64,000 nucleotides of DNA from Trichosphaerium sp. ATCC 40318. Lineage: Eukaryota > Protista > Tubulinea. The stretch covers positions 434,001 through 498,000 of the forward strand of contig JALMLS010000322.1 in the NCBI GenBank assembly GCA_038496445.1. Reading direction: 5' to 3'. The position numbers and the translations under genes were made by a program. Shown here one piece after another: positions 1 through 64,000 of this stretch. Below the pieces are notes generated by a model. That model was not told the origin of the DNA. It searched no databases and saw nothing but the letters and a program-made list of their open reading frames with translations. How positions within the stretch are numbered: position 1 is the first letter of the stretch; every line of letters starts with the position of its first letter.

Positions 1-36
1 AGCGTTATAGCACAATTTTAGTACTAATCGATTTAG

Positions 37-2633
37 CCCTCAATACATTGAAGAAGGCATCAGAACTACGCCTATTTCAGTATACGTGCGTATAATCAAC
101 TACAGTAAAGTTGTTTGCAAATTAACTTCAAATAAGATAAACGGGTTCTTCATTGTTATTGCAAGCGTCCTGGGGACAGGAATTTTAGGTCTACCAGTCA
201 AACTAGCAAAGTCAGGTGAAAACGATCACTATGCAATCTCGTAGCGCCTCTTACTTAATATAGGGTTCTGGCCATTCTTGCTGACGTATACAGTGTGTTT
301 TATCATGCAGGTTAACGGTTTTGTCCCTATACAAGCCACCAATCGCTAAATCGATCGTAGACGCTCCTACTGTTCTTTATATCTGAAGTGCTACAAAAAG
401 GAGCTCGTGTTTTGGAAATGGAGTCTCTAGGCATTACAGATACATCAGCTACAGCACATATTCAACTAGACGTATTAAGTAAACAAAATCACCTATGGGT
501 AAGCCTAAAACACAAGTTTAAAACGTTTTATCTTGGAAAGTCATGATCCTGGCTGTTCATTCTTTGAATCTCTTGAAGCTGCTTTTAAACCGTTATTTAG
601 TCTTCCGAGGGAGATTTAAATATTGACGGTGATCGTGATGATGAAGATGTGGAAGGAACTGTTGGAATGGTTCAACATGATATTAAACCAGAAGTAACTG
701 GTTGTATGCCACGCCTTCGAGAGTTTTTAAAAGAAAAGAATCTTTATCAATCTGTTGACTTGCACTCCCTTGGCACGATATTCTTGAAATACGGTGCTGT
801 AAGTGACGCTTATAATAACTCCTTGAGGTTGTGGATAGTTCTACCAGAATCACACCAACTTTTAAAGAAAAGACTGTCAAGTCAACATTTTCTTAATTTT
901 ATTAAATCTGCTACTTACTGTTTCTTTATAGAATTACATATTTGACTTTGTAGTCATACTTCATTTTGTTTCAATATTGATAAGCTATGCTCTTGCTGGA
1001 TCTCAAGCTTATGTAGTGCTTTACAAAGGTACAAACAACACTGAAATATTTATACAACAGCGATTGTAATCTAGTTAACTCGTGTTAGATATTGCATCAT
1101 TTTCTGATCATGTAGTCCAAAACAGTACCTCTATAGCTCCTACAGTATTATCAAATATCACAGCAGTTCCCACAGGTAAGCCGAAAGTCTTTTTAAACAC
1201 AAGAAGCTAAAGTATCCTTTTTTTTTTTAGTTGCTGCTGAGGGTACTTCAGAGTACTATATCATCATCCCTATATTTGTATGTGTTCTTACTAGCATGGT
1301 AATATTTTTTGCTCGCTTTGTAAGGCCCATAATTACCGCTATGACTTTATCTAAAGGTGCAATGCTTGTGCTATTAGTAGGGTATGTAACCGATAATTTT
1401 GTTAACAGATAGCGAACGATCCATTTTTACTCATTCTTACTCAGTGTTACTGCATTTTTGGGTTCCAAAATAAATTTGACCATATCGGATGATTGGAGGT
1501 ATATTGGAAAAACCATATTAATGGGGACAGTTGCACTAGGCAAGTTTTTGTTTAACTTTCGAAATTGAGTGATTAAACACGTGTTTATTTTTTTTCCTTT
1601 TGTCTTTGCTGAGGCTTATTCACTTTTGTTGTTTATTTATACTTATTTTATTATTTATAGGAGGTGCTGTTAATGTAATACCAGTTACTTTCTCAAAAGT
1701 ATCAATGCGTAAAGCTGATATACGCAAATTTATTGCATCAATAGTAACTGGTTTATTTTTTGTTTATATCCTTAATGTCATTTGGTGCTATTATATTTTA
1801 CGTATTGTACCACAAGAAGGCGCAGGATTTTCTCTAGAACAGTACGTATACATAGCCACTTCGATATACCATTTTAGAAAACCGCTATGGATTCACAAGA
1901 CCTAATCTTGGTTTTTTGTATAGGGCTGAAGCTGACGGACAAATTTCGATTACACCTCTTGAAGGTATTATTCTACGTGATTATGATGATTACAAGTGGA
2001 TAGCTATAGTTATTTCTCTTTTCACAGTTGTACGTTATAGTTACTAATGGTGTTCTTATGAGAACCGTGTTTCTACCGTTGTTTTCTTACTTTTTTCTTT
2101 CGTAGGTCAGCATCACTGTGAGTTTCCTCACAATGGGATTTGGATTTAAACATGTCCTTGATGGTTATATTAGTCAATGGAGGCCAAGACCTACTGCTAA
2201 TTGGAGAATTACACGTTTTGTATGCGGTATACCAAAATACATTAAACAAGTACGTTTCAAGTTTTGTTTGTCATCGTTTTTTGATTGCTCCAAGGCTCTA
2301 TTGTATGGTGGCGCTTTCTCATTGATATTGGCAATCGCCATGTCAAATCCAAAATCATTTGTAACGATGCTTGACCGTGTTGCAAGCCTTGCAATAAATC
2401 TAGAAGCAGGTACTTACTTTCTACAATTTATTGTTCTTGTTTTAAGCTTATTTTTAGGTGCATTCATATGCCTGATGTTGTCGTATAGTAGATCATTTAA
2501 CGTTGAGATTCCTCTTCGTTTGCCTTCTTATATTTTTAATACAAGATGGGTTGTTTTCAGCTATTTTATGTTTGCTGTTTTATATGATATTGTAAGCATT
2601 ATCACAAACAAATTACATTACAAGTACTTGTAA
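37..2633 (+). CDS. Amino-acid/aromatic amino-acid permease-like multi-pass transporter, multi-exon, 5' end probably upstream of the window
   Basis: Spliced reading gives INGFFIVIASVLGTGILGLPVKLAKSGFWPFLL (the GxGILxLP TM1 motif of amino-acid permeases), then many hydrophobic exons (GTVALGGAVNVIPV..., VSFLTMGFGFKHVLDG...) ending at TAA 2631-2633. Introns are GT-AG plus one GC-AG. Confidence 0.8.
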
Positions 2634-2739
2634 ATAAAATAAAATAATTTCGATTGGATTGTATGCTGCTTACCCGAAAAGTTTTGGTGCCTTAGCACAT
2701 TTGCCTTAACATTGCGCGTGTCATTTACCCAAATAAACA

Positions 2740-3401
2740 ATGGAACAAGCAGCAACACCTTATGAGAACACAGAAGAACCAATAACGCAAAGAGCAGTAG
2801 TTATACGACTGTATTTTAGTACGTCTTTTGCTGCAAAAACGTATTCACGTGTATTTATAAACGAAACGTTTTCACAACAAAATCACCTTGTAATTTCTTT
2901 TGAGATGTCTGGCGCATACTTTTCACGAAATTGATAAGCACGAATGACTAAAACATGAGCTGCAAAAATATTGTAGAAAAGGGATATCAAAAACGCTTAA
3001 GTCCCTCATAGACATCGAAACTTATATTTTTAGTCAACTTACTTTTTACCTTAGTCTATACTAAACGTAAAAATACAAGGACAAACTTATTCCTACGTGC
3101 ATCTTCTTCTACAAAACCATACCTCACAGGACTACAAGAACTTTTCTATACAGCTGCAACAACGTATGACGATATCTTGCCTCTTGAAACATTCAAATGG
3201 AGATACAACAAAAAAGCTGGTCATTATCGTTTCAAAGGTCTTTCTGTTAAGGAGACTCATTATGTTACACTGCCAACTCTGACAATGGAATTTTTCTTAA
3301 ATGAAGGATTTGATATTGTTGGATGTTCTGATGATAGAGGCGTTGTAGATTACCCAAATGAAATAACATTCCGAAGTGTAATAACATTTGTTAAAAAGTA
3401 A
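2740..3401 (+). CDS. Hypothetical protein (spliced, unknown function)
   Basis: ATG in aaacaATGg context. A long open last exon (...LQELFYTAATTYDDILPLETFKWRYNKKAGHY...FVKK*) follows a ccttag acceptor. Internal exons are uncertain. Confidence 0.45.
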
Positions 3402-4743
3402 AAAAATCACGTTAAACAAATGAACATAGAAGTAGAACTTGCGCTGACTGTCTCGCAGAAACATTTTGTAAGTCTAAGTTGGCCTATCAAGCTATATATT
3501 AATCCTTTGTATCGAATCATCCAAGTACTCAACATCTGGGGATTCTTGAGCCTTGATAAAACAAATACTAAACCGACAAAGGTTAAAGCGTTAAGTGAAT
3601 GCAAGATTTCACACCAGCAGCAGAAGATGCCAGTATCAAACAAAAAGACTGTATCCAAGTTTCTTGACCGATTGTTGGAATTTGCAACAATATTAGAGCG
3701 TACTTTTGACAATGACACTGCCTCAGTACTCAGTATAAAATAATACAAACAATAACTCGACTGATTGATTTAAACTAAAAAGGTATTCCTTATGCGTTTA
3801 AGTCATATTTGAACCATAATTTTACAGCACTTTCAGGACAACCACATCTCTTCTTCTAATTCTCAAAAAAGATGGCACTACAGGTTCAATCACTCCAACG
3901 AAGTATCAACATTACGCAAACAACCGTACGACACTGAGAGCGAACCAGTTTTTTAACAAAATTCTTTCAAAAAATCTATCAAAAAAATCAATCTTATTTT
4001 TATTTTAAGGCTTCAGGAACTAGTTCAGTGTTGACAAGAAGCAAATAAATCGTCTTTGACAAAGAAAGCACATTATCAAAGTCAGTTGGCCGGTGGCAGT
4101 AGAGCAATCTTTTTCAAGGCACGTCACTCTGTTTCATTAATGAGGCTTCAAATTATATGTTTGAGCGGAACCATGTGCTCGTCATGACCTAAAATGGGAT
4201 CCCGTATATCACCATGCGAGACTAGGTAGTATAAAACGCCTGGGTTTTGGCCATTGCTTAAATCTACATAATCCTGACTTAACTTTGTCTTTTGAACGTT
4301 TTCTAAAACTTAGGATTACACCGTTATTATCATTAGTATCGGTCCAAAGTTTTGGGTTTTAAACGTTTAAAAGTCATTGTTAATGAAGCGATGGTTAATG
4401 TTGTGCTCTAGGAACCAACGTTCCGTATTTTCTTGTTTTTTGTTATTAGAGTAGATTTGGTCGAAAGACCCTATTATCGCACAATGTGTTATTTATTTAC
4501 CCCCTATCTAGGAGCTCCAATGCATACATATGGACTAATATAAACGTCAACTTTATGCTCGACTACCAGTTACTAAACAAGTGTAATGACAATGCATTGA
4601 CATTAAAAAAAAGTTCCATTCAAATTGTTTCATTATTGATAACTATAAAGCGATTCTGCAGTCTAGTTGATATCCATGCTATTTATTACTATTTGTCTCT
4701 ATACCTCATAGTTTTTGGGATAATCCATTGTCGTTTAAAGTTT

Positions 4744-6391
4744 TTACATGCCGTTCATTATAATTTTGCCGATATTTTTGTTTGCTTCCATAAAGTCATG
4801 TGCGTCCTTTGCTTTGTTCCAATCAAATACCTTTGAGATAATAGGTTTGATAAGACCTTTTTCAAATAGAGGTATCAAGTTGTTATTGATGTCCTGAGTA
4901 AGCCTCACTTTGTAGTCCAAAGACCTGCAAGTTTGGTTAAAAAAAACACAGAAAATGAACACAAACTTTTTATTGTTACCTTGCTCTTAGTGTGGTGCCC
5001 TTAATAGTAAGTCTACGGCGAAGAATATTACCCTGTATAGTTTTTGGTTAGTTTTTCAACGTTATAAAGGCGTTAGTACGCACGATACTGACATCTTTAA
5101 CTTGAAAACCGCTTAAAAATCCAAGCAAAATAACTCGTCCTATTTGAAAAACAAAACGTCAATATACGAAAGACTTTCAGGTAATCTCACCTTCTAATGC
5201 TGCAGTATTGATGTTCGATTGGAAGTAACTAAAGAAATTGTGTTAGTACGCAGCTAACATAACAGCGCTGTAAAACTGTTACTTGGCGCCAACGAAGTCC
5301 AAAGTTAAGTTGGATCCTTTCTTTTCAGTTGCTGCTAGTACATCTTCCTCCCATGGACCAGTCTTGTAATTGAAGCCCTTTGTAGCACCTAATATGATTA
5401 TCTCATTAGTGTGGTAGCATAATAGTGTGGCGTACCTAGGGAGCAACAAAAGTCAATTTTCTCTTGGCTTCCACAAGTTACAAAAACTTTGGCGTCTTTA
5501 ACTACATTCTTTACTATCTGGGTAGCAGCAGTACCAACACCGCTAGCACCAGCATGTATAAGAACATTTTCAGAATCTTTGAGTTCGCCCAGCCATACCC
5601 ATAGAAATCTAAGCAATAAATTCGACTACTACTAAACGTACCAACGCTATGAAAAAAACATTAGAAAAATCAACAAAATGAAAGGGTGAATCCGCTTGGA
5701 TTACCAATACCAACAAGAAGTTAAAAAAAAATGGTAATTGCCATGTATGAATACCTTGATATGCCGTCATGAAGACCTCAGGGATAGCTGCTGCTTGCTC
5801 CTAAAATCACATTAGAATACATTTCTTAGCGGATCCAAAATCATCATCTTACAAAAGAGAAGTTGTCAGGAATCTTAATCGCCATACCAGCAGGTATTAC
5901 GCAATCTAAAAGAAGTGTCAACAAACAAATGACAACAGTGATAAATTACAGTCTCGTAACTATACAAATACACGTACACTCAGCGTAACCGCCACCAGCA
6001 AGAAGAGCCATAACTCTGTCTCCTTTTTTCCAGCTTGTAACGTTTGGACATACCTCCTCAACAATACCAGCCCTAATATACAGGTTAGTAATCTATTTGG
6101 AGTATTATCAGTACATTTCAAGGCCTATGATTGGAGAAGCGCCAGCAGGAGGTGGATATTTTCCCTTTCGCTGTAATACATCGGCACTAAACGATCAGAA
6201 TTGTTTTAGGACGTTTTTGTACCGATTTATTGCTGTAGCCTTTATTTTAACCAATAAGCTGTTTTTTTCCAACTTAGGCTTCTCAGTGTCACCAACATAC
6301 CTACAAAATAGTATTAAAAGAAAAAGATCGAAAGTTTTTCAGCTTACAAGTTTTCGCTGCCACCAAACTCTTTTAGAAGAACAGCTTTCAT
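4744..6391 (-). CDS. NAD(P)H:quinone oxidoreductase, zeta-crystallin/PIG3 (TP53I3)-like MDR family
   Basis: Exons read MKAVLLKEFGG..., ...QRKGKYPPPAGASPIIGLE..., ALLAGGGYAE, AAAIPEVFMTAYQ, VLIHAGASGVGTAATQ (nucleotide-binding), AHDFMEANKNIGKII*. Confidence 0.92.
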
Positions 6392-7016
6392 TGTAATAGT
6401 TTTTGTAGCGTAATATAAAAGTTAAGTAGGCGTTTTCCGTTCACGAATTCGTCCGTCAACGGAAATTAGCTTTCAAACAAATTCTGTAGATACAGGGGTT
6501 TTGTTGGCGGGACTACGGCTAAACTAGGTTACAGACAATTACAACCTACAAACGAGACATCACGGCGATCCGACCCTTTGTATTTTTATAGTCCCGGATC
6601 CAAGATTGCCTATTGGAGAAATTGTGCTTCTTGTCGCACGTGGGTACCATACAGATCCTACTTCAGTAACCTAAACGGTTTGCTGGTAGGATAAATTTGT
6701 AATCTAGCTGACACAGAATTATTTATTTACATTTGGTACTGTACGAGAAAACAAACCCCTTGTGAATTCTGTGCTGTTTTTACAAAATTGTCTCAATGTT
6801 AATGTGCTACGTTACGGTTGTTGCGTAGGAAATGCTGGTAAATTAAGTACGTGCCGGTTTGCAACGTCAAGACTACGAACTAGAAAAAATACTTTCCCTA
6901 TTGCCGGAAGTGTAAAATAAACTTTCACTTGGTTTGTAACAACTCAAACATGCCTACACCCCCACCCTCTGTAACACTCTCGTTTTATTAGAATGTACGA
7001 ACAGACCATCTATTAA

Positions 7017-7843
7017 TTACGCAAGCCAGTCCACCTTTAGATGCGTAGCTGCCGAGCGCCTGCGCCTATCCTTGAGACCTTTTTTGCAGCTAGCAACTAT
7101 AAAAAAACCAAGGCACTTGTCTTCATCCCCCATCCCGAGAAAGTCGCTCATCTCTGCTGAGTCACGTGCTCCACTATGCCATGAGCTCCAGTAGCACGCA
7201 AGACCGTCATATGCAGTAGTTTGCAAATGCATATTTTGAACAGCACAAGCTGTGGCTGCAGCCTCTTCCCATTCTTTCATTCGCTTTGATCCGGCTTGGC
7301 GCTGCATTACTATCCCTACCATATACGAAACAGGACCCCAACGTCCATCTATCTCTTCCTCTGTCATTTGTCGCCATTTCTGATACTCAGTCTCCGATCC
7401 CCAACGTTCGTAATCACTCCAATGCTGGTCGTAGAAGGCGAGCGTCATCCGTTGCATTTTGACCATGGCTTTTCGACCCAGTACAACAAAGCGCCATGGT
7501 GGTACAGGTCCGTGGTATGGAGCCCATATTGCAGCTTCTAGAATGCTTTGTAATACCTCTCGAGCTACTGGTTTGCGCACATAGTCTTTTGGAAATACTG
7601 ATTGCCTGTTTCGAATACAATCTAACAGAGTGCTGTTTTCTTGCTTTCGGTGTGCTTTGGCTGAGCGTTTGTAGATTTTGGTGCTTCATCGTTCCAAAAA
7701 GCGATCGCTTGAGCGACACAGGCTATTATAACAGTTCCCAAGTACAAGCCAGATGTTACTTTTTCGTATTGCGTTACAATGGTGATGGTAACAACTGCTA
7801 AAGCAAGTAGCACGCAAAATGTTGCGATTCTTTTTACTTGCAT
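7017..7843 (-). CDS. Nitroreductase-family protein with N-terminal membrane anchor; intronless; apparent -1 frameshift near 7630-7690
   Basis: LLDCIRNRQSVFPKDY...ILEAAIWAPYHGPVPPWRFVV...AAATACAVQNMHL...GLACYWSS are nitroreductase motifs. The upstream hydrophobic ORF 7622-7843 overlaps in another frame. Confidence 0.8.
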
Positions 7844-8097
7844 TTATTCTCACTTGCAAGGTTAACTACTGTTGAGTTGTCGTGCTCGTGATAATTGTGA
7901 TCGATTGAAAATATGGGGAAATTCAGTTGAATTAACTTTAATTTTATAAAAGTTGCCAGGGTTATTCTGCCAGGGTATTATAACGTTGGAGAATACTTTG
8001 TAAATTAAGCATTTGGTCCAACGGTGAATAATGACGTAGCTGGCGTGTAGTGGTTTATTTAGTCTAAACACGCCGCACCCGGTGATTAAAAACATGC

Positions 8098-10875
8098 ATG
8101 GCTAAAACACTTGCCAGACATTCAAAATCGTTTGCGCCTACCGCCAGCGCACAGTCTAAAGAATCTGTAAGTGATTTCGCGTTTTTCGTTGCGTTTACAG
8201 TTACAAGGTCATTAAACCCCAACTTTGGCGCTCATTTGAGCGAACCAGGGACTTTATAAATAATGTACGCGTTTTTGACACCATATCGCTACGAATACCT
8301 AAATTTATGCTAACAGCGATACATACAGGCAGGTACAGAGTTTAAACTAAAAACACTTGATTGTTGGTACAATGTCAACCCCACATCACTACTACCGATT
8401 CGTGGCGGTCCCTTGTTACAGTACATCCATTTCAGTTTTTTGTTTTTGATTGCGTGCAGGCGATACGATTATTCTCTTTGCAAACTGTTATCATACGTGT
8501 ACCCACAACACAACTGGCGTGAAGCTTTGTTCAGTACGGTTAAAAGTACCTCTCCTCTAAGTAACCTACTATAGCAAAGTTTTACAGGCACAAAGTAAAT
8601 AGTATTAGTCCTTTGACAGCATTGGCTTTCCAAGTACGAACCATAAAAATGTGACGAATTGTAGTAAAACTGTTTGTTTCTGAACCCTCTTCTTGCGTAA
8701 CTTATTATTTGATAGGCTGAAGAGGCTCATAATATTGTTGAGACAACACAGTGGTTAGATTACACCATTAGAGACTTGTATAAGCTCGGTGGTAGACCAT
8801 TGCTAAAAGGTAAAAGAATAAAAAACTTGCAACAGTTTTTGGAACGTGTTTATCCTGAAGTATCTTGGCATCATTGGCAGTTTGGTACGTTATAAAAAGA
8901 TGTGTATATATTATACCTGTATTCACATATATAAATAGGAGTTGTTCCACAGCAATTTTGGCTGAAAAGACCTGCGCATCATGCTGTTTTTAAAGATGTA
9001 CGTCAAACCAAAATTTAGTTGTTTTTCACTAAACAAAGTCGTATGCTCTAGCTTGAAGACTACCTTGGTGTTATAAAATTACAAGATTGGTATGATGTTA
9101 CTTACGAAGATGTTAATAAATTTTCTACAAAGATACTTCAGTACGCAAGAGTAAAAAGAGACAAGTCTTAACGCATCAATAGCCGATTTCACAGATCTGT
9201 TCCAGAAATGGTACAATATTTCTACCCAGAATATAAATGGCAGCAATGGAAATTCTGTGAGTCGTTAAGTATACATGCACTTCATTCTAATTATAACTAC
9301 GAAAGCGAAGGTATCTAGAGCATTTTGGGCCAAGCGAAAAAATATAGAACGATTCATTATGGAGGTAACTTATATTTAATTTGGATTGAAGCTCATACAA
9401 CTACTGTAGATTGAAGAGCTTTACGACTTGATACATCTTGACGATTGGTACGAAGTTGCTACATCACAAATATATTCAAATGGTGGAGCATCACTCATGT
9501 CAATGTACGCTACTTTTTTACCTTTGTGATTATTCTACAAACACTTCTTCTTTTTTGCTTCTACGTGTCCATTCGTTTCTTTCAATGTGGTAGCGCCCCT
9601 GAAATAATCAATATTTTGGTTAATTTGGTTACAGCCAAAACGTACCAGTTGTCCTAATTCAGACAAATAAGAATATTTTAAGAATGTCATCATTTTGACA
9701 CATTGCATTTTAGGTATTTTGAAGGGTCGGTTGTTGCTCTGGTCAAGTTTGTATACCCTGACAAAAAATGGGACGAGTGGCGCTTTCGTATGTTACAACA
9801 AACATATTACCTTCACTCACAACTACTTATAGAAAAGTCGCCGCACAACACGTGGAAGAACTTGGATAATCAACGAGCATTTATGATCGAAGTAAGAATT
9901 TGTTTCTAAAAACCAGCCATTACTTAATACGTTATTTAAGGCAGGGAAAAAACTAATTGTAAAGCGGCCAGAAGACTGGTATAATATACAGTTGAAAGAT
10001 TTGATCGATATAGGTGGTGCTTCTGTGATTAGGTACGATATAACATTAATATTACGCTACTCAAAAAAAAACTAGGCAGTATGGGAACTCGTTGCAACAA
10101 ACTTTACGTTCTGTTTTTCCACAATATGTGTGGGAAGCATGGAAGTTTGGTATGTCATTTCCATTAATCAATAATAAAGCTTGCTTATTATAAACAGGTA
10201 AGATGCCTGCAGAAGAGTGGAACAATAATGATACTGTAGTAGAGTTTTTCAGAGGTGTACGTAAATCTTAAAGACGTTGTTCTAATATACATAGCTTGAA
10301 AATCATTATAATATACAGCACCGCGATGAATGGTATAAACGTACTCTAAGGGACATATCCTCTCAAGGTGGTAGTGGTCTCGTATACAAGTACATCTAAA
10401 AAATAATGTCATTTACTCATTCCTGTTTCAGGTTTCAGAACCAAGGAATTCATAAGTTACTTGCTCAAGTGTACCCAGACCACTCATGGAAACCTTGGCG
10501 CTTCTGTAAGACATAAATTCTTAGATAAGAGAACTGACATGACCTCTTTAGATAAAAGTTTTCACCCTGACGGCTGGAGAGATAGGGAACACGTTTCCTC
10601 GTTTATTCAAACAGCTGAATCAGCTTTACGCATAAACGCGCCAACTGACTGGCAGAGGATATCTGAGATTCAACTATTAGATGCAATTGATGCTAGAGGA
10701 TGGAGACCGTACCTACAATCTATGTTATCTTTGGTATATCCGGGTCTAAATAGGGTAACAAAGAAAAGTGGCGACAGAAGAGCATCTCAAAGGTTTGTAT
10801 TTTTTTTTGTTATTGGTTGGTTTATTTTTAATGCTTAGATCTCTCATAATATGCGCCAATGACTTATTCTTGTGA
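8098..10875 (+). CDS. W-rich ~70-aa repeat protein (about 7 repeats), no nuclease domain
   Basis: Spliced translation repeats the pattern PxxxW-(helix)-DWYxV-x-GGxxL-x-Y/F-x-S-x-V/FYP-x-W-x-WxF. It ends ...GDRRASQRSLIICANDLFL* at TGA 10873-10875. About 18 short introns. Confidence 0.75.
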
Positions 10876-11729
10876 TACAACGCTGCTACTACCCGTTTGT
10901 TAGGCAAATATCCATGTAAAGTATTGTAAATAACTAAAAAACAACATTTCCAAATAAAAGTTTGTAAATTGCGTATGCTTGACTGGTTGGGCGTTGTAGA
11001 AGCTGAATTCGCGTTCATAAAAAACAAACAAGTTCACTTCAAGCTAATATTTGTAAAGGTATTTACAACGCTTGCACCTCCGGTAAAGACACTTCTAAGA
11101 CAGCTTCCCTGGATTTCTAGCACAAAACCATAGTTCTAAAAATACCTCACTAAACACAAAAGCTGTTAAAACCTCATGGAGCACGCTGTGGTGGAATATT
11201 ACAGGTTCCACAATTTTTTCACAGCAGAAAGTTAAGGTTCAAAAGCACATAGATTTTCTCCATTAATGGTTGGTTCGAATTGTGTCTACGCTTGGGTTAC
11301 GGCTCTGTCCAGGCTGATACTCCTGTGTGCTACTATGGTGTATTTGTTCATGCTTTAACGGTAGGCAGCAATGCCTTCTGTTACGGGACTGCACTATGTT
11401 CACAGGTGCCTTTGCGGGCTAAGGTTTGAGATTACTGCGTATCGATACTGTTCTGGCTTGCCTTTTTTGTTTATTTTGCATGTAGGGCACGAATGATGTC
11501 ATTGTTATTATACCTGCTACTCAACTCCAAAAAACATACAACCCTCATTGCAAGTTAGATTGTTTTCAGCTTTTTTGCCTCTCGCTCACAACGCTCCTGA
11601 AAGGCGTACAAATAGTCGAACTTGGCTCTACTAAGCATGTAAAGCCCATACAGAAGGAAACGATTAAGTGGGAGTTGACTGTCAAATGTCCATCACATTC
11701 TGTTAATGTAACTAACCTGTTCAAAACCA

Positions 11730-13971
11730 TTGTTTGCCAAAATAAGGGGTGTAGCACGTACTGGGAGCGCCGTTGATTACAATAGTTCTTTAAATAGCCA
11801 ACGGCGCTCGTTTGAGGCTATTGCCGAAAAACTTCGAGTTCATGACGTTACTGGGCTATATAATGTGACAAGCGATGATATTAAGCACCATGGAGGCTAT
11901 AGTGTTATGTCATTGTATGTAACATAAACGAATCGCTCTAATTAGTACTAGACACGGTAATTCTATATCTAATTGCGTACAAGAGCTATATCCCAAGCAT
12001 AAATGGAATAGTTGGCAATTTATGTACGTAAACAACAACTGATGATTTCTTACTACCAATCAGTAAGACGCCCAAAGGGTTTAACGACACAATACAAAAC
12101 CAGCAGTACAAACTCAACTCAGTTTCCCAATCCATTGGTATAAAGACTCTATGCGAATGGTATGGCGTAACACAACACGTCTTGCAGCGTTATGATGGTG
12201 GCGGTATTTTATCACTCTACAACGGCTCCATTTCCAGTTGTATGGAATCAGTGTACCCACAATACGCGTGGGAGCTCCAAAAATTCAAGTACGTTAACAA
12301 CTCAGCTGCAAAATTTTGAAACGGCAGCCGTATCGCCTTTTCACATGCCCTATAAAAAGCCCTTTCCATTCTATATTTTGTCTCACAGGTTCATTGCGCA
12401 TTACAGGAACGTACCACAAGGGTATTGGAACGACAAGGAAAACCAAAAAAAGCTGTTTGATCAAATTGCACAAAATCTTGACATTAAAGACACAGAAGGG
12501 TGGTATAATACTTCTACTCACTGTGTAATATCTAAAGGAGGAGGTAGTGTATTAATACATCAGTACGTACAATCACGTGTTGTAGAAATACAATGAACAG
12601 TCAAGTTTTTTTTTTACAGTATACGAACAGTCAAAAGAAAACTAATTGAAAAAAAAGGTACAATGCGTCATTGTCAAGTTGTTTGCAATCAGTGTTTCCT
12701 GATAGAGCATGGAAATATTGGAAATTCAAGTATGGTTGTTTTAAACTATGCCTCTTATTTATTTGTGATACTCTTTAGGGGCTATCCTAGTACAAACATC
12801 TATGATGATAAAAAAATCCATAAAGATATTTTTGAGGAGTTGGCTAAAGAGCACAGAATTCTTCAATTAAATGGCTGGTATGATGTCGAAAAATTAACCT
12901 CTGATCCACATGTTACAATAGTAATCTCAAGGTACACACCAAAAATATATACGAACTCCACATTAACATGTACACATCATAGATACGGGTCGTTGGTTAA
13001 CACGTTAAAATTTTTATACGCAAAACACGAATGGGATATCACTAAGTTTGGATGGAAACACGAATTTTGGCGTCATGAAGAATACCGGTATAAGTTCTTA
13101 AGTAAAATAAAAAGCATATTGGCATTGATACACCGGACAAGTGGTACGATAGAGCGAGAAAAATTAACAAACAATTCTGTTAAAAATAACTTATGGAAAT
13201 TTTAAGGTACCAAGTTTGCTATAGAACACTTGGTTCTATGGGTGCTAATCACTTGATAAAGTATTGGCCAAGGGTACTAGAAAATATAGAACCGGATTAT
13301 GCGTGGGTTTGGGATAGATTTAAAGTAGGTTTTGGACGTAGAACAAAACAGCAGTATGGCTTGTTTATTTGCAATGTTCTTTTTTTTAACAAGTTTTACT
13401 AGACTTCTCGAAAGAGTACTTAGATCTATCTTCAAAGGCGCTACAATTGTAACAGAAGCACAAATAGACTTAAATACAAGTAACCAAGAAGGTATAACCG
13501 TTGATATTTTGCTACCAGAGTACAACTTGGCGGTTGAATACCAAGGTGCGTACACATTTTAACATTAAAAAACCAATTGCATCTGGATAGTACTCGTTTT
13601 AAAAGGACTTTAGGAGAACAACACTATGATGATGTGTTTAAATGGAGTCAATCTTCATCTACACAGCAAATACGGGATGCCGAAAAAATGCAACACTGCA
13701 GAGATTCAGGTTGGCTTAACGTTTGCTTACCAATTACAAACTTTGTTCAGGTATTTGTTTGGTACCAATCCCTTACTGGTGGGAAGGCGATATAGAATCA
13801 ATAGTAGCCACAATAAAGCACTACAAGCCATCTCTTCAAGTTTCAACGCTAATAAGAGCGAAACCCTTGATAACATTAAAAAATTCGTCCGAAAGTACGT
13901 TTTTTCGTAAACTCGTATCATTGTTAATAGAGTTAGGTTTGCTAATGGCGCCTAAACAAATGGTTGTATAG
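11730..13971 (+). CDS. W-rich repeat protein with C-terminal PD-(D/E)xK (DUF559/Vsr/RAP-like) nuclease-fold domain; start uncertain
   Basis: Repeats such as NVPQGYWNDKENQKKLFDQIAQNLDIKDTEGWYNTS...GGGSVL. C-terminus ITVDILLPEYNLAVEYQGEQHYDD...QIRDAEKMQHCRDSGICLVPIPYWW. Confidence 0.75.
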
Positions 13972-14022
13972 TTGCACGCTGGCGTTGCGGAACACTAAAA
14001 TTTTCCCTGCAATTAACGCGTT

Positions 14023-14094
14023 ATCCGCGTAGCTCAATGGTAGAGCGCTAGACTTCTAATCTAGAGGTTGTGGGTTCGATACCCATCGCGGATG
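14023..14094 (+). tRNA. tRNA-Arg(UCU), intronless
   Basis: ATCCGCG/CGCGGAT acceptor stem, GCTC/GAGC D-stem, CTAGA-CTTCTAA-TCTAG anticodon arm, GTGGG-TTCGATA-CCCAT T-arm. Confidence 0.95.
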
Positions 14095-14101
14095 AATGAT
14101 A

Positions 14102-14107
14102 TTTTTT
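14102..14107 (+). terminator. Pol III oligo-T terminator of tRNA-Arg
   Basis: T6 run 7 nt after the discriminator base. Confidence 0.7.
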
Positions 14108-14250
14108 GAAAGTCTCGGAATGCATGAAACACGAGAAAACGGCCGTTTCGTCGACCTCAACCTACTAGATGCTACTTTTTTGCATAGCAAACGTTTGTAA
14201 ATAAAAATTGACGCCAGTTTTATACAATAAGTTTATTTACAAGTTTTTGT

Positions 14251-15402
14251 TTAGATCAGTGCTTTAACGTGTTGCACCAGTATCCTGCCAATAGTTAGTT
14301 TTAGTTATCTTATATAATAATAGTAACATACCGCTGAGAACTGTTTTTTCGCTTCTTGCAAAGTTCTGTTCGGGACCAATCGTGAAAAGGATATAACAAC
14401 CTCAAACTAGGCAGGATTCTATTGAACAACCCGCTTCCACCAAGAGCTGCAAGCATGCCAGTTGATACTCTATACCAACCACTAGGTTGACTTATTTTAA
14501 CCTTATCCTCAACACCTTTGCAACAAGTCAGTGAGTAGGCCAGACAGTGATGTGACATTCTCCACACCTTTTAAAAATGACACAACATGTCCAGGTTCAT
14601 GCCAATGGCCATGTCGCCTTCTATGAGAACTGTGAGTTTTATATTCGTCTAGGCTAGTTTTACGTACACAGCGCCTTTCTTTTTAGATGTAAAGGTTTGG
14701 ATAGGGTACATTGAAGAAAGACACTGAGGGTATATTGATTTAAACCCGCCGCTAGCACCAACTTTCTTTTTTATTTGATAAAAAGAAATGCCTTTCCACC
14801 CATCCTTGTCGGTGATACCAAACGCTTTAGCTACATCTAATAGTTTATAAGCACGTACATTAAAGTGTGTGGAGTAAGTACGTTTTAAATAAGAGAAGAC
14901 AAACTTATCATTTTGCCAAAAGTTTCGAGGTACAACTCTACAAGTTTTGTGAGAGAAAATGTTGGGGTAAGTATCTCGGCTGTACTTGAATTGCCAGAGC
15001 TTCCATTTGTAATCTGGATAGGCAACACGCAAGAGAGTTGATAGAGAGTTAAACCTACGTCAACATTAACGAGGTGACAAAAGGCTGTAAACGCACTTTC
15101 TATTTACTAAATAGGACGCATTACCGCGTAGTTGGCGTTTACTGACGCCGTACCAATCATCTATCGTTTTTAAGTTGAGATTGGCTTCGACTTCTTGTAG
15201 AGCACTTCTTACGCGTTCTACATGTTCCCAATATCCCGCAGGATGTTTATTGGTGCTAACGGCTGGTATTAGATTGTATACATCAGGGACGCTAGCAGTA
15301 CGTTACTGTAGTGTCTTTAGCGCGTGAGGGATTGTTAGAACGTCGCGTAACGGAGTGAGAGCGTATTTTAATGAACCGGTTAGTTACAATCACACGCGCC
15401 AT
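14251..15402 (-). CDS. W-rich repeat protein (about 3 repeats) with Arg/Ser-rich N-terminus, no nuclease domain
   Basis: MARVIVTNRFIKIRSHSVTRRSNNPSR...HPAGYWEHVERVRSALQEVEANLNLKTIDDWYGVS...VAYPDYKWKLWQFKVVPRNFW...GWYRVS...GGSGLF...KRKNSSQRILVQHVKALI*. Confidence 0.72.
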
Positions 15403-16427
15403 TTAGTAGTTACGAACTTCAATGCGCTTACATTGCGAGTGCCAACAGCAAAAAACAAATCAAAAGTTCAACAACGGTCCTTCCCCCTTTCCAAAAGCGC
15501 TTACATTAGATGTCTATACCGCGAATGTGTAAACAGACAATAGTGCTATCCATTACATGATGAATAAACCAAGAAGAACGGGCACGAAGGATATAAAAAC
15601 AAAAAACAATGAGTTTTCTGAAACACTGAAATAACAGAAGAGAGTGTAAATTTTTGCCACCGCGTGGCACTCACTGCATACGCAATTGGGTAAAAACTGG
15701 ATGTCCCACTTTTTTTTTTCAAATGAATTTCACGTCAATAAAAAGGGTTTAGTGTCTGCAAATCACCAGATCCATCAGTAATTCCTTACTTTACTTCAAT
15801 CAAATAAAATACTCGGGCTTCGGCCTATGGATCTTTTTGTTCCTATTTTCCTCCATTCCATTCCATCGGTAACTGCATGGGCAACTTTTTTATTACTTAC
15901 ATGTTGAGGCAAAATCGTTTTGTAACATTGTACAAATTCTAAGGGTGGCACCTCCGTAACACAAGCTATACAAGTTAAAAGCAGTCACTCAGAGTATGTT
16001 TTTTTATTTGCATGTATTTAACCTTGAGTATACTAGATTGTAGAAAGCAGAATTTGTCTTCGGTTAACAGGTGCAACGAGTCGAAGATTACCAAAACAAT
16101 TTTATCGTTCACCACTCAGGCACGTGAGTTGGCTTGACACCTGTTTTATCCCACAGAGCAAGTCATGGATGTAGAAACAATTAACCATAAAAAGCATGAA
16201 GACGCAACAATTGCTGTAAATAAACTAACTTAGCACGTTATTGTTTGCTTGCCTTATTTTCCTGCGGTCATAGGTAACCCCAGACGTTAGTTAAACAATA
16301 GAACAAGTCATTCTTGAACTATGTTTCCGGTTTGAAGAACAAAAAAGATGAACGTACAAAACATACAAAGTATAATGGAATGTTGAGTTTATTGACGAAA
16401 CAATAAACTAGCTGTTGGTTAAGCTTA

Positions 16428-16742
16428 CTAGCATTTAGCGAACTCGATGCCTTTAATGTTCGTAGAACCACGACATCCACGTGCAGCGCATGTCGAGCAT
16501 TTTTTTGAACTTGATTTTTTGGATACACCTGGGTAGTTCTTGCTTGGGCAACCATAGCGTTCGTGCTTACATACTTGACCACCATTGTGAACTAAACCCT
16601 TCATTAAAACAAAAACATACCAAGTGAGGTTCTATTACGTACAGTATTTTCTAGAGCAGTATTTACAGAGTATGTCTGTCAACTGGGATTCGACAATGTA
16701 TAGCAAGCAAAGAAATGCGACGCAGAGTAGTACCAGTTTCAT
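16428..16742 (-). CDS. Small secreted cysteine-rich cationic peptide (8 Cys in mature part), 2 exons
   Basis: MKLVLLCVAFLCLLYIVESQ-LTDILCKYCSRKY|FHNGGQVCKHERYGCPSKNYPGVSKKSSSKKCSTCAARGCRGSTNIKGIEFAKC*; signal peptide plus one GT-AG intron. Not shown in the ORF track. Confidence 0.7.
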
Positions 16743-17146
16743 TTTTTAAGTGTGAAGTTGTTTGTATTGTTGGTGGCAAGAACTATGCTAACTTAAGTGA
16801 TACCTATTAATAAGTTTGTGATTCCTTAGCATCTTATTACTATTACCTTCTATGCTCCTTGGAGTACCCAAAGAAGTGAATGGAATTTTAAATGATACAA
16901 GTTAAGTATCGGGGAAATAGTTTCTAACGGACAAACTGTAAAAAAACGTGCACCGAGGGGTAGTAGTTTATGATTGACGCTTCGGGCACTTAGGGTGGCG
17001 GTTGAGGGGCAGCCAGAGGTCGAAGACTGCGCACAACCAGCGCTAGTTCTTTTTTTTTTCGAACACTTTCAACTGATGCCAAAAAACATGCCAATTGAAC
17101 TTAACAGCTAGAACTCACAGAAAACTGGCTATCCACTTTACAGTTA

Positions 17147-17977
17147 TTAGCAATTCGTAACCGGTTCGGTTGTGGTGAAAAGAAATTTGTTGGCTATACT
17201 TGTAAATCCGGCCCATCTAGTAGTACTTACTTTTTTCCCATTAATATAATGGCGCTGTTGATGAAATTGACCATCAAGATACCATTCTTTGAACTCTCCT
17301 TCTTGTTTACCATTGACATAACAACCTTGTACTCTTAGCTGACCATTTTGATGCCATTTTTTGTACTCTCCCTCAATTTTACCATTGACGTAAAATAGGT
17401 GTACTTTTAATTGAGAATTAGCATGCCACTCTTTGTATTCTCCATGTATCTTCCCTTTGATATAATAACAATGCTCTCGTAAGTGACCATTTTTATGACA
17501 ACGCTTGTACTCTCCTTCTAGTTTTCCATTGATGTAGTTAGCCTCAAGTTGCATGGCACCATTTCTATGCCAAGTATTGTACACACCTTCAACTAAATTA
17601 TTGACATAATTTGAGCAAAGATACATTTGACCATTTGGATGCCACCTTGTGTATGCTCCTTCGAGTTTCCCATCTATATACTGACATTGAGAAAGTAAAT
17701 CGCCTTTATCATTCCAGTACACTATATGCTGGCCATGAAGTTTACTGTGCTTCCAGTTAGCTGTACACCGCACCTGATATTTCCAAGTATCTGGATCTAC
17801 TTTACCTTTTACCCATTTCCCATGTTTTTTCAAATCAAAGTCAAATCTCGTTGTCGATGATGCATATTTAGATAAAACGGGCCATTTCTGATATACTTCG
17901 TAGTTTAAATCAATAATAATGAACTGTATTTCTAAAGGAAGAATGTTCAAGATGTTGGCATGATTTGAAGTGCTCAT
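17147..17977 (-). CDS. MORN-variant (YwqK-like) repeat protein with F-box-like N-terminus, intronless
   Basis: About 7 tandem 24-aa repeats (YxNGKxEGEYKxWHxNGQL); N-terminal LNILPLEIQFIII. Confidence 0.85.
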   Translation of the reverse strand: MSTSNHANILNILPLEIQFIIIDLNYEVYQKWPVLSKYASSTTRFDFDLKKHGKWVKGKVDPDTWKYQVRCTANWKHSKLHGQHIVYWNDKGDLLSQCQYIDGKLEGAYTRWHPNGQMYLCSNYVNNLVEGVYNTWHRNGAMQLEANYINGKLEGEYKRCHKNGHLREHCYYIKGKIHGEYKEWHANSQLKVHLFYVNGKIEGEYKKWHQNGQLRVQGCYVNGKQEGEFKEWYLDGQFHQQRHYINGKKVSTTRWAGFTSIANKFLFTTTEPVTNC

Positions 17978-19027
17978 CTCTCTTTGTTGAGTTCAATCGC
18001 AGCGTTTGCTATTCTGCTTGCTATTTCAGGCTAATTCTGCCCTCGTGTACGAATTTTGGTATTCAGAGGCTAACTTGCACTATTAATAGTTATTTCGTGC
18101 TTGTATGCCACGTGCAGCTACAAAATTACTATGTTTGACTCTCGGCGAACTGGCTGTATTAACGTAACAAAACTGTCAAAAAACAAATTAAAAAACAATA
18201 AAACTCACTATTATTCGCAACTGTACTACTTTAATTGGGATCGCAAATGAGGTCCATATTTGATTTTGATCCTCCATCACCTCTTACATCTTTTACTAGT
18301 GATAATTCAATGTGTTAAAACAACAGTTGAGAATATGACCTAAAAAGATAATTTCAGTATACTAATATCAGCTCCCTTTCGATACTCCTTAATCTCTGTA
18401 ATATTCAGTATAGAAAGCGTCGCAGTAGGTGTAAGTTGTAGTGTTCCCAAACACTGCAAACACGAGTTGTCTGTATCAAATAACTAAGTACTCTTTCAAC
18501 TTTTAGTATCGGCCGTTAGTAATTGTAGTTTTTAGCTTCTGTTTTACTGTTTAACTTTGCAAGGCTCTTGGTATTCAATAAAAACAAAGGCAACCATGGC
18601 ACAGGTGTTAACTATAGATTCTTTGAGTAAAAACTTGTACAGCCAGAGATCGTAGCTGTTACTTCCATCTTAGTAAATAAGACTTAGAATCACGTTAACC
18701 ACGTACAATATAGGTTCAATCAGTATGGTGGAAAACAACACGCTAAAGCTATGATACAAGCAAACAATTTAACTGCCGTGATCATGAGAAAAGCTTTCTA
18801 ACTGACAGATCTTGGGGAAAAGACTAAAAAATGTCACAAACAAGGGCTTCCAGGATGTGTTCATATTTAAGAAAGCTCACTCGCTCCTCCTCATGTGAAC
18901 GTGCCTTGTAGACATGAAAGCACAAACTGTGTGACATTGTCTTTTTGACAGTATCGTGTTTGTGTAAGCCGATTGTAGCTTCAACTTAAAGCCGTTAAGT
19001 GCCACCTCTATTTGAACGACAATCAAC

Positions 19028-19756
19028 ATGAAGCTCGTCTTACTTCTTTGTATCGCTTTATTTGTCAGTGTAACATGTGCTTACGGTCCTGTACTGAAAG
19101 GCTATGACGTTGTAGCATATTTCTCATTAAAACCCGATGATAATGGTATCCAAGGGTCCAAAGAGTACGTTTAATGATTTCTCGATACCAGATAGTTAAA
19201 CTGATTTTTTGAAAGCCTTGCGTTTAACTTCACTGGATACGAGTTCTGGTTCTCAACACCGGCGAATATGGCATTGTTCAAGGCTAATCCATGGAAATAC
19301 GCACCTAAATACGGTAGTTTTTGTGCGTGGGGTATTTGCTGTGAGAAACCACCACAATGGCCATGGCACGTGATAAGAAGTTTATTTGTCAAAAGCATAA
19401 AAGTTACTTGAGTTTTCTTTTTTTCCGTTTTGGAGTTTTAGGTAATTGACGTATTTGTAGGGCAAAGAATAACCTAGGACCACCTGCAGATCCGGCTACT
19501 GGTTGGAAGATTTATAATAACGAACTTTACGTTGCTATTGGCAGATCTTATGTTAACAGATTCCTCCAAGATGCTGAAATGCACATTAGCGAAGCTAATG
19601 AAAGGTAATCACAACTTCTGATTCAAACCTGACCCAATTTTTTAACACAGATGGAGTGGCTGGTGGGGTAAAGTTGACGCTGGTCCTTTTAATGATCATT
19701 GCTACCCAGAGAACTGGAGAGAATGCGCTTATCCAAATATACTCAATGGTCAATAA
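19028..19756 (+). CDS. Secreted YHS-domain (seleno)protein-family homologue, Cys form
   Basis: Signal peptide MKLVLLLCIALFVSVTCA; GYDVVAYFSL...GYEFWFSTPANMALFKANPWKYAPKYGSFCAWG...GPPADP..WKIYNNELY. Three introns, one of them GC-AG. Confidence 0.8.
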
Positions 19757-20283
19757 ATAAATAACACCACCCTCAAATTGTAACTTTTTTGCAGAACATA
19801 CCTTTAAGAACCTGGCTGAGTATCAGGGCGCTGCAGAAAGATTAGCGGTAAAACGTATTGAATCGAGTCACATACATTGTTGTGGACAAACATTCAGCAA
19901 TCGTCACGTGGTAGGCCAACTATTGGTTCTTTATTGAGAACCTTGTCAACCCTTGGATTGCACATTAAGCTCATTGTCAGCTTTTATTACTTTGCACTAT
20001 GTGCCAACAACATCAGCGAATGGAACAAAAGGCACAATCAAACATGCTCTACGTGAGGGATGAAAAAGGTGTAGTTATGAACTAAAAATTGATACAATAA
20101 TCCGTCAATTCCGACAGCTATACCATTATTTGCAACAGTGTTGTCCTAATGCCTGCACTGCCAGAATTGCTTAACCAGGAAAAGAAAATGCTCGCGACTT
20201 AGGAGCCTGTATAAAAATGATCCTACACCACCTCCTATCTCTTCAAATAAAAATTCAAAAAAAGACTATTAAACAGGTACTGA

Positions 20284-20662
20284 GTTAAATCACGTGGATT
20301 GTGCTTTTGTGTAGTCTACTTTCGGCAAACCTTGAGACCCGCTCAAGGTTTACCTAGACAACTCAAGGGCACTGCGCTCGCATGGGCTTCGCGTAGATTG
20401 GTAACTACTAATAAAAAATCACGGAAAATGGCTCGCTTGCGCTTCGCTAGACTTTTTCAAGCGCTCTGGTACGCTATCACACGATAACACATCTCTAGAA
20501 TTAAAGTATGTTGGATGCCAATTTTGATACGCATACACCCCTACCTAAATTTGCAATAAAAATAAAAAAAAAAGACTATTCAAGAGTCTGTGTTAAATCA
20601 CGTGGATTGTGCTTTTGTGTAGTCTACTTTCGGCAAACCTTGAGACCCGCTCAAGGTTTACC
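20284..20662 (+). repeat. Two perfect 71-bp direct repeats (20284-20354, 20592-20662; period 308 bp), each with two hairpins
   Basis: gttaaatcacgtggattgtgcttttgtgtagtctactttcggcaaaccttgagacccgctcaaggtttacc occurs twice, and similarity extends upstream (aaaaaagactatt). Confidence 0.9.
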
Positions 20663-20724
20663 GAGCGCCTAAGATCAGATTTTCATTGAAAAGAAGAAAA
20701 CAAGCTGTTAATAACGAACGTGGC

Positions 20725-21183
20725 ATGTTCTTTCGCTCGAATTTAATACAGTTAAGTTGTATGGCGGCTATGTGTTATTCAGATGGATACCGCCATGTGG
20801 AGAAGTACAACGAGCAACTGAAAAACAAATCGCAGCATACAATGCTACCAAAGTATCGCAATGAAATAAGTGCATTTTATGGAGGCGCTACAAGCTATTT
20901 GGTGTTTAACACCCTTACATCAACTCTAATTCCTCATATCGCTCTACCCATAGTACTAATACCGCACGTATGGATCATGAGCCAGTCATTAGCGCTACGA
21001 GATGGTAAATTCAGCTACAAGCACTTTACAGGCGACACTTATGTTGAAACGTATGGAGGTTTAATACAATGGGGTTGTTATTTTTATATATCAGATGCCA
21101 CATTGTTTTCAATTATACGTGTGTATTCTGATTATTTTGATAACTTTTTGACATCAACTGGGTGCCCTGAAAAGCACAAATAG
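20725..21183 (+). CDS. Intronless hypothetical protein with hydrophobic segments
   Basis: 152-aa ORF from the first ATG (MFFRSNL...) with a downstream AATAAA. No recognisable family. Confidence 0.45.
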   Translation: MFFRSNLIQLSCMAAMCYSDGYRHVEKYNEQLKNKSQHTMLPKYRNEISAFYGGATSYLVFNTLTSTLIPHIALPIVLIPHVWIMSQSLALRDGKFSYKHFTGDTYVETYGGLIQWGCYFYISDATLFSIIRVYSDYFDNFLTSTGCPEKHK

Positions 21184-22051
21184 TAGTGCCAAATTTATGC
21201 AACTTCGTAATCCTACAGCTGTTACAACACTATATGTTCAATACAATAAAACCACTATCTCGTGCCTTACGTATACGCTGCGTACTTACATGTTCACACC
21301 AGATAACTTGTTCTTGTGAAAAGGATTTCACCCTTTTGCACAAACGTGAATACGATTTTTGGTGAGGCAAGTAATTTGTCTCACAACATTCTATAACGAC
21401 GTGCCGGAGATATCTTTGAATAGTTTATTTGTAGTTGCACGTGATGAACTTGCTTACCTCAAGTTATTATGCTTGCACCCATGTTTACCCTTTGCGCTTA
21501 GTAATGCACGCGTTTGAACGTCACAAACAAGAATTGATGCGTTTTGTAATTTAATTCCGTTTTTGCTACAATATCCGCCGCAGAGATACCACGCGCGTCT
21601 GACAGAGCTATCGAAGATTTAGGCGTGAAAAAATATTATCATAGCAAAGTCGCTTATCAAATTGCCATAAAATACTTCTTAGTCGTTTGGACATCGCTCT
21701 TCTACCGTGGACTATTATACTCGCCAATGGAGGCTAGAAACTGAAGGTGCATGCGCCATTACCTTGTTTTTTGAGCAATTCTTCTCAAATTTTAATATGT
21801 TATTCCCTGTAACTAGGGCTACAACATACCTAAATTTCACCTCTTTCTGTGCCGTTTTTGTTAGATTCGCTCGATGTAACGTAACGGAGCTAATTCTTCC
21901 CAAATGGCATTACTATTCGTTTACACTCGCGTTTTGAGCTTGCGCAATTTCTTTGCGGCGTCTTTTGATTGATCTTGTTTATCTGTAGCTGTCGGTTTCT
22001 AAGTTGCTAATTTTCAATCGTAGACTTTGTACGTGATCGGAGTAATACACA

Positions 22052-25000
22052 ATGGCGAATAGGAAGCGTCCTTTCGCTGTTCACGACGACACCGCCGAAC
22101 GGCCTAACAAAGTAGCGCGAACCGGTGATCAGGTACACACAGCGCGCATTAGCCACTATTAACGTATTTCAGTCTTCTGTTCGTTCTAGCACCCGCCTTC
22201 AAATTAAGAGGCACAACCCACCTGTCGCTCAATTACGCGAGGCTGCTGTCAGTCAGCTCCAAGATAGTCTGTGCAATAAACTTGTCAAACATGAAGAGGC
22301 TGTCAGAGAACTTGCTTTTTTAAAGGTACCAACAGCACAAATAGCGCAAAGGAGCTCATATTTTGCAGGGTGGCGGCCAATTACAAGATTATAAGATGAA
22401 TGACCCCAAGCTGAATGCCTCCGTGTCGCAATACCATGCTGCACATTCTCTACGCCCAACGCGTGGTGGCGCAGCGTCAGAACCGGTTAAAGTTGCTTCT
22501 TCATTTGCGGCATCAGCCCGCACCACAAACGCAGTGCCTATGGCAGCTGCACGTCAAACCGTACGCAATTAGCGTATTTTTATACGTTAAATTTACTTTC
22601 TACATTAGGCGCCGATGGCAGCTTCTGTACCCATCACAAACATTCCACCAGAGTTTCCAGTGGCTGTTGCCACTCCTATGGCACAATCTGAACTAGATCC
22701 ATTAGTAGCGCAAAGTGCTGTACCTTCCGTGAGCGCTCTGCCAATGTCTCCTGCTCATTTGTCCGCACAACAACGTTCCAGCCAACGTGCACAGCGTATG
22801 GAGGCACGTAATGCTCGCGCTCCGCCACCTGTGGTAGTACAGCGGCCTACCAAAACTACTGTTGTGCTCAAAAAGGAGCCTATTGTGGCTCCCAGAACAG
22901 AGAAAAAACCACTTGTACCAGTACGTTAAATTTACATTTTTTATTTCCATTACAATGACGCTTATACTCTTTAGCCTCCACGTCCAACGAGCTTCGTGCA
23001 ACCAGCCGCTAAAGCGCCAAATTTTTATAGACCTTTTGTCGAAACACAACTACATGAGATCAAAGGCAAGTGGAACGATGTACCAGATCCATGCGCTATT
23101 CCAGGCGTTGTAGAGAAAGCTAAAAAAGTAAGTATCAAATAATTGTTTTAAAAACGAGTAGTTTACTAAAACGTTTCAACATAGGATGCTGCTATTAAAA
23201 ATCGGGTTGAACAGCTCATTAGTCAAGGACTTTGGTCCTCTCGTGCGCCTTCAAAATGCCCTGAGCCTGTGCGTGTTGATGTGCATTGGGATAAGCTACT
23301 CAAAGGTACAGTACTGGCGTGATACTTTTTGTACTAATGCATGTATGTAGAGATGAAATTAGTTGCTGAGGATTTCAAAGGAGAGCGTGTCTATAAGAGA
23401 CATAGACAACAAGAACTAAGTAAGTCTATCTACCGACGTTTTAGAATACGAGAAAGAGATCGCATACGTAAAACGAAGGAGAAGCAAACATTGATGAAGC
23501 GAAGGTAAAGGAGAACATCTCATTTGGTTTTTTTTTTGTCAAAAAATGTTTTGACTTGCAAGGGACTGATACTAAACTATAATTCTAGGGCCAAGTGGAT
23601 ATCACAACGTGTCCGTGAGTTTTGGGGTGAAATTGAGAAGGTTGGCGAAAAGCGAATTATGCGTAATGTAAAGAGGAAGGAGGATGAAGCTAAAGTGAAG
23701 CATCTTGATTTTCTTGTTGATCAAACGTCTATTTATTCAAAGAACATCAAAAAAGACATGGAACAGCGTGGCATTGCGCCAAATGGTAAAGCTCCTCATA
23801 GTGATATGCGTACTAACTTACAATAGCGCCAAAAGAGCCTAAAGAGACTAAAGAGGCAAAAGAGGTTGCGGTTAAGAAAGAGGCAAAAGAGGTTGCAGTT
23901 AAGAAGGAACCAAGCGCTGCAGATGCCATGGATGTTGATGAACCTAAAGCAGCTGTAGCTGCGTCTACTGAAAATACTGCAGAGTTGGATAATTCTAAAA
24001 TTATGGCTGTTGCAAATGAAGCTAGACACTTCAAGCCTACTGGTAATAACTCTTTTTTTGGTTTTTCTTTTTTCGGGTAAAGGGGTTTTTTTCTAACTTT
24101 TGCTTTTCTAGCAAGCACTTTGTCTGAACAACAAGTTCAAACCAAGGTACCTGATTGTATGCAAGCAACGCTCAGAGAGTATCAAATTATTGGATTGGAT
24201 TGGTTGGTTACAATGCACAAGAAGAACTTGAATGGTACGATGTTCGTTTTCTGTTTTTTTTTTTTTGTTGAAATGAGTGAAACGTCGGCTTTACTCATAA
24301 ATCCAAAGGTATCCTTGCTGATGAGATGGGTCTCGGTAAAACAATCCAAACAATATCTTTATTAGCACATCTAGCTATTGAGGAAGGTATATGGGGACCA
24401 CACTTGATTGTAGTACCTACAAGCGTTCTTCTTAATTGGGATATGGAAATTAAAAAGTTTTGTCCTATATTCAAGATTCTAGCTTATTATGGGACTCCAA
24501 AGCAACGTAAAGAGAAGAGAAAAGGGTGGCAGAAAGAAGATGCCTTTCATGTATGTTTAACGTCTTATAAGCTTATTACACAAGATGCTACGTTGTTTAA
24601 ACGTAAAAAATGGCAGTACTTGATCTTAGATGAAGCACAACATATTAAGAACTTTAAATCACAACGATGGCAGCTATTGTTAAACTTCAACACACAACAT
24701 CGTCTTTTGTTAACAGGTACACTACGCGCTCGATAATTTTTTTTTCATGTTGAAAAAACCTCGTTCTTTTTGGCTTATTTTGATCTTTGTTATTAGGTAC
24801 ACCTCTACAAAATGATTTGACAGAACTTTGGTCGTTATTGCATTTCCTGATGAGGGATGTTTTTTCTTCTATTTCTGAGTTTAAAGACTGGTTCTCTAAT
24901 CCTGTTAATGGCATGATAGAGGTGCGCATGAGATCTTTCCTTTATGATGTCTAAAGACTATTTGATACTAGGGATCACGATCTTTTAATGCTGAGTTGAT

Positions 25001-28000
25001 TAATCGCTTACACAGTGTATTACGACCTTTTATTCTTCGTAGACTCAAGAGCGAGGTCGAAAAAACTTTACCACCAAAGATTGAGCATCAAATTCGTTGC
25101 AAGTTATCACGACGTCAGAGATATCTTTATGATGAATTTATGGCTAGTGCAACTACTCAGAACACATTATCGGTATACTTTCTTCTTTTCTTTTTTGTTT
25201 GTTGTCTAAGACACTCGTTGTAGGGTGGTGACTATCGTGGGATAGCAAATGTTTTGATGCAACTGAGAAAAGTCTGTAATCATCCCGATCTTTTCGAAGT
25301 TCGACCGATTGTTTCTCCTTTTGATTTCAGCGCTTTGGTGTATAACCCTCCATCTCTTGCTACAAAGTACAAATAGATAACTACAAACCAAACTAATGAA
25401 TTTATTTTCTAGAATTCTTGATAGAGATCCTGTTAATAGCTTAGATTTTGGATTATTTAATTTTGACTTGGTCTCCCTTGGTCGACTGCCTAAACATTCT
25501 TCTATGTGGAAATATATGGATGATGCTACGAATAGTTTAAAGGGTACTGGTAACCAGACAGTTATTAAACTTAAAATATCAGGAAGCGTAAGTGATCTTG
25601 TTATTGTTCAAAGTCTAATACATTTTTTGTTTTAGCAACCTAAAAAGTTTTCTTTGGCTTGGTTTGCTCAACAGAAAAGAGAACGTCTTAGCAAGACAAG
25701 TCGCTCTAATAAGGCTCATCTTGCATATGTTAATAGCGTTGTATCTAGACAACGTCCTGTTATTGGTAGTGACACAGTTCAAGCTGTGTCTATAGAGATG
25801 CAAGACTCTTGCTCTATTTTTGATAAGATTAGGTAACTTTTTTTCCCCCGTTTTGTTTTTATTTACCTCCAATACACTCTTACTTTGGCTTTTAGAAATG
25901 TTCATCGCGGTTTCGAGTATGCTACTGGATATGGTTCTCTTATAAATATAATAAAAACATTGAGACAGAGATCAGAGACAATGGATGAATACATTAAATT
26001 GTTCGTTTTGTTTAAAGGTGTACTATTACTTACCTGTTTATCAAGGTTTGCTTGTTATATACCAAGCGCGAGAGCGCCGCCAATACAATTACATGTATCT
26101 CATCCAAATCCGTCCACTGTACATAACATTAAACGGTATGTCAAGGAGTGCTTTCAATAGTAATTTTTTAACATTTTTTTGCAGGGCGAGATTTGACTTG
26201 GCCCAAAGTTTCAAACCAGCGGCTGATATTTTCCATACGAGCCACATTCGCTCTCAAGTTTATTTTCCCGATAAACGACTTGTACAATATGATTGCGGGA
26301 AGTTGCAGGAGCTAGCAAGCCTGCTAAGGTAGCTTACTTTTTTTTGCTTTTCTTCATCTTTCTTAAATGACTTAATTAACTTTTTCTTTTAAGGCGTCTC
26401 AAGAGAGGTGATCACAGATGCATTATTTTTACACAAATGTCCAAAATGTTGAACATTGTTGAGATTTTTCTTAATCTCCATGGTCATACTTACCTCCGTT
26501 TGGATGGTACTACCAACCCAGAGAAGAGACAAATGCTTGTTGAGAGATTTAACTCTGATAAGCGTATCTTTTTATTTATGTGCTCAACAAGAAGTGGTGG
26601 TGTCGGTATTAACCTTACTGGTGCTGATACTGTAATTTTCTATGATACAGATTGGAATCCTGCTATGGATGCTCAGGTACAACTCCACAAAACCTTTTTT
26701 TTTTTTTTTGTTTTTCTTTTAATTGTTAATTGTCGTTCCTAGGCTCAAGATCGTGCTCACCGTATTGGTCAGAAGAGACAAGTTCATATATACCGTCTTA
26801 TTAGCGAGAGAACAATTGAGGAGAATATTCTCAAGAAGGCTCGCAGGAAACAATTGCTTGATCGTCTTGTCATAAAGAAAGGTAATTTTACAAAGATGGA
26901 AGATAATAAGAAAGTCAGTATCAAAGAACTCGTCACCGAAAAGGCGTACGTAACATTTTTATGTGAATACTGGTTTGTACTTACATTATTTTTACAGTGA
27001 GGCAATGGATATCAAGTATGAAACTGTTGAACAAGCTGTGGCTGACCCAGTTGTACGAATCAAATTTTTTTGTTTTCTATTTTTCTTCCTTCAAGTTGTT
27101 TAATTAATTATTGTAATAGGATGATGACGAAGAAGCTTTCCAGAAGGCTTTACTTCTCGCTGAAGATGAGACTGACGCTAAAGGTTTGTTTCTTTTTGTA
27201 GGATTGTTTTCTGACTTGAGAATAGTTCGTGAGCAATTAGAGCGTGAGAAACACGAGGCTATGGAAGAGTTTGAAGAAGATGGTCATGATGGCTCTAAAG
27301 TTGAAGGTGTTATGTTGGAGGAATTAAAGGCTAAAGAAAGTGAAGTACTTAAGCCTCAATTGATCGAAGACCAGAACATTGCATCTGCACTTACTGCTGT
27401 GCATAGGTACGTTTCATACTTCATCTTCTACTTTTATAATGAGTCCTAATATAATATAGATATGCGTTGTACTTTGTGGAAGAAGTTAATCCTATCATTG
27501 ATCCAAACTTTGTAAAGCAACGTGAACAACAACTTGATACCCGTGAAAAGGATTGGGATATTGAAGCTCGAAAACGCTTGCATGCAGACGTTAAGAAGCG
27601 GTAAGATTACCTAATGGTTTTGTTTTGGTGATTGAGTGAGTCTAATATTGTTAACAGTGGTCTTGTTGTTGATGATGGCGAAGTACCTTCTCAGCTTACC
27701 TATGAATTGGGTGAAGATGGCAACGCTGGAGCCAAGAAACGTGCTGAAGGTACGCTTCTTATTCTTTTCTTCTTTTTCTTTTTTTTTTGTAAGCATGGAG
27801 ACAGTGTGCCGGTTATTGGCGTACAAGCACCGCGTTTGAAGGGAACTGGCACGAAAAAAAGTAACAAAAGTTTTTTTTCTTTTGGGAATTAGAAATTTAC
27901 ACTTTTGGGTTTTTATTTCTGCATAACTTTTTACTTTTCTTCCTGCTTTTCCATATTTTGGGTGTCACCTGTGGCTTCTTAGTATGGGATTTCAATGTCA

Positions 28001-31000
28001 TTGTTTGTGACTCTTTCCCAAATGTTGTGCGCCAGTTTCCCGGCAACCATTGCACTGTTCTCGGTTTTTTCTTTGCTTGCTTAATTAATCTATTTTATCA
28101 TCTTTTTTTATTGTTACTCGTATCACAACGCCCAACCAATTGTTTTCTATCTACAGCGAAAAGCAAGAAAAAACGTGCCAGTGCCAAACGGGGAACGAAA
28201 CGAAAAAGGCCTAGCCGTAATAAGTAGTCACACAAAAAACAAACCACAATGACATTGTATATCTGTAAACTAAGTTGTACACCATCCCAATATTACGCTT
28301 ATGGGTTTTTGCGCGGTGCTAGCTGTTCTCCAGTCGCTTTAATACATTTAAGCCAGAGCCTCTTTTGTATAGTTTTGCAATTGGACGGAAAGAAGAAAAG
28401 AGCAAATAATGGAATTTTCGTTTCTCGCTCTCCTCCTTCTGTTTACTGTTACTCTGTTGTTTATCGGATAATTTCCTTATTTTAATAATGTAGAACTTAC
28501 TGGTATGCCTGTGTATTGTATGCCAGCTTTCGATCAGGACGAGCTCTATAAGCCTCCTTGGCAAGGTACATAAGTTTAATACGTCAGAAATAGACAAGAA
28601 ATAACATTTGTGCAGACATTAGTTATTTCCCCAAGATGTTGGGTGTACCTTGGTATGACCCTTATGATATGCCCCTTATTGAGGAGAACTCAGCAGATCA
28701 AGAGACTGATGAAGATCCAAGTGAGGAAGAAGTATCACCACCTCCTGTCGTGGAAGAACAAAAAGAAACAAAAGGTTACAAGATGCTCTTTTGATTTGAC
28801 CGCTCTAACTGTAAGTATCATAGAGACACCGCCCAAACCTGTGAAACCAGTAAAACCAAAGAAAAAAAAGGCTGCTAACGGCACACGTAAAAAACGAAAG
28901 GTATGCTGTCGGTTGTTTTCCTCTTTTCGTTTTGACTATGAAAAACTAAGAAAGTTGTAGGAAACGGTTAAAGCTGCGCCAAAGAAAAAGCGGGCAGCAC
29001 CAAAGAAACGTACAGTTAGCAAGAAGGTTTCTAAGGTATTTCTAGTATTTTATTAAATCTAGACGTATTGACAAGCTTGTAGAAGGCCGAGAAAAAGGCA
29101 GTAAAAAAGAAAGTTGAAAAAAAGAAGGTTGAAAAAAAGCCAGAAAAGAAGGCAGAAAAGAAGGTTGATAAGAAGGTTGACAAGAAGATCGAGAAGAGGG
29201 CTGATAAAAAGAAGGTTGATAAGATCAAGAAAGCCGAAAAGAAACCTGCAAACAAACCTCAAAAGGTTGAAAAAAAGGCCGAAAAGAAGGTTGATAAGAA
29301 ACGTAAGCGGCAGCCGGACAAAACAGAGAATACTAGTCCGCCAAAAAAGCTCAGGTACAACCACTTTTTTTTTTAATTATATTGGCTGAAAATCGTTGGT
29401 TTTGGGAGTAGTAGTGATTGAGGTCATATTTTTGAAGGTTTGAGTGTCTTGAGGCGTTATTAGCGAAAAAGTCAACGTGTTTAAATCGTGAGTTCAGCTA
29501 AATTTTGGTTAAAATCTTTGTTGAATAGCGAACTCAGGCAACACAGCAACATGCCTAAAGCAACAGCGCCTTCTAAAAACAGGGCGGAACACCTAGCAGG
29601 TGTTGTAAAGCGCTTGAAGCGAGACCTTGAGTTTCGTAAAAGCATGCTCTTAAACAATGATAAAGAGTTTTTCTCCTTCCCTAAAGTATCTCTCAACCAT
29701 CCCATGCAGATTTTAAACAAAATGTTCGTGCAAATTAACACAAACGCCAACCCCTTTCATAAACACTACAAAAAATTGTTTTATACGCTCGCGAGGAAGT
29801 AAATAGCGTCAATCACTGATTTCCAAACTTTTAAACACCATCAACTTTTGAAACCAGAAACGACCGTCATTGGCTAATATACTATCATAGGATAAAAGTA
29901 ACCAACACTGCCGACGCGAAAGTATCTGATGACCCTACAATAAGAGGAATACCAGCTTGGACACCAGAGGAGGATAGAACAATAGTTGAGGTACGCAAAA
30001 ACAAAGAGGGACGAAGCTAAACGTTCTCGCGTTTTGATTCAAAAAATTTCTACGATAGCGTAGAAATCACAGCACCTCGTTTTTTTGAGTGGTTTGGCGT
30101 GCGTTCTACTCACATATTTTTTTTGTAGTCTGTAAAACGTTATGGCAAAAACTTCGCGCTGATAACAGATATTGTCAATCTCCTTTCTCCTTGGTATGCA
30201 AGGAGTGTATCACATGTAATGAATAGATGGAATTGGGTATTAGAACCAAGGTTATTGGGTAGACCAACACGAGACAAGTACGAATTTCTATAAAACTCCA
30301 AAAAAAAAACTGTCGAGTTGTTTTCTTGGTTGTTCTCAGTTTTACTGATTTTTTTCTTTTTCAATAGGTCAAAGACTTACACGCCAAATACCAAACCTTT
30401 GGTTGCTATTGTAAAAAAGTATAAAGAATGTACGTGTTTTGTGTTTTTGTAGAGTCCACACGTTAGAAATTCGAAGGCTTATTTACTATTTAGCTTCTCC
30501 TTCCTTTGATAAGATACCACAATCCCGTGATAGAGTTTCAGCTGGTTCTACACTCATAGAGGCTCAGAAACGCGTAAGTTCTTTTTGTTTATAATTACGC
30601 TGGGACTTTTATTGACTTTTGTTGTTTTTAACAGGCGAATATACCTATTGTACCAGAGCATTCTATGCAAGCTATATCACCTCCACGACGAAATGTTGTC
30701 AGTGCTATACACCCTATCAATCCAAACATTATGATTAAACGCCAAAGACGCAGTGCCCGATTACAGAATAAGGCAAAAGCTCAAGCTGCTGCTATTGGTG
30801 ATGTAAAGATTAATGGCATGCTCACACGTCCAAATATGGGCATGCGTGGCAACAGGCTCTCACCAAACGCACAAAACCAAGCATCAGCTGCTTCAGCACG
30901 TACTATGCCATCGGTACGTACTACATTACATTTTTGTTGCGTGGAGGGTGTACTAATGATTTAATGATAGGTTGCTTCGAAAGGTTTTGCAATGCCATCC

Positions 31001-32039
31001 CGTACACAAACCGCAAGACGTACGATGACCTATTTATTCTCAGGATTTTTTTTCTCCTAACTTTTGTCATTAGCAGTCCAAGGAAGACCAGGATTTGGTG
31101 GAAATCAACGTCACATGGTGACACGTGGTAATGCTGCCGCTGCAATGACTCGTGGAATGAACAACACTAATATGCACGGCACAAGAAGCGCATCTGCAGC
31201 ACGTGCTGGTATAACAAACATGGGTCGTCCAGTGAACTCTGCAGCATCAGCAAATGCGGGTGTACCATCTATGACCACAAGAACAGCAAGTCTACACCGT
31301 GGTATGCCACCTAGCACAGCTGCCAACCCATCAACACCTCATGGTGTTGTCTTGACCCGAGGCAATGCACAGAATCCTGGTTTGGGTGGACAACCGCGTA
31401 TGCGTGGTACAATGGGTGGTATGACCGGTATCAAGGTGCAACCAGCTGTTCCAGTAACAGGAACAAGAGCTAGAGGCGTTATGAACAACTCAGCCCCAAT
31501 ACAACGTCGTGGAAATCCACACGCTACACAACAACGTGCACTTTCTCCTCGTGGTATGCAACTCTCTCCAATGGCTGTTGCGTCACCTGTATCACCTCTT
31601 GGTTATCCTACATCACCACGGAACGTGCCTTCACCTCATGGCATGCAGATGTCCCCTCGTGGTGCACCTTCCCCAGGATTCTCTCCAAATGTAAGCAGTT
31701 GTTTTTTTTGTTTTCTACTTTTTTGAAAATTGTTTGCTTCCTTTACACTTGAACGAAGGCTTATACTGTACATAGCATCAACATCCACACATGACACGGA
31801 ATACAACGAACCGTATGGGCGTTCGTCAATCTCCTGGCGTGGACCCTAATGGCGGTAACTCTTGGACTGTTCGCACTGCTCCAGCAGGTGCTAACACACG
31901 AGGCTCTATGCCTGTCACAATGCCTGTTGGTCATATGAATACAAACATGCATGGCGTTCAGCCAATGGATATTGATCCGAATACAAATGGTGTTGGACGG
32001 AGAAATGATGGCGCTCAAGGTTTCCCAGATAGGTTTTGA
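22052..32039 (+). CDS. SWR1: SWR1/Domino/p400/PIE1-type SNF2 chromatin-remodelling ATPase (HSA, split ATPase, SANT/Myb-like domain, low-complexity tail)
   Basis: HSA region ([27 protein letters not shown]), [117 protein letters not shown], and a later [28 protein letters not shown] at 32037-32039. Confidence 0.93.
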
Positions 32040-32960
32040 TAAACTGGACAACAATAACAAAAAATAAGCCAAAAAACGCGTGACCAGGTCCACCACCTGT
32101 CTTTTTTCGTTCGCGTAATAGGCGTTACCTTCTTTGGTTTTAATTTCGCCAAAGAAGCCGAATATGGGTCAGATATCTTTCCCTTCCCTTTAAGACTTTG
32201 TGGAAACTCTTAGTGTATCTCTTCTCTGCTCCTCCTCTTCACCTGGTATTCATTTCCTTCATTTTATATTATTGCGTTCTCATGTACATATTTTTTCAAA
32301 AAAGAAAGGAGACAACACAAAAGAAGTTATACACATTTAACAACAATGTCACACAACACAAAAAAATTCCGTGTAACTTTACATAACTGTAGAAAATGTA
32401 AATATTTCCTTGTAATTAATTAAAACAAATTATTATCATTCCTTGTTGTTATGGTTTGTTTCTTTTGAAGTACATTTTTGATAACCGGCTATCAAGCAAA
32501 TCCCGTTTTTCAAAATGCTGTAATAGTACCTGTAGAAGTTCATTGTAGTTGTTCCTCATAGGTTTACGAGCGTAAACTGCCTGGTCTACAAATGTAGAAA
32601 ATAGATGCTACAAAATGAGACCGTTAAGTGAAACTTAACTTTTTTATCAAGCAATGAACAGTTTTGTAGGGTAAACACGAAGACAATATTTTTTCCCTTT
32701 AAATCACCACCCACATACCCAAAAAAGGGAGAAAAGGTGTTTTTTGCAACAACAAAGTAAAAAAAATGACAACCCATACCAATTTAAATAAAGTGATAAA
32801 TCACGTGTTGAACCAACATTGCAAGAATAAAGATAATCACCAAGGACACTGAGAGTTGTGTAAGCGTTCGCTGTAGTTTAAATGTTAAACTTGAAGAAGC
32901 TTATCAATTTTACTTTCATGAGATTTTCTGGTTTTTTCCTCAATATTGGTGTAAAAGTTC

Positions 32961-33979
32961 ATGGCGTCTCTTCTTTGCGACTTGCCTACTGAACTTCTTT
33001 TGTACATCATAGAGTCTATTAAAGAGGATTTAGATCTAAAATCACTGTCATCGCTACGTCTAGTCTCTAATACGTTAAAAGTGGCTACCGAAGGTAACGT
33101 TTGTTTGTTTGTAACTAATATCATACGAAAACCGTTGTTTATTTCCAAACAGATGTTTGGGCGATACCCAAGGATATAAACTATCTCCCTACCTATTTAA
33201 ATTTACTCGAGAACGCCAAGAAATGGATACAATTGGATAATAAAAAAATACATAGTGGGCTTTCTGAAATTGAAACACTTCTGGACGACAGCTATGGCAT
33301 GGGTGGTACGCATAGTAACTGCTATTCAGCATCCATATTTGATCAAGCGGACAGTTACCCGTCTTCTCTAAAACGTGCTTTAATGGACCGTTTAAGATAA
33401 AGAAAATAACAGACTTGATTGAACCAGCGTATTGTTACATGTGAAATTATTGACATTGCTTTTTTCTTCTGTAGAGGCTGAGCTTGTTTGTTTTCAATTG
33501 CCTGAATCTCTTGTTAAAGATAATGAAGAGTATAAGTGTTACTACGAATCAAAAGTAGCTATTTTCAAAGGAACAAAAGAGTATGAAGAAGACCTGGTTG
33601 AACATCTTGGTTGGGGTACGAGCAAGAACAAAAGACTTAATTTTTTTTCCTTCTGCCAGCTACATTAACAAAATCTATTTTTAGACAACATAGTGGACAA
33701 GGATGACCTGGAAAAGTTAAAGTCCAGAGTATCAGAAGATATTCAAAAAACGTGGGGTGTGTTCGAGAGAATCTCTGTTCTATTTCGCTTGACACACGCG
33801 ACACAACTTTGTCTTTTTTATTTTGTACTTATAAAACAATAGGAAAAAACAACTTTTTCAGTCTGAGTGCTGAAGACTTTATCGGTCTTGAAGAACATGA
33901 TGGAAATTTTAAACAATTTTTTATGGCATATAAAAAGGAAAAGGTGTACGTATTCATGCTGGTTGGTACCACAGATTAG
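32961..33979 (+). CDS. F-box-like domain protein (spliced)
   Basis: N-terminal LCDLPTELLLYIIESI...SLSSLRLVSNTL F-box pattern; downstream exons run to ...FMLVGTTD*. Confidence 0.65.
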
Positions 33980-35756
33980 CTTCAGAGAAAACAAACAATA
34001 TGTACTAATAGTTACTATACATCAACCACTATTGAATATCATTCATAATGTTTCCTTCCAATATGTTCCTACTGTACGTTGTTGTACTATTCTCTACAAC
34101 ATCTTGGCTGAGTAATTATTATCGCAACTGTCTTGCAATAACGTTAAAGTTGCGGAAGCTGTAAGGTACTCCATGAGATATGTTTTGAAAGGCGTCTGCA
34201 ATAGAACTCAGATTAAAAACCAAGAAACACGTGTAAAGTATTATTTTTAGACAATGATTGTTTATTGCTCAAATACTTCATTTACGCATATAAATCGCCA
34301 TATAATGTAGTTTAAGCAGTTTTTATTGCTTTTATCCCTTTTTATACGAGTGCCACATTTTGTGGCATTTAAATGGTACAGCACACCTTAGCACTACTGT
34401 TTACATCCGCCTAGTACAAAACTAGCTCGTAGAATAGATTGCATAAACTTAACATTTCCTTTGACTGGTGTTTTTGAAAAGCAGTGGCTAAGTACTAACC
34501 TGGTTTTGATTCCAGAATTTTTTTGATAAGTTGCTTACAAGGCAAGTGTTGCAAAATAAGCTGTTGAGGCACTTGGTATTTCTTATTTGAAACAAAACAC
34601 TAATAACAAATAAACAAGCAAGTTCATTAATTTTTGTATTGAGCTGTAAACGGATTTAACCATAGAGTCCATCTCATTATGTCTCAAGCTTGAATGAGAC
34701 ATACATTTATACAACATTGTTTGGTTCATCAAGCAGATGGTGATAACTTGACAGTAGATGAGCTCTGACCTTTAGTATTGTTTGTATACACTTCATTCTG
34801 GGTCCATTAAGGGTGGGCACTCATTTAACTCCGTTCTACCTGACGCTTATGTTTTTAGGCATACGGTATGATTGGGGTTTTCTTACTGTTTGTTAGTGCT
34901 GGCAAAATAGCCTAATACTCTTAATTGGTAATAAAGCAGAGGCAATGAGTGAAGCTCAAAAAGCAATAAAAGCTGTTAGCAAGAAAGCCACTGTTACAGA
35001 AACCTTTCGCGAAAAGTTGTACCTTGCGATCTCTCTATCTTGCTCTAGAGCCCGCTTATCGCTCTTTAGATTCATGCGCTCTTGTTGATCTACAATAACA
35101 GATTGGAGGAGCGAATACGGCTTGCTCAGGTTCGATCCCCTGGATCATGTAGCCAGAGACCCTTTCGATTTATTAGAGTTAATCTTTGTACATATTGTGC
35201 ATTACAACCAAAGTACCCAAATAAACTGTGAACATGATAGTTTTCACTAGTTTCACTAGTTTCTGTGACAGCCGCTTGTGTAAGGTCTTTTCTTCAGTCA
35301 AAACTCTTGAAAGCGCTGTAGCAAAAGGAAACTTATCATATTTTGCTTAATTTATCTATTTTGATAAATTATTTATCAAGGCTACTTTGGTTGAACCGCA
35401 CAATATGTACAACAAATTACATAAATCAATTGAGGCAATCAATCAACACAATGCCGTTGTATAGGACTGCTACTTGTTGGTGTTGTTTTACGATTCTACT
35501 GTACTTTCACAACTACCTCTCACTTATCAAACGCTAGCAAAATAACTTATTTATACTGTTTTAAGTTACAATTGTAACTACTATTTTTCTTTTTATTGCA
35601 GTAATACTACAGCATATTGAACAGGATAAAAGTATTGAAAAGTATTTATAGATTGAACATGCTCAAGAGTAATGACAGGAGGCTACAATACCAGAAAAAA
35701 AAAGTACTAAACAGTTTTTTACCGAAAAACAAACCAACCGAAAAGTCCTTTATTTT

Positions 35757-36499
35757 TTAATGACCTTGAAACAATGCTCTACGCTTTGATGAGCTACTAC
35801 GTTGAACTGGCCTACAAGTGTTTGGATCTGGCAATGGAAAGTTGATTATGGCATCAAACTCTGAAAAAGCAGCAAATGGAAGAACGGGAAGATCAACCCC
35901 TTGAGAAAAAAAACCTGTAAACAACAGAAACAGTGGCAGTATAAAGTATTAAAACCCCTCACATGATAATGTTGGTATTAGGGACATCAATAGATACAGT
36001 ACCATCAATTGGTGATGCAACAGTTGATCCTATGAATGATAGAGTTAGCAACATTCCAAGTATTTTTTGTTTTTTGAGGTACCGACTACTGAGGCTGAGT
36101 CAAAAGTACAAACTAATCTTGTTAGTGAAGGAAAAGATCCAGGCTCCAAAACAATCTTGATGTTGATGCTTGTAGAATCAATATCAACAGTAAAGGTGGT
36201 CCGTTGCTCTAAAATGTCCTCCAAAAACCGAGTATACTCAACATCACCAGATTGCGGCGAATCAGCGTCAACTACAATGAAACCTGGAAAGGCTGGGCCT
36301 GCAGTAGCAGGCAACGAGAAAAGAGGTACATTTAAGGGTAGAGCAAAGAGCTGGCAATTGCCAGTATCGCCTTCTCCTGTAGTACATTATTTGTGTAATA
36401 TTGTTTAACTTGCGTTAGTTTCAACAAGTACGTACTAACTTGAGCAGCTACTGGAAGTGCTGTCGAAATGACCAATAAAAGTAGAGGTATGAGGTGCAT
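35757..36499 (-). CDS. Secreted variable-loop protein family, copy A (4 exons; last exon out of frame by +1 at A8 run 35906-35913)
   Basis: MHLIPLLLLVISTALPVAAQ signal; GEGDTGNCQL...GPAFPGFIVVDADS...GDVEY...TFTVDIDSTSINIKIV...TRLVCTF...SSKRRALFQGH*. Confidence 0.7.
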
Positions 36500-36832
36500 T
36501 CTTTTGCGTTGTAGTACGAAACTAAGATATTGAATGACATACAATACCGTCTTTCTTTGAGTTATGTCATGTGCACTGACTGCCAAAAAAATTTCTATTT
36601 ACATAAGACCACAGCGATACACCTTGAACGTAGACTGTGTAGGTCACACAATAAGAACTACTGTATACACTCTTGTATTTGAAGACTGTACATCCGCGTT
36701 TTGTTATTACGCTACCACAAATAATATTCTGTGTTGAAGAGGGCGCACATGCTCCCTACTCGATTAATCGGTTTTTGAGCCTTAAATAAGAATGTAGCTC
36801 AAAAAAATGAATACACCTTTCACGGTAAAGTT

Positions 36833-37082
36833 ATGTCTGTATATTCCATAGAATTCCAGGCGTTTGAGGAACTTTGCTGACCGACCAAATTTAAGGATTA
36901 TCATAGCATGACAAGCACAGAAACATTGATGGCAAGCAACGATCACCCCCTTCCCCGCCCAATCAAAGGCGAAGGAAGAGATAAACACTTACTCGTGTGT
37001 TGCGTTAGAGCCACCGAGACGTTAGTCTTCCTCCAAACCGGTCCTGTTCTCTCTGTTGTTCACAAAAGCCTTTTCATCTAAC
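36833..37082. repeat. Non-coding segment duplicated at 38440-38568 plus 39472-39575, where it is split by the tandem array
   Basis: gaattccaggcgtttgaggaactttgctgacc, atggcaagcaacgatcacccc and ataaacacttactcgtgtgttgcgttagagccaccgagacgttagtcttcctccaaacc each occur twice. Confidence 0.8.
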
Positions 37083-37858
37083 TTGAAATAAGAATTAGGA
37101 TTTCGAACTAAAATAGATTCATTCCTTTTTGAAGTCGAGCAGAACTCGTGAAAGCTACGTGTTTGATTCATCACTAGATAGCAATAAATAAAAACAGTAG
37201 CAAGTAAAAGTGTTTATTTCATAGTTTGCTACAGCGCACTGCCAAGTCTAAACTAAGCTCAATGGTTATTGCCATTAATAGCGTCTTTCTCTAGGATATA
37301 GCCTATATCTGCCCATACTCCGTACTAATGATTAACACTTACTGTACAGGTTCTGGTGACCTGATTGGGGCTATACAAGTGAATTCACGGTCACTGCAAA
37401 CTAGTATGGTACATTTTCTCCTTTTTTTTCTAATTTTGTTGACCATCTTTGAAATACCATCTTAAACTCTAGGCCATTGCTACCCATCATTAACGTACCA
37501 GAATCAAATCAAATTTTATAAACTCAGCACTATTTTGTAATATGAAAGGTGGCTACCTTGCTGTTATTTCGTCGTCAGAAGAGAACACTTTGTTAAAGCA
37601 ATAATATTTTTTTTAGCTTAGTTTGTACTACTTTTAATTTGAGTTACGGGAGTCTAACCCTCTTCTTAACCTTTTGTAATACCCTAATAGAACATTCTTA
37701 TACGGGCATTTGAATGAAATGCTTGACACTTACATGACAAAATAAGTGAGATATTATACTATAGTCGCGATACACTAGATTGCAAAGGATGGCAACATTA
37801 ACTAAAAGTCTCTTTATTCATGGTACATCACATAAAGCACCCACATCTGCACAATTGC

Positions 37859-38253
37859 TTATTTGCATTCATAGCGGCTTACATCTGAACTATGTCCAAC
37901 TTTCATAACACCGTGGTAATGATTACATCTTTCTGCGCTAGGTGTTCTCTTATTGCATCGTCTACACTTTCTCTTGCCTGATATGCTAGTGTACTATGGC
38001 GTATGTAAGTGAGAAAGATTACCTTTACTCATTTCTAAATACGTACTGATACGTAATCGCTGTCTGGGCACGTTCCCCATCTATCAGCACAGAAAGTTCC
38101 ACTATTGCCAATATCCTTTGTGTAGAGTTTTGAGCACCATTGGCCGGCGCATGCTTCTTCCTCTTCTTCGTTTCCTGTTACCGAAGTTGCGAATAAAAAA
38201 ACTACAAAGAGAACGGCCAGGGAGAGTGTAGGTATCGATGAAAAGGTGTTCAT
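37859..38253 (-). CDS. Small secreted cysteine-rich peptide (8 Cys), 2 exons
   Basis: MNTFSSIPTLSLAVLFVVFLFATSVTG-NEEEEEACAGQWCSKLYTKDIGNSGTFCADRWGTCPDSDYVS|YTSISGKRKCRRCNKRTPSAERCNHYHGVMKVGHSSDVSRYECK*. Confidence 0.72.
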
Positions 38254-38603
38254 GTTGGGTGAATTCAAATATTTAGGAAAACTGTTGCGAGTTTTCTTCG
38301 TTTTTCTAGAGTTTGTCCGATGAATCCCCGATTTCACATAACAAGGCCGCTGCGTTTTGTACAGTATACATGATAACATTAGTCAGCTTCTTAAACGTAG
38401 TGGTTTCTAAACACCAAAACGGTTCAGTTAATCCACACTATGTCTGTATATTCTCACGAATTCCAGGCGTTTGAGGAACTTTGCTGACCAACCTCACAAT
38501 CCTTAGATTACCAGATACTGGCAAGCACAGATAACTGATGGCAAGCAACGATCACCCCTTCCCCACCCAGAATGCCTTGGTATACTAAATAAATAACCCT
38601 GAT

Positions 38604-39360
38604 CCCCCCCTTACCAAATTCAATCAAACTCGAACGTTACTAAACCGCCAAACCTTGCTGCCAGAGCAAGGTTGTGTCTAACAGCAACTACTGTGTAATC
38701 ACAGGGACGCATTCAAAGGATATTGGTCACCAATCAATGTATTACGGCACCTTGAGTGCCAAGTGATCGAATCATGGGACATCTAAACCCTCTAGTCCCC
38801 CTTACCAAATTCAATCAAACTCAAACATGACTAAACCGCCAAACCTTGCTACCAGAGCAAGGTTGTGTCTAGTGATCAGTGTGTAATCATAGGGACACAC
38901 TCAAGGGATAATGGTTATCAATCAAGGTATTACGGCACCTCAAGTGCCAAGTGATTGAAAACTATGCTGGTAGAAAACCCTCTAGTACCCCTTACCAAAT
39001 TCAATCAAAATTCAAACGTGACTAAACCGCCAAACCTTGCTGCCAGAGCAAGGTTGTGTCTAGTGATCAGTGTGTAATAATAGGGACACACTCAAGGGAT
39101 AATAGTCATCAATCAATGTATACGGCACCTCGAGTGCCAAGTGATTGAAAACCATGGTGGTAGAAAACCCGCTAGTCCACCCTCCATAATTGAAAACTAT
39201 GGTAGTAGAAAACCCGCTAGTACCCTTACCAAAAAACTCATATGTAATCATAGGGACACACTCAAGGGATATTGGTCAGCAATCAAAGTATTACGGCACC
39301 TCGAGTGCCAAGTGATTGAAAACCATGGTGGTAGAAAACCCGCTAGTCCACCCTTACCCT
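38604..39360. repeat. Tandem array of ~190-bp units (3 full plus partial units)
   Basis: The ttaccaaattcaatcaaa anchor recurs at 38611, 38802 and 38992. Units share aaccttgct-5nt-agcaaggtt and ggcac-5nt-gtgcc hairpins. Confidence 0.9.
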
Positions 39361-39584
39361 TGAAAAAGGACAAACTTTTTCTGATCCTAAAAACTGAATT
39401 TATTGAGAAAACTGAATTTGAGGATCCATTTTTCCTGCATAAATACCACTTGTAAATGTATGTTCTAAGATATAAACACTTACTCGTGTGTTGCGTTAGA
39501 GCCACCGAGACGTTAGTCTTCCTCCAAACCAGTCTTGCTTACTCATACAGTTGCTCATAAAAGTGTTCATCTAACGCCACGAAG

Positions 39585-40582
39585 CACCACATTTCACGTT
39601 ACTTTGCACCCAATTATTTTTAGCTCTAACTACGTTTTTTGTACTCTACACAGTGGTGCACATACAAAGATCGTAGCTAGGTTTTTTTCCGTGGAGTTGT
39701 AACATAGTCACCCAAATGCGGTGGCTTAACAATTCTGTATCACACTATTTACAAAGGCCTTTATATGCTCCACCTCTATAAGTTACTAATTGAATACATG
39801 TATTTAACACTGACCCTGACATGAGAGCTAACTTTGAACAGCTTTTGGTTGAAACAAACTTAGCAGCCGTGAAACTAGTGAAAAATGCCTTTCAAGAGAT
39901 TATAGGCGTATACACCAATATTATGCTTGTACACGCAAAAATGCCATAGTTTATCATTTTGTTTAAGGTGGTTGTGTACGACATGCTGTCTATGATAATA
40001 TACTATCACGCTACAGTAATTCATCCGCATGCACAAAAGAAAAAAACACAAACTTGATTTTACACTTTCCAAAATAAGAAAACCATACGTTTTAACCTAC
40101 ACCACAATGTTGAAATGAACTTCATTATTGTTTTACAACATATATAGTTTGTTTTAGCAGATTATAACCAAAATGTAAGCTTTAAACTGATTCTTCAAAA
40201 ACTCAAATACCCTTAACCTACTTACAATTATGTGGTGGTAGTTTTAAGACAGGTTGGGCAAAGCGCAGATGCTATGTAATGGAGGAAAAAAAACCCACAA
40301 AATATGCGAAATTTACACTTCAAAACTCACTGATTAAAGCCATATTCATATCAATGCGCCCCCATTTATAGTTGCAGTAAACCTAGAAGTATTTGAACCA
40401 AAACAGAACGTCAAATCAAGACACAAAGCCTTGCTTAAGATTTTGCCTACCAATTTCCAAAAACCAAAAAGACAACGTATTAAAACCTAAATACGATCTT
40501 TGTATGTGCACCACTGTGTAGAGTACAAAAAACGTAGTTAGAGCTAAAAATAATTGGGTGCAAAGTAACGTGAAATGTGGTG
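39585..40582. mobile_element. Non-autonomous DNA transposon (MITE-like), 998 bp, perfect 91-bp TIRs, 3-bp TSD AAG, CAC...GTG termini (CMC/CACTA-Chapaev-like)
   Basis: 39585-39675 is the exact reverse complement of 40492-40582. Flanks are aag|caccac and gtggtg|aag. No transposase ORF inside. Confidence 0.88.
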
Positions 40583-41945
40583 AAGTCAAAAAATTAATAA
40601 TTAGGGTTTTTAGCGGTTCACGTTGGTGCTGATGTCCGATGAATCCAGTATCACGTGACTAGTTTATGTATTGATCTAAGCCAGGTTTTGCCAAGGTATA
40701 GTTTACGAACTCCACTCCTTGATTGTACAAGGGGCGAGTAAACAAACATCAAAAAACTTAATGAAAACCTAAAGGTGAGTCTTATTTTTTACAGCTTTGT
40801 CCTGACGTTCATCTCAATCCTCTTTTTTCCATGTTTGTTACCTATTCACTTTGGGTCTAAACCATCTACATACCAACTAGTCGCTACAAGCTCAAACCGC
40901 TTCGTTAACATCTCTAGGTTCATCGGAAGTGTACGAAGGTGCAAGAAACAGTACTCACTACTCATACATTTAGGTTGACAATAAGGTGTTATCTAGGTCG
41001 TAAGCAGTAATACCAATGTCTCATAACTTAAAGCAGTCGCAAACCCTTAAGGCACTGCTTCCTTAAATGAATTATCAACCAGAGCCGTACCCTATCAATA
41101 ATGTTAGTTTTGAGAGTTGTGTCATAGGCAAACTAGGAGATGTCAATTTTCAAACTGTACGTGCAGATGTAAATTTAGTGATGTTAAATGACTGCAATCA
41201 GTCATGACTGACTTTAACTGAGTTGCTCGAATTTCGCTGACATTAAAGTGCTTGGTGATGTACTTTTCCTAGTTTTTTCTGAAATTGAGCCAATTCAAGT
41301 TGCTTGCAGTTGATGCCAAAAATTTTGACTTGATACAAGTTTTAGCCCTGTGCTTTGGTTGGCTTAAACCGCTGTATGTTAATAAAACTGTGGTACCTCT
41401 AGTTGTGGGTTCAAGTCTTTCGTGTTGCATCTGTTAGATGTGACATATCCTATTAAATATAAACCCCGAAGAATAGGTAAATGATATATCTGTTCCAGGA
41501 TACGGATTTCTCATAAGGGGATTTGTCCACTTCATACAGCCCTTGTACATACATGAAGAAGTCTCCCGAAACCGCTGTGGTTGTTGCCTGGGTTTTCCAC
41601 CCTTATTTGATTGTTTAATGACCGAGTCGATGTGTTGCAAAAGTAGTGTATACACGAAAACAGTTACCCAAAAATTGTGGGTCTTAAATGTAGCCACAGA
41701 CAACAAACTAATATTCATTCATTCAATAGAGCAGTGATGCTGAACAGGATAAAAGTATTAAACAGTAATTAGTCATTGAACACACTCAAGAACAATGACA
41801 GGAGAGGCTACAATACTAGAAAAACTGAAGGTTGTCAATAAACAACCTACACAAAGTAATTGGCGGTGTACATGAAATTGTTTTGAGAAACTTAAATATA
41901 CAGATGAATGTTTGAAAGGCCTTGGCAGGTGCGAGCTTTTATTTT

Positions 41946-42670
41946 TTAATGACCTTGAAACAATGCTCTACGCTTTGATGAACTACTACGTCGAACTGGT
42001 CTACAAGCGTTTGGATCTGGTGGTGGAAAGTTGATTATGGCATCAAACTCTGCAAAAAAATCAAGTGGAAAAGTAGGAAGATCAACCCTTGAAAACCTGT
42101 AAACAACAGAAACGGTGGCATTACAAAGTATTAAAACCCGTACTCAATAACACCCGGATCAGGAATAGCAATAGATACAGTACCATCAGTTGGTGATACA
42201 AGAGTCGATCCTATGAATGGATAGAGTTAGCATCATTCGAGTTATTTTTTGTTATTCAGGTACCAACTACTGAGGCTGAGTCGAAAGTACAAACTAATCT
42301 TGTTAGTGAAGTACGCCCTGTACGCTCCAAAACAATCTTGATGTTGATGCTTGTAGAATCAATATCAACAATAAAGGTGGTCCGTCCCACATCCACTACA
42401 ACTTCCTGAATATACTCAACATCACCAGATTGTGGCAAATCAGCGTCAACTACAATGAAACCTGGAAAGGCTGGGCCTGTAGTATCAGGCGACGAGAAAA
42501 GAGGCATATTTGATGGTAGAGCAAAGAGCTGGCAATTGCCAGTATCGCCTTCTCCTGTGGTACATTATTTAGGTTTTAACTTGCGTTAGTTTCAACAAGT
42601 ACGTACTAACTTGAGCAGCTACAAGAAGTGCTGTCGAAATGACCAATAAAAGTAGAGGTATGAGGTGCAT
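41946..42670 (-). CDS. Secreted variable-loop protein family, copy B (intact, 4 exons)
   Basis: Same signal peptide, framework and intron positions as copy A; ends ...PDPNACRPVRRSSSSKRRALFQGH*. Confidence 0.78.
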
Positions 42671-43844
42671 TCTTTTGTGTTGTAGTAAAAAAACTAAATT
42701 GTTGACCGACACATACCAATCAATACTGTCTTTATTTGAATCATGTCATATGCCTACCACTTTCTTTTATTCCCAATTAACAGACACGTTTTTTTGTTAT
42801 TACGCCTAATATATTCTGGAATAAGGGCGCACATAGTCCTACTGTTATCACGCATTTTCGGGTTTTACTGTAAATAATCTGTAGCCAGATTATGTAGGCA
42901 TCCACATAGGCTCAATGGCTTTAACATATACATTAAAAGACGTCTATGGAATAAGAAAGCATAAGATGGTGCTGTAAGCTCAAAAAAAATTATTTAGTAA
43001 ATTACATTTTGCTGTCTAAACAGGAAAGTAACAATTTTTAAAGCATGTGCGTCCTTTTGTGATGCCTAAGTATCATAGAACGCGTGAATAGCTTATGTGG
43101 AAACTGAAATTATGCACAGAACAGCGTTTTTTGGTTCAAAAAGTGGATTGCTCACTAAAAACCAGTTTAATACTCTAAAAAATATTCCCTACGCGTAGGG
43201 TATGTGTGCACATTAAAATACGCTATTTGAATCAAAAATGCAATAACAAGTCAAAACGTCATCTAACCTCATCGATACTGTGCTATATGCTTCTTTTAGC
43301 TGTGTTCTTCTTGATGTACCTGTTCGCTGTTTGGACCGCTCTGCCCTAGCCGTTTATTTGGGTTTTACGAAAAATTCTACCTTTAGAAAACTTGTACATT
43401 TTTAGCTTTTGGCACTTAACATCAATTTCAATAAATCTCATTCAACTCCCACATTTGAGGCACTTTATTGTTAGGTACTTTTCAAATAATAACCTAAGTG
43501 GCTATTAACTACAACCATTGACACCTACGCAAAGCTCAAGAAAACATAAATGATAAAGTGTGTAATTAGGAAGACTTAGCTAACAATACTTAAAAAAGCC
43601 ACAAAATTAAACTATGTTTTAGACTCATTATGGACTACATCACTATTGGTGAATACTCAATACTCTTAACAGGCTGTTCACAGTATTTATGACTACTATT
43701 TCCTGAAGTGTCAATCCTTAAAAACTATTTTCAAGAACGAACAGAAGTTGCAAGATCTGACTAAACACTAAAACCAAAAGTCACAAACAGCAAAAAGTTG
43801 CAAACTTGAATGATACGGACAATAGTACATTAGATTTTAATTTG

Positions 43845-44070
43845 TGTTAGTATAAACAAGTACGTACTAACTTGAGCAGCTACTGGAAGTGCTGTCGAAA
43901 TGACCAATAAAAGTAGAGGTAGGAGGTACGTTCTTTTGTGTTGTAGTAAAAAACTAAATTGTTGACCAACATCACGTTTTTTTTTGTTAACACGCCAAAT
44001 ATAGTCTGGAATAAGGCGCACACAACCCTACTGTTATCAAGCATTTTCGGTTTTGCTGTAAATAATCTAA
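43845..44070 (-). pseudogene. Relic of the variable-loop family: upstream region plus exon 1, start codon mutated (ATGCAC to ACGTAC), truncated in intron 1
   Basis: Encodes ...LLPLLLLVISTALPVAAQV; upstream sequence matches 42680-42880; no downstream exons. Confidence 0.7.
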
Positions 44071-44320
44071 GCTCAAAAAAACTGAACATGAACACGAAGA
44101 TATTCAGCTAATGATCCGAGACTCAACGGGTTAGCCGTGTGAGTCCGAGATGTAACGCTATATAGCGACCTATAACTTATGTGCCAAACCTCTAGAGGAA
44201 GCAATGTGTGTCATTCAAAGTATATGTCCTCTGTCTTTAAAGTTGTACGACTATAAATACCTTGATAGCCGTACTCATCAACAACCTGAAATAGTGTAAA
44301 CCCAAATATCAGTTTTATTT

Positions 44321-45225
44321 TTAACGGCCTTGAAGTAATGCTCTACGCTTTGATGAAATACTACGTTGAATTGGCACACAAGCGTTTGGGTCAGGTGGTA
44401 TCGGTGCCAGTGGAAAGTTGATTGCAACATTAAACTCTGAATCACCCTCAGGTATACTTGGTAAAATCACCCTTGAAAGAACGTGTAAACAACAAAATAA
44501 CTGGGCGATTGAGGGATTCACCGCTACAGGATAAGACACTCATTTTCACTTAAATGTTTGGGTTATTGTGTGATGACAATACAAAAAATGGGTCGCATCC
44601 TGCAGCGGGACACCTAACAAAAAAGTGCAGGATATCTCAATGGAAAAATAAAAACCCATACGCAATAATATCCGGAGTAGGGACACCAAATAATACAGTA
44701 CCATCAGTTGGTGATACGAGAGTCGATCCTATGAATGAAATAGTTAGCAACAGGAGTGATAGAGTAAGCAAAAACCGAGTGTAATTCTTGAAAAGAAGTG
44801 CTTATTTATACCCAGTATAAACCCAGCCCTAAAAGTACAACCTAATCTTGTAGGTGCAAGTCCTATATTTTCGGAAACAATCTTGATGTTAATGCCTGTA
44901 GTATCAATATCAATAGTAAAGGTTCTTCTTCCAAATGGTTCTGGAGCTGGACGTTCTTCTATCCAAGTATACTCAACATCACCAGATTCTGGCGAATCAG
45001 CGTCAACTACAGCGAAACCTGGAAAGGCGGGGCCTGTAGTCATCCCAATCATCCCGAAAACAGGCACAATACCATCAATAAGAACAAGTTCGCATTCGCC
45101 ATGATCACCTTCGCCTGAAGTATTTTAGGTTTTAACTTTAGCTTGTAAAACAAGCACGTGCTAATTTGAGCGGCTATTGGAACTGCTATCAAAATAACCA
45201 ATAAAAGTAGAGGTATGAGGTGCAT
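44321..45225 (-). CDS. Secreted variable-loop protein family, copy C (GC-AG intron 1, enlarged intron 3)
   Basis: MHLIPLLLLVILIAVPIAAQI|GEGDHGECELV...GDVEYTWIEERPAPEPFGRRTFTIDIDTTGINIKIV...PDPNACVPIQRSISSKRRALLQGR*. Confidence 0.72.
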
Positions 45226-45363
45226 GCTTTATGCTGTAGTAAGAAAACTGAGCGGTGTTCACTTAAAACTTTGTAATCTCGCGCAAGTCTGAAAGCGACA
45301 AGCATTGACCTTTAAGCAGCTTATTCTCCCTCGCAACTATTCTCTACTATCATGCCTTCGAAT

Positions 45364-46493
45364 ATGTACGCTATAGCGATACTCTACTCGCTGTTGTCGC
45401 TAGCATTGGCCCAAACGGTACCAAATACAACATCAATACGCGCACTAACGTTAATTGAGGTGATGATGCCATCAGGTCCTACAGAAGCACCATCAAAACC
45501 TGTACGCTAGTAATTTAATCGTTAGTGAGTATACTGCAATCACGTGACATGAGGTCGCAACTAACCACAAATAAAAAGCTGATTGGTTCAGCGCTATTGT
45601 ATGATCAATTACAAAATTGCTCTCAAGAACGTATAGCTGTACAGTTCTACACAGACTTAGGTAAGAGTGTAGATTGTGCTGATGACTTTGTAGTACCTCT
45701 TGGTAAGTAAGCTTCGTATATGGTCTTTTTTACTCCATTTCGTTCCTTTAAACACTCTTTTTAAACAAAACTAGGCGAACCGTGGACAGTAGATCATTTA
45801 AAAATAGAAGGTAGATATGTACCTCTTAGATTTGATATAGACTACGATAATTACACTGTATTGATAATGGAGGATGACGGAGGCAAGTTTATTCTTTTGA
45901 TTCTTTTTCTTTTTTGTTTTTTACAAAACGTCATGCGGTTTTTTTCTTGTAGTTTAATAGCGTTCGCTAGGAAAGCCTAATGCAACAGTTTGCAGAAATG
46001 TCGCTAATCTCTTATCTACTGTTACCCAACTGGACTTGTCATTTTCATTTTCAGGGGAGCCATGTGTACTACAGCCAGGTACTAAAAAAATATTAAAAAC
46101 TCACGTCACGTGAAGAAAAGTTAATTCTTTTGTAGGAACGTACTGGGTTCAAATACTGCCAAACGTACCTTTGGGATCATCTCCCGCAACAAATCAGTTT
46201 TTTTGGAGTTTGAGTGAAACAAAGAAAGGAGAGAAGCTTCAATGGCGTGATAAGGATTCTCTATTTAGTTCTGCAACAAAGAATGAAGCTTGTGAGGAGT
46301 GGACAAATGGAAACAGGTGTTTTACTTTATCTGAGACTGATTTATGCTTTGGCATTTACGGATCTAATCAAAAGAGCAGTGCGAAAAACAACTATGACTT
46401 TATTCTTTTTCTTATGACATTGTTCTTGTAGGTTCCGTTTTACTACAATATACCTTGAGCGTATTTATTGGTACGGCCACTTTGTTTGGTTGA
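45364..46493 (+). CDS. Secreted, probably GPI-anchored beta-sandwich surface protein
   Basis: Signal peptide MYAIAILYSLLSLALAQ; ADDFVVPLGEPWTVDHL...DDGGKP...LQPGTYWVQI; hydrophobic C-terminus SSVLLQYTLSVFIGTATLFG*. Confidence 0.65.
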
Positions 46494-47222
46494 TTTTATG
46501 CTCGTCTAATGTGTTGTCTTTAGCAACGGTGAACATCTATTTAAATGTTATGCATTTATTTAAATAAAACGAAGGTGAATGAGTCAGCTAGTACTGAGAA
46601 GATTACACTTTAGGCACTTAGTAGTATCACAGTCACCCGTACAACGGGTTGTACTACAAATTCTGATTGTTTACGGAACCATTGAAATGTACGTGAGTGG
46701 TAGTGATTGCGTCACTAGCGAAGGTTTAAACGATAGGTGAAAGTTGTATGATAAGAATACAGGAAGTCTTTAATATGTCCGAGACCACACGTGATTTCAT
46801 TTTCAGCAAATAATTCTAAACATCAGAAAAAACTGCTAAATACCCTAAAATGCGATAATTCGTATAAACAAACGTTATTTGTACATTTATTTCTTTTCAC
46901 TGTAAATTGGAAATACGCTTTTATTTATACCCAAATAACGCTATCAAGACATTGTATGGTTGCCTTGTGTTACGGTAGTTCCAATTACAGATTACGAGAT
47001 ATAAAGGTAAAAACCGGAAAGATGTGGTAAGGAGCACTCTAACTGCTGTACCAACCTGTTTCGCGAAAAATTAAGAAACAGACTCAGCGTTTCGTTTTTT
47101 CATCAAATGGTTCTTATTACATTCCCCTTGCATAACTTTATCGCGCTTAAATTGGATTGCGAAAAGGGCGTACAAATTTGTGCACACGTGTGCATATCTT
47201 ACAAAGTTTTCACAGTTTGGCA

Positions 47223-50200
47223 ATGTCTCAGCTTATATTGCTCTATTTTAGTGCCTTGTTTATTCTCTCCGCGTTTGCTGTCCGTATAGACACTTTTGAC
47301 GTGTTTTCAGAAGCCTCTACAAACTCCCCAACTCCAGTTGTCGTAACCACTATCAATGATACAATCTTTGGTGGAAGGCGTGATATGACAGCTTTGAGAC
47401 TGTTTGGCGATATTAGCGCTTTGGAACTATCATGTAGTGTAGTTAATGGTCTCTTTGCCATGAACACTGATGTGTCAGTCGTTGGCACGTGTTCTGTCGC
47501 CTATGCTGGAATATCTGGCGCTGGGTTTACGACACCTTTAAACTTACTTCAAAATGGTTGCAGTACGTATTACTTCATAACCTACCAACGTTTTTATTTT
47601 CTCTTAAAACTCGTTTTAGGTTGTTGGAACTTTCACGTTTTGGAATCAGACAACGATGTCGAATTAGTTGCAACTTTCCGTAATTCTATTACAAACCAAA
47701 GTATCGCTCTATTCCACACATTGGCACTTGATATCACCAATCCTACGGATGTTTGTATTCCATACGGAAGTGCTCAAAATGCATTGACATCAGTCAATAG
47801 AGCCGAATACACCTTAGCAAGTGTAACAGCTAATGTTGACATTGTTAGTAGCTATTCTTGTTGCCAACCAATTGTTTCTTGTTGGTACTATCTTCACTCT
47901 TTTCTAAGCGTTTCAATATTAACACGTGATATTTAGGCATACTATCACAGCTAGGCCACAAAGAGAGCTTAACTATTTGAATATTGGGGATGACATAGAT
48001 ATTTCGTTGACTTGTATCAATTACCCATCATTTCCAGCTACAGAAGAATCAATTGTTGGTTTGTTGCCTTTTGATGCTTCAGTTGGATCAGTACAAATAA
48101 GAAGTATTGCTTGTATAGGTGTAATATCGTTCGGTGTGATAAACAATGGGCTTACATTTACCGCACTACTTGGCGAAAACCAAACAGCCAGTTGCTCTCT
48201 TACCATAACAATGCAATCACCAGGTCAAGTCAACAACCTAGGCGCCTATATCACTACTGGAGCTCAAGAGAATCCTCCAATTCGTTCCAATGAAGGTGTT
48301 CCACTGTACGTTCCCTAATTTTCACAAGATTTCACCTATTGAAAAATCTAAACTGTTTTATTGATTTTATTCGACGCTGTTCTTAAGATTTAATATACCA
48401 CATAGCCATGGCACTCCAGCTTTCTGTGATCCACCTAAATTGTCATCGGTCATTGTCCTTGCTCCTCCTCAAATACCAACGAATGCGCCTTTCCCACCAC
48501 CAACAGAGCCACCAACAAACGCTCCAGTATTTGTCTCCTCTCCAACGAATGCACCATTTCCTCCACCAACAGAACCACCAACGAATGCACCAGTATTTGT
48601 CTCATCGCCAACAAACGCTCCATTCCCACCTCCAACAAAGCCACCAACAAACGCTCCAGTACCAAACGCACCAGTTTCCCCACCAACGTTTGTACCTATT
48701 ATAGACCCTTTTGAAGTGTTTGGATCATCTGATGCCTCATCAACAACACCTAATACAACAAGCGTTCTGGACAACACTATTTTTGGTGGGCGACGTGATA
48801 TCACAGCTGCTAAAACCGTTGTCAGTAATCCTCTTTTAGAGCTATCATGCAATGTGCAGGCGGGATTCTTTTCCATTAATGCCGATGTATCAGTGGTAGG
48901 TAAGTGCACTCTTACCTATGCTGGACCAGATGGAACTGGGTTCCCAATGCCACTGACCTTACTTCAAAATGGATGCAGTATGTAGAACCTTATGTAGGTT
49001 CTTTTCTTTACCTTCTGTTTCAGGTTGTTGGAACTTTCACGTTTTTGAAGCAGACAGCAATGTTAACATATCGGCAACTTTCCGCAATTCAATTACAAGC
49101 CAAAATGTCATCCTCTTGCATATATTGGAGGTTGATATCAGTTCTCCTATTGACGTTTGTATCCCGTACTCAACTCAAGCAGATGGATTGGCATCCATTG
49201 ATCGTGCCGAATACTCCACAGAAGCCTCTGTAGCTAATGTTGACCTGAGCATTGGCCATGCTTGCTGTCAACCAATCGTTTCTTGTTGGTACTACCCTTA
49301 ACCCTTTTGTAACCATTCAATGTTAACACGTGATATTTCAGGCATACCATCACTGCCGAAGGAGGGAAAGATTTAAATAATTTGGCTGTTGGTGACTCCA
49401 TCGACGTTTTGGTGACATGTAGAAATTACCTATCACTTCCAGCTACAACAGAGGAGATTGTTGTATTTTTCCCTTTTGATCTTTCAATTGGTTCAATGCA
49501 AGCAGGAACTGTGAGTTGTACAGGCCCAATAGTGACTCAATGCAGTGTCGTGGTGAATGTACTACGACTAAATGCAGTACTTGGAGAAGACCAAGTTGCA
49601 ACTGCCTCCGTCAGAATAACAATGCAATCACCAGGTCAAGTCAATAACCTAGGCGCCTTTATCACTACCGCAGCTGAAGAAGAACCTCCAATTCGCTCCA
49701 ATGAAGGTGTTCCACTGTACGTTCCTCTTTTTTTTGTACTTATTATAATAGTCACGTGACTTATACCTATATAGCCAAGGCACACCAGCTTTTTGTGATG
49801 CACCAAACCTCTCATCACTCACAGTTCTTGACCCTCAAGCACCTACAAACGCACCAATAGCTCTTCCACCAACTAATGCTCCGTTTGCACCTCCAACAGA
49901 ACCTCCAACAAATGCTCCAGTATTTGTAGCAACACCAACAAATGCACCAGTTCCACCACCAACAGAACCACCTACAAACGCTCCAGTATTTGTAGCAACA
50001 CCAACAAATGCACCAGTTCCTCCTCCAACAGAACCACCTACAAATGCTCCTGTACAAACAATGGCACCAACAAATGCACCACTACCATTTTCTCCAACAA
50101 ACGCGCCAGTTCCTCCACCAACAGAGCCACCAACGAACGCACCATTCCCGTCACCAACAAATGCACCAACAAATGCGCCAGTTCAGACGTTACCTCCAAC

Positions 50201-51104
50201 TAATGCTCCAGTTTTCTCTCCTACAAATGCACCATTACCATTCCCTCCACCAACGAATGCTCCATTTGCTACACCTCCAACAGATGCTCCAGCTTGCAGT
50301 CCATTCACTCTTGCCGAAGGTGTATTCCCAACTGGTACCTTCATGCTTGAGGATCGTTTTGGACCTGATTCGCCTCCAACATACTGTTTCAGACTTGATG
50401 TTCCTGGTCAGGTACGAACAAAAAATTGTTGAACCTCTTGTTTATTCTACAACTTGTTGTTGATTTTCTTTACTAGCAACAATTAGTTACATTGACATGT
50501 ATTGCCGGAGGAATGAGAGTCTCAGTTGATGCTGCTTCACGTACAATAACAGTTGCTGGTATAGTGAGTGGAGGACTTGATATTGGAGATACAAGACAAA
50601 GCAATACACTTGCATCCATCCAAATTATCTTTGAGTACGCTGTCATCTTCCTTTTAGACAACTACAAGAAAATGCATCTTCTTAACATCTCTTTAGTGAA
50701 GTCAACGTTGTTGGTATAGCTCCTAACTTTGCACTCTCAACAAGCTCTCTTTCACAAGGACTTATCTTTTTTGATGTACAGTTATCATTGGAAACTTCCC
50801 ATTTTTAATCTTGTTTTCCTTTTAGGGCGTATTATACCAAACGTCAGCACTTGGAATGAGAGTCTTTGAGCCGCCAGGTTCTGGTATCTTCTTTTTAGCG
50901 TAAGTAAAGATTTTATTTGTTTGAAGAATAAGACAGCTGTCTTCTCTGAACTGGATCCAACCACTTGTTTTTGTTTTGCTTTTTTTGTTTACTTCTAACT
51001 TTGGTTTCAATAGTGGTTTATTCAATAGATTTCCTGTACAGTCTCCAACTGAAATATTACCTACCACACTCTCAGGAAGGATTGGAGAATGTTTAGTTAA
51101 TTAA
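47223..51104 (+). CDS. Large secreted modular glycoprotein: duplicated two-domain module, Pro/Thr (PTNAP) mucin-like linkers, distinct C-terminal domain
   Basis: Signal peptide MSQLILLYFSALFILSAFA. Two copies of IDxFxVF...TIFGGRRD...LLQNGC|WNFHV...CCQPIVSCW|...MQSPGQVNNLGA.ITT...PPIRSNEGVP with the same intron positions. Stop TAA at 51102-51104. Confidence 0.78.
48465..48690 (+). repeat. Coding PT/PTNAP repeat tract 1
   Basis: PTNAPFPPPTEPPTNAPVFVSS units. Confidence 0.85.
49838..50292 (+). repeat. Coding PT/PTNAP repeat tract 2
   Basis: PTNAPVFVATPTNAPVPPPTEP units. Confidence 0.85.
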
Positions 51105-51399
51105 TAAACAACACCATATTTTCCAACTTTCGTTTTTGATAATATTGCAATGACCTGAATTTTCTCAATTGAAGTTGTGAATGAGCGTGGTGTTGTGTAA
51201 ACTAGTTGAAGATATTAGCAGCAGTGCTTTATTGTAAGTTTACAACCTAATGGTATTAATGCCGGCCAATAATAAAGCTTCATCTTATTCCTTTACCTGT
51301 GAAAGTGTAATGGCATGAACGCCAGCTCTCAGTAAATTGATCATAGATACAACATATTTGTAACAATCAGTTGACAGACGGACTGTGCGATGTACAAGC

Positions 51400-51404
51400 A
51401 AAAA
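51400..51404 (-). terminator. Pol III oligo-T terminator of tRNA-Cys
   Basis: T5 on the minus strand 5 nt after the discriminator. Confidence 0.65.
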
Positions 51405-51409
51405 CCGCT

Positions 51410-51482
51410 AGGGTGCTCCGGGAATCGAACCCGGGTCCTGGCGCACTGCAACCGCCTGCGATTCCGTCTTCGCCAAACACCC
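51410..51482 (-). tRNA. tRNA-Cys(GCA) with G31:G39 mismatch
   Basis: Minus strand reads GGGTGTT-TG-GCGA-AGACGGAA-TCGC-A-GGCGG-TTGCAGT-GCGCC-AGGAC-CCGGG-TTCGATT-CCCGG-AGCACCC-T. U73 discriminator is typical of Cys. Confidence 0.85.
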
Positions 51483-51811
51483 GACTTAAGTATATCGCTC
51501 AAGATGATATTGTCAATGTTATCTATACGGGCTGGTATTTCAGTCAATAGCTCACAGGAGGATCAAAAACAAACATAACAAACTATGACAACAGAATACA
51601 GGATATGAATGAGTTTGTTCAGGCAATTATGCGTGTGACTTTAGTTGTCTTTGTCAAAAGAAAGTAACAGTACAACAACAACTTTAAATTTATGATGTAG
51701 GATGTATCCTATCTATAATTATGCCACAATACCTTTTTGTGTAACTCAAGTATCAACAACGGGTGAACACCACCAAGAGCACACTTGAGACCACTTTACA
51801 AAACAAAGAAA

Positions 51812-53276
51812 TCAGGTTCCTTTTGTGTAATAAAGGTTTGCTCCATCACCCATCCGAACAATTTTAGTTTGCCAAACTTTTTCACCATTCCAATTCACCA
51901 TCTCAAAACATCTGGGTTTTTCCTTCATGTAGGGATGACCCTTTGATTTCACAATTAATATACCATGAAAAGAGCGAACATCAACACCAATAGAATGAGA
52001 ATCCCTCCAGCGATTACCTAAAGCAGATGTGTATGTCCATTTCTTTTTTCCATCACTATCGACCAAACATACCACTGCTGCCTTAGCACCAAAACAACCA
52101 GAATACGTAAGTATGTTTCCACCTTCAAGCAATAGAATGCTAGTCGTGTGGTATTGCATTCTCAATTTCCATTCAAGCCTTAACACCATTGTTTTAAGTG
52201 AGAAACAATAAAGTACATCAGAAGCGAAGTACACTTTATCATTTAAACACTCAAAACCAGTGCACTTGTTGGGTACATTCAAAATAATCTCTCTTGATTT
52301 GATGTCATAGATTGTGGTAGTTCTGTGGGTATAACCAATTGCTCCTGATATAGCTATAAGGTTCTCACTAGCAAAGAGCCGTAAATCACCCATTGTTGGT
52401 ATATCTTTGTTTGATAAGATATTGCCTTGGAAAAGCCTTAGCCATTTAGTTTAATAATAATAAGTTTTACCTGTAGATAAACTCAAGTAAACCAGTTTAC
52501 AAACAGAAGAGTTATTGTTTCCATTCTTAGCAAGGCAAAACAGAATATCCTTGCTGTAAGCCAGCCAAGAGTACATGAGATACATTGTTGTACTCCATTT
52601 TGCCTGACCAGTTTTTTCATCAATGCCGATTATTTTGTTTGTACTTGCCACTACGAGAACATCACTGGTAAATAAATGCGTTACGTAGTTTGGGAGATGG
52701 TAATGAGAAGGCCACAAGTGGTTACCGTCATATGTTTGGAGCATCAAGTGAGTGTCAGAACGATCATCTTTTGGTGTGAAGGAAACAAATCGTGGTTGAC
52801 ATCGTGACCCAAATAGAGGTTTGATTTCTTTTGAACCAGTATATTGATACCCCGTGGTGATATTAAATTTAAAGTTGTACTCCTCTAAGCAAATGGGTGC
52901 CTGTAACGAAACGAAGTTAAACAAGAAAACTTTACTGTTTTTCTCTGCAAACGGAGAAACTATGAGCACGTGGGCTAATTTTTTTTTATCAACGCACGTT
53001 TTGTTTGTACTCAATAAATGAAGCGAAATAAACTACATCTTTCCATGAAGAAGTGTTCAGTATATCGACAGGCCAACGGCTCTTCGGACCCCAATGAAGC
53101 GTATTTTGCCATTTCTTTTTAAAAAGATACCACAAAGTCTTGTAGTTTCGTAGTAATGATGAAATGGCAAGGTTTGTACTTGATAAATACAATATCGTTT
53201 GAAAACTCTCACATGCACCACAGACCATATACAGAGTATCAATTGCGCAAAGAACAGCGTCTACAGGGGTAGACAT
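51812..53276 (-). CDS. F-box-like N-terminus plus PQQ/BamB-like beta-propeller protein (spliced)
   Basis: Three consecutive ORFs. Helical N-terminus followed by ...LWYLFKKKW...SWKDV, then repeated xDxxTGxxKW blades (GIDEKTGQAKWS, VDSDGKKKWT, VNWNGEKVWQ). Confidence 0.55.
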
Positions 53277-53682
53277 GTGTATAAGATTGTTGCCACTATT
53301 GTGTATTTCGGTCAAGATTGTGTCATTTGTAGTGAAAACTCACAGAAAATTCGTCTTAATGGCCTATGGCTTTAAACAAAGCTTCAAAACACAAGCCAAT
53401 ACTGCCACACATAAACGGCTTACAGAGTGGAACCTGTTCAGTTGTAGCCGAAAAAGACCGATAATGGATTTAAAAAAAGAAGAATAACTGTTACAGTTAT
53501 TCTGTAAAGTGAGCTGTAAGTTGACATCTGGTCTTATTTGCCACAATCGAAGGGCAAACCCAACAACTAGAAGCGAAATTATGAGCCGCAAAAATAAATG
53601 GAACTCTAATTTGAATTGCGTGGACTTTAACATCACGATACTAGAAATTCAATCTTTCACAGTGGCAGTATAAATTAATCAA

Positions 53683-55132
53683 ATGTACACAAGTGAGCGT
53701 AAAAGTATTGAGGTTGGTACAGAACTTATTGTATGTTAGTTACATTCCAGGGAGAAAGCAAAGCAACAAGAATAGTATCTGAGAAAACAATATCGCTGAT
53801 ACCACTTCTTAACAACCAACTATCCCTTTTAAACGACTCTCAGGAGTTCGTACTTGAATCTGGTATTACTCAAGTATCCCTGTTACAAGACGACTCAACA
53901 GAGCTTGTACTCAAACCTGGAGTAAATTTTAACGAAAAAGATGTGCTGAGTACGCTTTGTCGCTCAAAACAAGCTTACAGCAATTCTTATCATCAATTGC
54001 AGATATAATCGACATGATTGAATCGAAACGAACATTAGACAGCTTTACACCAACAGAGTTGAAGTCATCTTGTGCTGCAGCTGATTGGCTTGGATGTGAG
54101 GTGCATTTTAACCGATAAAAATAGTTTCATGTGGTAACGTGAATTTAAATAGGACATTTACAAGTCTTTTTTGTTGAGAAGAGCGATGAACGGTGATGTT
54201 GACTCTGAGTTATCATTGGGCTGTGCCAAGGTTGACATCAAGGACATTGATTACAGCCGCACTTCTGTTTTTGCTATGATGGATCACTGGCCTGTTCCTA
54301 AAATGCTTAACATTGTTGGTATGTGTGCAACCAAAGGTTTAACAACAAACCACTAACAGTTTTAAAGTCGAACTCTTCTGTTTCAAAGAAACAAAGCCAA
54401 CATCAACACTACTACGTGTTCTTCATAAAGCATCTCTATTGAAGCACTATAAGCAATATCCTAAGAAGTGCAGTATAATTGCTGAAAGAGCATTCGAAAT
54501 GGTTTATAATAGAAATACTGGAAGGATCAGATACGAATGGGCTACAAATAAAATGAAAAATATCTATTGTAATGTTATACAGGACAAATTTGCATATACT
54601 AAATTGGCAAACACTACAAGAAGAACGATTGTCAAGGTTATTTTTTATTTTGGTGAAGAATTTGTGAACAAGTTCTTTGATAAGGCGATTACTTTTGCAT
54701 TGACAGTAGAAACTAGCATCGTTTCAATGCGTGCAAAAGTATGCTTATCATTTATGACACAGCATAAAATAGCTTCAGGAACTATCTCCTTCTACTCTGG
54801 AAGACCATTACATCATGTGCAACAAACTTACTCAATCCTCTCAATGAATCTATCACAGTGATTTTGATTGTATCTCTCAGGGTAGAAGGAGATAATGTAA
54901 TAGTCCATCATGATAGCGATATAATTGTTTTTTATCACGTGATTTCAAATCGCCATTTTCAGAGCTTTTGTGTTTACTGACATCTTTAAAGGTTGAAGTT
55001 TGTGTTTATGCTGCCAAGGATGCTGGTGCAATTACTAATATTATGAAGCATGTATTTACTAAGAGAGAACTCGTTGCTTCTATACCGAACACATGCAAGT
55101 TCTTATCTACCTTAATAGTTGACCCTAACTGA
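53683..55132 (+). CDS. BTB/POZ (Skp1-like) domain-containing protein, spliced
   Basis: TISLIPLLNNQL... and LKSSCAAADWLGC resemble BTB/Skp1 helices (L..AADYL); multi-exon to ...LIVDPN*. Confidence 0.45.
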
Positions 55133-55690
55133 CCCACTACATTCATGTTACTATTCACTGTTGTGACTGTACAAACTATCTACAATAAACATGAGATGCC
55201 GCTTTTTAATACATTGTAACGGGAGCTGGTTGAACCAAGCCCATCACGTGCCACGAAAATTGCAAAAGGTTTTTCCATACTGATCACACCTTAAAAATCT
55301 AGTGGGTTTTAGAATTCTCATTCGAGTTTTCATTTTGATGTAATTTTCTTAAAGTACCGCTGCGTTCACATTGCACAATGTAAATACAGATTTTGGCAGT
55401 TCTTGCTGAACAACAATTTTTCTACCTTCTTCACTATAAGTAGCTTTCTTGGTGAAGAATCCCATTTTCAGTATTAATGGAGAAAAAGGTGTCTAGATCT
55501 TTATATTCTGAAAAAGTACCAACTACTCCCAAATCTCAAACGTACTCTGAGTGTTCTTGTTTTCTCACATGTGTATTATAGCCTGGTTTTACAATATGTA
55601 CGATTTTGCCTACAAAGTACTGCTTGTTAACATTTCAACATGTACAAATCTCGCTTCCTTATGCAGTATTAAGTTTCTACTACATACAGC

Positions 55691-56430
55691 ATGCACCTAC
55701 TGTCTCTAATCTTATTGGCTATTTTGACAGCAGTTCTAGTAGCCGCTCAAATTAGTACGTACTTGTAGTACAGTAGCAAGTTAAGGTAACAATTTACAAC
55801 AGCTGAAGGCGATACTGGCAATTGTCAGCTCTTTCTTCTACCTGATAATGTGGCCGTTTTTGGGCTGCTTGGGATGACTACAGGCCCCAACTTTCCAGAC
55901 TTTGTTGTACTTGACGCTGATTCGACAGACCCTGGTACTCCGGATGTTGAATATAATTTGAGAGTGGAGTCAGACTTGCAAAGAATAACCTTTACTATTG
56001 ATATTGATACTACAGGCATCAACATCAAGGTTGTGTTTGAAAATATCGAAAACAGCAGATTTGTAGCTACAAGATTAGCTTGTACTTTTGGTGCTGGTGG
56101 GGTAGAGGGTACAAAATAGCCGCTTTCTATAAGAACACCTTGACTGTTACTAACCCTTTCATTCATAGGATCAACTGTTGTATCACCAACTGATGGTACT
56201 GTATCTATTGCTATTCCTGCTCCGAACATGATTGAGTACGGGTTTTGTAATGACACTGTTCTGTTGTTTACAGGTTCTTTTTAAGGGTGGCAATACCTGA
56301 AATATCTAGTAGTGCTTTTTCAGAGTTTGATGTTGTAATCAAGTTTGCACTGGCACCTACTTGTATACCAGTTCCAGATAGTATTTTATCAAGTCGTAAA
56401 GCATTACTTCGAGGTTATACAAAACAATAA
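55691..56430 (+). CDS. Secreted variable-loop protein family, copy D
   Basis: MHLLSLILLAILTAVLVAAQI|..EGDTGNCQL...PDVEYNLRVESDLQRITFTIDIDTTGINIKVV...SSRKALLRGYTKQ*; 3 introns at the shared positions. Confidence 0.78.
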
Positions 56431-56628
56431 AAGTTGCTCTTTGAATTAGCAACCAAATTAAGCTCCGTCAACAAGCAAGGAATGAATACGATAGCAACCA
56501 GACAACGCCACCCACTCCGGCCGGAAACGTTTCTTTTTACCAATCTTTATTGTCTTTTTCAAAACAAAAGTTTCTTTGCACTCAACCTTGGATTGATAAA
56601 CCACATACTCACTCCAGGAGTGACTTGT

Positions 56629-56900
56629 TCAGGGTAGAAGGAGATAATGTAATAGTCCAGATGGCGATATTATTGTTTTTTATCATGTGATTATCACATG
56701 ACAGAGCTTTTGTGTTTCCACCTTTTTAAAGGTTGAAGTTTGTGTTTATGCTGCCAAGGATGCTGGTGCAATTACTAATATTATGAAGCATGTATTTAAA
56801 GAAGGAACTAATTGCTTCTATACCGAAATACGTACAAATTCTTGCCTACCTTAGCTGACCGCAACTACATCTACGTTATTGTACGATTCTACAATAAACA
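56629..56900 (+). pseudogene. Duplicated 3' fragment of the 53683-55132 gene, carried with the D/E tandem duplication
   Basis: Matches 54877-55190 (ggttgaagtttgtgtttatgctgccaaggatgctggtgc...) but has indels and no upstream exons. Confidence 0.7.
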
Positions 56901-57906
56901 ACAGATACAGTATTCAGTACATTGATACAATGTGTACATTGTTGTGAACTGGCTAGCAACTACTACAGTTGATACTAAAGGAGGTTGGTGACTTAACATA
57001 AAGTCAACAACCTAGAGGTGTAAGCAACGGCTAGCTACGCAATGCCAATGTGCTCGAAATTTTTTGCTGCGACTATACTATCAATCAAGGGTCTCAGGCC
57101 TCGTGACCAAGCCAACAGAGGTCCTCCAATTGGTGCTATTGTTTGTACAAGCCAATGAAAGATAGAAGTTTAACGGTATACAAAGCAGTGACTATCATGG
57201 TAGTTTTAAATGGCACGTGATTAGTATTGTATTGCACTTTTTGACTGTTGGTTTTCGAGTTTTGTCAGATCTGCCAGTTCTATAAATTCTGTTAGTTAGT
57301 ACAAGATCTGACAATTTGCTAGAAATAGCAGATCCAACTTTTGAAAAATGAACCACCATGAGTGGATTTAGAATTCTCATTAGGGGTTTCATGTTTATAC
57401 TCCTCTCGCCACTACAATTGTGCCACACTAGCATGTGGAGGCGGTCCAATAAATAATTTGTATTCGCTCCCAAATTGTCTAGTTCGCTCCTTTGGGCTCT
57501 TTTGTGGTGAAGTATTTACAAGCGCACAGTAAAGTACTTCAATCCGGAGTTTGTAATTTTTCTTAAAGTACCGCTGCGTTCACATTGCACAATGTAAATA
57601 CAGATTTTGGCAGTTCTTGCTGAACAACTATTTTTCTACCTTCTTCACGAAGTTGCTTCCTTGTAAAGAATCGCATTTTCGGTATTAACGGAGAAAAAGG
57701 TGTCTAGATCTTTCTTTTCTGAAAAACTACCAACTACTCCCAAATCTCAAACGTACTCTGAGTGTTCTTGTTTTCTCACAGGTGTATCATAGCCTGGTTT
57801 TACAATATACGATATTGTCTACAAAGTACTGCTTGAAGTTTTACATTTCAATCTGTACAAATCTCCCTTCCTTATGCAAATAGTAAGCTTCTTACTACTA
57901 CAAAGC

Positions 57907-58646
57907 ATGCACCTCCTACCTTTGCTTTTATTGGGTATTTTGACAGCGATTCCAGTTGGCGGTCAAGTTAGTACGTGCTTGTTTTACATTTGCAATAATT
58001 AAAACCTAATAATGTACTACAGCTGAAGGAGATAATGGCGATTGTCAACTCTTTGTTCTAGATAATAATCAGCCTATTTTTGGGGCGTTTGGGACAACTA
58101 CAGGCCCAAACTTTCCAGACTTTGTTGTACTTGACGCTGATTCGACAGACCCTGGTACTCCGGATGTTGAGTATACTTTTATAGTAGAGACTCCACCACT
58201 TGGAAGCCTAACCTTCACTATTGATATTGATACTACAGGCATCAACATCAAGATTGTTTTTGAAAATAACGGATTGGTATCTACAAGATTAGCTTGTACT
58301 TTTGGTGCTGGCGTGGTAGAGGGTCAGCTGCTCTTCAAAAGAATAACTCGACTGTTACTAACCCTTTCATTCATAGGATCAACTATTGTATCACCAACTG
58401 ATGGTACTGTATCTATTGCTATTCCTGCTCCGAACATGATTGAGTACGAGTTTGTAATAACACCGTTCTGTTGTTTACAAGTTCTTTTTAAGGGTGATAA
58501 TACCTGAAATACCAGTTAGTCCTTCTTTAGAATTTGAAGCTGTAATCACCTTTCCGCTGGCACCTGATCCAAACACTTGTATACCAGTTCCAGATAGTAT
58601 TTCATCAAGTCGTAAAGCATTACTTCGAGGTTATAAAAAACAATAA
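57907..58646 (+). CDS. Secreted variable-loop protein family, copy E
   Basis: MHLLPLLLLGILTAIPVGGQV|..EGDNGDCQL...PDVEYTFIVETPPLGSLTFTIDIDTTGINIKIV...SSRKALLRGYKKQ*; about 350 bp of upstream sequence is shared with copy D. Confidence 0.78.
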
Positions 58647-58996
58647 AAGAAACTCTTTGAATTTTTTCTTATAGCTAGCAATGTACATTTCAGGCGTTTT
58701 AAACAAGAGGACCAACCAAATAGACCTCCATCAGCAAGCAAACAACACCTTCGATAGCAACTAGATAACAACCACCCTCTCCGCCAGTTTCTTGTTAACT
58801 GTCTTCATGGTAAACAAACTGCATATGCTCACTCTGAGCAAAAATCACGTGCCGCTCCTGGCTATTTAATGTATGTTACAAAGCTTTTGGGAACCTTCCT
58901 ACGCTACAAAACAAATATGTACACAACGCTTTTGACTATCAAAGCTAAAAACTGCTGGTTTTCAAAAAGAGCACATAAACACGAATTCCGAACAAC

Positions 58997-59652
58997 ATGT
59001 TGGCTTTTAGTGAAGCTACAGGTTAACAAACCATATTTTTGCGTAAATAACGATGTTTTAGAGGCTCAAGTACAAGAATTAGTTACAATGCTCAATAAAG
59101 CGTATGCGTACGAGACATTCAAAAAGGTGAAGAGAACTGACACTACAGAGTTGAGCGAACTTGTTAAACAAAAAAAGATAATAGTAGCATTAAACGAAGG
59201 TTTGACGTCTTTTTTCGCCATCTACCTAACGTTTAAATAGCAAAAGAGCTAATAGGATGCGTAAAAGTAGACATAAACAAAGATTCAATGGAATTTGGTA
59301 CAAACTCTTTGTTTTCTATCTTACTATACCCTCACGCTCTTACTTACGCGTAAAATAGGCATGTTAGCCGTCAAAGCCGAATACCGCAAGAAAGGTGAGT
59401 AAAACGGAGAAATGAGTATTAAATGTCCTCTTAGGTTACGGAAAAGCGCTCATTCAAGAAGCAGAACGTAGAGCTACAGATTGTGAATGTAAATACAGCC
59501 AATGCACTGTAGCATGGAAGAACGAGCATCTATTTGCTTTTTACGAGAAGAATGGATACTCTAGAATGAAAGAAACATGTCCGTGGGACGATCCAGAAGG
59601 GAAAGTGCTAAATGAACCTGGTTTTTTTTATCTGTACAAAAAATCTTTGTAG
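58997..59652 (+). CDS. GNAT-family N-acetyltransferase
   Basis: LVTMLNKAYAYE...LIGCVKV...FGMLAVKAEYRKKGYGKALIQEAE (motif A, RxxGxG)...NEHLFAFYEKNGY (motif B). Confidence 0.85.
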
Positions 59653-60189
59653 TTTGTATTGTTGTTTCATGAAATCATAGAGACGAAAAAGCATCATAAA
59701 AAACCACAAGTGTAGTAATGAGATCAAGCATAAAGTTCATTGGGTTTTTACTTGAACGAATTAGTTCGAAAAAAGTGAGACCTGAAACGTTGTATGTCAA
59801 ACCTTCACGTGTAACAGATGGTCGATATTGTGTACTCTTGCCAAAGCTGCCTGTTACTGAACAACCCATCAAATTGATAGGTGTGTACACCAGCCAACGC
59901 TTTCAGCCTTAGTTACATAGGCGTTGGTTTTGCGCAGTAGCGCAGTTAAGTTAATCAGGACTTTTCTCAAAGCGTAATTGCTGGTGCCCAGTTTACAAAA
60001 ACCAAACACTGATCATTTTAAACAATACAATTTTTTTAACCAATTTACAACAGTACAAGCAATTAAAATGATATCCTTCTGAAACCCCTCCATCAAAAAC
60101 ACCCCAACAAAGAAAAAAAACCCAAAAAAACCCAAAAGAAAAGTTGTAATCCACTCTCTTCTTGCTTTTTTCTTTTCCTTTTTTGTTTT

Positions 60190-63056
60190 TCACTTATCAA
60201 CTTCTAAATGTATAACAAGATCATGTTCTCTGCCATCATTTGGTGCTCTGTTAAAGTAAGTGACATTTGTAGTGTAAGTATGCCATTTCTTAGCATCTCT
60301 ATCAATATCATTTCTAAATCCAATTGTAACAGGATTTGGCGGTGATTTAAGACCATTAACTTCAAATTGGACCTTGTATGGTATGCGTAGGATGTGTACA
60401 GATATTCTAGGTGAAAAGTGTACCCAAACTCTTACTTTTCCGTTCTCAGCTTTTTCTTGATGTATACGCCTAAGGATGCATGTTAGAATGCTTTCCATAC
60501 GTTAAGGACAACATGGTAACGGTATACTACAAATATAAAATATGCAGGCAGTCATATAATGTTACGAAATTGAAAAGAAAAATTAAGAATAAAATGAGAA
60601 AAACTTTACAGCTTTGAAAAAAAAAAAAAAAAGGACGGAGACATACCACATAAGCCCGGCTACATATATTTTGTGCGTTTTATAATTAAAAGGAACCTTC
60701 AATGTAACACATTGAGTCTTTCCTTTTGGCTTGGCTAAATTAGTAGCAAATCTGAACCTAAACGAAAAAATCAGCTGACGAATGGTGTTAAATGTCGTTT
60801 TAGCTCTAAAAGACTAACCAAGTTTGGTGTGCGAATATATCTGTCATTGTGTTTTGATTAGTAGCCAAATCAGCGAAAACAAGTGCGCTTAATTTGTGAA
60901 CATCAATATATGTATCATGTTCCAGTAAGTGACCCCAAAATGGGACCCACCTATGTCTGTTAACATCAAACCACAAGATGATTGTAACAGAGCTTATGCA
61001 CTTACCAGTGCTTCCCAGGGTCGCTATTTTTCCATAAATAACATGCAAAAGCACAAGGAAGATAGACTTCTATTTCCTCAGCAAGATCCTGATAGTTACC
61101 CATACCTAAAACAAAAACGTAAACAAAGGAAATAACCAACCATCCCAAAAAAAAATAATCCAATTTCACAACTTCATCGCTTGTCAAATACGAATTACAT
61201 GGTGCCACATAGAGTCAATCAATTGTAGAAAAAAATAAAAAAGCAATCAATCTTTTGGGCACAAGCGAGAATGAATAAACAGAAGAAAAATACAAGCTTA
61301 ATACTATTAATAAACGCACGTGCTAAGATCCAAATATCAGCAGAAGAGTCTACATAAGGTGTATCACATCCCTCCAAATAATCTTTCCACATCATAACAA
61401 GTAGCTTTTTTGGTAGTATAACTCTATTCATACCCTTATTACCAGCAAGTACTAATGCACGAGTAGATTTTGCAAGTTTTATAAGTTGTTGAATGGCATG
61501 TGCATATAACGTGTCAGAGGTCTTTAATGGCTCCCATCCTAGTAATGTAATAACATCTTGAACTGTTTTGGCTTGTGTAATTGCTTCAGTGAGAAGTAAA
61601 TGTTGAAGACTACCTTGAAGAACCTACAAAACACAAAGTGAGTTCAACGCGCAAAAAATCAAAAAAAAAACAGTTTTCGAAAAAAACTCAGTGACACGCG
61701 ACAGTGTAAATTCTAAAAGAATATGAAATAACAAGTTTCATTATTTATCAACGCAAAGTAACAAGTTTTAAAAAAAATAGAGAAATGTCAAGGCAGAAAA
61801 ACAACGAAGAAAATAAAGTACAAAAAATAATAAAAAAACTGCGAACCTGTCCGAAGCGTTTAAAAACACCAGCGATAGTTTCCATAGATTGATTTGCAAC
61901 AAGACGCTTTAACCTTTTTTCAATATCTCTACTAGTCATAATATCCAAAAAAGCAATAGCAGAGTCAAGTGTCTCTCCTTCAATAAAGAAATAACGATAA
62001 ATAGGAGAGTGTGACTCTTTCATGCCACTAAGAAAAGCAACCCGAAAATAACTAAAATAACAAGTTAACGACAAATATATTAACATAAAAATATATGTCA
62101 ACGCCATAAATACTTTTCGACTTCTAAGTCGTGCAAGAAGTGAGAAAATCCAAAAAAAATTCCAAAATAACCAGAAACTTTGAAGGCGACTGCTGGCCTC
62201 AAAAACAATTTGTCGTAAATAAATAAGGTTCTCTTCACTAAGCGATTACTCAATACTAATGAATGAGGTAATCTTGTTGCTCAGATGCAATATCCACGAC
62301 AAGAAAATAAGAAACAACAAAAAAAGCCGAAAAAATCCGTTAATGTTTAAAAAAATGCCCGAAGCGCCGTTTTAGTTATTTTCTACCGTTAAATCTTTTT
62401 TCTTCGTACCCACAACTTTGTCCTAGTAATATCCTTGAAGAACGCGTCTTACCAACAGGTTCAGCATCAACATCCGATTGAAACAGGAAAATCGTCAAGT
62501 CGCATAGTTTTTCCAGGTTTAAATCTATTATACAAGGTAATGGCCTCAGGGGTATATCATATTTCAATAATTCAGCATCAGTAATATCGCTCACGCGACG
62601 TTCGAGGTGTGTCCTTGTTTTAGTCAGTTTAGAGATACTAAGGTGATGATTTGACGATGCGCGTGTTTAAAACGGGTATTGGCTGAATCAAAACTCATAA
62701 GAGTGCTGTACCTTTTATTTGGCCGGTCTAAAACCACTGTAGCCTTACGTTTGAGTGTATGTAGACGAACAGGAGTGGCTACATAAATGTTAACTTCGAA
62801 ATGTTGATTATAAGAGCCAATAATCCGGCTGCAGTATATAATTTGGCGTGTGCATTCACGGCATTAAAAATCGAATCAATTACTCGAGTGTATTCAAGTA
62901 CATACCCAAGGGAGACTCTATCTCTACTTCTGACGATTCACCTAGGTATGTACATGCTATTTCTTTATCGTTTTGAGTTGTAGGTTGTGGAGCAGCAGAT
63001 TCGGTTGTTTCAATTTGCCCGAGGTTACCTAGCCACTCAAACACCCTCGCGAACAT
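60190..63056 (-). CDS. BTB/POZ-domain protein with beta-rich C-terminal domain; start uncertain
   Basis: CDLTIF..., YPHSLVL..., YFRVAFLSGMKES (BTB hallmark YF...F.SGMKES); many exons to ...VIHLEVDK*. Confidence 0.6.
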
Positions 63057-63345
63057 GCGTGGTATGTCAGGGTTGGTTTAAATAGTTTTAAGCGAGTCAA
63101 CGGTAATAAAATACACCATTCTCCATTTACAACGCGCAAGTGTAAAGCATTGTAATCATTAGCCGAAATCGGAGTGGTTATACGCGGTGAACAATTCATA
63201 AAAATACTTTAATGTGCAGTTTGTATCATTTAGCCCATAAATACTACACATAACAACAGCGTCAAACGGACAGCAAGTACTAAAATTCAAGATGCTATTT
63301 TATTTGTTTCGCGTAGTCTTCAAATACTGTTTAACAAATACGCTT

Positions 63346-63795
63346 CTAGCACTCATAGTCCATTACTATTTTATCCTTTACCATACCAGTCTGAAGCTCT
63401 ACAAAAATACTTGAGCTCCTTCGATGTAGCGAGTTTGCGTACCTTTGACTTTAACATGCTCTGGGTGTATCAAATACTACGAAACAAGCGTCACGTGACG
63501 AAGGAGAAAATTATGATGAAAAAGGACTTCAAAAAAAAGCGAAACAATTTTTAGTCTAGGAGAAAGAGTGTACAGCTTTGAGATCCTCTTGTGTCTTGAA
63601 TGTCACCACAACAATGTAGTTCAAGTTCTTGGCTCTGTTATCTGGTAAATGCTGGTTCTTAGCCCACTCCCATGATACTACAAGGTCAGGCATTCTTTTT
63701 TTGAGGCAAACTTCTGTCTCGAAGTGTTTTTTTAGTTTCTCATCGTTGAGGTGATCTGCACCAAATTCAAGCATTACAACGTGTTTCCATACCAT
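63346..63795 (-). CDS. Stress-responsive A/B barrel (Dabb) domain protein
   Basis: KHVVMLEF...NYIVVVTFKTQEDLKAYLIHPEHVKVKE...KDKIVMDYEC* after removing two introns. Confidence 0.85.
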
Positions 63796-64000
63796 TGTTG
63801 AATAAAAAAATATGTGACACGTTAGCGCTTAGGTAGGCAATTAAGCAATTGTCATTGTAAAGCCAACTGTAAACGTAATAAGAGGGATAGATCGCATTAA
63901 TGCGGGCTTATGGCGTTTCGTCGCGTAAAACAGCAATTGCGCGTAGTAAGAGGTATCTTTTCATAAAAATGGCTCTGATGGCTTATTTGTGCGTAGAATA

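Follow-up and report, generated by a model that had tools for sequence, protein, structure and literature searches.

In an intron-rich protist, three genes that lie side by side encode members of one protein family, built as arrays of tryptophan-rich modules, and one of the three carries a nuclease domain behind its array. Genes 1–3 are 22–28% identical to one another and are old paralogues of one large nuclear-encoded family. The explanation we prefer, and hold tentatively, is that the family consists of mitochondrion-targeted, array-guided nucleases, with DNA a more likely substrate than RNA, accompanied by binding-only paralogues. It builds on observed gene structures and splicing, an observed point of truncation, and the folds, size and fusions of the family; targeting, substrate and mechanism are inferred.

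The genes lie in a tandem cluster of spliced nuclear genes, with ordinary genes and a tRNA on its flanks. When a profile of the repeat unit was run against the window (the whole 64-kb stretch of DNA analysed), every predicted exon of genes 1–3 was matched and almost nothing else, single-exon matches being as good as E 4e-25. A search with the repeat and nuclease profiles found no further family members within the window, and Pfam gave no match to its single exons, including the nuclease exons of gene 2, over which the domain is split by introns. Gene models were derived from RNA contigs, loose ends and splice consensus, and the exon joins were corrected by hand using the periodicity of the repeat. 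By profile on the spliced proteins, genes 1, 2 and 3 contain seven, four plus a partial, and three units, respectively, which agrees with a preliminary description in which all three were made of repeat units.

Gene 1 (8098..10875, forward strand) comprises 20 exons and encodes 570 residues, arranged as a 23-residue basic leader, seven units and a 12-residue tail, with no nuclease domain. The protein is strongly basic (net charge +19), and the exon pattern is periodic (59 / 89–95 / 74 nt). RNA contigs or loose ends back introns 9505–9713, 9788–9832 and 9892–9940 and also the final six; the 5′ third (8098–9504) was modelled from splice consensus and repeat periodicity only. The terminal phase-2 intron (10793–10838), whose RNA joint was present in both runs, is followed by a last exon (10839–10875) that encodes SLIICANDLFL and then a stop, and the RNA contig runs on unspliced to at least 10957 as 3′ UTR.

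Gene 3 (15402–14251, reverse strand) is smaller, with eight exons and 274 residues, and likewise has no nuclease domain. An Arg-rich leader precedes three units and the tail ILVQHVKALI, and the net charge of the protein is +33. A single 912-nt RNA contig (X2) spans the whole CDS with all seven introns, and an in-frame stop lies directly upstream of the ATG. The terminal phase-2 intron (14285–14331, reverse strand) is seen in this contig, with the stop coming after ILVQHVKALI.

Genes 1 and 3 both stop about 10 residues past a phase-2 intron that they have in common with gene 2. The preliminary description had placed an intron at the equivalent spot in both genes, with an early stop behind it, and RNA contigs contain both introns; its predicted splicing is borne out by RNA throughout gene 3 and, in gene 1, from 9505 onward. 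A search of the window with the family profile found no remnant of the nuclease domain downstream of either gene. Their N-termini, noted earlier as basic and poor in acids, are indeed so: no acidic residue appears before residue 22 of gene 1 or residue 30 of gene 3.

Gene 2, on the forward strand, is the nuclease form. Its repeat part (11686..13353) has four full units and a damaged last unit, and its start is uncertain: ATG 11686 combined with an intron at 11702–11754 is the only one-intron solution and is a guess. This start comes without a leader, and no presequence-bearing one-intron start was found. Upstream of 13225, over the 5′ two-thirds of the gene, there is no RNA coverage. Between 13046 and 13224 the reading frame is lost for the a and b parts of the last unit: it changes from frame 2 to frame 1 at an A-run (13105–13114), and a TAA stands at 13181. 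A GT..AG intron restores the frame only as 13088–13224 or 13046–13224, and either one removes the DWY helix of the last unit. An RNA contig (X1) ends exactly at 13225, right behind the AG at 13223–13224. The break is either an assembly indel, a true frameshift, or a stretch removed as an intron ending at 13224.

Behind the array, a linker helix and a PD-(D/E)xK domain (13403..13972) are encoded by exons 13403–13545, 13614–13709, 13751–13896 and 13939–13972. Introns 13546–13613 and 13710–13750 appear as GT..AG joints in the RNA contig, intron 13897–13938 has loose-end support, and intron 13354–13402 was inferred from contig position. The earlier proposal that gene 2 runs from KQQ into LLERVLRSIF and the nuclease motifs thus holds, with RNA joints at two introns. 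The family nuclease profile matches the three main nuclease exons at E 1.6e-9, 6e-7 and 1.6e-8, and the protein keeps the conserved D, E-Y-Q-G, H, D..K and PYWW (in VDILLP, AVEYQG-EQHY, RDAEK and IPYWW). On these motifs, gene 2 is predicted to be the catalytic form at this locus, provided that splicing bypasses the damaged last unit or that the damage is an assembly error. Because no presequence is visible in gene 2, its 5′ part is unsupported and its frame is broken, the only catalytic-type member of the locus may be defective.

The repeat unit, of about 75 residues, is predicted to fold as a five-helix module. Models were made for the homologue P0076 and for one contiguous unit of gene 2, standing in for genes 1–3. 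The window's own unit reached a pLDDT of 92.5, and P0076, which shows five-helix units followed by an alpha/beta nuclease, 91.9. The helices are 14–15, 6, 6, 5–6 and 8 residues long, and the conserved Trp, Pro and Phe lie mostly in non-helical junctions between modules. An OPR/HPR/PPR-type hairpin (35–40 residues, two antiparallel helices) was considered and rejected on both length and helix number; the architecture had earlier been likened to that of FASTK, OPR and HPR proteins, and for the repeat unit that likeness is withdrawn. A fold search of the unit against solved structures returned nothing significant (Foldseek E above 4; best Z 3.7, for small SAM-like or TetR-type bundles), and profiles of the unit and of the nuclease found nothing meaningful among the sequences of solved structures. 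Weak resemblances, all far below significance, were to SAM, Slx4-CCD, Rad51-N, RNAP alpha-CTD and TetR-type bundles.

The unit is remotely related to Pfam DUF4046 (PF13255), and the structural kinship is clear: AFDB and ESM clusters named DUF4046 gave structural matches with E values of 3e-8 to 6e-7, TM reaching 0.62. At the sequence level, the best unit (P0238) scored 21.7 bits against a cut-off of 22.8; three of the 72 units matched at E up to 1, and the window unit gave no match. The "separate" repeat family of the preliminary description is thus real, very large, uncharacterised and modular, but its kinship to DUF4046 and the naming of some members as RAP proteins qualify the adjective. 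We found no paper describing the family and none on DUF4046/PF13255; DUF2726, which enters below, was found in surveys only, and both are names without known function. Among 668 aligned units, which share only about 30% identity, variability is spread over some 30 surface positions. Because TALE-like hypervariable positions were not found among them, the recognition code suggested earlier is so far without support.

Judged on the predicted structure, the nuclease is a member of the Vsr/DUF559/DUF2726/RAP fold group, and its structure resembles RAP and Vsr equally well. Over about 105 residues, Z is 10.4 to the RAP-type C-terminal domain of a T. gondii mitoribosomal protein (9i05_Xr) and 9.4 to that of FASTKD4 (9gek); the corresponding values are 9.9 for Vsr, 9.8 for I-Bth0305I (3r3p) and 9.2 for the Neisseria gonorrhoeae endonuclease-like protein 3hrl. 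Vsr, DUF559 and DUF2726 were grouped together by Steczkiewicz et al. 2012 (PMC3424549). The family shares with Vsr and DUF559 both the fold (Z 9.9 and 9.2) and a signature of the kind D ... E/D-x-x-G-x-x-H ... D-x-x-K/R. Across 57 nuclease domains, D35, E46, G49, H52, D71 and K74 are conserved at 90% or more, and gene 2 keeps all six. By spacing, the conserved Asp and His presumably align with the D51/H69 pair of Vsr. In the FASTKD4 study, Vsr D51 is described as paired with H69, and the His is replaced in the non-catalytic FASTKD4 (PMC11879112), whereas the present family keeps both Asp and His. Vsr itself is a single-domain bacterial enzyme with its own recognition of T:G mismatches; in the family, by contrast, a long repeat array stands before the domain.

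In sequence, Pfam DUF2726 (PF10881) matches 35 of the 57 domains at E up to 1, exceeding its curated cut-off of 24.7 in P0076 (26.9 bits) and P0058 (29.6 bits). For the exons of the window and for the majority of family members, scores stay below the curated thresholds of both DUF4046 and DUF2726. PHROG families labelled homing, HNH or intron-encoded nuclease match the domain with E down to 2e-27, and relatives among phage genes are 31–44% identical to it. Pfam RAP (PF08373) matched one domain of the 57, at E 0.12, and found no match in whole family proteins at E 0.01–0.1. By this measure the closest relatives of the nuclease appear to be DUF2726 and phage homing-endonuclease families, not Pfam RAP.

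Clustered at 50% identity, the family forms at least 6,581 clusters, drawn mainly from Amoebozoa and Heterolobosea; relatives also occur in bacteria and viruses. Its arrays hold 3 to 24 five-helix units, and the proteins usually end in the Vsr-type nuclease. Genes 1 and 3 share Arg/Ser-rich, acid-free leaders with many full-length homologues, one of them a ligase fusion; the presequence-like N-termini first remarked on at this locus are therefore common across the family. Homologues of other organisms carry further enzymes. An ATP-dependent DNA ligase is fused in P0108, P0121, P0093, P0250 and P0224 and, weakly, in P0233; the ligase tails of P0224 and P0108, the two tested, match the NCBIfam LigE model NF006592 at E 1e-54 and 2e-46, respectively. 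The palm and fingers of PolX are fused in P0234. NCBIfam named these ligase tails only and returned nothing for the repeat or the nuclease.

According to our preferred explanation, a short basic leader would take the protein to the mitochondrion. The module array would lie along an extended nucleic acid, more probably DNA than RNA, and would position the C-terminal Vsr/DUF2726-type nuclease to nick or cut there. Vsr-initiated repair proceeds from a nick to the action of polymerase and ligase. Relatives with a LigE-type ligase or PolX behind the nuclease might, in a similar way, cut, fill and seal mitochondrial DNA, and genes 1 and 3 would be hard-wired to bind only, and so could mark sites, protect them or compete for them. 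We favour DNA over RNA processing because the nuclease is nearest in sequence to DUF2726 and to phage homing-endonuclease families, relatives that cut DNA or carry such an annotation, and because the recurrent fusion partners are a LigE-type ligase and PolX. The explanation also draws on the nearly invariant catalytic-type residues, on the strong positive charge of genes 1 and 3, and on the characterised homing endonuclease I-Bth0305I, in which an N-terminal binding region likewise precedes a C-terminal Vsr-like nuclease (PMC3239194). Against it, nucleic-acid binding by the repeat is a prediction, and the fold search gave the unit no significant structural relative. A stronger version, which we regard as improbable, makes the modules an unrecognised programmable DNA-recognition repeat, one per fixed step of the duplex. 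A multigene system encoded in the nucleus and targeted to mitochondria would use it in site-specific nickases, in ligases and in polymerases, so that mtDNA is cut, filled in and resealed at defined sites, with nuclease-less paralogues such as genes 1 and 3 as site protectors or recruiters.

A possible, though less probable, alternative is that these are organellar RNA factors in the manner of FASTK, OPR-RAP and HPR-RAP proteins, in which mitochondrial transcripts are read by the array and either cleaved or only held by the RAP-like domain, stabiliser or adaptor roles falling to genes 1 and 3. Eukaryotic organellar helical arrays that end in a RAP domain bind RNA, and this speaks against the reading of DNA. 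The known proteins and the family have in common a helical N-terminal region followed by a C-terminal Vsr-fold domain; both are nuclear-encoded and expanded in particular lineages, and the family is probably organellar as well. Lineage-specific expansion and presequence-like leaders also recall the PPR, OPR and HPR families. The best whole-chain structural matches, weak as they are, are T. gondii mitoribosomal proteins, FASTKD2/3/4 and Arabidopsis RAP; the two RAP-type domains cited above match the nuclease well, and public databases have auto-named some members "RAP domain-containing". In a published survey, Amoebozoa and Excavata were without RAP proteins (PMC8190603), a gap that the family could fill. 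However, its repeat unit is twice as long, with five helices in place of a hairpin, Pfam RAP leaves the domains essentially unmatched, and the fusion partners, LigE-type ligase and PolX, work on DNA. By sequence the nuclease stands closest to phage families of DNA endonucleases, and the same layout of repeat and nuclease occurs in bacteria (AFDB entry A0A3Q9FTI3, named DUF559). Of the organellar RNA-processing analogy drawn earlier, then, the Vsr/RAP-fold domain after a repeat array stands, but relatives and fusions point to DNA.

That the genes are selfish or defensive DNA endonucleases descended from homing-endonuclease genes and acting on nuclear or invading (viral) DNA rather than in organelles, their clusters reflecting rapid turnover and the truncated genes being decayed or antidote-like, seems unlikely to us. 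The phage "EDxHD" enzyme I-Bth0305I shares with the family the order of a modular N-terminal region, DNA-binding in that enzyme, and a C-terminal Vsr-like PD-(D/E)xK nuclease (PMC3239194), but its binding region consists of two NUMOD/HTH motifs and not of an array of ~75-residue five-helix units. EDxHD genes sit in phage introns or inteins, whereas the family's are spliced nuclear genes with presequence-like leaders; we rejected an EDxHD setting (self-splicing intron or intein, or free-standing in phage) for the present tandem cluster. The homing-endonuclease relatives of the nuclease, the tandem clusters here and at a second locus (L001), the damaged look of gene 2, and ESM Atlas family clusters labelled Nucleocytoviricota or Uroviricota all suit such an origin. 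Yet the best 80 viral loci have the nuclease domain alone, with repeats in none of them, leaders recur across taxa, splicing and expression persist in paralogues of old age, and truncation falls at a conserved intron and not at a random break. A protein–protein scaffold that combines SAM-like modules with a PD-(D/E)xK fold lacking catalysis, and that has no direct nucleic-acid role, is very improbable: SAM and Slx4-CCD, both protein-contact domains, are among the unit's weak best fold matches and Pfam gives sub-threshold matches to SAM_TNK, but those fold matches are all far below significance, residues of catalytic type hardly vary, the fused domains are DNA enzymes, and the charge of genes 1 and 3 is highly positive.

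If the array-guided nuclease explanation is true, Amoebozoa and Heterolobosea own a large family of array-guided mitochondrial enzymes, and the role of dozens of site-reading nucleases and ligases in the mitochondrial genome or transcriptome becomes testable, as does the use of the module as a designable nucleic-acid binder. The module has no solved relative and is coupled to enzymes of DNA-repair type, namely a Vsr-like nuclease, a LigE-type ligase and PolX. The nuclease-less paralogues at this locus are natural binding-only controls, and members without the nuclease, first noticed here, were found again in other organisms.

The preliminary description proposed a separate modular family with catalytic and binding-only members. 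The observation is confirmed and part of the interpretation holds: this is a real family, huge, modular and as yet unstudied, with predicted catalytic and binding-only members. Some of it is already listed in databases under empty names. The repeat-profile search suggested there, based on nine contiguous segments of repeat units from the window itself, retrieved 6,581 cluster representatives (50% identity) at E ≤1e-3 and 810 at E ≤1e-30. Named sources comprise the Amoebozoa Cavostelium, Nematostelium, Copromyxa, Echinamoeba and Physarum, a heterolobosean (BB2) and MMETSP transcriptomes. Searches by structure further brought in dictyostelids, planctomycetes, 'DUF4046' proteins of the Bacillus group and one full-length 'DUF559' protein from a bacterium, as well as clusters labelled Nucleocytoviricota and Uroviricota.

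The homologues carry 5–24 units among the 150 listed, and the C-terminal domain of gene 2 is present in 179 of the 253 fetched. The remaining ~29% have no nuclease; several end directly after the linker helix, as genes 1 and 3 do, and part of this group are surely truncated gene calls. Transcript isoforms of single Cavostelium genes differ in having a complete nuclease domain (P0255 vs P0013) or a DNA-ligase tail (P0250 vs P0017), a hint that other species use splicing to switch tail modules. Three adjacent intron-less members, with 4, 6 and 7 units and a nuclease in each, lie at 3528–9838 of a 1.5-Mb metagenomic contig (L001); thus, tandem clustering is not special to the Trichosphaerium genome.

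The unit has the consensus P-x3-W-x4-NQR-x-F ... L-x-I-x4-DWY-x-V ... GG-x2-LL-x2-Y-x2-S ... YPEH-x-W-x3-F. AlphaFold models (pLDDT 91.9 for the homologue P0076 and 92.5 for the window's own unit at 12065–12286) show five helices of 14–15, 6, 6, 5–6 and 8 residues, with the Trp/Pro/Phe-rich unit ends forming non-helical connectors. In these models the unit is no PPR, OPR or HPR hairpin; it is a new kind of module, unlike those of OPR or HPR proteins. Nor did a single unit significantly match any characterised fold in the PDB (Foldseek E >4): the best Z was 3.7, among TetR, Slx4-CCD, SAM, Rad51-N and RNAP alpha-CTD bundles and far below the tool's noise guide. A sequence profile of the unit found nothing among solved structures, and Pfam returned DUF4046 only, sub-threshold. 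The recognition code thought possible at first has no support so far: across 668 units nothing like a two-residue code was found and variability was spread over many surface positions.

RNA evidence consisted of spliced contigs from two public runs with ≥99% identity to the locus. For gene 3 (15402–14251, minus strand), it bears out the earlier splicing call in full: one 912-nt contig spans the CDS with all seven GT..AG introns. The product, 274 aa with three repeat units, is very basic (net charge +33), and an in-frame stop lies directly upstream of the ATG. For gene 1 (8098–10875, plus strand; modelled with 20 exons, 570 aa), RNA joints or loose ends back introns 9505–9713, 9788–9832 and 9892–9940 and the last six, while the 5' third was modelled from splice consensus and strict exon periodicity. 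From 8208 to 10505, every unit takes three exons (59, 89–95 and 74 nt; intron phases 0, 2 and 1), so the units were duplicated along with their introns; the phases in gene 3 differ slightly from this pattern.

Gene 2 (~11686–13972, plus strand) encodes four good units and a fifth that is damaged, followed by the nuclease. Its described run-on into the nuclease holds for the nuclease exons, where introns 13546–13613 and 13710–13750 are visible in RNA contigs, 13897–13938 is consistent with a loose end, and a contig on 13225–13353 that extends past 13353 is consistent with intron 13354–13402. The translation reads TKQQ / LLERVLRSIF, VDILLP, AVEYQG / EQHY, RDAEK and IPYWW. The stretch 13046–13224, however, cannot be read straight: the ancestral last unit is recognisable there, but reading it takes a +1 shift in the run of A at 13105–13114, and a TAA interrupts it at 13181. 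In-frame GT..AG splicing is otherwise possible only with intron 13088–13224 or intron 13046–13224; one RNA contig has its end precisely at 13225, which favours use of the acceptor at 13224. In the contigs of both runs, support begins at 13225, with none upstream. The sole simple start, ATG 11686 with intron 11702–11754, yields no leader peptide. A contig matching gene 2 (X1) differs from the genome (A in place of G) at 13255 and 13261, two sites 6 nt apart, which could be strain variation or editing.

The three proteins are 22–28% identical and thus old paralogues. As described earlier, genes 1 and 3 have an intron at the equivalent spot and then stop: gene 1 ends in ASQR / SLIICANDLFL, its transcript contig continuing unspliced to at least 10957, and gene 3 in SSQR, a phase-2 intron and ILVQHVKALI. 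The intron preceding the LLERV helix of gene 2 is likewise phase 2, as are both terminal introns, so this intron is common to all three genes. In genes 1 and 3 the reading frame closes some ten residues after the start of the helix that opens the nuclease domain in gene 2, and a search of the window found no nuclease-domain remnant downstream of either.

The P0076 nuclease model has the topology helix, three strands, helix, strand, helices. Over ~100 residues it matches the RAP-type C-terminal domain of a T. gondii mitoribosomal protein (Z 10.4), Vsr (9.9), the I-Bth0305I catalytic domain (9.8), FASTKD4 RAP (9.4) and the N. gonorrhoeae endonuclease-like protein 3hrl (9.2). The label 'RAP/DUF559-like' is therefore correct at fold level, but by sequence the nearest family is DUF2726, matching 35 of 57 nuclease domains, the best above the cut-off; the RAP profile matches one of the 57, at E 0.12. 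RAP-like RNA work, to which the two RAP structures would point, is a rather unlikely role. PHROG families labelled homing, HNH or intron-encoded nuclease match the domain with E down to 2e-27, phage genes are 31–44% identical to it, and more than 457 IMG/VR loci contain it, the repeats being absent in the best 80; a selfish or defence nuclease outside organelles, the reading these kinships invite, seems improbable beside the leaders described below. Six residues (D, E, G, H, D, K) are ≥90% conserved and all kept in gene 2, and a scaffold role unrelated to nucleic acid is hardly credible. The D51/H69 pair described in Vsr is lost in the non-catalytic FASTKD4 (PMC11879112), whereas the family appears to retain both residues at matching spacing, judging from an inferred alignment, not a superposition.

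In several independent representatives the nuclease is followed by an ATP-dependent DNA ligase. Pfam DNA_ligase_A_M is matched by P0108, P0121, P0093, P0250 (just below cut-off) and P0224, with a weak ligase trace only in P0233, and P0234 alone has a PolX palm and fingers. Kinetoplastid mitochondria rely on PolX and a related ligase for filling and sealing gaps in kDNA, which is an analogy only. In P0224 and P0108, the two checked against NCBIfam, the best model was LigE NF006592 (E 1e-54 and 2e-46, just below cut-off); eukaryotic LigE-type ligases are bona fide DNA-break sealers (PMC10665377). Indirectly, the nearest relatives, the conserved active site, the ligase and PolX tails and bacterial members of like layout favour DNA rather than RNA as substrate.

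The basic, acid-poor N-termini noted for genes 1 and 3 are indeed seen; in gene 3 the leader is Arg-rich and residue 30 is the first acidic one. Homologues with 20–50 residues before the first unit mostly start likewise, Arg/Ser/Ala-rich and acid-free. By composition, such presequence-like leaders are suggestive of targeting. We tentatively propose, at somewhat under even confidence, array-guided nicking directed at mitochondrial DNA.

The window is eukaryotic in sequence type, with GC ~37%. Introns in its coding sequence are 36–82 nt long, with a single exception of 209 nt, and have mostly GTAYGT donors and YAG acceptors. A tRNA-Arg(TCT) (14022–14095, plus strand) lies between the gene 2 stop (13972) and the point where the gene 3 transcript has its 3' end (≤14225); a tRNA-Cys(GCA) (51410–51482, minus strand) lies farther along. 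Other features are a nitroreductase-like ORF (7017–7580, minus strand), an intron-less MORN-repeat ORF (17147–17977, minus strand), a SNF2-type helicase exon (24326–24736, plus strand) and a Pro/Thr-rich tandem-repeat ORF (48440–48985, plus strand). Between genes 1 and 2, positions 11300–11333 of the spacer are 90–95% alike to a short piece of the RNA contig X2 whose flanks are unrelated on both sides, probably a dispersed short repeat.

Follow-up and report, generated by a model that had tools for sequence, protein, structure and literature searches.

Do the sharply differing loops of a small cluster of secreted-protein genes in Trichosphaerium sp. reflect the import of sequence blocks, as in an antigenic-variation system, or selection on ordinary mutations? 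The question arises from a 64 kb stretch of contig JALMLS010000322.1 (hereafter the window), in which the first-pass annotation described five full-length paralogues and a relic with a fixed framework and 'block-replaced' loops.

Gene family and gene models

DNA repeats, multiple alignment and tblastn bear out the family of five paralogous genes and a relic, with its shared signal peptide, three intron positions and three cysteines. Copies A, B and C lie on the minus strand and copies D and E on the plus strand. The variable segments are named here by their landmarks: L0 follows the first cysteine, L1 follows VEY, L2 follows INIK(I/V)V and L4 lies at the start of exon 4.

35757-36499, minus strand: copy A, frame-broken; exons 36499-36436, 36376-36083, 36029-35963 and 35899-35757
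Variable loops of copy A, minus strand: L0 36303-36344, L1 36195-36233, L2 36120-36149
41946-42670, minus strand: copy B, intact, 187 aa; exons 42670-42607, 42554-42264, 42210-42144 and 42087-41946
Loops of copy B, minus strand: L0 42481-42522, L1 42376-42411, L2 42301-42330, L4 42051-42086
43836-43972, minus strand: relic, found by repeat search (family D2) and by alignment with the 5' ends of A and B
44321-45225, minus strand: copy C, intact, 194 aa; exons 45225-45162 (GC donor), 45114-44812, 44728-44662 and 44471-44321
Loops of copy C, minus strand: L0 45038-45082, L1 44921-44968, L2 44849-44875, L4 44438-44470
55340-55690, plus strand: upstream region of D, about 90% identical to that of E (approximately 57555-57906); repeat family D11, 93%
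55691-56430, plus strand: copy D, intact, 193 aa; exons 55691-55754, 55803-56108, 56169-56235 and 56286-56430
Loops of copy D, plus strand: L0 55835-55879, L1 55955-55990, L2 56036-56071, L4 56287-56322
57907-58646, plus strand: copy E, intact, 194 aa; exons 57907-57970, 58023-58322, 58377-58443 and 58493-58646
Loops of copy E, plus strand: L0 58055-58099, L1 58175-58213, L2 58259-58285, L4 58494-58529

All five copies have four exons separated by three short introns at the same positions, in phases 1, 1 and 2. The phase 1 intron 1 has the donor GTACGT, and in copy C it is of the GC-AG type; introns 2 and 3 of this copy are enlarged to 83 and 190 nt. Each precursor of about 190 aa begins with a hydrophobic signal-like peptide, as read from the sequence, followed by a mature part of about 165-170 aa that contains exactly three cysteines. 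The loop peptides quoted in the first-pass annotation are correct, but its boundaries for introns 1 and 3 were slightly off, the actual intron 3 acceptor lying 9-15 nt further downstream.

Copies B, C, D and E retain open frames and every splice signal. Copy A, in contrast, is not the full-length paralogue that it was taken for: spliced at the sites conserved in the other four, it loses the reading frame where exon 3 meets exon 4, and a stop follows two codons into exon 4. The frame can be kept open only with nonhomologous splice sites, at the cost of at least 13 conserved residues; copy A was entered in all analyses with X or NNN at the break. In the relic, some 40 nt of upstream DNA precede an exon 1 whose start codon has become ACG, followed by the greater part of intron 1, with no homology beyond.

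The five copies form a single group in the tree, with the transcript-derived protein P0001 (see below) as the outgroup. In the young pairs A/B and D/E the framework DNA differs by 2-5% and 4-10% per codon position, respectively, whereas the loops differ by 20-50% and have changed in length. The proposed contrast between an almost identical framework and diverging loops thus holds at this level, although whole exons are only 86-88% identical (87% for A/B; 86-88% for exons 2 and 4 of D/E). Intron divergence is 0.094 for A/B and 0.172 for D/E. Similarity in 'much flanking DNA' is true of D/E, which are about 90% identical over some 350 nt upstream, but in A/B it is limited to roughly 60-100 nt upstream plus one short downstream patch. 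The upstream region of D/E, presumably a promoter/5'UTR common to both, is better conserved than their exon 1 and intron 1. Across the two clades, identity is 68-73% in exons 2 and 4 and 71-91% in the introns, so that the exons are the more diverged.

Diversifying selection in the loops

Pairwise omega over the whole coding sequence is 0.69-0.95. We fitted codon models with our own implementation (not codeml or HyPhy), taking naive empirical Bayes posteriors for sites, to a sample of only five sequences, one of which (A) is broken. The M7/M8 comparison, proposed earlier as a check, gives a likelihood-ratio statistic (LRT) of 38.7, and M1a/M2a gives 35.2 (p=2e-8), with about 11% of codons at an omega of about 7. 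The result holds, with an LRT of 39 without gap columns, 21 for codons more than two codons from gaps, 32 with A masked, 28 for exon 2 alone and 27 with L1 and the exon 3 patch of A removed; in 24 null simulations under M1a the maximum was 6.4. Paralogues have demonstrably exchanged sequence here. Recombination and synonymous-rate variation can both inflate site-model tests (PMC6526913), and the exon-wise and loop-excluded fits lower this risk without eliminating it.

An independent partition of the data gives the same picture. The columns that differ in A/B tend also to differ in D/E (odds ratio 4.9, p=2.7e-4), and in these recurrent columns pN is 0.28 and pS 0.12, compared with a pN of about 0.075 elsewhere. 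The pS of the recurrent columns is not raised (0.12 versus 0.13-0.15). Their pN exceeds the A/B intron divergence (p=4e-4), while the difference from the D/E introns is marginal (p=0.06). At L0, L2 and L4 the first two codon positions differ by 25-53%, whereas the third remains at the background level of 8-14%. Synonymous positions too are highly diverged in the exon 3 patch of A and in L1, which leaves omega uncertain in these two segments. These results support diversifying selection on four predicted inter-strand segments, recurring in independent duplicate pairs, with exposed loops that change faster than neutral DNA.

Relatives and predicted structure

No named family had been recognized at the outset, and none emerged from the searches: a Pfam search gave no family for exon 2 of copies D and E (E up to 10) or for P0001 (E up to 0.01), the PDB profile search returned nothing below E 0.48 and the fold-level search gave no match. 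The only credible relative among 1.84 billion representative proteins and 5.8 billion clustered proteins is the MMETSP transcript pair P0001/P0005 (about 53% identity), and no relatives were found in metagenomes. Since this pair is its only relative, the family is a lineage-restricted orphan, and it was previously undescribed. The alignment with P0001 spans all three predicted exon junctions without gaps. The framework is strongly conserved even with respect to the MMETSP relative, as is the C-terminal tail (...SKR.ALFQGH, kept between this genome and P0005), which is basic and has a dibasic site.

The P0001/P0005 transcripts come from a survey of marine microbial eukaryotes. Three calcium-binding-type repeat proteins were also matched by phmmer, at E 5.5e-8 to 7.3e-4; we judged these weaker matches to be spurious, as they sum short D/T/G-rich stretches over many repeats, and hhalign gives probabilities of 0.3% and 7.4% against the matched repeats.

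Two AlphaFold models are both all-beta, at low confidence (pLDDT about 57, pTM about 0.5). Together with the signal-like peptide they agree with the 'beta-rich secreted scaffold' suggested earlier: secretion is predicted from the sequence, and the fold is probably a nine-stranded all-beta sandwich with three cysteines and conserved acidic turn motifs (DAD..., DIDxTG). In these low-confidence models L0 falls between strands 1 and 2, L1 between strands 3 and 4 and L2 between strands 5 and 6, and 17 of the 18 candidate selected sites lie outside the predicted strands. Tentatively, L0, L1 and L2 may be placed at one end of an up-and-down sheet, sharing one face.

Possible partners of the loops

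The explanation that we favour, with a probability of roughly 0.6, is that tandem duplication has produced a lineage-restricted family of small secreted proteins whose loops have since been reshaped by positive selection and probably bind a fast-changing extracellular partner. On this reading purifying selection keeps the beta-strand framework, the introns and the tail, and positive selection for amino-acid change has altered L0, L1, L2 and L4 again and again. The raw material would be ordinary germline change after gene duplication, that is point substitutions, small in-frame indels and an occasional exon-sized exchange between paralogues. The binding surface that the loops may form could be directed at a molecule from prey, a host, a competitor or a pathogen, and the gene copies may be alternative specificities retained by an arms race. 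Such a pattern is what an extracellular arms race or a recognition protein ordinarily leaves, not a sign of programmed antibody-like diversity: the family is new, but its evolutionary pattern is a known one.

Families of this kind, undescribed, secreted and under clear positive selection, are good pointers to the molecules by which poorly studied protists meet other organisms; beyond animals, plants and the pathogens of both, few proteins of such interactions are known. With a defined framework, four mutable loops and one expressed relative in a marine transcriptome, this small family is tractable for structure determination and partner fishing.

The partner could instead be a conspecific molecule, in self/non-self or mating (gamete) recognition, with the variation held by balancing or sexual selection. 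Positive selection is classically seen in gamete-recognition and allorecognition proteins, the same selection evidence would apply, the family is lineage-specific with a species-specific expansion, and an odd number of cysteines could permit covalent pairing. However, neither a transmembrane or anchor segment in the copies nor a partner gene adjoining them is evident, and allelic polymorphism, the hallmark of allorecognition, cannot be inferred from paralogue divergence; we regard this alternative as unlikely. Quite unlikely, too, is that the cluster is one arm of a germline recognition repertoire, in which a beta-sandwich binder would carry three or four CDR-like loops at one end, with many copies across the genome diversified by duplication, positive selection and patchwise exchange. 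If true, a protist would have evolved an antibody-like binding scaffold independently and would use it to tell apart prey, pathogens or kin.

Mode of loop change

Another possibility is a recognition repertoire maintained by segmental conversion, in which the loops are block-replaced from donors elsewhere in the genome and one copy is possibly expressed exclusively. Some segments have the appearance that this would predict. L1 contains indels, and in A/B as well as in D/E it has diverged as much at the third codon position as at the first two. Identity along D/E is significantly mosaic: exon 1 and intron 1 are 75% identical against 90.6% in the adjoining flank (p=8e-5), and exon 3 and intron 3 are 95.7% identical against 85.9% (p=0.0025). 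Exon 3 of B is closer to D/E (88%) than to A (75%).

The other loops, however, do not behave in this way. Position 3 at background in L0, L2 and L4 indicates selected point substitutions, unlike an imported block, and pS is not raised in the independently chosen recurrent columns. The loop peptides of the copies and of P0001 share residue patterns (T-x-hydrophobic-x-E in L1 and x-E-x-x-G/x-L in L2), and the loops are therefore homologous, not replaced. The search for donor copies, which had been suggested as a check, returned only chance matches of 9-13 nt in the 64 kb window (blastn-short with every loop of every copy); the only relic there carries exon 1 and not the loop segments, and the window holds no template repeat nearly identical to a variable region, the hallmark of a diversity-generating retroelement. 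With four intact genes and no recombination signal or machinery seen in the window, we consider conversion from donors to be very unlikely. Segment turnover, or exchange between paralogues, is suggested only for L1, the exon 3 patch of A and exon 1/intron 1 of D/E; as a general mode of loop change, block replacement is mostly not supported. The locus is probably not a programmed (somatic or cassette-based) diversity generator, and on present evidence it points to no new way of generating diversity. It is a clean example of how separating codon positions distinguishes selected point substitution from block replacement.

Decay or relaxed constraint, with the loops as unconstrained linkers and the selection signal produced by misalignment, recombination or multi-nucleotide mutations, would suit the broken copy A, the relic, the whole-gene omega near 0.7-0.95, the indels in L1 and L2 and the exchange between paralogues, but it is highly doubtful given four copies with open frames and splice signals, a pN in the recurrent columns above both pS and the A/B introns (marginally so for the D/E introns), a test that stays significant away from gaps, within one exon, with A masked and without L1, null simulations that behave as expected, and a framework and tail conserved even in the MMETSP relative.

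Comparison with known systems

The favoured reading, selection on the loops of a duplicated secreted family, finds parallels in venom-toxin-type multigene families. Like these, the locus has tandem paralogues for small, secreted, disulfide-containing proteins (here predicted from sequence), introns and flanks conserved as well as or better than the mature coding exons, nonsynonymous change equal to or above synonymous change and focused on surface segments of a fixed fold, and short segments that appear 'switched' (here L1). What defines accelerated evolution is found here as well: tandem paralogues, a nonsynonymous rate above the neutral one at a subset of sites, and conserved introns and framework. 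On the other hand, the family and its fold bear no relation to those toxins and come from a microbial eukaryote; in D/E other parts are better conserved than the signal-peptide exon; most loops have changed by point substitution and not by segment switching; and there is no evidence that the product is a toxin.

Filamentous plant pathogens (fungi and oomycetes) have lineage-specific clusters of small secreted candidate effectors under diversifying selection. These share with the present family a signal peptide, small size, few cysteines and a lack of homologues outside close relatives, as well as tandem duplication with pseudogenes and positive selection on the mature part; unlike them, the family has no RXLR-dEER-type host-translocation motif after the signal peptide and no known host.

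The terms 'CDR-like' and 'antigenic-variation system' go beyond the data, which comprise four intact genes, no diversification machinery and no Ig signature. The low-confidence models do resemble Ig V-type domains in their predicted beta-sandwich and in variable residues placed in alternate inter-strand loops. Yet the structural alignments to V-set chains reach only Z 4-5, and the tool gives 7-8 as its noise level (models with a pLDDT of about 57), and neither Pfam nor the PDB profile search gives an Ig-superfamily match by sequence or profile. Unlike the V-set, the family lacks the invariant tryptophan and has three cysteines, the first two spaced by about 91 residues, and its diversity is germline and paralogous, not somatic. 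It differs from antigenic-variation systems in that the window holds no donor cassettes or fragments with alternative variable segments.

Finally, none of the Pfam models of Calx-beta, SdrD B-like or galactose-binding-like beta-sandwiches matches the family, and the profile-profile probability is below 8%, but these domains have similar acidic turn motifs (DADS..., DIDxTG), and language-model features point to PPC and galactose-binding-like clusters.

Gene models and genomic setting

The five paralogues recognised in the first-pass annotation were recovered at the same positions from direct and inverted repeats, a five-way DNA alignment and tblastn, in eukaryotic DNA with a G+C content of about 37%. 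The family has been duplicated in tandem and includes one broken copy and one relic.

Family members in the window
35757-36499, minus strand: copy A, frame broken
41946-42670, minus strand: copy B, open from ATG to stop, 187 aa
43836-43972: relic made up of exon 1, whose start codon is altered, the greater part of intron 1 and some 40 nt of DNA upstream
44321-45225, minus strand: copy C, open from ATG to stop, 194 aa
55691-56430, plus strand: copy D, open from ATG to stop, 193 aa
57907-58646, plus strand: copy E, open from ATG to stop, 194 aa

Gene models were rebuilt using the alignment of the paralogues as a guide. Each gene has four exons (64, approximately 291-306, 67 and approximately 142-154 nt) separated by three short introns. 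In the five alignment-guided models the intron positions are identical, as the first reading had proposed, and so are the phases (1, 1, 2). The donors are mostly GTACGT-like, with CTAAC-like branch sites close to the acceptor. Intron 1 of copy C (exon 1 at 45162-45225) is of the GC-AG type, and introns 2 and 3 of this copy are enlarged, intron 3 (44471-44662) measuring 190 nt compared with 49-63 nt in the other copies. The splice model is supported by a transcript-derived relative, P0001 (see below), which aligns with the copies without gaps across all three predicted exon junctions. Copy A, on the other hand, cannot be retained as a full-length gene: when the conserved splice sites are used, the reading frame is broken where exon 3 joins exon 4, two codons ahead of a stop, and an open frame is obtained only through nonhomologous splice sites, at the cost of at least 13 conserved residues. 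The break (35899-35963, minus strand) sits among short homopolymer runs and is either a true pseudogene lesion or an assembly error; it was coded as X or NNN in all analyses, the sequence being otherwise unaltered.

Relatives and distribution

No named family had been recognised from the sequence, and a Pfam search likewise returned no match. When 1.84 billion representatives were searched exhaustively with phmmer, P0001 (186 aa, 53% identical over exon 2) was the sole credible relative. The other three matches (P0002-P0004) are bacterial repeat proteins with SdrD-B, Calx-beta or galactose-binding-like domains, which fail profile-profile comparison and are spurious. Word-indexed searches started from P0001 or from a family profile, and covering 5.8 billion clustered proteins, again gave P0001 only, a PDB sequence search gave no relative, and none of the 121 matches to two conserved peptide patterns in a metagenome scan was confirmed as a relative. 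P0001 and a second sequence that is 97% identical to it, P0005, are MMETSP transcripts, and the gene is therefore expressed in a relative. A protein tree places P0001 outside the five window copies, as their outgroup, and the expansion is therefore lineage-specific. These signal-peptide-bearing, beta-rich proteins form a family that is new and restricted to one lineage. The differences between P0001 and P0005 are almost confined to the last nine residues, where the ALFQGH tail of copies A and B is kept in P0005 and absent from P0001; allelism or a 3'-terminal frame change may account for the difference.

Evidence for diversifying selection on four short segments

The variable parts of the protein are L0 (after the first Cys), L1 (after VEY), L2 [after INIK(I/V)V] and L4 (the start of exon 4). 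Over the whole CDS, pairwise omega lies between 0.69 and 0.95 (Nei-Gojobori). We then used site models, the M1a/M2a and M7/M8 comparisons being standard selection tests (PMC10127084), in our own implementation of the Goldman-Yang model (F3x4), with five sequences only and the tree ((A,B),C,(D,E)), the best among five topologies tried. M2a is strongly preferred over M1a (LRT 35.2, p=2e-8) and assigns 11% of codons an omega of 7.1. The comparison of M7 with M8 (LRT 38.7) also favours diversifying selection, which the first-pass annotation had suspected. The signal is kept under every restriction tried.

Likelihood-ratio statistics (M1a/M2a) under restriction of the data
Without any gapped column: 39
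Without columns lying two codons or less from a gap: 21 (p=2e-5)
Copy A masked: 32
Exon 2 alone: 27.9
L1 and the exon 3 patch of copy A removed: 27

When 24 data sets were generated from the fitted null model (M1a), the statistic never exceeded 6.4, and the signal is therefore not an artefact of the implementation. Sites with a posterior above 0.95 (naive empirical Bayes) lie in L0, L1, L2 and L4.

Site-model tests can be inflated by recombination and by variation in the synonymous rate (PMC6526913). A comparison of the two pairs of recent duplicates, A/B and D/E, needs neither a tree nor a post-hoc partition. The columns that differ between D and E also hold the amino-acid differences between A and B (odds ratio 4.9, p=2.7e-4). 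In these shared variable columns pN is 0.28 in both pairs, compared with a pS of 0.12, and it exceeds the intron divergence of A/B (0.094, p=4e-4) and, less clearly, that of D/E (0.172, p=0.06); in the remaining columns a pN of about 0.075 stands beside a pS of 0.13-0.15. When the A/B clade is compared with the D/E clade, identity is lower in exons 2 and 4 (68-73%) than in the three introns (71-91%). Four short segments have gained amino-acid changes faster than neutral markers, repeatedly, in independent duplicates.

Point substitution or block replacement

The first-pass annotation described these segments as loops replaced in blocks. A first loop/framework partition, in which raised pS in the loops fitted imported blocks, was circular, being drawn from the same data, and was replaced by the young-pair comparison and by codon-position tests. 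In L0, L2 and L4 of both young pairs, codon positions 1 and 2 differ by 25-53% and position 3 by only 8-14%, a value that equals those of framework third positions (5-10%) and introns. In L2 of A/B, for instance, five consecutive codons have changed and the third base is kept in four of them. A locally raised mutation rate in the three segments is ruled out by these background-level third positions. Block import is likewise disfavoured for L0, L2 and L4, because foreign sequence would randomise third positions, as selection on amino acids would not. No donor copy of any loop was found within the window, and the loops still have residue patterns in common from copy to copy and with P0001. Block replacement is a possible account of L1 alone among the four: both young pairs carry in-frame indels there, third positions are 45-50% diverged, and the segment may have evolved by turnover or by repeated indels, as may the exon 3 patch of copy A.

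At a larger scale, exon-scale exchange between paralogues has occurred. Exon 1 and intron 1 of D and E are 75% identical, compared with 90.6% for the adjoining 330-nt flank (p=8e-5), exon 3 and intron 3 are 95.7% identical, compared with 85.9% in the other parts of the gene (p=0.0025), and exon 3 of B shows 88% identity to D/E and 75% to A.

Protein motifs and predicted fold

As the first reading had it, all copies carry a hydrophobic, signal-like N terminus (M-H-L-[IL]-x-L-[IL]-L-L ... A-A-Q, read from the sequence) and three Cys in the mature part. The invariant motifs are EGDxGxC, GPxFPxF, DAD, VEY, F-T/I-[IV]-D-I-D-x-T-x-I-N-I-K, T-R-L-x-C-T-F, G-S-T-x-x-S-P-x-D-G-T-V and E-F, and a basic C-terminal tail with a dibasic site is also conserved. 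P0005 shares the tail motif ...SKR.ALFQGH with the window copies at a whole-protein identity of about 49-56%, and the tail is therefore under strong constraint.

Two AlphaFold2 runs were carried out on P0001, with and without the signal peptide, from an alignment of 12 rows representing only seven family members; exon 3 fragments, misplaced by MAFFT, were left out. Both models are of low confidence (pLDDT 56.8 and pTM 0.50 for run 1, pLDDT 56.5 and pTM 0.48 for run 2), and both are all-beta with about nine strands at the same places. Searches with the predicted model gave nothing above noise using Foldseek against the PDB (E >=0.2) or AFDB clusters (TM <=0.35), or in an ESM Atlas shape search (TM <=0.44); the best wide VIA-align match has a Z of 6.2, and Ig V-set domains score 4-5, where the stated noise of the tool is 7-8. 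The predicted fold would at best be a generic beta-sandwich. The variable segments are likely to be exposed loops: 17 of the 18 candidate sites (posterior >0.5) fall outside the strands predicted by these low-confidence models (p=9e-4). L0, L1 and L2 appear to join strands 1-2, 3-4 and 5-6, and would therefore share one end of an up-and-down sheet, with the conserved acidic turns (DAD..., DIDxTG) at the opposite end. At the variable end, the protein would bind an extracellular partner that itself changes fast.

A programmed diversification system finds no support: the window holds four intact genes of the family, with no cassettes, template repeat or Ig signature. Candidate effector clusters occur in filamentous pathogens, and the present family resembles them. 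The nearest described phenomenon is found in venom toxin genes, whose accelerated evolution includes 'ASSET' segment switching (PMC7285919).

Other features of the window

Between copies C and D lies a further signal-peptide-bearing gene or tandem pair, which fits a neighbourhood rich in extracellular proteins. Its product is built from recurring modules of about 330 aa, with the motif IFGGRRD...LELSC...VSVVG.C, and between them stand Pro/Thr-rich PTNAP linkers, which are encoded by 66-nt repeats (48409-48731 and 49802-50124); the ORF pieces tested have no Pfam match.

Other features
7017-7580, minus strand: nitroreductase-like ORF (E 5e-14)
14022-14095, plus strand: tRNA-Arg(TCT)
17147-17977, minus strand: MORN-repeat ORF (E 1e-20)
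24326-24736, plus strand: SNF2-family helicase exon (Pfam E 7.5e-36)
38595-39352: tandem array of roughly four units, each about 190 nt long and containing a AACCTTGC-N-GCAAGGTT-type hairpin
39585-39692 and 40475-40582: 108-nt inverted repeat between copies A and B
47157-50500, plus strand: signal-peptide-bearing gene or tandem pair
51410-51482, minus strand: tRNA-Cys(GCA), located between copies C and D of the cluster

The arms of the 108-nt inverted repeat are 95% complementary and 782 nt apart, and may represent terminal repeats, in which case they would bound a small transposable element.
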